Of a stretch of DNA of 64,000 bases, positions 1 through 64,000 are shown in pieces; positions within the stretch are counted from its first letter, which is position 1, and every line of letters begins with the position of its first letter. The stretch covers positions 254,299-318,298 of the forward strand of contig CAVWJI010000002.1 of NCBI GenBank assembly GCA_963755425.1, read 5' to 3'. Source of the DNA: an uncultured Gemmatimonadales bacterium (GTDB lineage Bacteria; Gemmatimonadota; Gemmatimonadetes; Gemmatimonadales; GWC2-71-9). The notes under the pieces are model-generated. The model made no database searches, was not told the origin of the DNA, and saw only the letters and a list, made by a program, of their open reading frames with translations. A program made the position numbers and the translations under genes.

Positions 1-1662
1 CGGCAACATCGTCTTGAGCTGGTCCAGCGGGATGATCCCTTCCTTGACCAGGGCCAGCGCGTGATCGCGCAACGGCATCAACCCGGCCGTCATGGCGTGG
101 TGGCGCAGTTCGTCGACGGTGGCGTTGTGCGAGATCGCCAACCGCAGCGCTGGCGACGCCGGGAGATACTCGACCACGGCGATCCGCCCGTAGCCGCCGG
201 TGCCGCGGCAATGCTCGCACCCGGCGCCCTTGAAGAATTTCATGTCCGCCGGAACGCCGTCCGGAAAGACTTCGGCGACCAGGGTGGCATCGGGCTTGTC
301 CGGCACGCGGCAGCCGTCGCAGACCCGTCGCGCCAGCCGCTGCGAGAAGACCGCCAGCAATTCGCTGCCGATCGAGTTGGGGTGCATGCCGAGATCGCGA
401 AGCCGTTGGACCGCGTCGACCGAATCGTTGCAGTGCAGCGTCGAGAGCACCAGGTGCCCGGTCTGCGACGCCCGCAGCGCTTCCAGCGCGGTTTCGGCGT
501 CGCGGATCTCGCCGACCAGGATCACATCGGGATCCTCGCGCACGAAGGCGCGCATCGCATCGGCGAACTCGAAGCCGATTTCCGGCTTGACCTGCGTCTG
601 TTGTACACCGTCGAGCGCGTACTCGATCGGATCCTCGACCGTGATCACCTTGCGGGTCGCGTCCGATGCCAGCACCTGCAGGCCGGCGTACAGCGTGGTC
701 GACTTCCCCGACCCGGTCGGGCCGACCACCAGGATCAGACCGCCCGGCGAGTCGAGCAGCCGCCGGTACACCGCCGCCACCTGTTCGGGAAATCCCAGCT
801 CGTTGATGCCGACCAGCGTCGTGTCCTGCGGCAGCAGGCGCATCACCACGTGTTCGCCGTGCAGGCAGGGCTGCGTCTGCACCCGGATGTCGAAGACCTG
901 CTTTCCCGAGCGGGTCACGAACCGGCCGCCCTGTGGCAGACGATGCTCGGCGATATCGAGTCCCGAGCGGATCTTGATCACGTTGACCAGCCCCATCCGC
1001 TGCACGTCGGTCAATTGATAGTGCTTGAGATCCCGCAGATCGCCGTCGACGCGCAGCCGGACCCGGGTCCGGCCCCGGTAGGTCTCGACGTGAATGTCGC
1101 TGGCCCGTTCGCCCACCGCGTCGAGCAGCATCTCGTCGAGCAATCGCTGCGCGTATTCATTGGTCGCGGGGTCGAGTCCCAACAGGTCTTCCGCCTGACG
1201 GACCGGCGGTGCCGCCGCCTGTTCCTTCCCGGCCTGTTCCAGGTCGAGCGCCATCCGCAGCCGCCGCAGATCGGTGGGCGTGACCACCACCTGGTCGACC
1301 TTTTCGGCGCCGAGCGCCGATCCGAGTCCGGGGACTTCGAGAAACGGGTCGCTGGTCGCCACCACCAGGTGGCCGTTGAGCTTCCGGATCGGCAGGACGT
1401 GGTTGTATTCCTGAAACCGTTGCGACACCGAGCGCGCCAGTCCGGGATCGATGTCGGCGAGCAGTTCGTCGCTGCTGTGATAGGGAATGCCGTGAATACT
1501 GGCGAGCGCGCGATACACGTCGCGCTCTTCGAGAACGCCCTGATCGATCAGCGTCTCGCCGAGCGGCCGCTTCTGGCGCTTGGCTTCGGTCACGGCCTTG
1601 TCGATCTGCTCCGGGGTAACCATGCCGGCGCGGACCAGCTCCGCCCCGAGTCTCATCGGCAT
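1..1662 (-). CDS. GspE/PilB family type II secretion / type IV pilus ATPase with N-terminal MshEN-like motif; runs off the left edge
   Basis: Manual translation: MPMRLGAELVRAGMVTPEQIDKA...RPLGETLIDQG, ASDIHVE, RLRVDG, Walker A GPTGSGKST (~697-723), REDPDVI. Missing from the ORF track because the stop lies outside the window. Confidence 0.92.
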   Translation of the reverse strand, partial: MPMRLGAELVRAGMVTPEQIDKAVTEAKRQKRPLGETLIDQGVLEERDVYRALASIHGIPYHSSDELLADIDPGLARSVSQRFQEYNHVLPIRKLNGHLVVATSDPFLEVPGLGSALGAEKVDQVVVTPTDLRRLRMALDLEQAGKEQAAAPPVRQAEDLLGLDPATNEYAQRLLDEMLLDAVGERASDIHVETYRGRTRVRLRVDGDLRDLKHYQLTDVQRMGLVNVIKIRSGLDIAEHRLPQGGRFVTRSGKQVFDIRVQTQPCLHGEHVVMRLLPQDTTLVGINELGFPEQVAAVYRRLLDSPGGLILVVGPTGSGKSTTLYAGLQVLASDATRKVITVEDPIEYALDGVQQTQVKPEIGFEFADAMRAFVREDPDVILVGEIRDAETALEALRASQTGHLVLSTLHCNDSVDAVQRLRDLGMHPNSIGSELLAVFSQRLARRVCDGCRVPDKPDATLVAEVFPDGVPADMKFFKGAGCEHCRGTGGYGRIAVVEYLPASPALRLAISHNATVDELRHHAMTAGLMPLRDHALALVKEGIIPLDQLKTMLP

Positions 1663-1704
1663 CGTGCTACTGTCCCGCGCCGCGGATGGCGCCGGCGTGC
1701 CCGG

Positions 1705-2337
1705 TCACATCGTCCCCACCATCACCCGCGGCGCCCAGGCCGGCTCGGCAGCCTTGGGGGTCGAGGGGGCGCGACCGGGTCGATCGGCCCCCGCCGTGAC
1801 CGGCTTCTGGAGCGCGCCGGCAAAGCCACGGGCGAAGGCCCGCAGTTCGGCCCAATCGGTGTATTCGTAGTCGCGGCTGGTGTCGGTGTCGCCGCCCGCT
1901 TTGGCGACGATCCGCTGCATGGCGCGGCGCTTGAGCCAGCCATATCGCGTGTACTTGAGCGCTCCGGCCACGAACTTCACCTCGCCGGGCGTCCACCGGG
2001 TCCGGGCGGCGAACCGGCGCACGCTCTGGTCAAGATCGCGACGCGCCCGTTCGGTCTGCTCGAGCATCCCGAGACAGACGCCCAGGAATGCCGCCGGCCG
2101 CTCACCGAGTGCGGCGGCGTTCCGGCGGACCCAACGCACCACGTTCCGCTGATACCGCCCGGCATGCAACGAGGCCGCGACGATCACCCCGTCGTAACGC
2201 CACGCCCTGGCAGGCGCCGCTCCCGCGCGGATCAGGTCGACGCCAAGTCCATGGCCGCGCAGTTCTTCCGCGAGATACGCGCCGATCTTTTCCGTCTGGC
2301 CGTCGGTGGTACCGTACGTGATGAGCACTCGCGCCAT
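1705..2337 (-). CDS. hemG: Flavodoxin-domain protein, HemG-like protoporphyrinogen oxidase
   Basis: VLITYGTTDGQTEKI FMN loop, AGALKYTRYGWLKR, DTSRDYEYTDW typical of HemG/Flavodoxin_5. Confidence 0.75.
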   Translation of the reverse strand: MARVLITYGTTDGQTEKIGAYLAEELRGHGLGVDLIRAGAAPARAWRYDGVIVAASLHAGRYQRNVVRWVRRNAAALGERPAAFLGVCLGMLEQTERARRDLDQSVRRFAARTRWTPGEVKFVAGALKYTRYGWLKRRAMQRIVAKAGGDTDTSRDYEYTDWAELRAFARGFAGALQKPVTAGADRPGRAPSTPKAAEPAWAPRVMVGTM

Positions 2338-2417
2338 GGCGATACCCTCCCGTGATGGTCAGCGGGATCATCGCCGTGCCGCGGTGGTACCACCATGAAA
2401 AACCGATGAAGGATTCT

Positions 2418-3000
2418 TCAGGTACGGCGGCGCCACGGCCGTGGCACCAGCGCCGGCACCGCCGTTCGGTACTCCAGGTACTGGGCGCCGAATTTGCCCA
2501 TCAACAGCCGCTCTTCCTGTCCGGCCTTGATCACGAATCCTGCCGCCACCAGCACGAACCCCACGGCGGCGGCGGCAGTGGCTTCCATGATCGCGGTACC
2601 GAAGAGCGCCAGCAGCAGGCCGGTGTAGATCGGATGGCGCACCAGGGCGTACGGCCCGGTACGGATGATGGCGTGCGACGCCTTGAGTGTGGGCATGACG
2701 CTCCAGTATTGCCCCAGCACGCGCCGCGCCTGGATGGTGAACGCCAGCCCGACGACGACGCATGCCAGGCCGAACCACGCGAGTGACACCGCCGGCAGCA
2801 ATCGCACCTGGCGGAGCACACCCGGTCCGCGCGGATCGGCAATCAGCAGCACGACGCCGACGATGGTCGGCACCCCGTTCGCCAATCGGTCCCTGACCGG
2901 CTGTACGATGACGCCACCCCGATTGGACCAGCCCGCTCAGGCGCCAGCCGACGAACCAGGCGATCCACAGGACGACAATCGAGATGCGGGGAAAGGACAT
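2418..3000 (-). CDS. Isoprenylcysteine carboxyl methyltransferase (ICMT/PEMT) family membrane protein, one frameshift near 2890-2920
   Basis: N-terminal TM segment in ORF 2368..3000; GPYALVRHPIY, EERLL and YRTAVP motifs in ORF 2418..2885. Confidence 0.8.
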
Positions 3001-3317
3001 CAGCCGGCTGACCTGCCGTCGGAGAGTGGTGACGACTGCGTCGCGATCAGGTGCTGCCGTTCAACAATAACACGGCGCTGATCACGACCCGACGGGGTGT
3101 TTCCCGGTCTGGTGCGTGTCGCGAACGCCATGGCGAGCCGATCGCCGGTTCCCGGGCGCGCCGGCGGGGCAGGACCCCTGCCCTGCCGTGACGCCGGATC
3201 GGTCCGCGGAACGCCACGGAACCGGGGTGCATCGACAACTGCGCCGGAGCCCGATATTCTCTTTCCACCGCCCGCACGACGGGCATGCCAACGGTCGATC
3301 GTCAACGGGAGCGTCGC

Positions 3318-4434
3318 ATGAGCGGAGTCCGGGTGTTGGTCGGCACGCACAAGGGAGCGTTCATTCTCACCTCCGATGCGGGCCGGGCGAAGTGGAAGGT
3401 CTCCGGGTCCCCATCTTTCAGGCTGGGACATCTACCACCTCAAGGGATCGCCGGTCGACCCCGACCGGATCTACGCCTCGCAGACCAGTTCCTGGTTCGG
3501 GCAGGTGGTGCAGCGCTCCGACGACGGCGGCCGGACCTGGAACGCCGTCGGCAACGAGTTCAAGTACGACGGCATCCCCGGCACCCACCAGTGGTACGAC
3601 GGCACGCCGCACCCCTGGGAGTTCAAGCGGGTCTGGCACCTGGAGCCGTCGCTGACCGAGCGCGACACGGTCTATGCCGGCATCGAGGACGCGGCGCTGT
3701 TCCGGTCCACCGACGGCGGCCAGAGCTGGCACGAACTCTCCGGCCTGCGCGGCCACGGCACCGGCCCCAGGTGGTCGCCGGGTGCCGGCGGGATGTGTCT
3801 CCACACCATCGTGCTCGATCGCGGCAACCCGCAGCGGATGTTCATCGCCATCTCGGCCGCGGGAGCGTTCCGCAGCGATGACGGCGGGACAGCGTGGCAA
3901 CCGATCAACCGCGGGCTGCACTCGGAATACATTCCCGACCCCAACGCCGAGGTGGGTCATTGCGTGCATCGCATCGCCATGCATCCGTCGCGGCCGGACA
4001 CGCTCTACATGCAGAAGCACTGGGACGTGATGCGGAGCGACAACGCCGGCGACAACTGGCACGAGATCAGCGGCAACCTGCCGACCGATTTCGGCTTCGT
4101 GATCGACGTGCACGCCCACGAAGCGGAAACCGTCTACGTGGTGCCGATCACCAGTGACTCGCAGCACTATCCGCCCAAGGGTCGGCTCCGCGTCTATCGC
4201 AGCCGCACCGGCGGCAACGAATGGGAGCCGCTGTCGAAAGGACTGCCGCAGCGCAACTGCTACGTGAACGTATTGCGGGACGCGATGGCGGTCGATTCGC
4301 TCGACGAGTGCGGGGTCTACTTCGGAACGACCGGCGGCCAGGTGTATGCGTCGGCAGATGGCGGCGACAGCTGGAAGGCGATCGCGAGTCACCTGCCGTC
4401 GGTGCTCTCGGTCGAAGTGCAGACGCTGGCATGA
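3318..4434 (+). CDS. BNR/Asp-box beta-propeller protein (exo-alpha-sialidase-like, WD40/YVTN), frameshift near 3410
   Basis: Start [20 protein letters not shown]; repeated SxDGGxxW Asp-boxes; ends [13 protein letters not shown]. Confidence 0.85.
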
Positions 4435-4728
4435 TCCGCGTCGCGCTGCCCGAGCCGTTGCGGGTGCTGGCGCGGATCAAGGGCGAGGTGCGGGTGACGA
4501 CCGCCGGTCCGGCCACCCAGCGAAGCGTGCTCGACGCCGTCGAGACACGCTATCCGATGCTCAAGGGCACGATCCGCGACCGCGACTCCCAGCATCGCCG
4601 GGCCGTATCTCCGATTCTACGCCTGTGAGCAGGACCTGTCGTTCGCGTCGCCCGACGCCCCCCTGCCGGAGGCGGTGGTGCGGGGGGACGAGCCCTTCCA
4701 GATCGTCGGAGCAATCGCGGGAGGGTGA
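4431..4728 (+). CDS. MoaD/ThiS ubiquitin-like protein, frameshift near 4605
   Basis: [14 protein letters not shown]...[10 protein letters not shown], then after the shift FYACEQDLS...IVGAIAGG-stop; C-terminal Gly-Gly; ATGA overlap with upstream gene. Confidence 0.8.
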
Positions 4729-4845
4729 CGGCAGGCCGGGAGCACGGAGACCGAGAGCGGCACCTGATTGTGCTGACCGGGTTCAGCCTGACCCGATCTG
4801 CCGGGCGCCCGACACCCGGCTACTCCCGGTCGTCACCCGTCGACC

Positions 4846-4872
4846 TGTCGAAATCGGTGCCCCTCATTCGAC
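4846..4872 (+). promoter_or_regulatory. Putative ECF42-type promoter (-35 TGTCGA, 17-bp spacer, -10 CGAC)
   Basis: TGTCGA 4846-4851 and CGAC 4869-4872 directly upstream of the DGPF gene; matches the TGTCGA / CG(A/T)C consensus reported for ECF42 targets. Confidence 0.7.
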
Positions 4873-4938
4873 ATCATGGTGAAGACCCGATACCCGGGAT
4901 CCCCTCGGATCGACAGTGCGCACCGCCAGGAGACAACC

Positions 4939-5334
4939 ATGCGATTCATGATGTTGATGATCCCGAAGGTGTACCAGCAGGGGCCGGTCGACCCCGGTTT
5001 CGCGCCCGACGCGGCAGCGGTGGCGGCAATGGTGAGGTTCAACGAATCGCTCAGCAAGGCCGGTGTGCTGCTGGCGCTCGACGGCCTGCACCCCCGTCAA
5101 GCCGGATGCCGCGTTGCCTACGGCGGCGGCAGGTCGACCGTGCTGGACGGTCCGTACAGCGAGACCAAGGAAGTGCTCGGCGGCTTCTGGATCATCCAGG
5201 CCAAGTCGTTCGACGAAGCGCGGGCGTGGGCCCTCCGGGTCCCGGCGGCGGACGGCGACGTCGTCGAAGTGCGCCAGGTGTTCGAGATGTCGGACTTTCC
5301 GGAAGACGTGCGGAAGGCGGCCGGCACGGCGTGA
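4939..5334 (+). CDS. YciI/DGPF family protein
   Basis: MRFMMLM start with AGGAG RBS; DGPYSETKEVLGGFWII and VEVRQV motifs. Confidence 0.9.
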   Translation: MRFMMLMIPKVYQQGPVDPGFAPDAAAVAAMVRFNESLSKAGVLLALDGLHPRQAGCRVAYGGGRSTVLDGPYSETKEVLGGFWIIQAKSFDEARAWALRVPAADGDVVEVRQVFEMSDFPEDVRKAAGTA

Positions 5335-6593
5335 GCGAGCCGCACGACGTTCGCCGCACGATCGAGGCAGTCTGGCGTATCGAGGCTCCGCGCCTGATCG
5401 CCTCGCTGACGCGGTACGCCGGCGACGTCGGCACCGCCGAAGACCTGGCGCAGGACGCGCTGGTCGCGGCGCTGGAGCAGTGGCCCGACCGCGGCATTCC
5501 GGACAATCCCGCCGCGTGGCTGATGACCACCGCCAAACGCCGCGCGATCGACCTGATCCGGCGGGCGCACATGCTCGAGCGCAAGCACGGCGAACTGGGC
5601 GCCGAGCTGACGCAGCTGGAACAGGCGCGGCCCGATTTCGATACGGCGGTCGACGACCCGGTGGGCGACGATCTCCTCGGCCTGATCTTCATCGCCTGTC
5701 ACCCGGTGCTGCCGCCGGAAGCGCGGGTCGCATTGACGCTGCGACTGCTCGGCGGATTGACGACGGACGAGATTGCCCGCGCGTTTCTCGTCTCGACCGC
5801 CACGGTCGCCCAGCGGATCGTGCGCGCCAGGCGGACGCTGGCTGAAGCGCATGTGCCGTTCGAGGTTCCCCGGGGCGACGAGCTCACGGCCCGGCTTCCC
5901 GCCGTGCTCAGTGTCATCTATCTCATCTTCAACGAAGGCTACTCCGCCACCAGCGGCGCTGAATGGTTCCGTACCGAGCTCTGTCACGAAGCGCTGCGCC
6001 TCGGGCGCGTGGTTGCCGGGCTGGTACCCGACGAGCCGGAACCGCACGGCCTGGTCGCGTTGATGGAGCTGCAGGCGTCGCGGTTGCGGGCGCGGGTGGG
6101 AGCCGACGGCGAACCGGTGCTGCTGCTCGACCAGGACCGGGCGCGGTGGGATCACGTCGGCATCCGCCGCGGCATTGCGGCCCTGGCGCGAGCCAGCCGG
6201 GCGGGCGGGGCGCTTGGGCCCTATGCGCTGCAGGCGGCGATCGCCTCGGGCCATGCCACCGCTCGCACGGCGGCCGACACCGATTGGGAGCGCATCGTGG
6301 CCCTCTACGATGCGCTCACCGAGGTGCAGCCTTCACCGGTGGTACAGCTCAACCGGGCGGTGGCGGTGGGCATGGCCTACGGCCCGACGGCAGCGCTCGA
6401 AATCGTCGACCGGCTGGCGGGCGAACCGGCGCTCCAGTCGTACCATCTCCTGCCGACGGTGCGTGGCGACCTGCTGCAGAAGCTGGGCCGGCTCGACGAG
6501 GCGGGGCGCGAATTCGAGCGGGCCGCGTCGCTCACCGCCAACGCGCGCGAACGGACCCTGCTCCTGGCGCGTGCCGAGGCGTGCCGCAGGTAA
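5331..6593 (+). CDS. ECF sigma factor with C-terminal TPR extension (ECF42 type)
   Basis: AEDLAQDA, NPAAWL, CHPVL, YLIFNEGY, DQDRARWD, GPYALQAAI, LNRAVA; paired with a DGPF gene. Confidence 0.9.
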   Translation: MSEPHDVRRTIEAVWRIEAPRLIASLTRYAGDVGTAEDLAQDALVAALEQWPDRGIPDNPAAWLMTTAKRRAIDLIRRAHMLERKHGELGAELTQLEQARPDFDTAVDDPVGDDLLGLIFIACHPVLPPEARVALTLRLLGGLTTDEIARAFLVSTATVAQRIVRARRTLAEAHVPFEVPRGDELTARLPAVLSVIYLIFNEGYSATSGAEWFRTELCHEALRLGRVVAGLVPDEPEPHGLVALMELQASRLRARVGADGEPVLLLDQDRARWDHVGIRRGIAALARASRAGGALGPYALQAAIASGHATARTAADTDWERIVALYDALTEVQPSPVVQLNRAVAVGMAYGPTAALEIVDRLAGEPALQSYHLLPTVRGDLLQKLGRLDEAGREFERAASLTANARERTLLLARAEACRR

Positions 6594-6613
6594 CGGCGGC
6601 CCGGCACCCCCAT

Positions 6614-6642
6614 TGAACTTCCCGCCGTCCCGGTTCGTCCTA
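6614..6642 (+). promoter_or_regulatory. Putative ECF autoregulatory promoter (TGAACTT...CGTCCTA)
   Basis: GAAC at -35 and CGTC at -10 with typical ECF spacing, just upstream of an ECF sigma gene. Confidence 0.5.
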
Positions 6643-6712
6643 CCCCTGAGCGCCTTTCTCTGACCCGGATGGCCCGACGACCGCCTGTGCCGTATCCCCC
6701 GACGCCGTTCGG

Positions 6713-7108
6713 TTGCAGCTGCTCGTCATGCGGTGCCAGGCGGGCGACGAGCGCGCATTCGGGCGACTGATGGAAATGTTCGGCGATCGCACGCGGCGCT
6801 ATCTGCAGCAGCTGGTCGGCGATGCGGCGGACGACGTGTACCAGGAGGTGTGGCTCGCGGTGTATCGCAACATCCATGGCCTGGTCAATCCGCGGGCATT
6901 CCGCACCGGGCTCTTCCGGACCACGAGGCATCGCGCCATCGACTGCCTGCGGCAGCGGCACCTCGAGCAGCGCCTGTTCGTCGATCTCGACCCGTCGGCA
7001 GAGTTGGCGGCACCTGATGCCTCCGAAACCCCGGCGTCGCTTGCTGAACTCGATCTCGCCATGACCGGACTCCCGCCGCTGCACCGGGAAGTGTTGCAGC
7101 TGCGATAG
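6713..7108 (+). pseudogene. Truncated ECF sigma factor (region 2 intact, region 4 cut after its first helix)
   Basis: CQAGDERAF, DDVYQEVWLAVY, then LPPLHREVLQLR-stop, missing the region 4 HTH. Confidence 0.65.
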
Positions 7109-7204
7109 ACCGCAACATCACAGAGTCGTTCCGCGTGGGACACGATCAACGCCGACAAGCGCCTGGACCGGATCATTCGACGGGTTGGTGGTACGGCATG
7201 GACG

Positions 7205-7477
7205 TTGACCCTGCTCCTGCTGATCGCCTACGGCGTCATGACCGGTATCCGGATCGCTCACCTGGCCCGGTCGATGGCGGTCGGTGGCCTGGGACAGGAC
7301 GTGAATCTCGGTGCGGTAGCACGCTTTGCCGCCGTGCTCGGCGGACTGAGCCTGCTGGTCGCCGTGCTCTGCACCGTCGGGATCTTCCTGCGGATGCGGA
7401 CGGCGAGTCTGGCCGAGTTCCAGCTCCGGCTGGTGGCCCTGGAAGACATGCCGGCGCAGCGCGGTGACGAGGCCTGA
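7205..7477 (+). pseudogene. C-terminal remnant of a membrane protein (probable ECF partner / anti-sigma)
   Basis: Two TM segments plus RTASLAEFQLRLVALE coiled-coil tail; no clear start; follows the truncated sigma. Confidence 0.4.
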
Positions 7478-7567
7478 GATCCGCCCGGCTCGATGCCAGC
7501 GACCGGTTGGCCGCGGCGCCGGCGCCGTGGCTCGCGATGACGGCGCGCGCCAACGATGGCATCGGGT

Positions 7568-7960
7568 TCAGGGTCGCGCCGCGGCCAGCACGGCCGCGAT
7601 CGTCTCGGCGATGCCGCCGAGGACGACGAAGACCAGTCCCCAGAGCGCCAGCCGGAACGCCCGATCACGCTCCAGTGTGTCGGCGTCTTCGTAGGCCGTT
7701 TCCACCTGTTCGACTCGGCTCGCGAAGGTGGCGTCGATTGCCGCGACTGCTGCCTCGTGCTCACCGGTGGGCAAGAGCGCACCGGGATCCGCCAGCGAGC
7801 GCACCGTGTCGTCGCGGTCCCGGTCCGCCGCATCCAACCGGGCGGTGCGCCGGTGGCGGCGCTTCAGGCGCACCGGCGCACGAAGCACGTCGTAGGCAAG
7901 CAGCCCTGCGCCGGCGGTCGTCAGGGCGGGACCAAGAACGGTCAGTACTTCCCGGAGCAT
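7568..7960 (-). CDS. Hypothetical membrane protein (TM, charged helical region, TM)
   Basis: ATG with GGAG upstream; hydrophobic ends flanking a charged helical segment. Confidence 0.5.
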   Translation of the reverse strand: MLREVLTVLGPALTTAGAGLLAYDVLRAPVRLKRRHRRTARLDAADRDRDDTVRSLADPGALLPTGEHEAAVAAIDATFASRVEQVETAYEDADTLERDRAFRLALWGLVFVVLGGIAETIAAVLAAARP

Positions 7961-8149
7961 CGGTAGTTCTCCCTGGGCGCGAGGTCGACACGATGGTACC
8001 CGGCCATCATCGGGTCGCGGCACGGCACAAGATATCTCGCGCCGCGTCGCATGGCGCTCGCCCTGCAGCCTTCGACCGCGACCGCCGTGAACGGCGGCAT
8101 GTCGTTAACTTGGACAGGACGGCTTGACGGACAGCGATCGGCGGCGGCG

Positions 8150-9172
8150 ATGCAGTTGGGAATGATCGGACTGGGGCGCATGGGCGCCAACATGGTACGC
8201 CGCCTGATGCGGGGCGGGCACCAATGCGTGGTCTACGACACCGCGCCGGCGGCGGTCGCAGCCCTTGCCGGTGAAGGGGCGGTGGGCGCCACGACACTCG
8301 ACGAATTCGTCAAGCAGCTGGAGCGCCCCCGCGCCGTGTGGCTCATGGTGCCGGCCGGCGTGGTGGACCGGACGCTCGATGCGCTCCTCCCGGCTGTCCG
8401 CCGGCGACATCGTGATCGACGGCGGCAACTCGTACTATCGCGACGATCTCCTGCGGCGCCAAGCGGCTCGCCGGGCTCGGGCTGCATCACGTCGATTGCG
8501 GCACCAGCGGCGGCGTCGTCGGCCTCGAGCGCGGGTATTGCCTGATGATCGGCGGCGAGCCGGAAGCGGTCGTGCGCGGCTCGACCCGATCTTTGCCACG
8601 CTCGCGCCGGGCGCGGGGCTGTCGCCCAGGACGCCCGGGCCGCGAAGGGCGCGGCGGCACCGCCGAGCAGGGTTATCTGCATTGCGGCCCCAACGGGGCC
8701 GGCCATTTCGTCAAGATGGTGCACAACGGCATCGAGTACGGCATGATGGCGGCGTATGCCGAGGGGTTGAACATCCTCAAGCACGCCGCCGTCGGGAAGC
8801 ATCCGGAGGCCGCGGATGCCGAAACCACGCCGCTTCGCGATCCTGCCGCCTATCAGTACGACCTCGACCTGCCGGACATTGCGGAAGTCTGGCGCCGCGG
8901 CAGCGTCATCGCGTCGTGGCTGCTGGACCTCACCGCCGCGGCCCTCGCGGCCGATCCCGACCTGGACCATTTCCGGGGGCGGGTGTCCGATTCGGGCGAA
9001 GGGCGCTGGACCATTGCAGGCGGCAATCGACGAAGCGGTGCCGGCCACCGTACTTGCGGCGGCGCTCTTCGCGCGCTTCAGTTCGCGCGGCGAGGCCGAC
9101 TTTCAGAACCGCCTCCTCTCCGCGATGCGCGCCGAGTTCGGCGGCCATGCGGAGAAGAGTGCGCCCGCCTGA
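8150..9172 (+). CDS. gnd: 6-phosphogluconate dehydrogenase (decarboxylating, short GntZ-type), several frameshifts
   Basis: [47 protein letters not shown] spread across frames. Confidence 0.92.
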
Positions 9173-9197
9173 TCCCGGACCGACCGTTCCCGTGACG

Positions 9198-10530
9198 ATG
9201 CCGCCCGGGGCAGACCACCCCGACGCGGCGGAAGTCGCGGCTGCTCGACACCATCCAGCGCGAAGCGTTCAATTACTTCCTGCCACGAAACCCACCCGGC
9301 CAACGGATTGGTGGTCGATTCCACCCGCCCCGCATGCCCCGGCGAGCATCGCGGCAGTGGGGCTGGGGCTCACCGCGTTGCCGGTCGCCGTGGAGCGGGG
9401 ATTCCTGTCGCGCGCCGATGCCGTCGCCACGCGCGCTGGCCACGTTGCGGTTCTTCTGGAACAGCAGCCAGGGGCCGGAGCCCGACGCCACCGGGTACCG
9501 GGGTTTCTACTATCACTTCCTCGACATGCACACCGGCGCGCGGACGTGGCAGAGCGAACTCTCGACCGTCGATACCGCCCTCCTGATCGGCGGCATGCTG
9601 ACCGTTGCGGCCTACTTTGACGCCGACCGGCCCGCCGAGCGCGAGATTCGCGAACTCGCCGATCAGCTGTACGCGCGCGTCGATTGGCAATGGGCGCAGA
9701 ACGGCGGGCTGACGGTGACGCACGGCTGGACGCCGGAGAGCGGGTTTCTGCCGTACCGCTGGAAGGGCTACGACGAGGCGTTGCTGCTGTACGTGCTCGG
9801 CCTTGGATCGGCACGCATCCGCTGCCGGCCGAAAGCTATCGAGCGTGGACGGCGTCATATCAGTGGCGAACCGTCTACGGCACGTCGTACCTGTACGCCG
9901 GGCCGCTCTTCACCCACCAGCTCTCGCATCTCTGGGTCGATTTCCGCGGGATCCAGGACGCGTTCATGCGCGAGCATCGACTGCGACTACTTCGAGAACA
10001 GCCGCCGCGCCACGCTGGCGCAGCAGGCGTATGCCATCCGAGAACCCGCGGGAATTACGCGCGGCTACGGCGACTGGTGCTGGGGGATCACCGCGAGCGA
10101 CGGGCCCGGCAACGTGACCCGACAGATCGACGGCGTCACCCGGCAATTCTTCGGCTACATGGCGCGCGGCGTGCCGGACGGCCCCGACGACGGGACACTG
10201 GCGCCGTGGGGCGTCATGGCGTCACTGCCGTTCGCGCCGGAGATCGTGCTGCCGACCATCGCGGCGTTCCGGCAGCTGCGCCTGGGTGGCGAACACCGCT
10301 ACGGCTACCGGACGACGTTCAACCCGACCTTCCCGGATCCCGGCGGATCGGCGAACGGCTGGGTCTCGCCGTGGTTTCTCGGACTCAACCAGGGACCGAT
10401 CGTCATCATGATCGAGAACCACCGCTCGGGGCTGGTGTGGCGGCTGCTGCGGAACTGCCGCCCGATCGTCGCCGGGCTGCGCGCCGCGGGGTTTACCGGC
10501 GGCTGGCTCGGCGCCGTCGCCTCGCCATGA
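9198..10530 (+). CDS. Glucoamylase-like (DUF3131 / GH144-type) putative endo-beta-1,2-glucanase, frameshifted
   Basis: GFYYHFLD, ELSTVDTALL, HGWTPESGF, YDEALLLYVLGLGS, GPLFTHQLSH, YFENSRRAT, WGITASDGP, NQGPIVIMIENHRSG. Confidence 0.82.
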
Positions 10531-13500
10531 CACCGTTCCCGTACTTCACCGGGAGCCGCTGACCGGTGCGCGTGCCGCGGCCGCCGTTCTTCCCGTCGCT
10601 CCCGCCCTCGAAGACCCGATCCGCGCCGAGCTGTTCGGCATCGAGCGGCTCGAGCAGCACGCCGAGAGCCTCGCCGCCGCGCAGCCGGTCACCAGCGGCG
10701 TCGGAACCGCAGCGCGCGCTCCTGCCGCGGGTGGACGCCAACGGCCGCGTGCTGCGCGAGGCCAACCGGATCATCGGCGAAGCGGTCCGCGAGGAGCGCT
10801 GGATCACCCCGGCCGCGGAATGGCTGGTCGACAACTTCTTCGTCGTCGACGAGCAGCTGCGCGAAATCCGCGACGACCTGCCGGAGGGATTCTACCGGGA
10901 GCTGCCGACGCTCGCCGACGGACCGCTGGCCGGATACCCGCGGGTATACGGCATCGCCTGGGCGTTCGTGGCGCACACCGACAGCCGGTTCGATCCCGAC
11001 ACGCTGCGCCGGTTCGTGCGGGCGTACCAGCGCGTGCAGCCGCTCACCATCGGCGAACTGTGGGCGGTCACGATCTCGTTGCGGGTGGTGCTGGTGGAGA
11101 ACCTGCGCCGGCTGGCGGACGCGATGGTCGGCGCCCGCGCCGTACGCCAGCGAGGCGGACGCGCTGGCCGACGAGATCCTCGGCCTGAACGCGCCCGGCG
11201 TGCGGTCGATCGCGGCGGTGATGTCCCGGGGCGACAGTCCGCGGCTGGTGACGGCATTCGCGGTCGAACTGGTCCAGCGGCTGCGCGACCGCGACCCGGC
11301 GGTGACGCCGGCGCTCGCCTGGCTGCACCAGCGGCTGGCGGCGCAGGGAACGACGGCCGACGAGATCACGCTGGTCGAGCACCGGCGCCAGGCGGCGATG
11401 ACCGTCACGGTGCGGAACATCATCACCAGCATGCGGCTGATGTCGGCGCTCGACTGGACGGTGTTCTTCGAGAGCGTGAGCCTGGTCGACGAGGCGCTGC
11501 GGGCGGGCAGCGCGTTCGCGGCGATGGACTTCGGGAGCCGCGACAGCTATCGCCACGCGATCGAAGCGCTGGCCCGCGGAGCGCGGACGCACCGAACTGG
11601 ACGTGGCGCGCGACGCGCTGGCCCACGGCGCGGACGGACCGCGAGCGATGCGCGCGAGGCGGATCCCGGGTTCTATCTCGATCGGCGGCGGCCGGCGCGC
11701 GTTCGAGCGGCGCGATCGGCTTCCGTCCGCCGCTCGGGCTCCGGCTGCGGCGCGCCTTCATGGACGCGGCGACGCCGGGATATCTGGGCACGATCGTCGT
11801 GCTCACGGCGGCCATCCTCGCCGTGCCGCTCGCCATCGGCCTCGGCCGGCGCGCATGTCGATCGGCGGGACTGCTGGTGCTCGGCGCGCTCGCGTTGGTC
11901 CCGGCGTCCGATCTCGCGGTCGCGCTGCTCAACCGCGCCGTCACCAGCATGGTCGCCCCGGCGCTCCTGCCCCGCCTCGAATGGCCCGGCCGGCGTCCCG
12001 GCGGAATGCCGGACCATCGTGGCGGTGCCGACGGTGCTCACCGGCATTGCCGACGTCGAGGAGCAGGTCGAGCGACTCGAGGTCCACTATCTGGCAAACC
12101 CCGATGGCGACGTGCGGTTCGCGCTGGTCTCCGATTGGCCCGACGCCGGCGAGGAACACACGCACCGGCGACGATGGCGATCCTGGCCGCGGCGCGGCAC
12201 GGCATCGCGCGGCTGAACGCCCGCCACGGGCCGGCGCCCGGCGGCGGCGACCGGTTCCTCGGCCTGCACCGGCGGCGACATCTGGAATGCCACGGGAGCG
12301 CGTCTGGATGGGATGGGAGCGCAAGCGCGGCAAGCTGCACGAGCTGAACCGCCTGCTGCGTGGCGCGACCGACACGTCCTTCCTGGACGACGCGGACGGC
12401 CGCACCCGGACGTGCCGACCGGGGTGCGCTACGTGCGTGACCCTCGACGCCGATACCCGCGTCTGCCGATCGGCGCGATCAAGCGGCTGGTGGGCACGAT
12501 GGCGCATCCGCTCAACCGGCCGCGATTCGATCCGGTGGCGCGGCGCGTGGTGGAGGGATACGGCATCCTGCAACCGCGCGTCACCGCCGCCGCTGCCGGG
12601 CCGCGAGGGCTCGGTGTTCCAGCGGCTGGTGTCCGGGGCACCCGGGGATCGACCCGTACGCGGCGGCGGTGTCGGACGTCTATCAGGATCTCTTCGGCGA
12701 GGGATCGTATACCGGCAAGGGGATCTACGACATCGACGCCTTCGAGGCGGCGCTGGCGGGACGGGTGCCCGACAATTCGCTGCTGAGCCACGACCTGTTC
12801 GAAGGGCTGTTCGCGCGCGCCGGCCTGGTGACCGACGTCGAGCTGTTCGAAAGCGCGCCGGCAAACTACCTGACGGCCGCGGCGCGCCAGCATCGCTGGG
12901 CGCGCGGCGACTGGCAGCTGCTCCCCTGGATCGTGCGCGAACGGCTCTCGGCCGGTGAGCCGCTGGAAGATGATCGACAACCTCCGGCGCACGCTTGTCG
13001 ATGCCGGCGGCGTTTCTCACGCTGGTGGCCGGGTGGGTGTGGCCGGGGTCGTCGCCCGATGCTGTGGACGGCATTCGTGCTGGTGGTCATCGCCGATCCC
13101 GCCGTTGCTCCCGGCCTTCGCCGGCGTGTGGCCGCACGTCCCGGGGATATCCAAGCGGAGCCACCTTCGCGCGGTCGCCCGCGACTTCCGATCCGCCGTG
13201 GCGCAGATGGCGCTCACCCTCACCACGATGGCGCATCAGGCGTGGCTGATGACCGACGCCATCGGCGCGGACGCTTGGCCCGACTTCACCTGACGCGCCG
13301 ACGGATGCTGGAATGGACCACGACCGTGCACGCCGCGTCGCAGGTGCCGGTCACCGCGAGCGGCTTCTATCGCCGGATGGCGGGCGGCGTGGTCGTCACC
13401 GCGCTCGCCGCCGCCGCGGTGGCGTGCGTCCGCCCCGGGGCGCTGGCCGGTGGCGCTGCCGTCCTGCTGCTCGTGGTTGCGGCGCCCGCCATCGCGCGGT

Positions 13501-16500
13501 GCGATCAGCCGTCCGGGACGCGCGATCCGGCGGCGCCGCTCGTCGGCCGACGACGCGCGCGCCCTCCGCCTCATCGCCCGGCGGACCTGGGAGTACTTCA
13601 CCACGTTCGTGACCGCCGGAGAGCCAGGGGTTGCCGCCGGACAACTTCCAGGAGACGCCGCAGCCCGGTGATCGCGCAGCGCACGTCGCCGACCAACATC
13701 GGACTGTACCTGCTCTCGGTGGTCTCGGCGCATGACTTCGGGTGGGTGGGCACCATCGACGCGGTCGACCGGATCGAGGCAACGTTCCGCACCATCCAGC
13801 GCATGGAGCATTATCGCGGCCATCTCTACAACTGGTACGACACCCGGGACGGCAGCCCGCTCGAGCCCAGGTACGTCTCGTCGGTGGACAGCGGCAATCT
13901 GGCCGGCTGTCTCCTCGCGCTGGCCAACGCCTGCGAGGCGATGATCGACGCAGCCCGTGCCCGGCCGGGCGCGCTGTCGGGGATTGCCGATGCGCGCCCT
14001 GCTCCTGCGCGACGCGGCCCGGTGCCGGCCGGGAGCACCGGGCCGGCCGACCCGGCAGCGACTCGACGACGCGCTCGACGTCTTCCTGACCATCGCGGCC
14101 CAGGACGCCTCGACACCCGGTCGAATGGGCCGCGCGGCTGGCGGAACTCGAGGCCGCGGCGCGGACCGTGGCGAATTGCGCGCGGCCATGCCGGCCGACG
14201 AGCCGACGCGACTCGCGCGCGGCGGCGGTGAGCGCGCGGCGCCGAAGCGCTGCGCGCCGCCGTGGCAACGCACGCCCGGGACCTCGGCACGCTGATGCCG
14301 TGGGCCGGGCTGCGCATCGACGACGCGGCGAGCGTCGCTCATGGCGCGGCTGGCCCGGCGCCGGCGCTCGCCACGATGCCGGGCCGCGTGCGAGGCGGTG
14401 CTGCGCGAGCTCGCGGCGGCGTCGCGCCGCCGGTGGCCGATGCCGCCGGACGCGGATGCCGCGCGATTGCCGCAGCATCGACGCGCTGGCCGCCGGTCTC
14501 GAGCGTTCGGCCGCCGCCGCGATCGGCGCTGACCGCAGCGCGCTGGCGCAGCTTGCCGCCGATGCGCGCGGCATGGTCGCCGCGATGGAGTTCGGCTTTC
14601 TCTTCGATCCGACCCGGATGCTGTTCGCCATCGGCTATCGGATGACCGACGGGACCCTCGATCCCGGGCGGTACGACCTCCTCGCCTCCGAGGCGCGCCT
14701 CCTGAGCTTCGTCGCCATCGCCAAGGGCGACGTCCCGGTGCGGCACTGGTTCCGGCTGGGCCGGCCTGCTGGCGCCAGTGGGCAGGGATTCGGTGCTGCT
14801 GTCGTGGTCCGGGTCGATGTTCGAGTACCTGATGCCCGCGCTGGTCATGCGCAGCGCCGGTGGGCAGCCTGCTGGAGCAGACCTGCCGCCTGGCGGTACA
14901 GCGCCAGATCGCCTACGGGATCGAGCGCGGCGTGCCGTGGGGGATGTCGGAGTCGGGGTACTTACATGCGCGACCTGCGCGATGACGTTCCAGTACTCGA
15001 ATTTCGGCGTGCCCGGCGCTCGGCCTCCGGCGCGGGCTCGGCGACGACGTCGTCGTGGCGCCGTACGCCACGGCGCTGGCGGCGATGATCGACGCGCCGG
15101 ATGCGGTGCGGAACTTCCGCGCCCTGGCCGGCGCCGGCGCCGACGGGCAGTACGGGTTCTACGAATCGGTGGATTACACGCCGGCGCGACTTCCGGCCGG
15201 CACGCCGCGCGAAGTGGTGCGCATGTACATGGCGCACCATCAGGGCATGACGATCGTCGCGATCGGCAACGTGCTGCACGGCGGCGCCATGCGCACGCGC
15301 TTCCACGCCGAGCCGATCGTGCGGGCCAGCGAACTGCTGCTGCAGGAGCGGACGCCGCGCGATGTCGCCGTGGCCCGGCCGCGGATGGATACTGCGCGCG
15401 ATCGACGGCGACGTGCGCGAACTGGTGCCGCCGCGCACCCGCCATTTCTCGTCGCCCTTCGGCGCGACGCCGCGCACCCAGCTGCTGTCCAACGGCCGCT
15501 ACGCCGTGATGATCACCGCGGCGGGATCGGGCTACAGCCGCTGGCGGCGACCTCGCGGTCACGCGCTGGCGCGAGGATGCGACCAGCGACGACACCGGGT
15601 CGTACATCTTGCTGCGCGACGTCGCGACGCGGCGAGCGCTGGTCGGCCGGCTTCCAGCCCAGCGGAGCGGTGCCGGAGAGCTACGACGTCTCGTTCGCCG
15701 AGGATCGCGCGGAATTCGTCCGCCGCGACGGGGCGATCACCGACGCGGCTCGAAGTGATCGTGTCGTCGGAGGACGACGCCGAGGTCCGGCGGGTCTCGC
15801 TCACCAACCACGGCTGCGCGACGCGGGAGATCGAGGTCACGTCGTACGCGGAGGTCGTGCTCGCGCCGGCGGCCGGGGACGCGGCGCACCCGGCGTTCTC
15901 GAACCTGTTCATCCAGACGGAGATGCATCGCCGACGCTGGACACGCTGCTCGCCACCCGCCGGCGCCGCGACGCCGGAAGACGCCGAGATCTGGCTCGCC
16001 CACGTCCTGGCCGTCGAGGGCGAGACGGTCGGCGACGTGGAATGGGAAACCGATCGCGGCGCGGTTCATCGGGCGTGGACGCAGCGTCCGCGCGCCGCTC
16101 GCGGAAACCGGCGGCCGCGAGCTCTCCAACACGGTCGGCGCGGTGCTCGACCCGATCGTCAGCCTGCGGCGCCGCGTCCGCATCCGTCCCGGCAAGACCG
16201 TGCGCGTGGCGTTCTCGACGCTGGTCGCGCCGTCGCGCGAGCGCCGTGCTCGACCTGGCGGACAAGTATCACGACGTCACGACGTTCGAGCGGGTCGCCA
16301 CGCTCGCCTGGACCCAGGCGCAGGTCCAGCTGCACCACCTCGGCATCGGAGCCGACGAAGCCCACCTGTTCCAGACGCTCGGCGGCGCCATCGTCGTACG
16401 CGCGATCGCGCGCTGCGCGCCGCCAGCGACGTGCTCGCCCGCCGCACCGAAGGCGTCGCGGCGCTCTGGGCGCACGGGATCTCGGGCGACCTGCCGATCG

Positions 16501-19419
16501 TGCTCGTGGAGATCGACGACGGCCGACGACATCGGCATCGTGCGGCAGCTGCTGCGCGCGCACGCGTACTGGCGGATGAAGCGCCTGGCGGTCGATCTCG
16601 TGATCCTGAACGACCGCGCACCCGTCGTACCTGCAGGACCTGCAGACGCTGATCGAGACGCTGGTGCGCACGAGCCAGTCGATGCCACGGCCGGAAGGGC
16701 CCGAAGCCGCAGGGCGCGGTCTTCACGCTCCGCGCGGACCGCGCTGACCGCCGGCCAGCGCGACGTGCTGGAGAGCGTCGCCCGGGTGGACCTGTCGAGC
16801 CGGCGCGGCACGCTCGCCGAGCAGGTGGCGCGCGCCTACCGCGACCGACGCCGCTCCGCTCGATCGCGCCGCGCGCACGATCGCGCCGCCGCGGCGCCGG
16901 AGCCGACGCGCCGCGTCGAGTCGAGGCGCCGCGCCCGGCGCTGGAGTTCGACAACGGACATCGGCGGCTTCGACGCCGACGGCGCGCGAGTACGTGATCG
17001 ATCGCTGCGCGCCGGGCCAGTGGACGCCGGCGCCGTGGATCAACGTGATCGCCAACCCGGATTTCGGCTGCCTCGTGTCCGAGGCGGGATCGGGCTGCAC
17101 CTGGTCGGTCAACAGCCAGGAGAACCTGCTCACCGCCGTGGTCGAACGATCCGGTGAGCGATCCGCCCAGCGAGACGTTCTACATTCGCGACGACGACTC
17201 CGGGGAGCTGTGGAGCCCGACGCCGCTGCCGATTCGCGAGGCGCGCGGCGAGTACGTCGTGCGCCACGGGCACGGCTACACCCGGTTCACGCACGACGCG
17301 CACGGCGTGGCGCTCGAGCTGCTGCAGTTCGTGCCGGTGGACGACCCGATCAAGATCTCGCGGCTCACGCTGACGAATCATTCGCCGCACGCCCGGCGCC
17401 TGTCGGTGACGGCGTATCTCGAATGGGTGCTGGGCGCGTCGCGCAGCGCGTCGGCGCCGTTCGTGATCACCGAAATGGACGCGGCCACCGGCGCGATGTT
17501 CGCGCGGAATTCGTGGAACCGGGACTTCGGCACCCGCGATCGCCTTCGCCGACCTGGGCGGCGCGCAGACCGCGTGGACCGGCGACCGCGACCGAGTTCC
17601 TCGGGCGCAACGGCGTCGCACCGGATCGCCCGGCCGCGCTCGGCCGCGCGCGAGCGACTGTCGGGGCGCACCGGAGCGGCGCTCGATCCCTGCTGCGCGC
17701 TGCAGACCGACGCTGCGAGATTCCCGCCGGCGGGCCGGCGTCTCGGTCGTCTGCCTGCTCGGCCAGGCCGAAACGCGCGAGCAGGCGCGCGCGCTGATTC
17801 AGCGATACCGCGTCCGACGATCTCGACGCCCGGCTCGACGGAGGTGACGGACGGGTGGGACCGCGTGCTGGGCGCCATCCAGGTGCAAGACGCCCGATCG
17901 CGCGCTCGACCTGATGCTGAATCAGTGGCTGCTCTACCAGACGCTCGCCTGCCGCGTGTGGGCGCGGACCGCGTTCTACCAGGCCAGCGGCGCCTACGGC
18001 TTCCGCGACCAGCTGCAGGACGTCATGGCGCTCGCCGTCGTCGCGGCCGGACCTGACGCGCGCGCAGATCCTGAAGGCGGCGTCGCGGCAGTTCGTGGAG
18101 GGCGACGTGCAGCACTGGTGGCACGAGCCGGCGGGCCGCGGCGTCCGCACGCGGATCTCCGACGATCTGCTCTGGCTGCCGTACGTCGACGACGCACTAT
18201 CTCGACGTGACGGGGGACCAGGCGGTCCTCGACGAGATCGATTCCGTTCCTCGACGGGCCGCCGCTCGCCGCCGGACAGACGGAGTCGTACTTCGAGCCG
18301 CGCGATTGCGGCCGACACGCGGCACGCTGTTCGAGCACTGTGCGCGGGCGCATCGACCGGAGCCTCGCGCGTCGGCGCGCACGGCCTGCCGCTGATGGGA
18401 ACGGGGGACTGGAACGACGGCATGAATCGCGTCGGCGTGCTGGGCAAGGGAGAGAGCGTGTGGCTCGCGCTGGTTCCTGCACGCGCGTGCTGACGCACGT
18501 GGGCGCCGATCGCGGCGGCCCGCGGCGAGGCGGCGCGCGCCGACGCGTGGGCCGGCACACGCGGCGACGCTCGAAGACGGCGGTCGAGCGCGAAGCGTGG
18601 GACGGCAGCTGGTACCGTCGCGCCTACTTCGACGACGGCACGCCGCTCGGGACCGCCGGCAGCGATGCCTGCGCCATCGACTCGATCGCGCAGTCGTGGG
18701 GCGTCATGTCGGGCGCGGCCGACCCCGGCCGGGCGCGGCGCGCCATGGCGTCGCGTCGACGAGCACCTGGTGAAGCCGAACGACCAGCTGATCCTGCTGC
18801 TGACGCCGCCGTTCGACCACACGGCGCTCGAACCCGGCTACATCAAGGGATACGTGCCGGGAGTGCGGGAGAACGGCGCGCAGTACACCCATGCCGCCGT
18901 CTGGACGGCGATCGCGTTCGCCATCGCTCGGCGACGGCGACACAGGCCGCCGAATTGCTCGCGATGCTCAATCCGATCACGCACTCCGGCACACCGCGCG
19001 GCGTCAGAGCAGTACCGGGTCGAGCCGTATGTCGTCGGTCGGCGACGTCTACTCCGAGGCGCCGCACGTCGGCCGCGGCGGCTGGACGTGGTATACCGGG
19101 TCCGCCGGCTGGATGTATCGCGCCGGCATCGAATGGCTGCTCGGCATCCGGGTGCGGGGACCGCGACTGGTGGTCGAATCCCGTGCATCCCGGCAGGCTG
19201 GCCCGGATTCACCGCCGACGCTGCGCCATCGCTCGGCGCGATACGAGATCACCGTCGAGAATCCCGGCCGGGTCTGCCGCGGCGTGGCGGCGCTCGAACT
19301 CGACGGCGTGCCGCTCGACGATCGCACCGGGTTGCCGCTCGCCGACGATCAGCGCACGCCACCACGTGCGCGCGGTGCTGGGCGCGCAGCAGCCGGCAGC
19401 CGGGGCGAACGTCCCGTGA
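10527..19419 (+). CDS. ndvB: Cyclic beta-1,2-glucan synthase (NdvB/ChvB/Cgs; GT84 + cyclisation domain + GH94 phosphorylase), many frameshifts
   Basis: [143 protein letters not shown], in canonical order across ~8.9 kb. Confidence 0.92.
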
Positions 19420-20165
19420 CGCCCCCGGCCGGCGGGCCCGGCGGCAGCGATGATCCGGGCATCGTCGCGGTGGCTGCGAAAGCGGCGGAGCTGATCCCCG
19501 ACGGCGCGCGAGTCGGACTGGGGTCCGGCCGCGCCGCGTCGGCCTTCATTGCCCGGCTCGGAGCGCGTCGCCGCGAGGGGCTCCAGGTGTCGGGAGTGGC
19601 AACCTCCCGGGCCGCCGCAGCGCTGGCCGAGCGAGCCGGGATTCCGCTGATCGCGCTGGGCGTGGGTGGTCCCCTCGATCTCACCGTCGACGGCGCCGAC
19701 GAAGTCGCACCCAACCTCGACCTCGTCAAGGGGTGGGGTGGCGCGCTGGTGCATGAGCGCATCGTGGCCGCGGCCTCGGTCCGGCAGGTGATCGTGGTCG
19801 GCCCGGAGAAGCTGGTCCGATCGCTCGGTGCGCGAGGCAGGATTCCGGTCGAGGTGATCCCGCTGGCGGAATGGCTCGTCGCGCGGGAGTTCGCGGCGCT
19901 CGACCTGACGTTCACGCGCCGGTCCGATGCCAGTGGATCGCGGCCGTTCGTCACCGACAACGGCAATATCATTCTCGATTGCGCCCCCGCGGAACCGCTC
20001 CGCGACGCCGTGGCCGCCCGGGAGCTCCACCGGGCGCTGCGCGCGCTGACCGGCGTGGTCGACACCGGTCTCTTTCTCGGCACGGCGGCGCTGGTCCTCG
20101 TCGGTCATCCGGACGGACGGGTGGACGTCCTTTCTCGCCACGACCTTTCAGCCGGGAAGCCATGA
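19416..20165 (+). CDS. rpiA: Ribose-5-phosphate isomerase A
   Basis: GLGSG, DGADEV, KGWGGAL, VTDNGN, GVVDTGLF. Confidence 0.9.
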   Translation: MTPPAGGPGGSDDPGIVAVAAKAAELIPDGARVGLGSGRAASAFIARLGARRREGLQVSGVATSRAAAALAERAGIPLIALGVGGPLDLTVDGADEVAPNLDLVKGWGGALVHERIVAAASVRQVIVVGPEKLVRSLGARGRIPVEVIPLAEWLVAREFAALDLTFTRRSDASGSRPFVTDNGNIILDCAPAEPLRDAVAARELHRALRALTGVVDTGLFLGTAALVLVGHPDGRVDVLSRHDLSAGKP

Positions 20166-21828
20166 ACATCAGTCCCCTCGCCGGTCATCCGCCGCCACCG
20201 TCGATGCTCCTCGACGTGGGCCGGCTGGTCACCGCCTACTACACCGGAATCCCGGACCCCTCGGTGCCCGCCCAACGGGTGGCGTTCGGCACCTCGGGGC
20301 ACCGGGGTTCGGCGTTCGACACCACGTTCAACGAATGGCATGTCGCCGCCATCAGCGAGGCCATCTGTCGCTACCGCCGGCGCCAGGGCATCGACGGCCC
20401 GCTCTTTCTCGGTATCGACACGCACGCGCTGTCGCTCCCGGCCTGTGCCACCGCGGTCGAGGTGCTGGCGGCCCACGGCGTCGATGTCATGCTGGCGGAA
20501 CACGACGAATACACGCCGACGCCGGTGGTGTCGCACGCCATCATCTGCTACAACCGCGGACGAACCAGCGGGATGGCCGACGGCATCATCATCACGCCAT
20601 CGCACAACCCGCCGGACAACGGTGGCTTCAAGTACAATCCGCCGAACGGCGGCCCCGCCGACACCGACGTGACCAGCTGGATCGGGGCGCGGGCGAACGA
20701 GTTGATGGAACATGGTCTCGATGGCGTGTCCCGGATCCCCCACGGACGGGCGCTCGCGGCCTCCACGACGCATCGGCATGACTATCGGACGCCGTACGTG
20801 CGCGACCTCGGGGACGATCATCGACATGGATGCGATCCGTGGCGCGGGCATCCGCGTGGGGGTGGATCCCCTCGGCGGCGCCGGCGTTCACTACTGGGCA
20901 CCGATCGCGGAGCACTACCATCTCGATCTGACCGTGGTCAGCGAGATCGTCGATCAGACCTTCCGGTTCATGACCGTGGATTGGGACGGGCGGATCCGCA
21001 TGGACCCGTCATCCAGCTATGCCATGCAGCGCCTCATCGGCCTCAAGGACTCCTTCGACATCGCCGTGGCCTGCGATACCGATCACGACCGGCACGGCAT
21101 CGTCACCCGCAGCACCGGGCTTGTTGCCCCCCAACCACTATCTCACCGTGGCCATTCATCACCTGTTCCGGCATCGGCCGGCGTGGCGTGCGGCAGCGGG
21201 CGTCGGCAAGACGGTGGTGAGCAGCGCCACCATCGACCGCGTGACCGCGGCCCTGGGCCGGCCGCTCCACGAGGTGCCGGTCGGCTTCAAGTGGTTCGTC
21301 GACGGCCTCGCCGACGGATCCCTCGGCTTTGCCGGCGAGGAGAGCGCGGGCGCCTCATTCCTCCGCCGCGACGGCACGGTCTGGACCACGGACAAGGATG
21401 GCATCGTGCCCGCGCTGCTCGCCGCCGAAATCACCGCCGTCGCGGGGCGCGATCCGGGCGGGATCTACGCCGGCTTGACCGGCGAATTCGGGGACCCGGT
21501 CTACGATCGGGTCGAGGCGCCGGCGACCGCTGATCAGAAACGGCGACTCGCGGCGCTCACGCCGGGTGAGGTACACTGCAGTGATCTCGCGGGAGAGCCG
21601 GTGCAGAGCATCATCAACGTGGCGCCGGGGAATCACGCGCCGATCGGTGGCGTGAAAGTGACGGCGGCAACGGGCTGGTTCGCGGCCCGCCCATCGGGCA
21701 CCGAAGACATCTACAAGATCTACGCTGAGAGTTTCCGCGGGCAGCAACACCTGGATCGGATCGTCGCCGAGGCACAGGCGGTGGTCGACACGGCGCTCGG
21801 CAGCGGCACACCGGGGGCGTCGCCCTGA
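20162..21828 (+). CDS. pgm: Phosphoglucomutase (alpha-D-glucose phosphate-specific), two frameshifts
   Basis: [49 protein letters not shown]. Confidence 0.93.
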
Positions 21829-21862
21829 TACTCCATCAGGCCGCCCGCAGAGAGGGATCGAG

Positions 21863-23278
21863 ATGGCAACAATGAGAAACCACGGCACCCCGTCCGACGC
21901 GCTGGTGCTCTTCGGCGTCACGGGCGACCTGGCCCACAAGATGATCTTCCCGGCGCTCTACGCCATGGTCAGACACCGCACCCTCGACGTTCCGGTGATC
22001 GGGGTCGCCTCGAGCCCGTGGACCCTGGCGCAGTTGCGGCAGCGCGCCACCGACAGCATCCGGCAATCCGGCACCGCGGTGGACCGGAAGATCCTCCACC
22101 GCCTGCTGGCCCTGCTGCGGTACGTGCCGGGCGACTACAACGATCCGGCCACCTTTGCCGCGCTGCAAGCGCGCGCTGGGAGCGGTCAAGCGGCCGGCGT
22201 ACTATCTCGCCATCCCGCCGTCGCTCTTCGCGACGGTCATCGCCGGGCTGGGCGACGCCGGCCTGGCGCATCAGGCGCGCGTCATCGTCGAAAAGCCGTT
22301 CGGTCGCGACCTCGCCTCGGCGCGCCAGCTCAATGCCGCCGCCCACGCCGTCTTTCCCGAAGATGCCATCTTCCGGATCGACCACTATCTCGGGAAGGAG
22401 GCGATCATGAACATCCTGTACTTCCGGTTCGCCAATTCCTTCTTCGAGCCGATCTGGAATCGCAACTACGTCGCCAGCGTGCAGATCACCATGGCGGAGA
22501 AGTTCGGCATCGCCGGCCGGGGAGCGTTCTACGAGACGGCCGGTTGTCTGCGCGACGTGATCCAGAATCATCTCTTCCAGGTCGTGGCGCTGCTGGCCAT
22601 GGAGCCGCCGGTGATGCAAAGCTATGGATCGGTCCACACCGAGAAGGCCAAGGTCTTCGAGGCGATGCGCCCGCTCCGCGCCCGCGACATGGTGCGCGGC
22701 CAATACGACGGCTACCGGCGCGAACCGCATGTGGCACGCAACTCCGACGTCGAAACGTTCTGCGCCGTGCGGCTGTTCATCGATTCGTGGCGCTGGGACG
22801 GGGTCCCGTGGTACCTGCGCGCCGGGAAATGTCTCCCCACCACCGCCGCCGAGGTGCTGGTCGAGCTGAAGGTGCCTCCGGCGCGGCTGTTCGACGACTC
22901 CGCTCCGACCGGGCGGCCCGGCCAATTATCTCCGCTTCCGGCTTTCCCCCGACCCGGCCGTTGCCCTGGCCGCGCGCGTCAAGCGTCCCGGCAAGGAATT
23001 CGTCGGTGACCAGCGGGAGCTCTATCTGGTCGAGGAGACGGCGGGTGTGGAGCCGCCCTACGAGCGCCTGCTGAGCGACGCCATGATCGGCGACGGCGCG
23101 CTCTTCACCCGGGAGGATGCCGTCGAAGCCGCGTGGGCCGCGGTGGATCCGGTCCTCACCAGGCATCGCCACGCGCTGCCCTACCGGCGCGGGACCTGGG
23201 GACCCCCGGCCGCCGATGGCCTGATCAAGGCATCCGGACGGTTGGCACAACCCGACGCCGCACCGGACCGGCGCGTGA
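21863..23278 (+). CDS. zwf: Glucose-6-phosphate 1-dehydrogenase, frameshifted
   Basis: [39 protein letters not shown]. Confidence 0.92.
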
Positions 23279-23984
23279 CGGCATTGCCCGACGTCGTGTT
23301 CCTGCTCGACTGCGACAATACGCTGCTCGACAACGATCGCATCGAGCAGGACCTGCGCGAGCACCTGGCGCGGGAGTTCGGCGCCGTGAATCGGGACCGC
23401 TACTGGGCGATCTTCGAGCAGCTGCGCGGCGAGCTCGGGCTACGCCGACTACCTCGGAGCGCTGCAGCGCTACCGGCTGGCCGACACCAGCGATACCCGG
23501 CTGCTCCTGATGTCGTCGTTCCTGGTCGACTACCCGTTCGCGAGCCGGCTGTATCCGCGGTGCGATCGACGTCCTCGAGCGATTGCACCGGCGCGGCTTG
23601 ACGGTCATTCTCTCCGATGGCGACGTGGTATTCCAGCCGCGCAAGATCCAGCGATCCGGGCTCTGGGACGCGGTGGACGGCCGGGTGCTGATCTACCTGC
23701 ACAAGGAAACGATGCTCGACGCCGTCGCCGCCCGGTACCCGGCACGGCATTATGTCATGATCGACGACAAGCTGCGCATTCTCGCGATGATCAAGAGCAC
23801 CTGGCGCGACCGGGTGACCACGGTGTTTCCGCGCCAGGGCCACTACGCGCTCGACCCGGCCAATCTCGCGGCGTATCCGGCGGCCGACGTTTCGGTGGAT
23901 GCGATCGGCGACTTGCTGCTCGACGACGTCCGCACGTTGATCGGTGGCCACGCCGCCGATCGGCAGCGACCCGGGCCCGGATGA
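23275..23984 (+). CDS. HAD-family hydrolase, frameshifted
   Basis: FLLDCDNTLLD motif I, LSDGDVVFQPRKI, MIDDKLRIL. Confidence 0.85.
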
Positions 23985-25173
23985 AAGACCTCCCGCCGTC
24001 CTGACCATCAATGGCGGCTCATCGAGTATCCGGTTCGCGGTGTACGAAGCGGGCACCATACCGCGGCGACGGCTGGCCGGAAAGATCGATCGCATCGGAC
24101 TGAGCGGCACCACGCTGAGTCGCCACCGCGGCGGACGGCCCGGCGCCGCCGGTCCGGCCGCATCGCCGCCGGCCGATCACCGCACCGCGGCCGGCCGTCT
24201 GCTGCAATGGCTGGAGGCACAGCCCGTCTTCGCCTCCGTCAAGGCCGTGGGGCATCGCATCGTACACGGCACGACGCACGCCGAGCCGACCCGGATCACG
24301 CCGAAACTGCTGTCCGAATTGCGTCGTGCCAGAGCGTACGATCCCGATCACCTTCCCCGGGAAATCGGGTTGATCGACGCATTCCGGCGGCGGCATCCCC
24401 GGCTGCCCCAGGTGGCCTGCTTCGACTCCGCGTTTCACCGGGGCATGCCCCCGGTGGCGAAGGCCGTGCCGATTCCGCGACGTTATACGGCGAAGGGAAT
24501 CGAGCGCTACGGGTTTCACGGACTCTCCTACGCTTATCTGATGGAGGAACTCCGCCGTCTCGATCCCGCGGCGGCGCGGGGGCGCGTCATCCTGGCACAT
24601 CTCGGCAACGGCGCTTCGTTGGCGGCGGTCCGCCACGGCAAGAGCGTCGACACCAGCATGGGCTTCACGCCGACATCGGGACTGGTGATGAGCACTCGCA
24701 CCGGCGACCTGGATCCGGGCCTGGTGTACTACCTCGCTCGCACCGCGCGGATGACCGCGCCGCGCTTTCAGCGGATGGTGACTCACGAGTCCGGACTGCT
24801 CGGGGTCTCCGGCACCAGTTCCGATCTGCGTGATCTGCTCGCTCGCGAAGCACGTGACCCGCACGCGGCGGCGGCCGTGGCACTGTTCTGCTATCAGGCC
24901 CGGAAATGGATCGGATCGTTCGCCGCGGTCCTGGGCGGGCTCGACACGCTCGTCTTCGCCGGCGGCATCGGCGAGAACGCGCCGGTCATCCGCCAACGCA
25001 TCTGTGGCGATCTCGGATTTCTCGGCGTCGCGATCGAAAGCCGGCGGAACGCGCGCAGCGCGCCGGTGATCTCCCCGACCCGCCGGCGGGTGACGGTCCG
25101 GGTCATCCGCACCGACGAAGATCTCATGATCGCCCGCTCGGTGATCCGCGTCCTCGCACCCGGCCGACCGTAG
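23981..25173 (+). CDS. ackA: Acetate/propionate kinase
   Basis: INGGSSS, GHRIVHG, FDSAFH, RYGFHGLSY, HLGNGAS, MGFTP, FAGGIGEN, TDE; start region frameshifted. Confidence 0.92.
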
Positions 25174-25197
25174 TTCTACTTCATCCCTTCGAGCGAT
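25156..25197 (+). promoter_or_regulatory. Conserved box site A (tandem GCACCC-N4-GACCGT and TCATCC-CTTC-GAGCGAT) upstream of PRC-barrel gene
   Basis: Main box 25181-25196, ~120 bp before ATG 25318; one of ten similar sites. Confidence 0.6.
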
Positions 25198-25317
25198 TTC
25201 GCTCGCGTGCCGGACGGGATAGGGTTCCATCCAGTGCCGCAGGTGACGTCATCCGATTCCGCGCCCTCCCGATGACCGGTGGAGGTGTCGCCGCCGCCCC
25301 ATGAGAGGACTGTCACG

Positions 25318-26106
25318 ATGTTGCTCAGCGCACGGATGTTGACCGGCTACACCCTGAACTGCCGGGACGGGCAGATCGGTCGGGTGAAGGGTTTCTATTT
25401 CGACGACCGTCACTGGACCGTTCGATATCTTGTCGCGGGCACCGGCGAGTGGCTTGCGGAACGCCAGGTCCTGATTTCTCCCTACGCGCTCGGCGCCGTC
25501 AACCCGACCACTGGCGACATCGTCGTCGATTTGCGCAAGCAGCAAATCGAGGATAGTCCGCCATTGGACAGCGACAGGCCGGTTTCCCGGCAATTCGAGG
25601 ACGCCTACCACGGGTACTACGGCTGGCCCAGGTACTGGGCCGGCTCCAACGTCTGGGGGGCGTATCCGGAAATCGCCCGGAGCCCGGCCGAGTGGACGGC
25701 GCCGTTGGTTCACGAGCGGCCAGAAGATGCCCACCTCCGCAGCACACACGATGTCCGGGGACATCATGTCGAGGCGACCGACGGCGGAATCGGACACGTC
25801 GAGGATTTTCTCATCGACGACAGAACGTGGACCATCCGGTATCTCGTGGTCGGCACGCGGAATTGGTGGCCGGGAAAGCGGGTGCTGGTGTCGCCGGAAT
25901 GGATTGACCGGGTGAGTTGGCCCGAGGCGAAGGTGTTCGTCCACGTCAACCGGGACCGGATCCAGCATGCCCCGGAATACACCGACAAGACCCCGTTGAC
26001 CCGTGCGTTCGAAATCAGCTTGATGGAGTACTACAAGAGCCCGGCATACGAGACCGATGATACGACGGCCACGCCGTTCGCCGGGGGACGTGGACGCGAG
26101 GCCTGA
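25318..26106 (+). CDS. Tandem PRC-barrel domain protein
   Basis: Two repeats of DGxIGxVxxFxxDDxxWTxRYLVxxTxxW...VLISP. Confidence 0.88.
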   Translation: MLLSARMLTGYTLNCRDGQIGRVKGFYFDDRHWTVRYLVAGTGEWLAERQVLISPYALGAVNPTTGDIVVDLRKQQIEDSPPLDSDRPVSRQFEDAYHGYYGWPRYWAGSNVWGAYPEIARSPAEWTAPLVHERPEDAHLRSTHDVRGHHVEATDGGIGHVEDFLIDDRTWTIRYLVVGTRNWWPGKRVLVSPEWIDRVSWPEAKVFVHVNRDRIQHAPEYTDKTPLTRAFEISLMEYYKSPAYETDDTTATPFAGGRGREA

Positions 26107-26200
26107 CGCCCTGTTGCGCGGATGGTGGGCACGCCGGCGCGATGGGCTGCCGATCCGGCAATCAGGCACAATCTCCTGCATCGGGATGTGAGCGATTCAG

Positions 26201-26443
26201 ATGGTGATCTCATGGTTCTGGCTCTGGTTGGTTTTCATGTTCATCTTTTTGAGTTACGGTTGGGGCTACCGCCATTGGGGTCCGCCGTATCCCCGGTATG
26301 TCCAGCGGCGCCGGAGCGCCGGGGCGGCCGCGAACGGCGCCGCGGCGTTCGACCACCATGCCTGGGGTTGGGGCGGCGACGTCGTCTGGGTCATGTTCAT
26401 CGTCGGCATGGTGTGGGTGGTGGCGGGAATCTGGCGGCGATGA
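26201..26443 (+). CDS. Small two-TM membrane protein, Trp/Gly/Tyr-rich
   Basis: 80 aa, hydrophobic ends, YGWGYRHWGPPYP and WGWGGD motifs. Confidence 0.65.
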   Translation: MVISWFWLWLVFMFIFLSYGWGYRHWGPPYPRYVQRRRSAGAAANGAAAFDHHAWGWGGDVVWVMFIVGMVWVVAGIWRR

Positions 26444-26519
26444 GGAGCCGCTGCATCGCCGGCGGCTGACCGGACCGCACGACACCGTGGCCGCATCAGG
26501 AGCCGGTCGATGCGGAGAC

Positions 26520-26533
26520 TTGATGTCGATGAA
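26520..26533 (+). promoter_or_regulatory. Putative FNR/FixK/Anr-type box
   Basis: TTGAT-GTCG-ATGAA, one mismatch to TTGAT-N4-ATCAA, ~90 bp upstream of the xfp start. Confidence 0.5.
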
Positions 26534-26621
26534 TCCGACGCCGTGACGGACCGGCGCCGGACATACCCGACGGGCGCCCTGATCGTTGATCGCGTCGACT
26601 GCCGCAGAAGGAGTTGCTGTC

Positions 26622-29009
26622 GTGTCACCCCTGACCGTACCGGGCAACCCGCTTTCCCCGGAGTTGCTCCATCGGATGAACGCCTACTGGCGGGCCGCCA
26701 ATTACCTCTCGGTCGGCCAGATCTACCTCTACGACAATCCGCTGCTGAAGGAGCCGCTCACCCTGGCGCACGTCAAACCGCTGGTGGTGGGACATTGGGG
26801 CACCACGCCGGGGCAGAACTTCATCTACGTGCATCTCAACCGGGCCATCAGGAAATACCACCTGGACATGTTCTATGTCGCGGGCCCGGGTCACGGCGGC
26901 CCGGCGATCGTGGGCAACGTCTACCTGGAAGGCACCTGGAGCGAGGTCTATCCCGACGTGACCCAGGACGAGGCCGGGCTGAAGAAGCTGTTCAAGCAGT
27001 TCTCGTTTCCCGGCGGCATCTCGAGTCATGTGGCGCCGACGACCCCGGGATCGATTCACGAGGGCGGCGAACTGGGCTACTCGCTCAGCCACGCGTTCGG
27101 GGCGGCGTTCGACAACCCCGGGCTGATCGTGGCCTGCGTCATCGGCGATGGCGAGGCGGAAACCGGCCCCCTGGCCACCGCCTGGCATTCCAACAAGCTC
27201 CTCGATCCGGTCACCGACGGCGCCGTGCTGCCGATCCTCCATCTCAACGGTTACAAGATCAGCAATCCGACCCTGCTGGCCCGCATCGAGCACGACGAAC
27301 TGGAGCAGTTCATCCGGGGATGCGGGTGGACGCCGCTCTTCGTCGAGAGGCGACGACCCGGACACGATGCACCAGCTGATGGCTGGCGCGGTGGACGCCG
27401 CCATCGAGCAGATTCAGCGCATCCAGCAGAACGCGCGATCCAACAATGACACCACGCGGCCGCGCTGGCCGATGATCGTCCTCCGGTCGCCGAAGGGCTG
27501 GACCGGGCCGTTGCTCGTCGATGGCCTGCAGATCGAGGGACCTTCCGGTCGCATCAGGTGCCGCTGCTGGTGGACGCCGAACATCCCGAACATGTCCACC
27601 AGCTCGAAGCCTGGATGAAGAGCTACCGGCCCGAGGAGCTGTTCGACGCAGAACGGCCGGCTCGATGCCGGAATTGGCCGAACTGGCCCCACAGGGTGAT
27701 CGGCGCATGGGCGCCAATCCGCACACCAACGGCGGCGTCCTGCTGCGCGACCTGCGGATGCCGGACTTCCACGACCACGCGGTGACGGTGCCTTCGCCGG
27801 GCGCCGTCAATGCCCAGGACACCCTGGTGCTCGGCAAGTTCCTGCGCGATGTCGACACGCTGAACCAGGATCACCGCAATTTCCGCGTCTTCGGTCCCGA
27901 TGAGACGCTCTCGAACCTCCTCGGTGCGGTGTTCGACACCACCAACCGCCAGTGGGACGCCCGGACAGTCGGCGAACGACGAGTTTCTGGCGCCTACCGG
28001 GCGGGTGCTGGACTCGATGCTCAGCGAACACCAGTGCGAGGGGTGGCTGGAGGGATACCTGCTCACCGGCCGGCACGGAATCTTCAATTGCTACGAAGCC
28101 TTCGTCCGGATCGTCGATTCCATGTTCAGCCAGCACGCCAAGTGGCTCAAGGTCACCCGCGAGTTGCCGTGGCGGCGCCCGATCGCCTCGCTCAACTACC
28201 TGCTCGCCTCACACGTCTGGCAGCAGGATCACAACGGGTTCACTCACCAGGACCCCGGCTTCCTCGATCATGTGATCAACAAGAAGGCGGACATCGTCCG
28301 GGTGTATCTCCCGCCGGACGCCAACTGTCTGCTGTCGGTGATCGATCACTGCCTGCGCAGCCGGCACTATGTCAACGTCGTGGTGGCCGGCAAGCATCCG
28401 CTGCCGCAATGGCTGACGATGGACGAGGCGGTGGTGCACTGCACCGAGGGCATCGGGATCTGGAAGTGGGCCAGCAACGATGAGGGCGTCGAGCCGGACG
28501 TCGTGATGGCCTGCTGCGGCGACACCCCGACGCTCGAGATCCTGGCAGCCGTGTCGATCCTGCGGAAGCACCTGCCCGAGCTGAAGGTCCGCGTCATCAA
28601 TGTCGTCGACCTGATGCGGCTGCAACCCAGCACCGAGCACCCGCACGGGCTGAGCGACTGGGATTACGACGCGCTCTTCACGACCGACAAGCACGTCGTC
28701 TTCGGCTTCCATGGGTACCCGTGGCTGATTCATCGGCTGACCTACCGCCGCACCAACCACCACATGCACGTGCGAGGTTACAAGGAAGAGGGAACCATCA
28801 CCACGCCGTTCGACATGAGGGTGCAGAACGACCTCGATCGCTTCCATCTGGTGCAGGACGTGGTCGATCGCCTGCCGCAGTTGGGCGCCAAGGGCGCCTA
28901 TCTGAAGCAGATGGTGAAGGACAAGCTGATCGAACACAAGCAGTACATCGATCAGCACGGCCAGGACATGCCGGAGATCCGGAACTGGAAGTGGAGCACC
29001 ACACCATGA
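26622..29009 (+). CDS. xfp: Phosphoketolase (Xfp/Xpk), frameshifted
   Basis: [73 protein letters not shown]; GAAGGAG RBS. Confidence 0.93.
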
Positions 29010-31834
29010 CGGCGCACACCGCGACGGTGACCAAGCCGGCCGCCGACCTCAAGACGCTGCCGCTCGCCGAAGTCGAAAAGGAGCTCGCATCGTCGCCGGA
29101 CGGCCTGACGGCGGCCGAGGCGGCGAAGCGGCTGACCGGGTACGGGACCGAACGAAATCCCGGTCAAGCACACCAACCCGTTCCTGAAGTTCCTGACCTA
29201 CTTCTGGGGCCCGATCCCGTGGATGATCGAGGGAGCCGTGATCCTGTCGGGTGTCGTGAGGCACTGGCTCGACCTCGCCATCATCTCCGTGCTGCTGCTT
29301 TCGAATGCCGTGGTGGGGTTCTGGGAGGAGCGCCAGGCCGGGAACGCCATCGCGGCACTCAAGGCCAAGTCTGGCGAACAAGGCCACCGTCAAGCGTGAC
29401 AAGAAGTGGGTGAACCCGCTGGCGCGCGAGCTGGTGCCGGGCGACGTGGTCCGCCTCCGTCTCGGCGACATCGTTCCGGCGGATACACGCCTGCTGGCCG
29501 GCGACCCGGTGCAGGTCGATGAGTCGGCACTGACCGGCGAATCATTGCCCGCCACGCGCAAGACCGGTGATGCCGTGTATTCGGGGTCGATCATTCGCCG
29601 GGGTGAGATTGACGCGTTGGTCTACGCCACCGGGACCAGCACCTACTTCGGCAAGACCGCGCAACTGGTCGAACAGGCGCACAATGTCAGCCATTTCCAG
29701 CGTGCGGTCCTGAAGATCGGTGACTATCTCATCGTCCTGGCGGTCATCCTGGTCGCGGTGATCGTCGGCGTCGCCATCCTCCGGGGCGATGCCGTGCTCA
29801 CGACGGTGCAGTTCGCGCTGGTGCTGCTGGTGGCGGCGATTCCCGTGGCGATGCCGACGGTGCTGTCGGTGACCATGGCCGTTGGCGCGCGCCTGCTGGC
29901 AAGGAAACAGGCGATTGTGACCCGATTGGCCGCCATCGAGGAACTCGCCGGCGTCGACGTGCTCTGTTCCGACAAGACCGGCACCCTGACCGAGAACAAG
30001 CTCACCCTCGGGCGATCCATTCTGCATCAACGGGGTGACCGCCGAACAGCTCGTCCTCGACGCCGCCCTCGCGTCGCGGGCAGAGGACAAGGACACCATC
30101 GACCTGGCCGTGCTCGGCGGCCTGAAGAACGATCAGGCGCTCAAGAGCTATCAGATCGTACACTACCAGCCCTTCGATCCGGTCCACAAGCGCACCGAGG
30201 CGACGGTCAAGGACACCGGCGGGAAGCAGTTCCAGGTGACCAAGGGTGCGCCGCAGGTCATCCTCGCGATGTCGACCAACATCGCGGCGATCAAGCCGGC
30301 CGTCGACAAGGCGGTCAACGATTTTGCGGGCCGTGGCTTCCGCTCCCTTGGCGTGGCCCGGGCGGACCAGGCTGGCCAATGGATGTTCGTCGGCGTGCTG
30401 CCGATGTTCGACCCGCCGCGGCCGCAGGCCAGGGCGACCATCGCCAGCGCCGAGCAGATGGGCGTCGCGGTCAAGATGGTGACCGGCGATCAACTCGCCA
30501 TCGCGAAGGAAACGGCCCGGCAGCTGGGGATGGGCACCAACATTCTTGACGCCAGCGGACTGGGCGACATCAAGGGCGACGCCACCCCGGCGCAGGCGAC
30601 CTCGATCGAACAGGCGGACGGCTTCGCCCAGGTGTTCCCGGAACACAAGTTTCACATCGTCGAGGTGCTGCAGCAACGCGGGCACATCGTGGGCATGACC
30701 GGCGATGGTGTGAACGATGCCCCCGCCCTGAAGAAAGCCGATTGCGGCATCGCCGTCTCGGGGGCGACCGACGCCGCGCGCGCGGCGGCATCGATCGTGC
30801 TGCTGGCACCGGGCCTCTCCGTGATCATCGACGCGATCAAGGAAAGCCGGAAGATCTTCCAGCGGATGAACAGCTACGCGATCTACCGCATTGCCGAGAC
30901 CCTGCGGGTGCTGCTGTTCATGACGGTCGCCATCCTGGCGTTCAACTTCTATCCGGTGACCGCGGTCATGATCGTGATGATCGCGCTGTTGAACGACGGC
31001 GCCATCCTCTCGATTGCCTACGACAATGTGCACTACCGGAACAAGCCCGAAGCCTGGAACATGCGGCTGGTGCTCGGGATCGCCACCGTGCTCGGCACCA
31101 TTGGCGTCGTGGCGGTGTTCGGCCTCTTCCTGCTCGGCAAGATGGTGTTCCACCTGGACCGCGATCATCTCCAGACCCTGATGTACCTGAAGCTCTCCAT
31201 CGCCGGACACCTGACGATCTTCCTGACCCGTACCCGCGGCCCGTTCTGGTCGATCCGTCCCGCCAAGACCCTCTGGATCGCGGTGCTCGGCACGCAGACC
31301 GTGGCGACGCTGATCGCAGTGTACGGGCTGTTCATGACTCCGCTGGGCTGGAGCCTGGCGCTCTTCGTCTGGGGATATGCGCTGGTCTGGGCATTCCTGA
31401 ACGATCGCGTGAAGCTGCTGGCCTACCACTGGCTCGATCCCGTGAAGGCCGCGCCGAGCACCGCATCGGCCGGCACGTCAGAGTCCGCCGCGGCATCGAA
31501 GCCCGCGGCCAGAACCGCCCCGCAACCCGAGGCCGATGCCGTGCCCAAACCCGATGCTGCCGCCACACCCGTTACCGCGACTGCCGCCAAGCCCGATGCC
31601 GTCGCCACACCCGAGCCGGATGCGACCGTTGCGGCGAAACCGAATGCGACGACTGCAACCAAGCCCGACGCAACGACTGCGGCGAAGCCGGATGCCGCTG
31701 CACCCAAGACCGACGCAACACTTCCGGTCAAGGCCGACGCGACGGCGGCGGCGAAGCCGGACGCCGCTCCACCCAAGCCCGATGATGCGACCAGCGCTGC
31801 ACCGGGAGGCCATGCGTCTACCCCGAATCGATAG
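29006..31834 (+). CDS. Plasma-membrane-type proton-efflux P-type ATPase (P3A) with low-complexity C-terminal tail, frameshifted
   Basis: [69 protein letters not shown]. Confidence 0.9.
31495..31800 (+). repeat. Degenerate (A/T)AKPDA peptide repeats in the ATPase tail
   Basis: Roughly ten AAGCC(C/G)GA(T/C)GC-like units encoding KPDA / KPNA / KTDA / KADA. Confidence 0.75.
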
Positions 31835-32189
31835 ATCGGCCGACATCGCGCGCCGTGCCTACACGTTGTACCAGCAGGCCGGGAGCCACGATGGCCGGGC
31901 CGCGCAGGACTGGAAGCAGGCGGAGGCGGAAAGCCAAGGGACCAACCCGCCGGCCGAAGCTGATGCGGCCGGCGTGGCCGGGTCGAAGCCGGAGCCCGCG
32001 CCGGCGGCAGCGTCTCAGACCGCGCCCGAGGCCACAACGGAGCCGGCGGAAGTGCCAGGTCCGAAACTCGTTGCTCGCGTTCACGCGCTGTACGAAGAAC
32101 TGGGGCGCGACGACGTCGGCGCGGTGCGGGACTGGGAGAAGGCACAGGCGGAGCACGGCAACGACAAGGCAGAAGCGGAGAAGACATGA
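31812..32189 (+). CDS. Two DUF2934-like domains (separate gene or frameshifted C-terminus of the ATPase)
   Basis: IARRAYTLYQQAGSHDGRAAQDWKQAEAE and LVARVHALYEELGRDDVGAVRDWEKAQ. Confidence 0.7.
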   Translation: MRLPRIDRSADIARRAYTLYQQAGSHDGRAAQDWKQAEAESQGTNPPAEADAAGVAGSKPEPAPAAASQTAPEATTEPAEVPGPKLVARVHALYEELGRDDVGAVRDWEKAQAEHGNDKAEAEKT

Positions 32190-33072
32190 GCGTCATCGAG
32201 GCAGAAGACTTCCGGGTGCGGCCCGGAGCAAAGGTCAAGCTCGAGAAGTGGCCAACGACCGTGAAACCGTACTGCGCGTCCAAGGAGGCCTATCAGAGCC
32301 TCCTGGCCGAGCACGTTGACAAGGCTGAGCGTGCTGCAACGGCTCCATTACGCATCCGACCGCCACGCGCTGCTGTTGATCTTTCAGGGCATGGACGCCG
32401 CCGGCAAGGATGGCGCCATCCGGCACGTCATGTCCGGCGTGAATCCGGAGGGCTGCGAGGTGTTCAGCTTCAAGCAGCCAAGCGCCGAGGAGCTGCAGCA
32501 CGACTTCCTGTGGCGCACCACCTGCCGGCTGCCGGAGCGCGGGCGGATCGGCATCTTCAACCGGTCCTATTATGAGGAAGTGCTCGTCGTTCGCGTCCAC
32601 CCCGAGTTGCTCCGCAGTCAGATGCTTCCGGACCGGGTGCTCGCCGGGAACGACCTGTGGAAGAAGCGCTACCAATCGATCACCGATCTCGAGAAGCATC
32701 TCCACCGCAACGGCACCAGGATCGTCAAGATCTTCCTCCATCTGTCCCGGGACGAGCAACGCAAGCGCTTCCTCGAGCGCCTCGACGAGCCGGACAAGAA
32801 CTGGAAGTTCAGCATGGCGGACATCCACGAACGGAAGTACTGGCAGGCAGTACCAGACGGCGTACGAGGAATGCCTGCGGGCCACCAGCACGCATCACGC
32901 GCCCTGGTACGTCGTGCCGGCCGACGACAAGGACAATGCCCGGCTGATCGTGTCCCGAATCGTGCTCGACGCGCTGGAGCGAATCCGGATGGCGTATCCG
33001 AAGCCGACTCCGCCAAGCCGCCGCCGGGAGTCGGCGGCGATTCGCCGCGAGCTGGCCGGAACGCACCGGTAG
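32186..33072 (+). CDS. ppk2: Polyphosphate kinase 2 family (class III-like), frameshifted
   Basis: [53 protein letters not shown]. Confidence 0.9.
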
Positions 33073-33139
33073 CCGATGCCCTGTCGAGTATGATACCAGC
33101 AGGCCGGAAGATTCCCCTGATGCGGAAACGGAGCATGGC

Positions 33140-33470
33140 ATGCAGATCCAGATCAACACCGATCACAACATCGCCGGGCATGAAGCCATGGCGGCTGAGG
33201 TCACCCGCGTGGTGGATCACGTGCTGGAGCGGTTCAAGGAACGCATCACCAGGGTCGAGGTCCATCTTGACGACGAGAACGGCCCCAAGGGAGGGCTGAA
33301 CGACAAGCGCTGCATGCTGGAAGCCCGCCTCGAGGGCCGACAGCCGATCGCGGTGACGCATCATGCTGGCACGATCACCCAGGCCGTTCATGGCGCCGCG
33401 GACGAACCTCGTCCGGGTAATCGAGAGCACGCTGGCCCGCGCCGCACACGCCAACGGGGCCCGGGCGTGA
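33140..33470 (+). CDS. HPF/RaiA ribosome-associated protein, frameshift near 3' end
   Basis: [36 protein letters not shown]. Confidence 0.85.
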
Positions 33471-33539
33471 CCGGCGCCTGTCCGGCCCGGTAGCGCCGCG
33501 GCGATGCTGCGCCACCGCGAGCCCGTATCCGCTGAGACA

Positions 33540-34446
33540 ATGAAGTCATCCGTGTGGAGGCTCGTGACGCGCGCCGGCAGGCGCTGGACGGACGCGGACG
33601 GCGAGCAAGGCGCGGCGGCACTGGCCTACTACCTGCTGGTGTCGCTCCTGCCGTTCCTCCTCATCCTGGTGGCCGCTGGTTCCCTGTTCTTCGCGCGCGA
33701 CGTGGTCGCGCAGAGCGTCGTCCAGCTGGCCAATCGCTTCACGCCGCTGACGGCCGAGCAGGAGCACGCCGGCGAAGCGGTCATACGCGGCCTCCTCGAC
33801 CGACCCGACGCAATCAGCGTCACCGCATTGCGTGCTGATGACACTCGGGGCGCTGCAATTTCTTCGCACCCTGATCCGGACGACGAATCGCGTCTGGCGG
33901 TCGCCGGCATACAGCTGGTGGCGCCTGCCGTTGAAGAGCCTCAGCCTGCTCGGCATCGCAACAGGCATCGTGCTGACTGGCATCCTGCTTCCCGAGTTGG
34001 CGGCCTGGATGCAGTCATGGCTTGCCGACAGGCTCCCATTCCCCCAATGGGCCTTCACGCTGCTGGTCGGTCTCATTCCGTGGCTGGCGCTCTTCGGCGG
34101 GTTGACGGTGATCTATCGCCTGGCCCCCAGCCGGGGCAGCAGGTTTGCCGAGGTATGGATCGGGGCCCTGGCCGCGACGGGATTGATCGGAATCGGCGAA
34201 CTGCTGTTCCACGTGTATGCGGTCAACTTCGGGCATTTCGGCGCGTACTACGGCGCACTGGGCGGCGTCGTCGCCTTCCTGCTCTGGATCTATGTGGCCA
34301 GCTGCGCGTGCGTCGGAGGCGTCTGCTTGTGCGCAGCAGGCGCCGAGGGCCGCGGGCGAGGCGAGTGCATCAGGCGGCGCCGGCGAGGCCCGCGATGGGG
34401 CGAGCGAATGACCAAGTCCGGCGCTTCTCGACAGGAGTCCATATGA
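33540..34446 (+). CDS. YihY/BrkB family membrane protein, frameshift near 33830
   Basis: AAALAYYLLVSLLPFLL, NRVW, YYGALGGVVAFLLWIY. Confidence 0.85.
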
Positions 34447-35549
34447 AGGCGACAGAGCAGTTGCACGAGATCGGCCAGAGCCTCTGGCTCGACAACATCA
34501 CCCGAGGCATCCTCGACGACGAAACATTGCAACGCTACATCAGCGACCTGTCGGTGACCGGGCTGACGTCCAATCCGACCATCTTCGATCATGCCATCAG
34601 GAATGGCGCCTGCTACGACGAAGCCATCCGGGCGAAGGCGGCTCAGGGCAGGTCGGGTGAGTCGCTCTTCTTCGAACTCGCCATCGAGGACCTGCAGCGT
34701 GCGGCTGATCTGTTCCGCCCGGTTCACGATCGAACCGACGGAGCCGACGGTTGGGTGTCGTTGGAGGTGTCGCCGCTACTGGCCAACGATGCCGCCGGTA
34801 CGATCCGCGCGGCGGCCGCGCTCCACGCCGCCGCAGATCGCCCCAACCTCTTCATCAAGATCCCGGGCACTCCCGAGGGAGTCCACGCCATTGAGGAGTC
34901 GATCTTTGCCGGCGTCGCGGTGAACGTCACGCTGTTGTTCTCCGCGGCGCAGTACCGGGCCGCCGCCGCCGCCTACCTGCGAGGGATCGAACGTCGGATC
35001 ATCGCGGGCCGCGATCCACGGATCGGCTCCGTCGCGTCGATCTTCGTGAGCCGCTGGGACGTAGCGGTCAAGGACACGGTGCCGGCCGCCCTCCGCAATC
35101 GACTGGGCATCGCGATCGCCAGGGACACCTACCGGGCGTATCGCGAAGTACTGGCGTCACCGCGTTGGCGCACGATCGCTGCCCATGGTGCACGTCCGCA
35201 ACGCCTGCTCTGGGCCAGCACCGGCACCAAGGATCCCGCCGCGTCCGACACGCTCTATGTCGAAGCCCTCGCGGCCCCCGACACCATCAACACCATGCCG
35301 GAGAAGACGCTGCTCGCCTTTGCCGATCATGGCCGGCTGGATGGCCAGCTGCCACCCGACGGCGGCGACGCCGATACGGTGCGCGCCGAGTTCACGCGCC
35401 ACGGCGTGGACCCTGCGGCGCTGGCTACCCGGCTCCAGCAGGAAGGGGCAACGGCGTTCGACGCCTCGTGGCAGGACCTGCTCGAATGTCTCGCCGCCAA
35501 GCGGGCAACACTGATGCACACAGTCCATGCCGGAGCCGGCCAACCATGA
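34443..35549 (+). CDS. tal: Transaldolase
   Basis: [54 protein letters not shown]; AGGAG RBS. Confidence 0.93.
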
Positions 35550-37206
35550 CCGCCGCAAACCGTCGGAGACGCCGCCGCCCCTCACGGAGAGCCCGGCGTG
35601 GCAGGCGCTGCGGACCCACCACGACGTAATCGGCAGCACGCACCTCCGGCAGATCTTTGCCGACGACCCGCTGCGCGGACAACGGTTGACGGCGGAAGCC
35701 GCCGGCCTCTATCTCGACTACTCCAAGCACCGGGTGACCGACGAAACGCTCCGGCTCCTGGTGGCATTGGCTCGCGAACGGGGCCTGGCCGAACAGATCG
35801 AAGCCATGTTCAGCGGCGAGAAGATCAACGTGACCGAGGACCGTGCTGTGCTGCACGTCGCCCTGCGGGCACCGAGAGACGAGCGCATCATCACCGACGG
35901 CGTGAACGTGGTGCCCGCGGTCCATGCCGTGCTCGACCGCATGGCGACGTTCGCCACCGACGTGCGCGACGGTCGCTGGCTCGGCCACACTGGCCGGACG
36001 ATCCGCAACATCGTCAACATCGGTATCGGCGGATCCGATCTCGGCCCGGTGATGGCCTACGAGGCACTCCGCCACTACAGCCGGCGGGAAATGACATTCC
36101 GGTTCATCTCCAACATCGACGGCACCGCGTTCGCGGAGGCAACGCGCGATCTCGACCCGGCAGAGACCCTGTTCATCGTCTGTTCCAAGACGTTCACCAC
36201 GCTCGAGACGCTGACCAATGCGCACACCGCCCGGGCCTGGTCTCTGCACGCCCTGGGCGACGAGGCGGCGGTCCGCCGGCACTTTGTGGCCGTCTCGACC
36301 AATGCCGAAGGCGTGGCCGAGTTCGGCATCGACCCCGCCAACATGTTCGAATTCTGGGATTGGGTCGGCGGACGCTATTCCATGGATTCCGCGATCGGTC
36401 TTTCGACCATGCTCGCCATCGGCGCCGAACCGTTCCGCGAGATGCTGGCCGGTTTTCACGCCATGGACCAGCATTTCCGGACGGCGCCGTTCGAGCGGAA
36501 CCTGCCGGCCCTGATGGGGCTGCTGGCCGTGTGGTACGCCGACTTCTTCGACGCCTCCACCGTCGCGGTGCTCCCGTACGATCAGTACCTCAAGCGCTTT
36601 CCCGCCTACCTCCAGCAACTGACCATGGAAAGCAACGGCAAGCATGTCACGCGTGACGGCGGACGCGTCGACTACCAGACCAGCCCGATCGTATGGGGGG
36701 AGCCGGGAACGAACGGTCAGCACTCCTTCTACCAGTTGATCCATCAGGGGACGAAGCTGATTCCGTGTGACTTCATCGGCTTCCTGCAGACACTCAATCC
36801 GCTCAACGGCCACCATGATCTCCTGATGGCCAACGTGTTCGCGCAAGCGGAGGCCCTCGCCTTCGGCAAGACGGCGGCCGAAGTCGCGGCGGAAGGCACG
36901 CCGGCGCGACTGGTCCCGCACCGCGTCTTCGAGGGCAACCGGCCGTCCACCACGATTCTTGCCGATCGCCTCACCCCGGCGATCCTGGGCTCACTGGTCG
37001 CGCTCTACGAACACAGCGTCTTCACCCAGGGGGTCATCTGGGGCATCGACTCCTTCGATCAGTGGGGTGTGGAGCTCGGCAAGGCGCTGGCCCAGCGCAT
37101 CGGTGGCGAACTGCAGGGTGACGGGCCGGCGCCCGGCGCGCACGACAGCTCGACGACGGCGCTGATCGAGCGCTACCGGCAGGCGCGGAACCCTCGCGCC
37201 CGATGA
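35527..37206 (+). CDS. pgi: Glucose-6-phosphate isomerase
   Basis: [52 protein letters not shown]. Confidence 0.95.
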
Positions 37207-37361
37207 CGTTGGCGTGCGCCGAAGACGCTCATCACCGGACGCCCGCTCAGCCCTTCATGCCGGGACCGGGCAGTGGCTCCGTCGGCGGTGCCGCGTTCCG
37301 GCCCCGGCATCGGAGGCTCATGCCGTGACCAGCCGGGACGAGCCGGACGGTGCGATCGGTC

Positions 37362-37499
37362 CTACTTCTTCTGCACCATCTTGACGATGACGACAACCAG
37401 GAAGATGGCGAGCAGGATGCCGACGATCGGCCAGATTCCGTACCCGCCAATGGCACCGCTGCCACCGTGATTCATGAAACCGTTGGGCGTTTGCTGCAT
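37362..37499 (-). CDS. 45-aa single-TM small protein
   Basis: GGAGG RBS; MQQTPNGFMNHGG...WPIVGILLAIFLVVVIVKMVQKK; conserved box 112 bp upstream. Confidence 0.6.
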   Translation of the reverse strand: MQQTPNGFMNHGGSGAIGGYGIWPIVGILLAIFLVVVIVKMVQKK

Positions 37500-37609
37500 C
37501 GCAACCTCCCGGACACTCCGTGCCGATATCGTGACGAGACTCCCAGCCCGAGCCCGGACAGCGCAAGCTCGACGTTGCGGAAGGAGAGCCGGATGCTGCC
37601 AGAGGGACA

Positions 37610-37626
37610 ATCGATCAAAAGGAGGA
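37610..37626 (-). promoter_or_regulatory. Conserved box site B (TCCTCC-TTTT-GATCGAT on minus strand)
   Basis: 112 bp upstream of the 37499 start, in gene orientation. Confidence 0.6.
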
Positions 37627-37754
37627 ATGCGGGATGACCGGCAGTATCCTCGGCCGTTGCGCGATGCTACCGGCAGCGGCCCGGGAATGTTCACCCCGCG
37701 AGCGCGGCACCAGGGGTCGGTACGTGGTTGCGCCCGCGCCGATCTAGTTCTCCC

Positions 37755-37771
37755 TCATCCTTACGACCGAT
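37755..37771 (+). promoter_or_regulatory. Conserved box site C (TCATCC-TTAC-GACCGAT)
   Basis: ~115 bp upstream of the SPFH start; shares upstream TAGTTCT with site A. Confidence 0.6.
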
Positions 37772-37885
37772 GGCGTCGGCCTGGCGATACCCCGAACTTG
37801 AGCGCAGTGGTCGCGGGGTACCCGTTCGCGTGCCGGCACCGGGCATGGCGCCCGGAGTCCGGTGATTGGTGCCAGGGACAATCCG

Positions 37886-38803
37886 ATGAGACGGAACAAT
37901 TCGATTCAGTTGCTGCTCTTCGTCACCGTGCTCGCGGCTGGCGCCGGGCTCGCCGTGGTGGTTGGTGGGTCGACCAGCACGCCGAACGTTCCGATCGCCA
38001 TCGGGGCCATCGTGCTCGCGAGTATCCTGTCGATTGCGGTCAAGGTCGCCAACGAATGGGATCGGGCGGTGGTGCTGCGCGTGGGTCACTTTCACGCGCT
38101 CCGGGGGCCGGGCCTGTTCATCATCATCCCGATCATCGATTCCATTCCCTACTGGATCGACACCCGCGTCATCACGGGCTCGTTCAAGGCGGAGAAGAGC
38201 CTCACCAAGGACACGGTTCCGGTCGATGTCGACGCGGTCCTGTTCTGGAAGGTCGTTGATCCCAAGAAGGCGGCCCTCGGCGTCGCGGACTATCAGAGTG
38301 CCATCAGCTGGGCCTCGCAGACGGCGCTGCGCGATGTCATCGGCAAGACGATGCTGTCCGACCTGCTCGAAGGACGCGACAAGATCTCGGCCGAGTTGCA
38401 GCGGATCATCGATCAGCGCACCGAACCGTGGGGCGTCAATGTCAACTCGGTGGAGGTCAAGGACGTCCTGATTCCGCCGGCGCTCGAGGATGCCATGTCG
38501 ATGCAGGCCCAGGCCGAACGGGAGCGCCAGGCACGGGTGATCCTGGGGGACTCGGAACGCCAGGTCGCGGAAAAGTTCGGCGAAGCGGCCAAGACCTATG
38601 CCAACAATCCCACCGCGTTTCACCTGCGGGCCATGAACATGCTGTACGAGGGGCTGAAGCAGAATTCGACGATCGTCATCGTGCCCAGCACCGCGGTCGA
38701 GACGATGCAGTTGGGAGGCCTCGCCGGGCTGACCGCGCTGACGATGGGGTTGACGCCGGGCGCGCCGCCGGCGACGGCGCTGCCGGCGGCTGATTCGGGC
38801 TGA
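37886..38803 (+). CDS. SPFH/band-7 (stomatin/slipin) protein
   Basis: WDRAVVLRVG, GPGLF, LTKDTVPVDVDAVLFW, QTALRDVIG, QAQAERERQAR. Confidence 0.92.
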   Translation: MRRNNSIQLLLFVTVLAAGAGLAVVVGGSTSTPNVPIAIGAIVLASILSIAVKVANEWDRAVVLRVGHFHALRGPGLFIIIPIIDSIPYWIDTRVITGSFKAEKSLTKDTVPVDVDAVLFWKVVDPKKAALGVADYQSAISWASQTALRDVIGKTMLSDLLEGRDKISAELQRIIDQRTEPWGVNVNSVEVKDVLIPPALEDAMSMQAQAERERQARVILGDSERQVAEKFGEAAKTYANNPTAFHLRAMNMLYEGLKQNSTIVIVPSTAVETMQLGGLAGLTALTMGLTPGAPPATALPAADSG

Positions 38804-38839
38804 TCAGATCGCGCGCTGACCCATGGCTGCCGCACCCCT

Positions 38840-38880
38840 TCGCTCTTCCGAGTGACCTCCGGTCCATCCATCCGAGCGAT
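38840..38880 (+). promoter_or_regulatory. Conserved box site D (tandem TCGCTC-TTCC-GAGTGA and CCATCC-ATCC-GAGCGAT)
   Basis: Main box 38864-38879, ~110 bp upstream of the 38990 start. Confidence 0.6.
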
Positions 38881-38989
38881 ACCCGTGGTCCGCTCAACGG
38901 CCTACACTTGAAGTCCGTGCCGGAGGATGCCCTGGCGCCTGGATTCCTCCAGCGTTCGGTCTCCCGGTCACGGACTCAAGGGAGCGCAT

Positions 38990-41002
38990 GTGTATCGCCA
39001 TCGTATCTTCGCAGCTTTGTTGGCCGGCGCGCTGTGTGGCTGCCAATCAGCCGCGGCACAGGCCACCGATCCACCCAGCCAGGTCGGTCGCGTCAGTGAC
39101 GTGATCGGAGCGGTTTCGCTGTTGCCGGTGGACGATACCGTCTGGAGCGACGCGTCGCTCAACTACCCGCTCACCAGCGGCGACCAGCTCTGGGCCGACG
39201 CCGATGCCCGCGCGGAGATCGACTTTGGTGCCTCATCCGTGCACCTCGCTCCCTCGACCGCCCTGGCGCTGGATGCCATCGAAGAGCAGGTCATCCAGCT
39301 GCGGATCGGCCAGGGCGCGGTGCAGGTCCGGGTCCGGGAGCTGCTGGCGGACGACAGTTACGAGATCGACACGCCAGCGGGCCCGGTGCTGTTGCGCTCC
39401 GCGGGCGATTATCGGATCGATGTCACCCCCGACGGACAACGGACCACCGTCACGGTGCGCGAGGGCAACGCCGACATCATGATCGGCGACCAGGCATATC
39501 CGGTACGCCCGGCGACATCGGCGACGATCCTCGCGGCCGGATCGCGGCCGATCATGAGTGACGCCCCGATTGCGCGCGATGACTGGGAGAACTGGGCGGA
39601 TGCCCGCGACCAGCAGGCTGATGCCGCGGTGGCGACCCGATACGTCTCTCCCGACATGGTCGGATACGAGGATCTCGACACCTACGGTGACTGGCAGGTG
39701 GACGCCACCTACGGCCCGATCTGGTATCCCCGATCCGTCGCCGCGGACTGGGCACCATATCGCGACGGTCACTGGGAATCGGTGCAACCGTGGGGATGGA
39801 CCTGGATCGACGACGCCCCTTGGGGCTTCGCACCGTTCCACTACGGGCGCTGGTCCCACAACAGCGGACGGTGGGGTTGGATTCCGGGCACCAGACTCGC
39901 ACGTCCGGTGTATGCCCCGGCACTGGTCGCCTACGTCAGTGGGGACGGATGGGGCGCCTCCTTGTCGTTCGGGTCGAGCGGCGGAGTCGGCTGGGTGCCG
40001 TTGGGACCGAACGAGGTGTTCGTCCCGGCCTATCACACCACGGCGACCTATCGTCGCAACGTCAACAGCGGCAGCGTCAACGTGACGCGCGTCGACGTGA
40101 ACCGCTTCGACCCCGCGACCGCACACTTCGTCAACCGGAACGTGCCGGGTGCGGTGACGGCGGTGCCCCGGGACGCCTTCGTCGGATCCCGGCCGGTAAG
40201 CCGCGCCGCGGTGCGGGTGCCCCGCAACGATCTCACGGCGGCCCGGACGACGGCAGCACCAGTCGCCGCAGGCCGGCCGATTGCGGCCCCGCGGGGCGGA
40301 TCGCCGGCCCGGGCTCGCCCGGCGAACGCCGGCACCGTCAGGCGGCCACCGGTGGCGTTGCCGCGAGCTTCGCGTCCCGCGATGCGTCCCAGCTCGCCTG
40401 CCGGCACGCCAACTCCGCGACCGGCCACGCCCAACGCCGCGCCAGCCAGAGGCCGTGCGAACGTAACGCCCCCGAGACCGTCGACACCGAGTCCACGGGC
40501 CGGTGCACCCGCGAGGCCGGCGACAGCGCCGGCACGCGGTCGCGCCACGCCGACACGGCCCACTCCTGCCGCACCACCGACAGCGCCGACACGCGGTCGC
40601 GCCACGCCGACACGTCCCACGCCTGCCGCACCACGGGCAGCGCCGACACGCGGTCGCGCCACGCCGACTCGGCCCACTCCCGCCACGCCGACGCATCCGA
40701 CGACGCCAGCACCCGCCAGGAAACCGGTGCTACCGGCGAATCCGGGTCGCGGCACGCCGCCGCGATCGCCGACGATCCCGGCACGCGGCCACGGCAAGCC
40801 GGCGGACACCGTTCACGCCGCGCCGGCACGGTCCACTCCCGCCACGCCGGCGCACCCCACGACGTCACCCGCCAGGAAACCGGCGCCACCGGCGAATCCG
40901 GCTCGCGGCCACGGCAAGCCGGCCGACACCAGTCATGCCCGCAAGCCAACCGCGCCCGACACCGGGCGCGGCGGCGGCACGGCAGCCGGCATCAACGGAT
41001 GA
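38990..41002 (+). CDS. Secreted FecR-like / DUF6600 protein with Pro/Arg/Thr-rich repetitive tail
   Basis: Signal peptide; NYPLTSGDQLW, GYEDLDTYGDW, WAPYRDGHW, PWGWTWIDDAPWGFAPFHYGRW, GWVPLGP. Confidence 0.85.
   Translation: MYRHRIFAALLAGALCGCQSAAAQATDPPSQVGRVSDVIGAVSLLPVDDTVWSDASLNYPLTSGDQLWADADARAEIDFGASSVHLAPSTALALDAIEEQVIQLRIGQGAVQVRVRELLADDSYEIDTPAGPVLLRSAGDYRIDVTPDGQRTTVTVREGNADIMIGDQAYPVRPATSATILAAGSRPIMSDAPIARDDWENWADARDQQADAAVATRYVSPDMVGYEDLDTYGDWQVDATYGPIWYPRSVAADWAPYRDGHWESVQPWGWTWIDDAPWGFAPFHYGRWSHNSGRWGWIPGTRLARPVYAPALVAYVSGDGWGASLSFGSSGGVGWVPLGPNEVFVPAYHTTATYRRNVNSGSVNVTRVDVNRFDPATAHFVNRNVPGAVTAVPRDAFVGSRPVSRAAVRVPRNDLTAARTTAAPVAAGRPIAAPRGGSPARARPANAGTVRRPPVALPRASRPAMRPSSPAGTPTPRPATPNAAPARGRANVTPPRPSTPSPRAGAPARPATAPARGRATPTRPTPAAPPTAPTRGRATPTRPTPAAPRAAPTRGRATPTRPTPATPTHPTTPAPARKPVLPANPGRGTPPRSPTIPARGHGKPADTVHAAPARSTPATPAHPTTSPARKPAPPANPARGHGKPADTSHARKPTAPDTGRGGGTAAGING
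40522..40930 (+). repeat. Three 57-bp tandem repeats (19 aa, RGRATPTRPTPAAPxxAPT) plus ~80-bp and ~30-bp duplications
   Basis: ACGCGGTCGCGCCACGCCGAC at 40534, 40591 and 40648; TPATPxHPTT..PARKP..PANP twice; RGHGKPADT twice. Confidence 0.85.
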
Positions 41003-41565
41003 CGCTGACCCCGGCGCCCCTCGCGATCCTGCTCCTCGCATTGCTCCCGCTGCCGGCACCCGTGGCGCCGCCGCCACTACGCCCGGCACACATCATTCTG
41101 ATCCGGCACGCAGAGAAGCCCGCGGACCCGCACGACCCCCATCTGTCGCCCGCGGGCGTCAGGCGCGCCGGCCAACTGGTGCAGTATGTCGTGAACGACC
41201 CGGCAATGAAGGCATTGGGCCAGCCGGTGGCGATCTTCGCCACCCGCACCACCCGTGACGACGACGGCCAGCGGACCCAGGAAACGGTGGCACCGCTTGC
41301 CAGAGCCCTCAAGCTCACGGTGCAGGTGCCGTTCCATGGCAAGGACTACATGGCGCTGGCGCGGATGATATTGTCCGACCCGGCCTACGCCGGCCGAACC
41401 GTGCTGATCTGCTGGAACCACGAGGAGATCCCCCAACTCGTCGCGGCGTTCGGGATCAGGCCGAGGCCGGCGAAGTGGAAGGCGAGCGTATTCGACGTCG
41501 TCTATGTCGTGTCGTACCACAAGGGCAATGCGGTTCTCACCGCGTCGCGGTATGGCGGGCGATAG
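40999..41565 (+). CDS. Secreted histidine phosphatase superfamily protein
   Basis: Signal peptide; IILIRHAEK, LSPAG, RTQETVAP, VLICWNH. Confidence 0.82.
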   Translation: MTLTPAPLAILLLALLPLPAPVAPPPLRPAHIILIRHAEKPADPHDPHLSPAGVRRAGQLVQYVVNDPAMKALGQPVAIFATRTTRDDDGQRTQETVAPLARALKLTVQVPFHGKDYMALARMILSDPAYAGRTVLICWNHEEIPQLVAAFGIRPRPAKWKASVFDVVYVVSYHKGNAVLTASRYGGR

Positions 41566-41664
41566 CACTCCGCTGCGGACCGGCGGGGCCACGCCTCGTC
41601 GTCGCGCCTGATGCAGCCGGAGTCCCGGCGCTCTCGATAGCGCCGCAATTTCCGGGACAGTCCA

Positions 41665-42669
41665 CTAGTTCGGCGGCGCGGCGGCCGGCACCGCATGACA
41701 GGCACCGCCGCTGGCATCCCAGTCATGGCCATCGACATCCAGGAACGCGGCGCGGAATTCGCCCTTGCCGAGCGTCAGCTTGAGGATTCCGAAGTATCCC
41801 TCGACGCGTGCGGCACTGTGTGGGGCCGGCGTGCTCCGGAAACCTCGCAGGTCGCCGCCACCGGTACCCACGACGTACTCCGGAATGCCCTGCGCCGAAT
41901 CAAGCACCCCGGCCGGGGTCTGCGGCAGAAAACGCTCATAGTCGTGATCGTGGCCATTGAGGACCAGGTCCGCGCCGCCGTCGTAGAGAATCTGCCAGAT
42001 CGGTTGCAGGCGCCGGTCGCCGCCGTGCCACCCGGAGCTGAAGCGGGGATTATGCCAGTAGGCCAGGGTGCAGAGCTTCTGGGTGCCTTTGAGGTCGCTG
42101 CGAAGCCAGTCTTCCTGCGCAGCCCGCTGGGCATTGGTAAACGCGGAACTGACCACGAGTTCGGCGTTGAGTGAGATCACGTGCCAGTCACCGACATCGT
42201 AGCTGTAATAGCCCTTCGACGGCGATCCGGCGCGGCTGCCGAAATACTTGAAGTAGGGCGCGGCACCGCCCGTCTGGAATTCGTGATTGCCCGGCGACGG
42301 ATGGATCTTCTTCATGATGCGTTTGGCCGTGTCGCCCCACGATGGTGTGAAGCATCGCGAAAAATCGCTGGCCCGTCCGTCGGGATAGGCGTTGTCACCC
42401 AGCGTGAAGACTTCGACATTCACCTTGGCAACACTGTCGGCCCGCAGGAGGGTGTCCAACAGCACCGCGGTCCGTTCGTCGCCGTTGGTGCCGCAGACGG
42501 CGATGTCACCGGCCCCGAGCAGCACCGACGCGCCGGATGCTGCAATGTCAGCGGGGGCCGCCGTGGCCGGTGCCGGCGTGACCTGTACCGGGATCTTGCA
42601 CGACATTGCCGCGAGCGTCGCCAACATCGCCAGGGCCAACCGACGGGGCTGCTTCTTGAATCGCGTCAT
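41665..42669 (-). CDS. Calcineurin-like metallophosphoesterase lipoprotein
   Basis: Lipobox AMSC; AGDIA, LGDNAY, PGNHE, YWH, GHDHDYER, VGTGG. Confidence 0.88.
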   Translation of the reverse strand: MTRFKKQPRRLALAMLATLAAMSCKIPVQVTPAPATAAPADIAASGASVLLGAGDIAVCGTNGDERTAVLLDTLLRADSVAKVNVEVFTLGDNAYPDGRASDFSRCFTPSWGDTAKRIMKKIHPSPGNHEFQTGGAAPYFKYFGSRAGSPSKGYYSYDVGDWHVISLNAELVVSSAFTNAQRAAQEDWLRSDLKGTQKLCTLAYWHNPRFSSGWHGGDRRLQPIWQILYDGGADLVLNGHDHDYERFLPQTPAGVLDSAQGIPEYVVGTGGGDLRGFRSTPAPHSAARVEGYFGILKLTLGKGEFRAAFLDVDGHDWDASGGACHAVPAAAPPN

Positions 42670-45261
42670 GGCAGTGTCACTCCGAGCACGACGGCCGCCG
42701 GACGCCCCACCTCATTGGCGCGGACCACCCGGACATCGAGCACAAGCTGGTGAAAGCCGATCCAGAACCCGGCACCGAAGGCGTTGTGCCACCCGCCCGG
42801 CGAGTCGCCATGCACGTAGACCCGGCCCAGATCCTCACTGGCCAGCAAGCCGACATTCAACGGCAACACCACCGTGAACGTCGCCACCGGCAGGCGCAGT
42901 TCGGCGCTGGCCGACAGGGATGCGTCCCCGGCGTACCGATCGAGGTCGAGGGTCCGCACGTCGTCCCGGCCGCCGATGAATGCCGATTCCTGAAAGGGGA
43001 AGGTCCCGAACACCTTCACGGCGCCGCCCTGGAGAGCCAGATAGGGGTGCAACGGCATCGGGATCGTGAAATCGACCCCACCCCTGGCACGGAGTGATTC
43101 GAATCCGTGCCGGACATCCCATACCGGCGGGAAATAGCTTGCGCTGAGCTGCAGCATCGTGCCGCGTTGCGGGTGGTGCGACGGCCAGCGATTGTCGTGG
43201 GCGAAGACCACCCGCACCCCGGCCTCGCCGAAATTGCCCGCGCCGTAGGGCCGGACCGCCGACACGAACCGGTCCGGCGTGCTGTCCGTGACCGCGTATT
43301 CGAACACCGGGCCGAAGGACAGATTCGTCGTTGGCGCGAGAGAGAGTGCCAGCGCCGGTTCCACGAGCCACTGGCGCTGGCTGACGGCGAAATAGTCGGT
43401 TCGCCGGGCCGGTAATGCCGACCACCTGCTCCGCGCTCTGGGGTGAGGAATTGCCGAACCCGTGGAAATTGGTCAACTCCAGCTGGGACATCCGCACCAG
43501 TCCGGAGAAGTGCCACGGCGAGCTTTCCATCCGGCGGTCGGCCGCCAACGCGACCCTGAATCCGCCGATCCTGAAGGAGTACTGACCCAGCAGCGATACC
43601 ATCGTGGTGTAGGGCGTATCGCGGAACCCGTAGCCATGCCATGTCATGCCGACCGCCGGCATGACGCCCAGGTCGTGATTGATGCTGAGCCCGACCACCG
43701 GCGCCATGCTGGCGCCATAGTCGCGCCCCGGCTGGTCCAGCCCGCCAAATTCATGTACGAAGGGTCGTCGGTCGAACAGCGTGTCGGCGCCGTAGCTGAC
43801 GTCTCGTGTCGCGCCCACATCGTGGAAGTGGGTCGGGCTTCGATGGCCATCGACGGTCGACGAATCGACCAGCCGATTGGTGCCATTGCCGCCGATCACC
43901 CAGACCGGAATGCTGCCGGTCACATCGCCGGTCACCAGGGCGTGGTCATTGCCGCCGGACAGGTAGACCCGGATTCCGGTCGTTTCGCGCGCATCGAACC
44001 GCCGGATGTAGAACGGCGCGGCGTCACCGGTCGCCAGGCGCACCTCGACATGGGAATCGTCGACCCGGATGATGGTGGCGCGCGCCGCGGCGTCGGTCGC
44101 GTGGATATCGACGACCGCCGCGAGGTACCGGTAGAAGCGCTGCGCCATCGCCGGCAGCGTCCGGCGCCGCGCCCGCAGCGTTGCGATCAGGTCCGGGGAC
44201 AGGGCCCGGTACTCGGCGGGCATCGCCAGCATCACCGCATCCAGTACCGAATCGGTCAATCGCCCCTGGACCGAGCGCGCCACCGAGTCAAAGGCTGCCT
44301 TCCCGAGCTCGCCAAGCAGCCGCCGGTCCAGCTGCAGGCTGTTCCAGGTCAATCCCCGGATACTCGGGTAGTTCCGCCCGAACGTGATGAGGTTCGGCGT
44401 CGACATCCTCGTCAACCCGGGCAGGAATCCCGTGACCGAGATGAACGCCTTGTCGTAGTCCTGCGAGATCGGCTCCCAGCGGCTCCCGCTCGCCGGCATT
44501 CTCGCCCATTTCCATTGCCCGGGATGGCGGTCCCAGTTGTTGACCAGCATGTCAACGAGGCGCGCGGCCAGAAACGTCCGGGCGTCGACCTGCTCGGCCG
44601 GATCGTGATCAAGCAGTTGCAGGAGGCTGTCGCTGTTGATGATGGCGATGGCGCCGTCGAACCCGGCGCGGTCGCCCTTCGGTCCCCGGGGATGCAGCTC
44701 CAGTACGCCGAGCCGGTTGGCGAAGACGGCGCGAAACCGGCCCAGGAGGGTGTCGTCCGGCATGACGACCAGCACCGGAGAATCGTGGAGGACGCCGACC
44801 GCCTCGAGCAGCGGTGGCACCATGACATTCGCGGCGGGGTGACTATCGCTGATCTGGTCGTGCGCGAGCCCCTCGGCAATCGGCACGTCGCGAAACCCGG
44901 CCGGCACCTGGACATGGTCCTTGTCCACGGAGCGGAAGGTATATTCGGCGCCATCCCGGCCGGTGAACGTGAGCGATTTGGTCTGCGTCCCGCCACCAGC
45001 CTTGTCGACGGTCATTCCACCGTCGAACGCGCGCAGATCCAGGACGGGAACCCGGATCGGTGTGGTCCAGAGATCACGGTAGCTGCCGCCGAACAGGAAG
45101 CGATGCAGCCCACCGGCCTGGTAATGCGCTCCGGCCTCGACCGTGACGCTGTCGGCCGTGTGCACGTCCGGCGCCGCGTGCTGTGCCTGCGCCTGCACCG
45201 GCAGCAGCACCAGGCAGGCGCCGACGCCGCCCCGCGTGGCGACGATGAGCCGTCGCGTCAC
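42666..45261 (-). CDS. Outer-membrane protein with N-terminal kinase-like domain and C-terminal Omp85/BamA-type beta-barrel, frameshift near 43395
   Basis: Signal peptide; GGGTQTKSL, NWDRHPGQWKW, QDYDKAF; C-terminal amphipathic strands with IGGRDDVR, RYAGD, AELR, DLGRV, WHNAFGAGFW. Confidence 0.75.
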
Positions 45262-46346
45262 TTGGCCGCCAGCTTCTCTTGCGCCACCGCATCGCCGACT
45301 TCCAGATCGGCGGTGACAATCCGGTCGCCAGCCCCTTCGCGAATCGCGGTCAGCAGATGTTCACGGGTGATTCCCCGGCGGACGCCGACCAGGTAATACA
45401 GTTCCGATGGCTTCCCCTCTGTCGTGGTCACTTCGTCCAGTCGCCAACGCCGCGCCATCAGGTCCAGGACCGTCGCGATCCGGCTTTGCGCCTCGCCGAC
45501 AAATCCGGTGCTGACCGTCAGGATCGAGTTGAAGCGCGGACGCTTCTGGCTCGAGCCAAGAATCCGATGCACCCGATCGAAGCGATTGGCGAGAAGGGCT
45601 GCCTTGTTGGGCGAGAGGGCGAGCACGAGGTCGCGATCCGGAACCCCGCGGCCGGAATTGGCCTGCGCGAGGTCGCCCAGGGGCTCGGCCCATTTCGATC
45701 CTGCGGTCGGCTCCAGAACATTGCGACCGAAATCGTATCGCCAGATCAGCAGGACAACAAAGTTGAACGCAATGGAGAGCACGGCCGCGACGATCAGGGA
45801 CTGCACCCCCGCCGCCAGCCCGACGCCGATGCCGAGAAAGATGTAGACCGTGTCGCGGACATCCTTCATCGTGGTCCGGAACCGGAGGCCCGCGACGATT
45901 CCGCCAAGGCTGAACGCGAGGGCGAGGCTGGTGCGGACCACCAGCACGATGCCGGCCACCACGATCGGGAGAATGATCAACGTCTGAACGACGCCCTGGC
46001 TGAAGTCGTGGGCCCGCCGCGCCGACATGAATACCCAGCTCACGGGGATCATCAACGCCAGCGTGCTGAGCATCACCACGATCGTCGTACCCGCAAGCGC
46101 CAGGCCCGTTTCGGTCGTCGCCGCGGCGGCGTGATCCTTTGCCGACGACAATCCGTCCTGCAACAATTGCGAATTGGTGGTCAGAGTCGCAGCCTGCTCG
46201 CCGCGGAGCAGCGAGCCGATCGGCGGGACAAGATGCATCAACACCAGGATGATCGCGGCCAGGATGGCGTAATAGGCGAGCAGCCGTCGCAGGGGGCGCT
46301 CGGACCCGAGGGCGAGAATGTCGATCAGCCGCTTGAATCGTTCCAT
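45258..46346 (-). CDS. DUF4956 family membrane protein
   Basis: QTLIILP, SLALAFSLGGIVAGLRFRTTMKDVRDTVYIFLGIGVGLAAG. Confidence 0.82.
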   Translation of the reverse strand: MERFKRLIDILALGSERPLRRLLAYYAILAAIILVLMHLVPPIGSLLRGEQAATLTTNSQLLQDGLSSAKDHAAAATTETGLALAGTTIVVMLSTLALMIPVSWVFMSARRAHDFSQGVVQTLIILPIVVAGIVLVVRTSLALAFSLGGIVAGLRFRTTMKDVRDTVYIFLGIGVGLAAGVQSLIVAAVLSIAFNFVVLLIWRYDFGRNVLEPTAGSKWAEPLGDLAQANSGRGVPDRDLVLALSPNKAALLANRFDRVHRILGSSQKRPRFNSILTVSTGFVGEAQSRIATVLDLMARRWRLDEVTTTEGKPSELYYLVGVRRGITREHLLTAIREGAGDRIVTADLEVGDAVAQEKLAAK

Positions 46347-46473
46347 GAAATCGCCAGGCCCGCAGTACGTCCTTGGCGAGACGACCGGCTGCCGTCCGCA
46401 AAGCTCCCCGTTCAGGCCTCGCCCGGGGAGAGAATCCCGCAACGCAAGGTGGGTGGACGGATCGGCGTGGACA

Positions 46474-46515
46474 ATCGCTCGTAGGAACGATGTGCGGACG
46501 CGCTCCGAGGAGCGA
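46474..46515 (-). promoter_or_regulatory. Conserved box site E (tandem TCGCTC-CTCG-GAGCGC and TCGTTC-CTAC-GAGCGAT on minus strand)
   Basis: Main box 46475-46490, ~130 bp upstream of the DUF4956 start. Confidence 0.55.
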
Positions 46516-46541
46516 GTCCGCACACCGTGCGTCGGTCCGTG

Positions 46542-46820
46542 CTACACCGCGGTGACATCCTCGTCCGCATCGGGGTCGGTGTCTTCGTCTTTCACCAGAT
46601 CGGTGCCACGGTCGTCGTTGCTGCCGCCACGGAAACCGTCGGCAAAGTGTTCGGCGGTGTCGCTGGCGAACAGCGCGGACACGTCTTCGCTGGTGCCACT
46701 CGAGCGGCCGGTGAGCTCCTCGGGCAGCGGTGTGCCACCTTCGAGCTCCGGTGTATCGGGCCGACTCGTCTCCTCGACGTGATCATGGCGCTTCGCGCCG
46801 GACTGCCTCTCGCTGGACAT
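46542..46820 (-). CDS. Small acidic hydrophilic, probably disordered, protein
   Basis: GGAG RBS; 92 aa very rich in D/E/G/T; follows the AI-2E gene. Confidence 0.5.
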   Translation of the reverse strand: MSSERQSGAKRHDHVEETSRPDTPELEGGTPLPEELTGRSSGTSEDVSALFASDTAEHFADGFRGGSNDDRGTDLVKDEDTDPDADEDVTAV

Positions 46821-46866
46821 GTGATCGTCTCCGGGAAAGAGTGGTGTCATCCAACGTGTCGCGCCC

Positions 46867-47940
46867 TCAGGCCTCCAGGAACGTCCCCAGTGGCCCGAGC
46901 GCCTCGATATGGTCGCAGAAGATCTTGACCGCGGCCACGATGGGGACGGCCAGGAATGCCCCGACGACGCCCCACACATACCCCCAGAAGAGGACCGCGA
47001 TCAGCACCGCGACGCTGTTGAGCTTGAGTCGATTCCCGTAGAGCAGCGGGCTGGCGACGTTGTTCTGCACCAGGGAGATGACCAGGTACGCCACCGGGAT
47101 CAGGACTGCGTGCCCCAGCGTATCGAACGTGGCAAGAGCACTGATCGAGAGCAGTACCACCAGGACCGCACCGCCGACGTAGGGAATGAACTCCAGCGCG
47201 ACCGTCAGCACCGCCCAGAGTCCGGGTGCGGGCATGCCGAGTGCCCACATGGCCAGCCCCACGATGGTGCCCTGCACCAGGTTGATCAATGACGTGGTGA
47301 CGAGATACCGCGACACCGAGGATTCGACCTCCGCGGCGATCTCTGCTGCGGTACGCTTGCCGACTCTGCCCGGGATGACCCCCACCAGTCGGATCAGGAA
47401 TCGCCCCCCGGCGGCGAGCAGCAGAAACGACATCAGGACGACTTCGACTCCGCCGGCGATGACACTCTCCGTCGTCCCGAAGACCGCGTCGACGAACCGG
47501 GGCTGTGCTGGCGCGACCGTCACCGATCGGGGCGACGTGGCCGATGGACTGGTGGCGTTGCCAAGATCGTCGGCGGCCGCGGTCACCTGCTGGAACGGCT
47601 TCCACATCCGTTGCAGCCGGATCCGGGCGGCGCGCATGTTGCCGGGCGCATCGGCAATCCAGGTACGGGCGGGATGGGACAGCAGGACAACGCCGCCGCC
47701 CATGACCCCGAGGAGTCCGAGCATGACAATGGCCGCACCGGCCGGCGCCGGCAGGCGGGCCCGCTCCATGCTGCGGACGATCGGCCGGAGCAGCGTCGTG
47801 AAGAACAGCGCCAGCGCGATCGGAACAAAGAAGTCACGACCGATGTACAGGGTGCCGATGATCCCGAGTATCGCCATGACGGCGAGCGCGATCGTCCGGA
47901 TGCGTTCCGCGGCGGGCAGGTGAGGTGATGTCAGAGCCAT
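46867..47940 (-). CDS. AI-2E family transporter
   Basis: FFVPIALA, SRYL, FIPYVG, NVASPLLYG, WGYVWGVVGAFLAVP. Confidence 0.9.
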   Translation of the reverse strand: MALTSPHLPAAERIRTIALAVMAILGIIGTLYIGRDFFVPIALALFFTTLLRPIVRSMERARLPAPAGAAIVMLGLLGVMGGGVVLLSHPARTWIADAPGNMRAARIRLQRMWKPFQQVTAAADDLGNATSPSATSPRSVTVAPAQPRFVDAVFGTTESVIAGGVEVVLMSFLLLAAGGRFLIRLVGVIPGRVGKRTAAEIAAEVESSVSRYLVTTSLINLVQGTIVGLAMWALGMPAPGLWAVLTVALEFIPYVGGAVLVVLLSISALATFDTLGHAVLIPVAYLVISLVQNNVASPLLYGNRLKLNSVAVLIAVLFWGYVWGVVGAFLAVPIVAAVKIFCDHIEALGPLGTFLEA

Positions 47941-47983
47941 CCCGGCACCGTTGGAAGAGCCTCGCAACCTGGCCGCGACGGGT

Positions 47984-48325
47984 TCAGACAGCCGTCGATC
48001 GATAGGCCATGACCCGCAACAGCTGGTGGATGGCCAGGTGCAGCACGACGTATACCCCGATCGCAACCAGGATCGGCACGGCCAGCGTGAAACCGCCCGC
48101 CACGTTCTGGTTGGACAGGATGCCCCGGAACGGCGCGAAGAACGGGCTGGTAATCGCGTCCACGAATCGCACGAAGCCGGCCCACGACCGCGCCGAGAAG
48201 AACGCCAGGATCCCCCGGATCAACAGCAGGCTGTACAGCAGCCAGAAGAAATAGTTGATGAACTGCGACAACCGCGCCAGGCCACGTTGCCGACCGGGTA
48301 TCGGAACCACGGGGGAACTGCTCAA
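47984..48325 (-). CDS. YggT family membrane protein
   Basis: LLLIRGIL, FVRFVDAITSPFFAPFRGI, LVAIGVY; GAGGAG RBS. Confidence 0.8.
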   Translation of the reverse strand: MSSSPVVPIPGRQRGLARLSQFINYFFWLLYSLLLIRGILAFFSARSWAGFVRFVDAITSPFFAPFRGILSNQNVAGGFTLAVPILVAIGVYVVLHLAIHQLLRVMAYRSTAV

Positions 48326-48381
48326 GAGGTGCTCCTCGCGACGTCACTCGCCGCCAACAGATCGAACGCCGTGATGACTGC

Positions 48382-48666
48382 TCACGCCCGCGAGGCGCGC
48401 GCGGGGCCGTGATGACCCAGCCAGCGAGCATATTGCGTCGCGGCCTGATCGTCCCGGCCACGAAGCAGTGCACCCGAGTCCGTGTGGTCAAGTCGCCGAG
48501 CGGCTTCTTCGAGCGCTGCTTCAGCGGCCGCAACACGTCGCGTTGCCTGGCGCAATGCCTCCCGCGCCCGCGCAGCGTCCTCCCGCCTCCGCCGGAGCTC
48601 GATGCCGCCCAGCGCCACCGCGGCAACGGCTCGTATATCGTCCAATTCCGGCATCCCGCCCGCCAT
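48382..48666 (-). CDS. Hypothetical coiled-coil protein
   Basis: ATG with GGAG RBS; heptad-like Ala/Arg/Glu helix; conserved box 122 bp upstream. Confidence 0.45.
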   Translation of the reverse strand: MAGGMPELDDIRAVAAVALGGIELRRRREDAARAREALRQATRRVAAAEAALEEAARRLDHTDSGALLRGRDDQAATQYARWLGHHGPARASRA

Positions 48667-48786
48667 CTCCCGTCCCTCCGTCCGCCGGCAGCCCTCCGCG
48701 ACATGGTGGGAGAGGACAGGCCGTGAAGCCTGCCCCCCGCGGGTGGTGCAGCGAAGGGAACTTCGGGGACCCGCAACCGGGAGGCA

Positions 48787-48803
48787 ATCGATCGAAATAG
48801 TGA
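48787..48803 (-). promoter_or_regulatory. Conserved box site F (TCACTA-TTTC-GATCGAT on minus strand)
   Basis: Upstream of the 48666-YggT-AI-2E operon. Confidence 0.55.
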
Positions 48804-48840
48804 ACTTGGATGGATTCCGGCCGTTGCACCGGATCGCGGC

Positions 48841-48882
48841 ACGATCCTTGGGTCGAGAGCCCGTCTCACCCCAACGATCCAT
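48841..48882 (+). promoter_or_regulatory. Conserved box site G (tandem ACGATC-CTTG-GGTCGA and TCACCC-CAAC-GATCCAT)
   Basis: Main box 48866-48881, 60 bp upstream of the 48941 start; 9-bp gap between boxes. Confidence 0.6.
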
Positions 48883-48940
48883 GGTGTCCGCGCCTGCACC
48901 GGGGTGATCTTTCCTGTCACACTCGTGGAGATGATCAACG

Positions 48941-49324
48941 ATGAAAATCGCAACATGGAGTGCAGTTTCGATGGCCGCCGGCCTCGCGCTGGCGACCGCA
49001 GCGTGCGGGCCCGGTTACCGGACGACCCGGATATCGGCGAGCGCCCAGCTCGGACCGGGAATCGACATCTACAGTTACTCTGCCTCGCAGGATGGCGATT
49101 GGCATGCCAACTACCGGCAATGGACGCCGGTCACGGTCTATGAGATGAACGGCAGCTACTATCCGAACCAGGTGAAGGGCGGCCGCGAAGTGCAGGTCTA
49201 TCGCACGTCAGGCGGGTACATGCTCCCGCCGCAGCGACCAGAACATGAGCCGCACCGACAAGCGCCTGAACGCCAGGAACTGCCGAACAGCGCCGACTAC
49301 TCCCGGGCGCAGAACCGGCCCTGA
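48941..49324 (+). CDS. Lipoprotein with one copy of an unrecognised ~90-aa domain (two compensating indels at ~49235-49280)
   Basis: Lipobox TAAC; AQLGPGI...DGDWHANYRQWTPVTVYEMNGSYY...VYR...YMLPP; paralogous to 51432..52109. Confidence 0.75.
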   Translation: MKIATWSAVSMAAGLALATAACGPGYRTTRISASAQLGPGIDIYSYSASQDGDWHANYRQWTPVTVYEMNGSYYPNQVKGGREVQVYRTSGGYMLPPQRPEHEPHRQAPERQELPNSADYSRAQNRP

Positions 49325-49378
49325 CCCGCGGTGTATCGCGCGGCCGGAATCACACCCGACGCCTTACCGGAAACTTCT

Positions 49379-49410
49379 GCCGCCGTCCGATCGTTCGGGC
49401 GGCGGCTTTT
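49379..49410 (+). terminator. Rho-independent terminator
   Basis: GCCGCCGTCCGA-TCGT-TCGGGCGGCGGC-TTTT between convergent genes. Confidence 0.7.
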
Positions 49411-49470
49411 CGGTAGGCGGCTGGAACGCGCTGCAACATCGGCGCGCCACCCGGATGGGGCGTGACGCCA

Positions 49471-50225
49471 TCACGGACCGGGCGGAGTGCGGCCGCGGCG
49501 GCGCGTCTGATGGGTGAACGCCGCGACTTCCAGGCGGCTGCGCAGGGCCAGCTTCTCCAGCACATTGTGCACGTGGCTCTTGACGGTGTGCACCGCGATG
49601 TTCAGCCGCTTGGCAATTTCCTTGTTGCTCAACCCCTCGCCCAGCAGGTCGATCACCTCGCGCTCCCGGATGGTGAGTACGTACCAACTCCAGCGCCTTG
49701 GCCGCCCCCCCGAGTGCGGGTCAGCACGATCTGCGAGAAGAGGGTGGTCGTCAAGGCGGGCGGCAGCACCTCGCCACCGGCCGCGACGATTTCGATCGTG
49801 GCGAAGAAGTCCTCGAACGAGGCGCTCTTCATGATGAATCCCGAGGCGCCGGCCCGAACGTACTCGGCGACGTCCTCCTGCAGCGGCAACAGCCCCATGA
49901 CGATCACCCGGGCGGCGGGAACCTCCCTCCGGACCGTCGCGGTGAGGCTGATGCTGTCATGGTCCGGCAGCCCGAAATCGAGCAGCACGACGTCCGGCCT
50001 GGCTTCGCGCACGCTCCGCAACGCCTCATCCACGTCGGCGGACGCCGCCAGCACCTTGAACCCGGGCCGCGAGTGGATCAGCGAGACGATCCCTTCCCGG
50101 AGCAGCCGGTTGTCCTCGATGAGGACCAGCGCAATGGAGCGGTCTACGCGCTCGGCAGGCACCGGCGAGTCGCGCCGGGATGCGCCAGATGCCGAACGCT
50201 TGGAACGCTTGGCTTGAGGCGCCAT
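49471..50225 (-). CDS. NarL/LuxR-family response regulator (REC + HTH), frameshift near 49680
   Basis: LIEDNRLLREG, PDVVLLDFGL, GASGFIMK; LTIREREVIDLLGEGLSNKEIAKRLNIAVHTVKSHVHNVLEKL. Confidence 0.92.
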
Positions 50226-50359
50226 GGGAAGAACTTAGAACCCGTCCCGAAGACCGGCAACTGGCCGCCGGCGCGGGTCGGGTTGGTGAAGGCAGGACCT
50301 GCCGTACCCCCCGACGCATCCGTCAGAACGTGCCCGATGATCCGCCACCGGCGCAACCG

Positions 50360-50509
50360 TCAGACGACGCGCCGGCCGCGGATGATGCGAAGAATGACCA
50401 CGATCAGCGCGATGACCAGCAGGATGTGAATCACCCCGCCCATCGTGTATCCGCTCACCATGCCCAGGGCCCAGAGGACCAGCAATACCACGACCAGCGT
50501 TTCCAGCAT
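50360..50509 (-). CDS. lmo0937/DUF5670 family small membrane protein
   Basis: MLETLVVVLLVLWALGMVSGYTMGGVIHILLVIALIVVILRIIRGRR; GGAGG RBS. Confidence 0.88.
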   Translation of the reverse strand: MLETLVVVLLVLWALGMVSGYTMGGVIHILLVIALIVVILRIIRGRRVV

Positions 50510-50544
50510 TCGAGCACCCTCCGTTCGTCGCGTCCTGCGAGAGG

Positions 50545-50724
50545 TTATGAAAGCGACTTCGCTGCCTTCACGCGAGCCGCCTTGAGCTTCTTGAACGCCT
50601 GCTCGGCCGTCTTCCGGGATTGGGAGACTGCCGCATCCGCGCCCTTGACCGCCTTGCCGCCGAGTTGGCCGGAGACCACCCGGGCTCGCCCGGCCACGGT
50701 CTTGATGCTTCGTCTGTCGGTCAT
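50545..50724 (-). CDS. 59-aa basic amphipathic small protein (loosely CsbD/LEA-like)
   Basis: GAGGG RBS; Lys/Ala-rich helix; co-oriented with the lmo0937-like gene. Confidence 0.5.
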   Translation of the reverse strand: MTDRRSIKTVAGRARVVSGQLGGKAVKGADAAVSQSRKTAEQAFKKLKAARVKAAKSLS

Positions 50725-50828
50725 GTAATCCCTCACTGCGTAAAGTGTCTCCTGCTGGTGCAATCAGTAAGGCGCTGGATGCCCGCCGGCGTAAAGGGAG
50801 ATCCCTCGGCAGGTTGCCTTGCCACGAC

Positions 50829-51182
50829 TCACCCAGCCTGCAATTCACCGGTGCACGACGCGCGGGACCGCGCGTCAGCGCTCCCGAACGGCCCGGCCCG
50901 ATACCCGGCAGCCGTGACGAGGAGAAAATCCGCGCCATCACTGTTCGCGACGAATTCCGGGATCGTGCGGGTGAACCAGAGTACCGCCTGCTCCACCACC
51001 GGCCGGTCGCCAGCCGGGATGACAGCCCGGATCGGACCCTTCCAATCCCGGCAGGCCATCACCCGGTCGAACGCCGCGGCCAGCTGGTCGAACCGATAGC
51101 CCGTGATGGCCAGCGAATCATATTCCCCGTTGTTCTTTCGCCGCACGCCGTCTCCTGTCACGAAATGAATCCCGTACCCCAT
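50829..51182 (-). CDS. Hypothetical protein
   Basis: GAGG RBS; globular-looking sequence (AAFDRV..DWKGPIRAVI..AVLWFT..VTAAGYRAGP); conserved box upstream. Confidence 0.6.
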   Translation of the reverse strand: MGYGIHFVTGDGVRRKNNGEYDSLAITGYRFDQLAAAFDRVMACRDWKGPIRAVIPAGDRPVVEQAVLWFTRTIPEFVANSDGADFLLVTAAGYRAGPFGSADARSRASCTGELQAG

Positions 51183-51336
51183 CCGCCTCGCCTCACGATG
51201 CCGATCACCCGGATCGGCGCCGCCGGTCCGTCCACCGGCCGCGTCCGGCGGCGAGGTGGGAGGAGGCAGGCCATGCGGCCTGCACTCCCTCGGTGTGGCA
51301 GGAACGGAAAGGTCGTGCGGTGGCCCGTCGCGAACA

Positions 51337-51353
51337 ATCGATCCGATGGGTGA
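51337..51353 (-). promoter_or_regulatory. Conserved box site H (TCACCC-ATCG-GATCGAT on minus strand)
   Basis: ~155 bp upstream of the 51182 start, which heads the gene run containing the regulator. Confidence 0.6.
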
Positions 51354-51431
51354 TATTGGATTGAGTCTCCGCCGGAAACCCCGCGGTTCGTGCAACCGGC
51401 GGTGTCCTCACCAACGCGATCCGCCCGTCGA

Positions 51432-52109
51432 TCACGGCCGGATCCGCACCTGGGCCCGGTCAGCCGGTGTCGGCCGGTGACGGTAGTCGTATCGGGTGTC
51501 GAAACCCACCCAGGCGTGGTCCTGAGGTGGCAGGAAGTATTCGTCCTCGTAGCGGTAGACTCCCACCGCACGCGCGCCGACCGCGTCGTTCGTGTAGTAT
51601 CGCCCGTTGACCGCGTATACCGTCACCGGAGTCCAGCGTTGGTAATCCGCCCGCCAGTTGCCGGCGCGGTCGGACGAATAGCCCAACACGCCGATCTCCC
51701 GGCCAAGACCCGCACGGGCCCTGCCGGTCGCCGGGTAGGGACGCTCGCGGGCATAGTCCCTCGAATTCGGCCGCCGCCGGTAGTTGTAGCGTTGGTCAAA
51801 GCCGACCCATGCCTTCTCCTCCGGCGGCATGAAGTAACCCCCGTGATAGGAATAGACATCCACCGCGCGGGCACCCGGGACCGGGTGGCGGTAATAGTGA
51901 CCGTTGACATCGTACAGGGCGACCGGCGTCCAGTGCCGATAGCTGGTCCGCCAGTTGCCGTCCTGATCTGCCGCGTACCCGGTGACCCCGATCTCGGGCC
52001 CGAGTTGCGCGCCGAAGCGCACGGTGACCGGGGCCTGGGCCGGCGCGCGCGCCGGCAGGACAACGAGGATGCCGGCCAGCGGCACGGTGAGCAGGTCTGT
52101 GATACGCAT
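51432..52109 (-). CDS. Secreted protein with two tandem copies of the unrecognised ~90-aa domain
   Basis: Signal peptide; two repeats of LGxEIGVxGYxxDxxGNWRxxYxxWTPVxxYxVNGxYY...GARAVxVYxYxxxYFxPPxxxAWVGFDxRYxYRxRP. Confidence 0.8.
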   Translation of the reverse strand: MRITDLLTVPLAGILVVLPARAPAQAPVTVRFGAQLGPEIGVTGYAADQDGNWRTSYRHWTPVALYDVNGHYYRHPVPGARAVDVYSYHGGYFMPPEEKAWVGFDQRYNYRRRPNSRDYARERPYPATGRARAGLGREIGVLGYSSDRAGNWRADYQRWTPVTVYAVNGRYYTNDAVGARAVGVYRYEDEYFLPPQDHAWVGFDTRYDYRHRPTPADRAQVRIRP

Positions 52110-52183
52110 TCGGTACTCCAATCGCATGACGACATGATAGCACTTCCAGCACCGGAAGCTACCGTGCCCGTCAGATGCATCCT

Positions 52184-52225
52184 ATCGATCGGAAGAGCCG
52201 ATGGCGCGATCGCTCGGACGATGGA
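52184..52225 (-). promoter_or_regulatory. Conserved box site I (tandem TCCATC-GTCC-GAGCGA and CGGCTC-TTCC-GATCGAT on minus strand)
   Basis: 76 bp upstream of the 52109 start; 9-bp gap between boxes. Confidence 0.6.
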
Positions 52226-52306
52226 GTCCGACCGGGTGCACGTCGGGGGCAATACCTGGCCGGCCGGCGCCTGCCGCGGCACAGCGCGGCGATGTTCGCT
52301 GCAGGC

Positions 52307-52573
52307 TCACTGATCCAGGCGATCGGACTCGCTCACGAGCTTGTGGCGAGCCAGGACAAGGACGGCGCCCACGCCATCAGGCGACTGGCTTGTTCGGGCC
52401 GCAATTTCCTGGTAATCCATCCCGGCGTTCCAGAGCTCCAACGCTTCGTGCTCGCGCCGCGACAGGGCCTGCATCGCCTGCTTCGCGCGAGCGGCCATCG
52501 TGATCCGCATGGTCGTCAGCTGCTGGCGCAGTCCGTCGTCGGCCGGAATCGGCACTCCCCTCGGTAGCCACAT
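52307..52573 (-). CDS. Stand-alone sigma-70 region 4-like HTH protein
   Basis: AMQALSRREHEALELWNAGMDYQEIAART...VGAVLVLARHKL; no region 2. Confidence 0.65.
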   Translation of the reverse strand: MWLPRGVPIPADDGLRQQLTTMRITMAARAKQAMQALSRREHEALELWNAGMDYQEIAARTSQSPDGVGAVLVLARHKLVSESDRLDQ

Positions 52574-52744
52574 CTGTCAGCCCCTGTCCATCGCAGGCCC
52601 GCTGCCCGATGGCGGCGACCAACGACAACATCCCTGGCGGTCGGCCCGATTGCCGCCGCCTTCGTTCGCCCCGGCGCACGACAACCGCTGCGGACCGGAT
52701 AATCTGTTCCGAAAGAAGCGTATCAAAATGGCCGCGAACGGGCC

Positions 52745-52761
52745 ATCGATCGTTGGGATGA
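52745..52761 (-). promoter_or_regulatory. Conserved box site J (TCATCC-CAAC-GATCGAT on minus strand)
   Basis: Best match to the consensus; ~175 bp upstream of the sigma4-like gene. Confidence 0.6.
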
Positions 52762-52947
52762 ATCGGGGATGGAGCGAACGCACCGTCAGGGGACCCTTCG
52801 CGGTGCGTCACCCGATCGGAATCGCCGCGATGACATGGTGCACGTCGACGGCCCTGGTCCCGCACCGCGCCGGCCGGTCTCCGGTCCCGGAATTGCTGCC
52901 ACGTCGAGAGCGCCGGGGCGCCCGCGGCCCCACGAGGCAGCATGCGT

Positions 52948-53436
52948 TCACAGCCAGCGCCGCACCCGCCGCCGGTATTCGGCGTACCGGGAGGGAAAGA
53001 CCGCCAGGAGATACCGTTCCTCGCGGGCAATGATCCCGCGGTCGATGATCACCAGCACCAACGGCAGCAGCGCCAGCGGCCACCAGGAATCGATCAGCAA
53101 CGCCAGGCCGGAGTAGAGCACCGCCAGCGACAGATACATCGGATTCCTCGTGAACCGGTAGATACCGGTCACGACCAGCGCGCGCGCCGGGCGGTGGGGA
53201 AAGACGGTGGTGTGAGCGCGCGCGAACCGGGTGAGCGCCGCGCCAGCACCGATCACCGCGAGCACCACCAGCGTCCAGCCGCCCATAGCGACCGCAGAGC
53301 CAGCGGCGGCCGATGACGCAATCGGCCATCGGATGCGCCGATCGAGTCCGTATCCGATCAGGAAGCCGATGGCGTAGACGAACGGCGGCGGGAAATGGAC
53401 GCCGGCGCTCGTCGGTATCGTCGAGTGGTCTGCCAT
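52948..53436 (-). CDS. ICMT/PEMT family methyltransferase-like membrane protein
   Basis: PPP, GIYRFTRNPMY, IAREERYL, YRRRVRRWL. Confidence 0.88.
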   Translation of the reverse strand: MADHSTIPTSAGVHFPPPFVYAIGFLIGYGLDRRIRWPIASSAAAGSAVAMGGWTLVVLAVIGAGAALTRFARAHTTVFPHRPARALVVTGIYRFTRNPMYLSLAVLYSGLALLIDSWWPLALLPLVLVIIDRGIIAREERYLLAVFPSRYAEYRRRVRRWL

Positions 53437-53461
53437 GGATGCCTCCGCCGCGCGACGCCGG

Positions 53462-53911
53462 TCACCCGTCGTGCCCGGCAATCCTCTTGCGGTACACGTG
53501 TTGCGACTTGACCCGCCGATAGCCGCACCGCTGGTAAAACGGATGCGATTCCGCCCGGCTCACGTTGCTCCGCACCACAACGTCGTCCACCCCGCGACGC
53601 GCTGCCCATCGCTCCGCCTCAGCCACCAGGAGCCGACCCACGCCCCGCCGTCGGAAGGCATTCCCCACGACCAATCCCAGAATTTCCGCCTGGGGACCTG
53701 ATTCCAGCAATTCCCGGCGCCCGACGTGAACCCATCCGGCCACATCGTGGCCGGCGACGGCCACGAAGACCACGTCGCGGTCCGGTTGCGTGAGAAGCCG
53801 CGCCAGGCGGTCGGCCATCTCGCGGCTCTCCGTGGGATACCCCAGCTCACGGCTCAGTGCCGCCACCGCGGCGGCATCGGTATGAACGGCCGGGCGAATC
53901 GTGACGATCAT
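53462..53911 (-). CDS. GNAT acetyltransferase
   Basis: ELGYP, RRRGVGRLL, RSNVSRAESHPFYQRCGY. Confidence 0.88.
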   Translation of the reverse strand: MIVTIRPAVHTDAAAVAALSRELGYPTESREMADRLARLLTQPDRDVVFVAVAGHDVAGWVHVGRRELLESGPQAEILGLVVGNAFRRRGVGRLLVAEAERWAARRGVDDVVVRSNVSRAESHPFYQRCGYRRVKSQHVYRKRIAGHDG

Positions 53912-54591
53912 GCTGTCGCTTCGCTCCGCCACTGCAGCCGGGAATCGAGCCAGCCGGACAGCGCCATCAGCAACAGCATCCCGGCCAGTGCGGCTCCTCC
54001 GGACCATCCGATGTAGTCCGTGGCGAGCAATGCGAGCATCAGCGTTCCCGTGACCCCGGCAGCCCAGGCAGCCCGGGCCCTGCCGCCGGAAACGCCGTTC
54101 ACGACCACCGGCGAGCGCGCTGCAGCCCGCGCATACAGGTAACCACCCGCCAGCACCAGCAGCAGTTCGAGCGACGCGCTGGCCGCCGGATGCGCCCACA
54201 GGCCGAAGCCGAGCAGTGGAAGATGCCCGGCGTTGCCGGGGAGAATCGGCAGATCCGGACGATGGACGATGAGGTCGAGAATCCAGTGGGAGAACGTCAC
54301 CGCACCGATGATCCATCCGGCGCGCGCACCCCACGCGATCCGGGCCACGCCGCCCGCACACAGCGCGATCACCAGCGCACCGACCAACGAGTGATCGTAG
54401 CACGCGTGGATGGTCACCTGACCGTAGCTCGGATGCGTCGGATCGAACGGCGTGAATCCCTCGAGGCCCGCTCCCACCATCACGATGAACACGACGTCGA
54501 GGAGGTAGGTGCTGAGCATCAGGGCCCAGAGGGGCACGCGGGGAGCTCCGGCCTTCACGCCCGCAGCAAATCCGAAGTGTCCGGCAGTCAT
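53908..54591 (-). CDS. Integral membrane protein (metal-dependent hydrolase-like)
   Basis: GH, LLD, YDHSL, SHWILDLIVHRPDLP, LGFGLW motifs. Confidence 0.78.
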   Translation of the reverse strand: MTAGHFGFAAGVKAGAPRVPLWALMLSTYLLDVVFIVMVGAGLEGFTPFDPTHPSYGQVTIHACYDHSLVGALVIALCAGGVARIAWGARAGWIIGAVTFSHWILDLIVHRPDLPILPGNAGHLPLLGFGLWAHPAASASLELLLVLAGGYLYARAAARSPVVVNGVSGGRARAAWAAGVTGTLMLALLATDYIGWSGGAALAGMLLLMALSGWLDSRLQWRSEATA

Positions 54592-54810
54592 GACGCAGCT
54601 CCTTCCGGAGGAATCGGATTCATCGGAATGCCCCGCTCCGCGCCTGCCGACGATCATGTCCGGCACCGGGGATTCTCGACGCGACGGCAACGGGACGAAG
54701 GTCCGGATGGGACATGGCGGGCTCCATCAAGCAGCGGAGCCGGGCAGTCACTGTGCGGCCGCCCGGCTCCGCCAACGTAACATCGCGATCCCACCGCCCG
54801 CGGCACCCGA

Positions 54811-55629
54811 CTATTGCGGCGAGGCAAACCCGGTAAAGGTGAACTTGTATGCCTTTCCGGTGCTGTCGTAGGTCGCCGCGAAGTGCGTTGGATAGCGCAC
54901 GCCGGCGGCGCCGGTGGGGATCGCCGGGACGTCGATCGCGAAGGTCTGCTGGGCGGCCAGCGTCGCACGACTGATCATCGGCTCGACGAAGATCGGTTGC
55001 TGATGATCATAACCGACAAGGATATCCTTCTGGAACACTGTCGACCCGTGCAGCTCGGCCGACGGCAGCGCGTGCATGCCCATCCCGGGCACGCAGAGTC
55101 CCACCAGCGTGCCCATACGGGGAATGGTGACGTCCGGAAGCTCGTATCCCGAAGGAAGCGCCGCCGGCTTGGTGGTGTCGGCGCAATTGATGGCTTTGAC
55201 CTGCGCCATCGGAATGGTATTGAAATGGAAGTCGAAGTGCGGCGTCATGTAGGGCGCCGGGGGATGGCCCCCGGCTTCCCAATAGAAGGTGGCGTTCTGG
55301 AACCCGGTGACCGATGCAACCTCGGCCGGCATCGACAAGGCCACTGCGGCCACGGGCGGCCAGACCATCGGCTCACTGTCGGGAGCATTGGTGATCGCCG
55401 CCAGCGGGACCGTGGCTCCGAAGCTGGTCAGAGTGTTGCCGGTCATTTCACCCCACACGCAGACCTGGGCGCCATTCATGTCGTGGCAATCACCCTGCAC
55501 GATCCGGGTCTTGGTGCCGCTGCACCCGACGATGGCGAGGCCCACGAACAGGCTCGTGAGCCCGAAAGCTGCGGTCGTGCCGTTGACTGTCTTCCCGATC
55601 ACGGAATACCTCCGCCGGCGGCGGTTCAT
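54811..55629 (-). CDS. Lipoprotein, DUF5602/TTHB210-like His-motif protein
   Basis: Lipobox IVGC; GHPP, PHFDFHF, VPGMGMH, IFVEPMI, YPT. Confidence 0.65.
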   Translation of the reverse strand: MNRRRRRYSVIGKTVNGTTAAFGLTSLFVGLAIVGCSGTKTRIVQGDCHDMNGAQVCVWGEMTGNTLTSFGATVPLAAITNAPDSEPMVWPPVAAVALSMPAEVASVTGFQNATFYWEAGGHPPAPYMTPHFDFHFNTIPMAQVKAINCADTTKPAALPSGYELPDVTIPRMGTLVGLCVPGMGMHALPSAELHGSTVFQKDILVGYDHQQPIFVEPMISRATLAAQQTFAIDVPAIPTGAAGVRYPTHFAATYDSTGKAYKFTFTGFASPQ

Positions 55630-55766
55630 GGTTCACGATTGTTCCAGGGGAGGCCCGAGTATACCGCGCCGCCAGCCGCTCGCAAGCGCCCCCCTCTCAT
55701 CCCGGTGCTGACGGCGGTCGGGCGGTGAATTGACGGCGCCCGACCCGGCGCTGTACCGTCCCCGCC

Positions 55767-56222
55767 ATGACCGTTGACGGCGTCGACCCACCGCGACGAA
55801 CAGCGCGCGGTACGGAGCCTGCTGGCGAGCCGACCCTGCGGGCCCTGCCGCGCGTCCTCGTCATCATGCGGGATCGCGGGCCGCGGGCCCTGCTGCGCGC
55901 CGCGCTGGACGACGCGGGGTACGACGCCATCGGTGCCCGCACCGTGGGTGAGGCGCTGACATCCCCCGTTGCCGAACCGGATCGCGGGCCGGTCCGCCTC
56001 GTCATCGTCGACCAGAATACTGCCATCGACGGCAACGGCCTGCTCGCCGAACTGCTCGAGCGCCACCGGCAACCGGTGGCGCTCCTCATTGCGTCGTCAG
56101 TCGAATCCGTTCCACCCGGGCCGTGGCGCCAGGTCCTGCGCCGCCCGGTTCGCATCGGCGAGATCGTCGACGCGGCCCGGGCGCTGGTGGCTCCCGACGC
56201 GGCAGCGGCGCACGGTCGATAG
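55767..56222 (+). CDS. Atypical stand-alone receiver-like protein
   Basis: RVLVI..LLRAALDDAGYD..LVIVD..VLRRP gives REC-like topology; acidic pocket and Lys are degenerate. Confidence 0.55.
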   Translation: MTVDGVDPPRRTARGTEPAGEPTLRALPRVLVIMRDRGPRALLRAALDDAGYDAIGARTVGEALTSPVAEPDRGPVRLVIVDQNTAIDGNGLLAELLERHRQPVALLIASSVESVPPGPWRQVLRRPVRIGEIVDAARALVAPDAAAAHGR

Positions 56223-56248
56223 TCGGCATCATCGTCGGGGACGGGCCA

Positions 56249-56752
56249 CTAGCGCCCGGCGCTGGCGCGGAGCCGCCGATAGTCCAGCCATGTCAGTACG
56301 ATCACCCCGATGTCGAGTCCGGACAATACCAGCAGTGGCACCGAGCCGTTCAGGGAGTAGCGGTAGGCCTGATAGGCGAGGAACACCGCGAAGATGCCGA
56401 TCGCCGCGAGGTGGACCCAGCGCTTCCCCGCCAACAGCCCCGCCACCAGCGCCAGCTTGATCACCCCGTGCGAAACGAGGTAGATGGCACCGAACACATG
56501 GGTATGGGCGGACAGATGGCGGGAGAACCGCATCGCCGCATTCGCGACGATATCGCCGGGGTCTTCGCCCAGTTCATGCTGGGTGAGGGTGCGCACCACG
56601 GCGTGGAGCCGCTCCGGCGTCACCACGGCGAACAGGACGCCGCCGGCAAGTTCCAGCACCCCGTCAATGCCCTTGAAGGCCACGCCGATCAGGAAGAATC
56701 GGTGCAGCCACGACCCGCGATCATCAGGGCGCGTCGCCAGGCTCGAAATCAA
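56249..56752 (-). CDS. DUF2127 family membrane protein
   Basis: KGIDGVLELAGG, ELGEDPGD, YLVSHGVIKL, YQAYRY. Confidence 0.8.
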   Translation of the reverse strand: MISSLATRPDDRGSWLHRFFLIGVAFKGIDGVLELAGGVLFAVVTPERLHAVVRTLTQHELGEDPGDIVANAAMRFSRHLSAHTHVFGAIYLVSHGVIKLALVAGLLAGKRWVHLAAIGIFAVFLAYQAYRYSLNGSVPLLVLSGLDIGVIVLTWLDYRRLRASAGR

Positions 56753-57122
56753 GGCGGTAGCGGTGCGTGCCGTTCGCGATGATGATGGCCATGCGGCCCG
56801 ACAATCCGGTCAGCTCGTCCGTGCCAGAATCCGGAACGACGGTGAGGATCAACTCGCCGGCGTCGCGAGTCAGCACGCCGTAGTGCTGCAACGTGAACGC
56901 CCCGCTCCGCCCCGCAAGCGTCCCCGTCACCCGCTCCATGGCGACATACCCCGCCGATCCTTCGATCGCGGTGCGGTACGCCAGCATCTGGCCCGTGCTG
57001 GTGGCCTCGAGCGGGCCATGGTATCGCTTGTCGAGCAGCATGCGGGCGATACCCGCCGCCTCATGACCCGGGTCCGGCACTTGCGGCGCCATGACAACGT
57101 CGAATGGGCCTTCCACCTGCAT
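56724..57122 (-). CDS. DUF3224 family protein
   Basis: GSAGYVAMERVTGTLAGRSGAFTLQH, VVPDSGTDELTGLSG. Confidence 0.88.
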   Translation of the reverse strand: MQVEGPFDVVMAPQVPDPGHEAAGIARMLLDKRYHGPLEATSTGQMLAYRTAIEGSAGYVAMERVTGTLAGRSGAFTLQHYGVLTRDAGELILTVVPDSGTDELTGLSGRMAIIIANGTHRYRLDFEPGDAP

Positions 57123-57192
57123 CGGAGCGACTCCTTTCGGGTCTCCGGCGCCGCCACGACGAACGCGCGTTCGCCAGGTTATCCGGCGCCGC

Positions 57193-57759
57193 TCACGGCG
57201 TCGAATGGTCGAGATGCGCTTCGACGAACCAGAGCCACTTGTCGACGCCGCGCGAGATCTCGGTGAGGATGTCCGCGCCGTCGGCGTCATTCAGGTCGTT
57301 CAACTCGTCGATCCCCATTCGCACCGACCGGCCGAACTCCGACAGTGCGTCCGACAGCGCCGCGACGTGCTCCGTGCCGCTCGCCAGTGTCAACGGGTAA
57401 TCGATCAGCACGGTGCGGCTCGCCACCACCCCGATGGTCCCTTCCGCGATGCCACCGAGCTGCACCACCCGTTCGGCGATCAGGTCGACGTAGTCCTCGA
57501 CCTCTTCGTTGACGTCGTCAAAGAGCTTGTGCAGCGCGATGAACGTCGGACCCTTGACGTTCCAGTGGGCCTGCTTGCATTGCGTCTGCAGGTCGATGGC
57601 GCTGGCGAGGCGCTGATTGAGCAACCGGGCGACCTCGATGCGAACCTGTTCGGGGAGATCGTTCTTGGTCGGCCGCAGAATCGGCTTGGCGAATCGCGTT
57701 TCTGAAACGCTCCGCGAAATCGACGCCGTCTTCTTCGCGGTCGAGCGTTGACGTGCCAT
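57193..57759 (-). CDS. dps: Dps DNA protection during starvation protein with basic N-terminal tail
   Basis: KQAHWNVKGPTFIALHKLFD, DLIAER, DKWLWFVEAH. Confidence 0.93.
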   Translation of the reverse strand: MARQRSTAKKTASISRSVSETRFAKPILRPTKNDLPEQVRIEVARLLNQRLASAIDLQTQCKQAHWNVKGPTFIALHKLFDDVNEEVEDYVDLIAERVVQLGGIAEGTIGVVASRTVLIDYPLTLASGTEHVAALSDALSEFGRSVRMGIDELNDLNDADGADILTEISRGVDKWLWFVEAHLDHSTP

Positions 57760-57908
57760 GTTGCCCCTCGCTTCATTCCAGGGTGAATCGGCCTCGTGGC
57801 CGGCGTCGCGGCGGCCAGCGCCGCGATCCGTCCACAAACATGTGCCATCGGCGCCGATTCCGCATCACCCGGCGCGCGTTGACCTCTCCCGGAGATCCGG
57901 GCTGGCGA

Positions 57909-58544
57909 CTACGTCGCGCTGCGGCGGTCGGGGCGCGCCCCGACCGGATGAAGCTTCTCGCCCCGCGCCAGCATCGCCACGAACTTCGCGATACTGCTGG
58001 CGCGGGTGGCGGGCGAAGCGGTCTGAATCCGGTAGAGCACCGCATAGCGATTGAGCCGGTCGAGGCCGGCGAAGAACGCCGCGGCCGCGCGGTTGCGCTT
58101 GAACGCCGCCACGAGGTCCGGCGGCGGCTCGGCGGTGCGGTACGAATCGTAGGCCCGTTCCCAACGGCCGTCGACTCTGGCACGCTCGATCGCGGCATGT
58201 CCGTGCGGTCTCATGCGGCCCGTCTCGATCAATGCCTCGGCCTTGTTGCGGTTGATCTTCGACCATGCGCTCTTCGGGCCGCGGGGGGTGAAGCGCTGGA
58301 TCCACGACTGATCGTCGTGCGGCTTGCGTTGCCCGTCGATCCAGCCGTGGCAGAGCGCCACCTCCACTGCTTCGTCATACGTCACGGACTGGAGCGCTGC
58401 CGCCTTTCGCGCCAGGCGCAACCACAGGCCGGGCGACACGTGTCCGTTCCGGGTCAGCCACGTGTCCCACGCCTTGGCGCTCTTGAAATGGCGGATCGGC
58501 AACTCGGGCACCGGCCGGGCGGCCCGTCGCGCCCCGGCAGTCAC
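57909..58544 (-). CDS. YdeI/OmpD-associated family protein
   Basis: ALCHGWIDG, FTPR, SAWSKIN, NRYAVLYRI. Confidence 0.88.
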   Translation of the reverse strand: MTAGARRAARPVPELPIRHFKSAKAWDTWLTRNGHVSPGLWLRLARKAAALQSVTYDEAVEVALCHGWIDGQRKPHDDQSWIQRFTPRGPKSAWSKINRNKAEALIETGRMRPHGHAAIERARVDGRWERAYDSYRTAEPPPDLVAAFKRNRAAAAFFAGLDRLNRYAVLYRIQTASPATRASSIAKFVAMLARGEKLHPVGARPDRRSAT

Positions 58545-59170
58545 CGAGCCGACCCCGGCAGCCCGTCGAAGAACTCCACCGTCCCCGATTCCAGCGAGTA
58601 TTCCGCACCCACCACCATCAATCCATCGTCGCGAATCAGCTGTTCCAGCAGTCGCGAGCCGTGCCGCAGGTGATCAGCGGAGGCACGGATGTTGGCCCGC
58701 ACCGCCGCATGCACCAGCGCGTCGTGATCCGTTGCCGGGCCGGCGTCCAGCAACGACGCGACTGACGGGCGCACCCGGTCGACGATGGCCTGCAGGTTGG
58801 GCGATTGGGGCGCAGACGGCTGCTCGAGCGCCTCCAGCGTGGCGAGAATGGCGCCGCAGCTGGTGTGACCGAGCACGACCACCAGGCGGGTGCCGAAGCG
58901 CCCGGCCGCGAATTCCACGCTTCCCACCAGCGACGGTGCGACGACGTTGCCGGCGACCCGGATCACGAAGAGATCGCCGAGTCCCTGATCGAACACGATT
59001 TCGGCGGGAACCCGGGAATCGGAGCAGCCGAGGATGATGGCGAACGGTTCCTGGGCACCGGGCAGGGCGGTGACGTTGGCGGCCGACGCGCCGCGGCCCG
59101 ACCGGAGCCGGTCGACGAAGCGACCGTTGCCCTGCCGGAGCCGCTCGAGTGCCTGCTGTGCGGGGATCAT
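58541..59170 (-). CDS. Beta-carbonic anhydrase
   Basis: GNGRF, CSDSRVP, GDLFVIRVAGN, GHTSCGA. Confidence 0.93.
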   Translation of the reverse strand: MIPAQQALERLRQGNGRFVDRLRSGRGASAANVTALPGAQEPFAIILGCSDSRVPAEIVFDQGLGDLFVIRVAGNVVAPSLVGSVEFAAGRFGTRLVVVLGHTSCGAILATLEALEQPSAPQSPNLQAIVDRVRPSVASLLDAGPATDHDALVHAAVRANIRASADHLRHGSRLLEQLIRDDGLMVVGAEYSLESGTVEFFDGLPGSAR

Positions 59171-59224
59171 GGGGCCAATCTAACAACCAACATCCGCTCC
59201 GTCGCACCCGCCGAGCGACCGCCG

Positions 59225-59908
59225 GTGATCGCCGTCACCACGCCGCGCCTCGACGTCCTCGGCAACCACGACATGGACAAGTGCGACAAGGCGACGGCCA
59301 TGCAGGCCTTCGGCATGACGCGACGGTACTACGCCACCACTATCGGGGGGTATCGCTTCGTCGTGCTCGACCTCAACAACTTCCGCCGGAACGGCGCCCT
59401 CTATCCGTATGCCAACGGAAACGACTTCACGGACCATGCGGTGTGGAATTGCGCCGACCCCGACCAACTGGGGTGGTTGCGTGAGGAACTCGGCACCGCA
59501 ACCGCTCCGGTGATCCTGATCTCGCATCAACCGCTCGGCTTTGCCGATGCCGGACAGCCGCTGCCGGTGGAACAGGTGGAAGTACTCGACGTCGTCGCCG
59601 GGATGGCGACGAAGAACCCTCGTGGAGCCGTGGCCGCCTGCCTCAGCGGGCACCTCCATGTGGACCGGATGGACCGCGCGGCGGGCGCGCCGTGCGTATT
59701 GCTCAACTCCTCGAGCTATTTCTGGTACAACGGGATGCACCCGTACACCAATCCGCCGTTCGCCTTCATCGAGTGCACCGCGGACGGCGCGTTGCGGATC
59801 GAGGGACGGAGCGGCGCATTCGTCACGCCGCCGCCGGCCGCGTCCGACAGCGTGGCGGGCCGCTCGGCGTCGCTTTCGGATCGGAACCTTGCACTGCGAC
59901 TGGGCTGA
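59225..59908 (+). pseudogene. N-terminally truncated metallophosphoesterase
   Basis: VLGNHD, FVVLD, QLGWLREEL, ISHQP, SGHLH present; DxH and GD motifs and a clear start are missing. Confidence 0.6.
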
Positions 59909-59917
59909 CGGCCTGCC

Positions 59918-60484
59918 TCAGACGCTGCCGCCCACGACCGCCGTGCGCACCCGGTAGCCGGCCACCAGCAGCGCGATACCGCTGATGATCGCGAACCCCG
60001 CGATCAATCCCATGATCGCCGCCAGTGTCGCGGTCAGCGAGAGCCATGCGATGACCCCGGCGGCGACGCTGAGGCCGGCCCAGACGGCGGTCCACACCCA
60101 GTGGAGACCGACCCGCTGCTGCTGCCAGGAGGCGTAGATGCCAAGGACTCCGGTGATCAGCAGCCAGAGGCTCACCCACGTGACCGCGAACAGCAGCGAC
60201 AGCCCCGGATAGTACGAGAGCGCGGCAATGCCGAAGCCGACGCCGACCAGGCCGGACAGCAACAACACCCACCACGAGCGGAAGAGGCGCCGGAGCTCGA
60301 TGGCGTGCACGATCTCGACCATGCCGCCGAACAGCGCCCAGAACGCGATCACCAGCGCGAAGACCGCGACGGAATCGAGCGGCCGGACCAGGATGAAGAT
60401 GCCGAGCGCCAACGCGACGAGACCGCGGATCAGGAGCGCCCACGACGCGTGGCGGTAGCCCGAGAGCAACGAGCCGGATTCCAC
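59918..60484 (-). CDS. HdeD/DUF308 family membrane protein
   Basis: WALLIRGLVALALG and six TM segments; GGAGG RBS. Confidence 0.85.
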   Translation of the reverse strand: MESGSLLSGYRHASWALLIRGLVALALGIFILVRPLDSVAVFALVIAFWALFGGMVEIVHAIELRRLFRSWWVLLLSGLVGVGFGIAALSYYPGLSLLFAVTWVSLWLLITGVLGIYASWQQQRVGLHWVWTAVWAGLSVAAGVIAWLSLTATLAAIMGLIAGFAIISGIALLVAGYRVRTAVVGGSV

Positions 60485-60551
60485 CGTACCCTCCTGGAGT
60501 TGGGGAGGAGCGGCCAGCGTGCACGGCAGCGCGCCGGCATCCGCAGTCAAC

Positions 60552-61052
60552 TTACCTCACGGGACCGAAGATGTATTCCACGACGTCCTTGCCGTCGACG
60601 GCCAACTCACCCGCAAGCTGCCCACCGAGCCGCTCGGCAAGCCGGATCGAGCGGTGGTTGGCCGGCTGGATCACGGCCCGGACCCGGTCGCGCCCCAGAG
60701 TGCCGCGGGCATACTGCAGCGCCGCGGATGCCGCCTCGAAACCGTAGCCACGGCCCCACGCCGCGCGCGCCAGTGCCCAGCCCACCTCGAGTCCGCGGCC
60801 GCCGTCGGGATCGAGCAACCCGGCGTAGCCCACCATCGCACCGCGGCCGGACTCCTCGACGGCCCACATCCCGTATCCCCGCAGCTCCCAGTGGCCGATG
60901 TACCGGGCGAGGCGCCACCAGGACTCTTCTCGCGTCAGCACGCCGTTGCCGATGTAACGCCGTACTTCGACGTCGGCGTTCATCGTCACGAACGGTTCGA
61001 AATGATCGGCGGAAAGGCGCCGCAACCGGAGGCGCTCGGTGGTCAGTTCCAT
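60552..61052 (-). CDS. GNAT acetyltransferase (RimJ/RimL-like)
   Basis: TERLRLR, GHWELRGYG, EVGWAL, WGRGY, NHRSIRLAERLG. Confidence 0.9.
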   Translation of the reverse strand: MELTTERLRLRRLSADHFEPFVTMNADVEVRRYIGNGVLTREESWWRLARYIGHWELRGYGMWAVEESGRGAMVGYAGLLDPDGGRGLEVGWALARAAWGRGYGFEAASAALQYARGTLGRDRVRAVIQPANHRSIRLAERLGGQLAGELAVDGKDVVEYIFGPVR

Positions 61053-61098
61053 GGGACCTCGCCGGAGTACGGTGGTGCGCAGCTGTGGTCGGACCGGA

Positions 61099-62808
61099 TC
61101 AGCCGGCGGTTACCAACCCGCCGGCGCCCGTCCAGTCGAAATGCTCCTCGTGCCCGGCAAGCCGCCAGTCGCGCGGCCACAGCGCACGCTGCCAATCGAG
61201 CGGCTCACCGAGTGGCTGCGGCACGGCAGCGAGCGCCAAGGCGGCGCGAACGTCACGGCGCACCGTGTCGGTCATCGCGTCCGGCGCGAGCGAAACGAAG
61301 AGCATCGTCCCGCTCCGCGCCAGGAGATCGAGCCACTGCCGGTTCTTCTCCCACGGAATGTCCCTGGTCACGCCGACGCAATCGGGATCGGCGACATAGA
61401 ACGCCCCCTGTTGCACGCCCCGGAACGCCAGTGCGTTCACCCCCATCCGCGGCACCCGGATCCAATCCTGGCCGCTGGTGTCGTCGCCGATGCGGCACAT
61501 TTCGAACAGACCGGCCGAGAGATGGCTGACGGTGTTGCAACCGATGACGAGACCATCACCCGCCCCACGGCGAATGGTGCGATAGAGGTCACCGATCACC
61601 TCGGCCGTCGTTCGCACCGGGCCGGGGCCGAACGTCCAGCCGTCACGGGTGATCGCCGCGTCCATCGTGCGTCCCCAGCGGCCGAGAATGTCGAACGTCG
61701 AGTAGTCGTGCTTGATCAGCTCGAACCCCCAGCCGCGGATCCGTGACACGTCGGCGGCGACCTTCTCGAGCGTGGCAGGATGCGTCGGGTCGAGATACGA
61801 CGTGTTGCGCAACAGGCGCCATGCGCCGGGAGCATCCTTCGGCGCCAGCAACGGACGCATCCAGATGCCGGGCCGGGCACCGGCGGCCGTGATGCCGGCG
61901 GCCAGCCCCGGCATGTCGGGAAAGCGCTCGTTGCCGCGATCCCATTCGCCCACGCCGTTCTTCGATGCCCCGCGCTCCGGCTGCCAGCCGTCATCGATGA
62001 CCACGAACGGGCGGTTTGCTCCGCCCGGCGACAGATCCACGACCCGCCCCGCATCGGCCAGCACGCTGGTCGCGCTGTTGTTGCCATACGCGTAGTACCA
62101 GTCGTTGTGACCGTAGACCGGTGCGGCCGGAAGGCGTGGCGCCGGCGAAAGCAGCATGGCAGAAGTCGCGGAGCGCCACGAACGCCCGCTCACCGTCCCC
62201 CTGGCGTGCCGCCACGTCGCACGCCGCCAGCTCGCGCGAGCCGAGCTGCAGCGGCGCGCTGCCGCTGCGGACGTCGACCCAGAGACTGATGCCATCGGGA
62301 TCGACCTGCCAGAAGCACAACGCCGCGGCACCGGTGCGGACCCCGTAGCAATGGGTGTCGTGGCCGTCGAATGTCGCCGCGTACCACGGCATGATCCTGA
62401 TCCGGGCGCCATGCCGCGCCATTCGAGATCGCCATAGGCGCGCTCCCAGGCGTCGCCGAGCAGCAGCGTGACGTCGTGCAGCGCGGCGCGCCAGCGGAAA
62501 TGCAGGCGACTGACGGCATCGGCGGGGGCGCTGAGCGCCACACGCGTCGTGCCGTCGGCCAACGCCGTCGTCACCACGATCCGGCCCGACTCGAATCGAC
62601 GTTCCGCGATCGCTGTCAGGGTTCGATACTCGCTGGACGTTTGGACGGTGACCCCGTCGGGCGGACGGCGCAGGTCGACGAACGTGCTCGCGGCACGGCG
62701 CATTCGGAGGCGCGACAGCCCGCCGAGCACGCGGCCGCCGGGACGCGACAACGCGACACCCAGCAGTGAGGTGGCACTGCCCTGCAGGAAATCGCGGCGG
62801 CTCGTCAC
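61099..62808 (-). CDS. Tat-exported GH27/GH36-like glycoside hydrolase (alpha-galactosidase-like), two compensating frameshifts (~62400 and ~62160)
   Basis: SRRDFL Tat motif; GDAWERAYGDL, NDWYYAYG, IDDGWQ, RPGIW, LIKHDY, RIGDDTSG, DPDCVG. Confidence 0.8.
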   Translation of the reverse strand: MTSRRDFLQGSATSLLGVALSRPGGRVLGGLSRLRMRRAASTFVDLRRPPDGVTVQTSSEYRTLTAIAERRFESGRIVVTTALADGTTRVALSAPADAVSRLHFRWRAALHDVTLLLGDAWERAYGDLEWRGMAPGSGSCRGTRRHSTATTPIATGSAPVPRRCASGRSIPMASVSGSTSAAAARRCSSARASWRRATWRHARGTVSGRSWRSATSAMLLSPAPRLPAAPVYGHNDWYYAYGNNSATSVLADAGRVVDLSPGGANRPFVVIDDGWQPERGASKNGVGEWDRGNERFPDMPGLAAGITAAGARPGIWMRPLLAPKDAPGAWRLLRNTSYLDPTHPATLEKVAADVSRIRGWGFELIKHDYSTFDILGRWGRTMDAAITRDGWTFGPGPVRTTAEVIGDLYRTIRRGAGDGLVIGCNTVSHLSAGLFEMCRIGDDTSGQDWIRVPRMGVNALAFRGVQQGAFYVADPDCVGVTRDIPWEKNRQWLDLLARSGTMLFVSLAPDAMTDTVRRDVRAALALAAVPQPLGEPLDWQRALWPRDWRLAGHEEHFDWTGAGGLVTAG

Positions 62809-63279
62809 GGCGGTGCTACCGCGCCGTGCTGGCATTGTTCGTTGAGTTCATGCCCGTCGTCCCCGGTTGCGCGCCAGCCGAATTCGACGTTCGAGGGTGC
62901 CTGATCGGCGCCCACCCGTCCGGCCTCGATCGACGCCTTGAAGTAGTTCTCCCCGCGAACCGCCCAATCCAGCATGAAATCGTGCCACTGCGGCATCCCA
63001 GTCGCCGGGATTCGAGTTGTGCCAGACATGCTCGCCGTGGGCCAGATGCCACGCCCAGTCGAACAGGTCGTTGATATGTGCCAGGATCGCGACCGGCGTT
63101 CGGGTGTCGTGTCCCGACGTGAGCGTCGCGAAGCTGGCGGGGGCCCCGCGCAGCACCTTGCCGCCGCGATAGGCGACGGTCGCGACCGTGTGGCGAAGCA
63201 GTTCGCGCGAGGCAGCACCCGGCCCGGCGACGTCGTTCTCTGGCCGGGTCACGAGGAGCGAATCCGGTAGCTGATGCAC
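62805..63279 (-). CDS. DinB/YfiT-like protein, appears to have an internal deletion or frameshift near 62970
   Basis: LLRHTVATVAYRG, ILAHINDLFDWA, then RGENYFKASIEAGRVGADQ in another frame. Confidence 0.6.
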
Positions 63280-63444
63280 TCCTCCGCTCCCGGAGCCGCA
63301 GCATGGATGTCACGGCGCAGCTTGGACAGTGCGGCACGCTTGTCGGGAGCGAGGACCGCGAGATATTCATCGATGGTGCGCGGTGTTGCACCTGCGGTGT
63401 TCAGCTACGCCTCCTGGCAGAGGGACGGTGGGGAGTCCCGCGGA

Positions 63445-63849
63445 TCAGGCCGGCTCGAACCGGTAGCACCACGCCTCGCCCTCGAGGACGGTTTCGCCGT
63501 CCTGCCTGGTGACCCGTACCTGGAGCTGGCTGACCGGTTTGGTCGCGTGGACACTCACCACCTTGGCCACTGCGGTGATCGTATCACCGATGTAGACCGG
63601 TGCGGTGAACTTCCAGTCCTGGCTCAGGAAGACCGTTCCCGGACCGGGCATGTCCATCGCGACCAGGGCGTGGAGCAGGCCGGTGGTCAGTCCGCCCTGC
63701 GCCACCAGCCGGCCGAACTTCGTCTGCGCGGCAAACGCCGGATCGAAGTGCAATGGATTGCGGTCACCGGTGATTTCGGCATAAAGCTCGACGTGACGCG
63801 CGGTGATGGTCAACGTGCGAGTCGCCTGCGCCCCGACGGTCAGTGTCAT
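63445..63849 (-). CDS. MaoC family dehydratase
   Basis: GDRNPLHFD, PGPG, FTAPVYIGD. Confidence 0.9.
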   Translation of the reverse strand: MTLTVGAQATRTLTITARHVELYAEITGDRNPLHFDPAFAAQTKFGRLVAQGGLTTGLLHALVAMDMPGPGTVFLSQDWKFTAPVYIGDTITAVAKVVSVHATKPVSQLQVRVTRQDGETVLEGEAWCYRFEPA

Positions 63850-63933
63850 CGTCGCTCCCGTTCCGCCATGAAAGTAGCGCGCCGGTGGTCGCCATCGCCT
63901 TCCCCCATCCGGTTCCGGGTCCGATATTGCAGC

Positions 63934-64000
63934 ATGAGTTCGCGCCCGTCGGCGTTCGTGGTCGGCTCCGGTCCCAATGGTCTTGCCGCGGCGGTCACGC
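63934..64000 (+). CDS. 5' end of an FAD-dependent oxidoreductase (phytoene desaturase-like), runs off the right edge
   Basis: MSSRPSAFVVGSGPNGLAAAVT Rossmann GxGxxG. Confidence 0.75.
   Translation, partial: MSSRPSAFVVGSGPNGLAAAVT

Follow-up and report, generated by a model that had tools for sequence, protein, structure and literature searches.

Stress and dormancy genes of Mycobacterium tuberculosis form a multi-operon set under DevR/DosR, a NarL-family regulator with dedicated kinases and with palindromic boxes that lie just upstream of the -35 and differ from the box described here. Regulons of SigB in Bacillus and of EcfG in Alphaproteobacteria typically include CsbD, Transgly_assoc (YmgE/GlsB type), PRC-barrel, glycine-zipper, and small membrane proteins. 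At the Escherichia coli promoters described in PMC7419079, NarL acts as an activator at a 16-bp 7-2-7 site directly adjoining the -35 (yeaR, and ogt at -44.5), and also at -67.5 and -77.5. In Streptomyces, the orphan, atypical NarL-family regulator BldM, which has no neighbouring kinase, has a site that is 16 bp long and 6-4-6 in form, and a non-palindromic variant that keeps one BldM half-site is bound by a heterodimer of BldM and its degenerate-pocket paralog WhiI, as described in PMC4125116. Here we report a 28-kb island of a soil Gemmatimonadales bacterium, located in a 64,000-nucleotide window (the whole stretch of DNA analyzed), in which ten promoters have a 16-bp box in common. Judged from sequence, these boxes are probably operators of activator-dependent sigma-70-type promoters, bound by the NarL-type regulator of the island and driving ten transcription units as an envelope and general-stress module. 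That the ten-promoter set represents an undescribed regulon of a familiar kind is well supported.

The likeness to the E. coli NarL promoters (yeaR-yoaG, and ogt with tandem 7-2-7 sites at -44.5 and -77.5) extends, as far as these are described in PMC7419079, to the regulator family, to a 16-bp inverted repeat per dimer, and to one site abutting the -35 with a second site upstream. Assuming a transcription start 7 nt past the -10, the predicted centres here lie near -43.5 (proximal) and -68.5 (distal), compared to the -44.5 and -67.5 from which NarL works (PMC7419079). Unlike those promoters, however, the island has other half-sites, a 6-4-6 reading, a tandem spacing of 25 bp instead of 33, no adjacent kinase, a Gly in place of the conserved receiver Ser/Thr, and a different gene set and phylum. 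BldM shares with the present system the orphan regulator and the form of the site, its printed half-site TCACcC is the left box half here (PMC4125116), and a degenerate regulator paralog reminiscent of WhiI is carried by relatives of this genome (G000). In contrast, the right half is GAKCGA, neither G000 nor the same-genus chromosome G019 yielded such a paralog, the main regulator retains its pocket with the Gly as sole exception, and stress and envelope genes take the place of the developmental genes described for BldM. We consider this relation a likeness of sites that does not imply homology of the regulons. Compared to DevR/DosR, the gene content is unrelated, and it is rather the SigB and EcfG regulons that the boxed genes resemble, although the common signal here is an operator upstream of an ordinary -35/-10 and not an alternative sigma promoter. 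The same box-plus-regulator pair recurs across the order ahead of typical stress and envelope genes.

Promoter 1 (25181..25225, plus strand; box 25181-25196, -35-like element 25197-25202, -10 25220-25225; E = 7.1e-7 with sequence model R1) precedes a PRC-barrel protein gene (25318..26106, plus; PF05239, 4e-11). At the first divergent region, promoter 2 (37582..37626, minus; box 37611-37626, -10 37582-37587; R1 E = 1.5e-4) reads toward a 45-aa membrane mini-protein gene (37362..37499, minus), and promoter 3 (37755..37799, plus; box 37755-37770, -10 37794-37799; R1 E = 1.2e-5) toward an SPFH/Band 7 gene (37886..38803, plus; PF01145, 7e-36). Promoter 4 (38839..38908, plus; distal box 38839-38855, proximal box 38864-38879, -10 38903-38908) lies ahead of a FecR and DUF6600 lipoprotein gene (38990..41002, plus; Pfam), the start and lipobox of which were taken from ortholog comparison; it is kept in G019 and also found ahead of DUF6600 orthologs in two other genomes. 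Promoter 5 (46446..46515, minus; distal box 46499-46515, proximal box 46475-46490, -10 46446-46451; R1 E = 8.9e-8) serves a gene run (41665..46346, minus) of DUF4956 (45258-46346), an 808-aa BamA/TamA-like protein (42835-45261), and Metallophos (41665-42669). At the second divergent region, promoter 6 (48759..48803, minus; box 48788-48803, -10 48759-48764) is followed by a run (46542..48666, minus) composed of a 94-aa coiled-coil ORF (48382-48666), YggT (47984-48271), an AI-2E transporter (46867-47940), and a 92-aa gene (46542-46820). Promoter 7 (48841..48910, plus; distal box 48841-48857, proximal box 48866-48881, -10 48905-48910) precedes the gene of a 127-aa exported protein (48941..49324, plus) from an unnamed family, for which paralogs and orthologs were found but no match in Pfam or NCBIfam. 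Promoter 8 (51309..51353, minus; box 51338-51353, -10 51309-51314; R1 E = 9.5e-8) leads into one run (50360..51182, minus) of a 117-aa gene (50829-51182), small ORFs, and DUF5670 (50360-50509), upstream of the response regulator that this promoter also serves. The weakest proximal box is that of promoter 9 (52156..52225, minus; distal box 52209-52225, proximal box 52185-52200, -10 52156-52161), ahead of a 229/231-aa exported protein (51432..52127, minus) that is a two-repeat paralog of the 127-aa protein. Promoter 10 (52717..52761, minus; box 52746-52761, -10 52717-52722) precedes an 82-88-aa sigma-70 region-4-like gene (52307..52573, minus) with weak Pfam and NCBIfam matches below cut-off. 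Promoters 6 to 10 are all kept in G019. The gene labels of the first-pass annotation were borne out by Pfam for PRC, Band_7, FecR with DUF6600, DUF4956, YGGT, AI-2E, DUF5670, REC, and GerE, while the Omp85 label of the 808-aa gene found no match in Pfam or NCBIfam, and its sole basis is an Atlas likeness of 0.98 to BamA/TamA clusters.

The proximal box, TCAYCC-N4-GAKCGA, is an imperfect 6-4-6 inverted repeat of 16 bp, a size and form that fit the sites of NarL/LuxR-type dimers. All ten strings listed by the first-pass annotation were recovered at their coordinates and strands, each directly followed by T and intergenic in our gene calls, and the orientation reverses at both divergent regions to match gene direction. 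Distances from box end to best start codon are, in promoter order, 121, 111, 115, 110, 128, 121, 59, 155, 57, and 172 nt, i.e., 110–130 nt in 6 of 10 cases, as previously noted. With up to one mismatch, the consensus TCMYCCNNNNGAKCGAT has 9 matches in the window against 1.38 expected (none of 100 shuffles reached 9), and 7 of these 9 are sites of the earlier list; with up to two mismatches, the excess is weak (27 vs 17.7; 2 of 100 shuffles reached 27). When each box was held out in turn and 17-bp matrices were used to rank 5,928,022 genome positions, the nine training sites included, the held-out boxes ranked 5, 12, 5, 13, 11, 11, 18, 12, 219, and 5, so that 9 of 10 fell between 5 and 18 and only the box at 52185 was weak. 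The 17-bp box alone is nonetheless common outside the island, where 203 matches score 13 bits or more over 2.93 Mb of G000, and 11 of the 13 strongest (≥17.1 bits) lie inside coding sequence. The -10 features accompany the box in only 1 of these 203 matches, compared to 10/10 island sites. Model R1 likewise recovered the ten sites in assembled G000 at E values from 8.9e-8 to 2.1e-4 and nothing else below 0.09, the next match (E = 0.089) preceding a gene that is paralogous to one of the targets. Because the G000 assembly is 57% complete, this confinement to the island applies to the assembled part.

Downstream of the box, at a fixed and gap-free spacing, the ten promoters display a -35-like T-T/G-G and, 17 nt further, a -10 hexamer tAnnnT. 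In columns that the first-pass annotation had not used, the -35 position has T in 10/10 and G in 8/10 promoters, and the hexamer, exactly 22 nt past GAKCGAT, has T in 10/10 and A in 8/10. This fixed spacing indicates that the box abuts the -35 of a sigma-70-type promoter, a predicted placement that is typical of an activator site, as activator sites usually sit wholly upstream of a weak -35 in the promoters treated in PMC7419079. The motif could alternatively be read as an alternative (ECF-type) sigma promoter with CATCC as -35 and CGAT as -10, and sigma-related genes are indeed boxed, the sigma4-like one here and ECF sigma genes in relatives. We regard this as very improbable: a CATCC-like word stands 17–18 nt ahead of CGAT at 4/10 sites but is missing at the other 6, the columns at this place hold little information, the tAnnnT at fixed distance marks the real -10, and an inverted repeat with a second copy 25 bp upstream behaves as an operator and not as a -35/-10 pair. 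Conserved columns are confined to box, -35, and -10, with spacers at about 0 bits, and this profile contradicts the view that duplicated promoter cassettes or a small repeat element left these copies behind as relics without shared regulation. Promoters 48788 and 51338 do have similar leaders, a paralogous coiled-coil ORF is common to the first and to the operon of the second, and the 127-aa and 229-aa targets are paralogs; yet the sites stand before unrelated genes and have been kept both at the orthologous positions and elsewhere in the order, in other families, which makes this the hardest reading to credit.

In the loci of relatives, and in columns outside the search, a distal box precedes the proximal one at a period of exactly 25 bp, which leaves a gap of 9 bp where it is present. 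A second box had been claimed at five island sites; scored with a matrix learned from other genomes only, it was significant at four of ten (38864, 46475, 48866, 52185), reached marginal support at 37755, and fell below significance at the remaining five. The predicted promoter would then read, 5' to 3', as an optional distal box, 9 bp, a proximal box, an abutting weak -35, a 17-nt spacer, and the -10 tAnnnT. Two points fit the proposed activator operator less well. Two dimers at a 25-bp period fall on different helix faces, which counts against it, and the box halves differ systematically (TCAYCC vs reverse complement TCGMTC) with no co-variation between them, which is not what a simple homodimer site would be predicted to show. 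The regulator might accordingly bind the box as a repressor or dual regulator, or act only once paired with a degenerate paralog in a heterodimer: the unlike halves resemble the non-palindromic BldM-WhiI sites described in PMC4125116, and in many relatives a box drives a second, paralogous regulator whose phosphorylation pocket has Asn for Asp and Ala for Lys. However, the asymmetric box is unchanged in G000 and G019, where this paralog was not found (best other homolog 41% identical), and the site lies fully upstream of a -35 that, like the -10, is poor at most of the ten promoters, i.e., in the usual activator place (PMC7419079), so that we consider such modes unlikely.

The candidate activator is a NarL/FixJ-family response regulator (49471..50225, minus; REC 49653-50225, linker, GerE HTH 49471-49656; Pfam). 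As assembled, its gene reads in three frames, with one extra base near 49722 and another near 49676; alignment with the intact 251-aa G019 ortholog restores the frame through two single-base corrections. Both extra bases are missing from a near-identical public contig, the one contig behind this repair, which has low depth and comes from a population of 98% identity. Its best solved relative is NarL (1a04, E = 1.3e-33), followed by DevR/DosR (3c3w, E = 8.7e-29), although its score of 154.8 bits, below the NarL equivalog cut-off (250), sets it apart from NarL itself. The phosphorylation pocket is kept, except for the conserved receiver Ser/Thr to Gly change, and, in agreement with the first-pass annotation, the window has no histidine-kinase ATPase domain, with none of the 30 HATPase_c matches of the genome falling in it. 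In the mechanism we propose, an in-frame regulator dimer would bind each box and recruit RNA polymerase, thereby activating the ten transcription units, one of which encodes the regulator. Together these units would constitute an envelope and general-stress module; the signal may arrive via a kinase encoded elsewhere, or without any kinase.

Conservation upstream of orthologs, expected from the first-pass annotation, was observed in G019 and in other genomes of the order. In G019, six sites (E ≤ 1.1e-4; next match E = 0.055) all fall in 2,933,757-2,941,188, at positions orthologous to island sites and within 5 kb of the intact regulator (2,936,319-2,937,071). Across Gemmatimonadales, 63 of 79 regulator-ortholog loci (66–81% identity) have box-promoters, with 115 matches against ~0.3 expected, although the relatives compared are not independent of each other and some regulator loci went into training the search matrices; at least three of the 79 (L122, L135, L172) are identical to contigs that supplied training loci. 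Of these 115, 107 are on the regulator's strand and 44 begin 0–100 bp past its stop codon; control searches returned 2 matches in G000 beyond the island (2.93 Mb) and none in 19 unrelated loci totaling 59.8 kb. Among 120 other genomes of the order, 26 have regulator and motif, 9 the regulator only, 10 the motif only, and 75 neither. With training-site matches left out, the motif is present in 21/35 regulator-positive (14/35 having no non-training match) and 10/85 regulator-negative genomes. In these comparisons, position and co-occurrence tie the box to orthologs of the 49471-50225 regulator, a single subfamily of NarL/FixJ response regulators, in a linkage that is tight but imperfect.

The imperfections leave some room for a different transcription factor, encoded elsewhere, that would bind a real operator while the NarL-type regulator is only a frequent regulon member or neighbor. 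The 10 motif-only genomes lack a close regulator homolog, including G051 with three strong matches (best E = 1.6e-7); at 16 of the 79 regulator loci, no box lies inside 3 kb; the G000 assembly splits the regulator gene between frames; and the operon containing this gene has a box in both G000 and G019, so that the regulator might be a regulon target and nothing more. We nevertheless find this rather doubtful, since the genes recurring in the 79 loci are the regulator (79), its paralog (~30), and a homolog of the 117-aa gene (27), with no other DNA-binding gene consistently nearby, all six G019 sites are close to the regulator, and the 16-bp 6-4-6 site suits a GerE-type HTH dimer. The sigma4-like protein was also considered as regulator of the conserved system and rejected, as it is present only in G000 and G019 with no further ortholog among the 120 genomes of the order; its gene is a target. 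The regulator of the island is thus the most likely binder of the boxes in this sequence-based analysis, which supports the interpretation of the first-pass annotation, and we infer regulator binding, activation rather than repression, and a stress role. Boxed genes in other genomes include CsbD, Transgly_assoc, glycine-zipper, DUF5670, AI-2E, and DUF6600 proteins. Finally, recognition helix and box change together between lineages, which argues against a different factor: regulators with an HVRNVM helix pair with G(T/C)GCGA boxes in 8/13 cases, and HVHN-type regulators with GA-type boxes in 11/12.

The ten 16-bp boxes (TCAYCC-N4-GAKCGA) that the first-pass annotation had placed at 25181, 37611, 37755, 38864, 46475, 48788, 48866, 51338, 52185, and 52746 were all recovered at these coordinates, in the orientation of the gene that follows and each with a T directly after it. 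The start codons judged most plausible lie 121, 111, 115, 110, 128, 121, 59, 155, 57, and 172 nt away, likewise as claimed. In a leave-one-out scan of the genome, nine held-out sites ranked 5th to 18th among 5,928,022 positions, and site 52185 ranked 219th. With at most one mismatch, the consensus matched the window 9 times versus 1.38 expected, a count reached by none of 100 shuffles. With up to two mismatches, matches were weakly above chance (27 versus 17.7 expected in the window), and core words such as GATCGAT and GAGCGAT are common and without intergenic enrichment genome-wide; simple word counts were thus dropped as evidence. Outside the 28-kb boxed island, the box matrix reached ≥13 bits at 203 places, just one of which displayed −10 features. 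A sequence-only model trained on 36 box-promoters (10 from the source genome, 6 from the same-genus chromosome G019, and 20 from other genomes) recovered the ten island sites at E-values, which are rough, of 8.9e-8 to 2.1e-4, with no other match below E = 0.089 in the assembled source genome, a bin of 2.96 Mb in 6 contigs with 68–69% G+C, rated 57% complete, in which the window occupies C2:254299-318298. The next match, at E = 0.089 (C2:633716-633776), lies outside the window and precedes a gene paralogous to the 127-aa target. With a second site (E = 0.31), it forms a divergent but weaker box-like pair (C2:633716-633807) beside a paralog of the two-repeat protein. Beyond the island, the assembled genome offers no other candidate member of the regulon. 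An RNA element was also considered and rejected, as Rfam at gathering thresholds gave no match in the window.

To characterize the surroundings of the box, the ten sites were aligned without gaps, and columns unused by the earlier annotation were inspected. A hexamer located 22 nt after GAKCGAT, with T at 6, A at 8, and a final T at all 10 sites, reads as a putative sigma-70-type −10 element with the core tAnnnT. At the −35 position, 17 nt before the −10 hexamer, stand the T after the box and the next two bases (T or G, then G at 8 of 10 sites), so that the box ends exactly where the predicted −35 begins; the spacer columns of this alignment carry no information. The box abuts the predicted −35 at a fixed distance from the −10, in a gap-free register, at all ten sites and at 115 sites in relatives, and would span about −51 to −36 if transcription is assumed to start 7 nt after the predicted −10. 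The box could also be read as an ECF sigma promoter in its own right, with CATCC as −35 and CGAT as −10. This reading was dropped on the column profile, since the upstream word occurs at just 4 of 10 sites and a second −10 hexamer is present 22 nt downstream. As a putative operator adjoining a predicted sigma-70-type promoter, the box has a size and 6-4-6 form that fit an inverted repeat bound by one dimer, with symmetry of 62% at positions 1/16, 79% at 2/15, and 94% at 6/11; the inner three positions are systematically unlike, and a search for co-variation of the half-sites within boxes found none. In the 25 columns that precede the box, which lie outside the search matrix, the 115 sites in relatives display a second, distal box (T..tCCCTTCGARCTAG) in an exact 25-bp register. 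Such a second copy had been claimed for five of the ten island sites: it is significant at four and marginal at a fifth, when scored with a foreign matrix built from relatives.

Conservation at orthologous loci, a check suggested at the outset, was clear in the closest relative with the locus, G019 (one 3.33-Mb contig), which keeps six boxes at orthologous positions. No other match anywhere in this chromosome reaches E ≤ 1.1e-4, and all six lie no more than 5 kb from the regulator gene; the next match has E = 0.055, and no box-promoter was detected elsewhere. The G019 island is shorter and lacks the blocks with the PRC-barrel gene (window 23.9–33 kb), the SPFH and mini-protein genes (33.8–38.8 kb), and the DUF4956-to-Metallophos run (41–46.3 kb), each of which has its own box in the source genome. 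The regulon seems to grow by the addition of boxed modules beside the regulator. Model matches at E ≤ 0.005 occurred in 36 of 120 additional genomes from the order. Boxed genes in relatives include orthologs of the DUF6600, two-repeat, and 117-aa proteins, along with genes for an AI-2E transporter, ice-binding-like, glycine-zipper, CsbD, and Transgly_assoc proteins, and an ECF sigma factor.

We then evaluated the association between the box and the NarL/FixJ-family response regulator gene at 49471-50225 (−). Close homologs of the regulator (E ≤ 1e-40) were detected in 35 of the 120 genomes; tallied from two tables, regulator and motif occurred together in 26 genomes, the regulator only in 9, the motif only in 10, and neither in 75, and these genomes are related, so that the counts are not independent. 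When matches to training sites were excluded, a match was kept in 21 of 35 regulator-positive versus 10 of 85 regulator-negative genomes. The 120-genome tallies (regulator, motif, and sigma4-like) took in one genome, G101, on which no conclusion rests. Position provides the stronger link: 63 of 79 ortholog loci (66–81% identity) carry box-promoters, 115 in total, of which 107 are on the strand of the regulator and 44 begin ≤100 bp after its stop codon, with search matrices trained in part on regulator loci and at least 3 of the 79 loci on the same contigs as training loci. The same matrix, used as a control, gave no match in 19 unrelated loci drawn from other genomes and two in the 2.93 Mb of the source genome outside the island. 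The gene behind the first box in ortholog loci is often a 45–55% identical regulator paralog or a homolog of the 117-aa protein, the latter being present in 27 of the 79 loci. The best 80 loci with regulator relatives are all Gemmatimonadales, Gemmatimonadaceae, or Gemmatimonadota records. The recognition helix HVRNVM goes with the right half-site G(T/C)GCGA in 8 of 13 boxes and HVHN with GA.... in 11 of 12, a correspondence that is suggestive of direct read-out and is confounded with phylogeny.

The island includes two DNA-binding genes, the regulator and a sigma4-like gene, and the latter was considered as the conserved regulator of the regulon. Since the sigma4-like protein has no ortholog in the 120 genomes of the order beyond the source genome and G019, it cannot be the conserved factor; other matches correspond to the region-4 part of 170–200-aa ECF sigmas. 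This small sigma-region-4-like protein scores below the Pfam cut-off. Encoded at 52307-52573, it is 82–88 aa long with little beyond sigma-70 region 4, is kept only in the source genome and G019, and has a box-promoter of its own. Candidate identities are an ECF sigma reduced by truncation and a small free-standing protein that binds DNA or serves as a decoy.

The regulator itself combines a receiver domain (PF00072 Response_reg, 4.4e-17 on 49653-50225) with a C-terminal HTH (PF00196 GerE, 1.6e-13 on 49471-49656). Compared with the G019 ortholog, an intact protein of 251 aa, the gene as assembled carries two 1-nt insertions, which place receiver, linker, and HTH in three frames. The extra bases are located in the linker near 49722 and 49676, with a G7 run (49705-49711) shortly downstream of the first. 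One contig from a public soil run, at 98% identity, covers 49635-49827 without the base at 49676 and without the one at 49722; the breaks therefore look like consensus errors, or else mark a strain-private pseudogene. This cover consists of one contig at depth 3.3, and no single contig spans the whole regulator. The best solved relative is NarL (1a04, E = 1.3e-33), followed by DevR, while the NarL equivalog NCBIfam NF007935 scores 154.8 bits, below its curated cut-off of 250, and the regulator, judged by these profiles, is a member of the NarL family but no NarL equivalog.

The phosphorylation pocket of response regulators comprises an acidic pair, an acceptor Asp, a Lys, and a switch Ser/Thr. 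Aligned with NarL, the regulator keeps the DD pair, acceptor Asp, and Lys, and has Gly at the Ser/Thr position, as do 100 of 101 family members. As the first-pass annotation had noted, the window holds no kinase: none of the 30 HATPase_c and 2 HisKA_3 matches of the source genome lie inside it. A kinase-like ORF occurs within 3 kb of the regulator in just 15 of the 79 ortholog loci, as searched with five query kinases. In many genera, a second, box-driven paralog is found directly downstream of the regulator, and in the paralogs of relatives the acceptor Asp is often replaced by Asn and the Lys by Ala. Both replacements are found in the box-driven copies directly downstream of the first copy at L103:7554-8255 (−) and L102:11852-12526 (−). 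Based on this pocket, the Asn/Ala paralog is a possible pseudo-receiver partner of the regulator; no such paralog was found in the source genome or in G019. In another relative (G092), L096:14119-16023 (−) encodes a 634-aa protein whose receiver-like N-terminus, 68% identical to the receiver of the regulator, is joined to a nitronate-monooxygenase/IMPDH-like domain.

Under the predicted mechanism, which is itself conventional, a regulator dimer would bind the proximal box against the −35, a second dimer would bind the distal box where present, and the dimers would recruit RNA polymerase to promoters with weak −35 and −10 elements. As the operon of the regulator is itself boxed in the source genome and in G019, the regulator would feed back positively on its own expression. 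The predicted geometry matches that of two E. coli NarL promoters as given in passages of PMC7419079, namely yeaR, with one 7-2-7 site just upstream of the −35, and ogt, with tandem sites centered at −44.5 and −77.5, where −67.5 also works. The box also matches the BldM palindrome, in the form printed in PMC4125116, in its 6-4-6 form and left half-site, and passages of the same source describe a BldM–WhiI heterodimer that reads a non-palindromic variant of the BldM site. We consider it rather unlikely that a general-stress and envelope response of Gemmatimonadales is run, without an alternative sigma, by an orphan NarL-family subfamily with a Ser/Thr-less receiver and little or no kinase input, often accompanied by a degenerate box-driven paralog, and that the asymmetric, promoter-oriented box is read by a BldM–WhiI-like heterodimer or by a dimer also touching sigma region 4. 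Because the box halves are unlike, do not co-vary, and no paralog is found in the source genome or G019, a heterodimer is kept only within this asymmetric-complex reading.

Gemmatimonadota are abundant in soil, and we know of no genetic tools for this phylum. Full-text literature searches returned no regulator–operator pair or stress regulon described for Gemmatimonadota. The passages searched in two transcriptome studies of Gemmatimonas phototrophica (PMC9862903, PMC11406998) mention neither the regulator nor the boxed genes. The present analysis provides a concrete pair for the phylum, i.e., one regulator subfamily and one 16-bp box with a defined promoter geometry. This makes promoter and regulon annotation possible across Gemmatimonadales, offers a basis for inducible promoter design in Gemmatimonadota, and brings in conserved uncharacterized proteins, including the 117-aa family, the 127-aa repeat family, DUF6600, and DUF4956.

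For the target genes, Pfam bore out the names PRC, Band_7, FecR with DUF6600, DUF4956, YGGT, AI-2E, and DUF5670, as well as REC and GerE. The "Omp85" label of the 808-aa target has no Pfam or NCBIfam match (PF01103) behind it, but the protein scores 0.98 in Atlas to BamA/TamA clusters, in which 48–54% of members carry PF01103. A Metallophos gene follows this BamA/TamA-like gene (both within 41665-45261), and one nearby Atlas cluster (0.87) has members that combine Omp85 with Metallophos, a hint that the two may work together. The 117-aa protein has no Pfam or NCBIfam match, its Atlas matches are all <0.9 and without a common family, and its single-sequence AlphaFold model reached a pLDDT of 51.5. 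An exported, unnamed family of ~115 aa, also found as a tandem two-repeat form, is encoded at 48941-49324 and 51432-52127 in the window and at C2:60241-60591 and C2:633020-633649 elsewhere in the source genome. It has no Pfam or NCBIfam match; family members number 7 matches in the source genome, and 28 of the 41 relatives searched had matches as well. Several copies are box-driven. The tally of 127-aa family relatives took in an unpublished genome, G024, on which no conclusion rests.

Two further features of the window were observed. The leaders behind sites 48788 and 51338 (48690-48760 and 51240-51310, minus strand) both include a GC-rich hairpin ahead of a CCTCC-rich stretch, and a paralogous coiled-coil ORF is common to promoter 48788 and the 51338 operon; these likenesses could reflect a shared element for the control of translation, or duplication alone. 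Separately, the region 10000-20000 displays a G+C content of 72–74% versus 66–69% elsewhere in the window, with weak coding scores from the home-made caller that also provided the gene calls used throughout.
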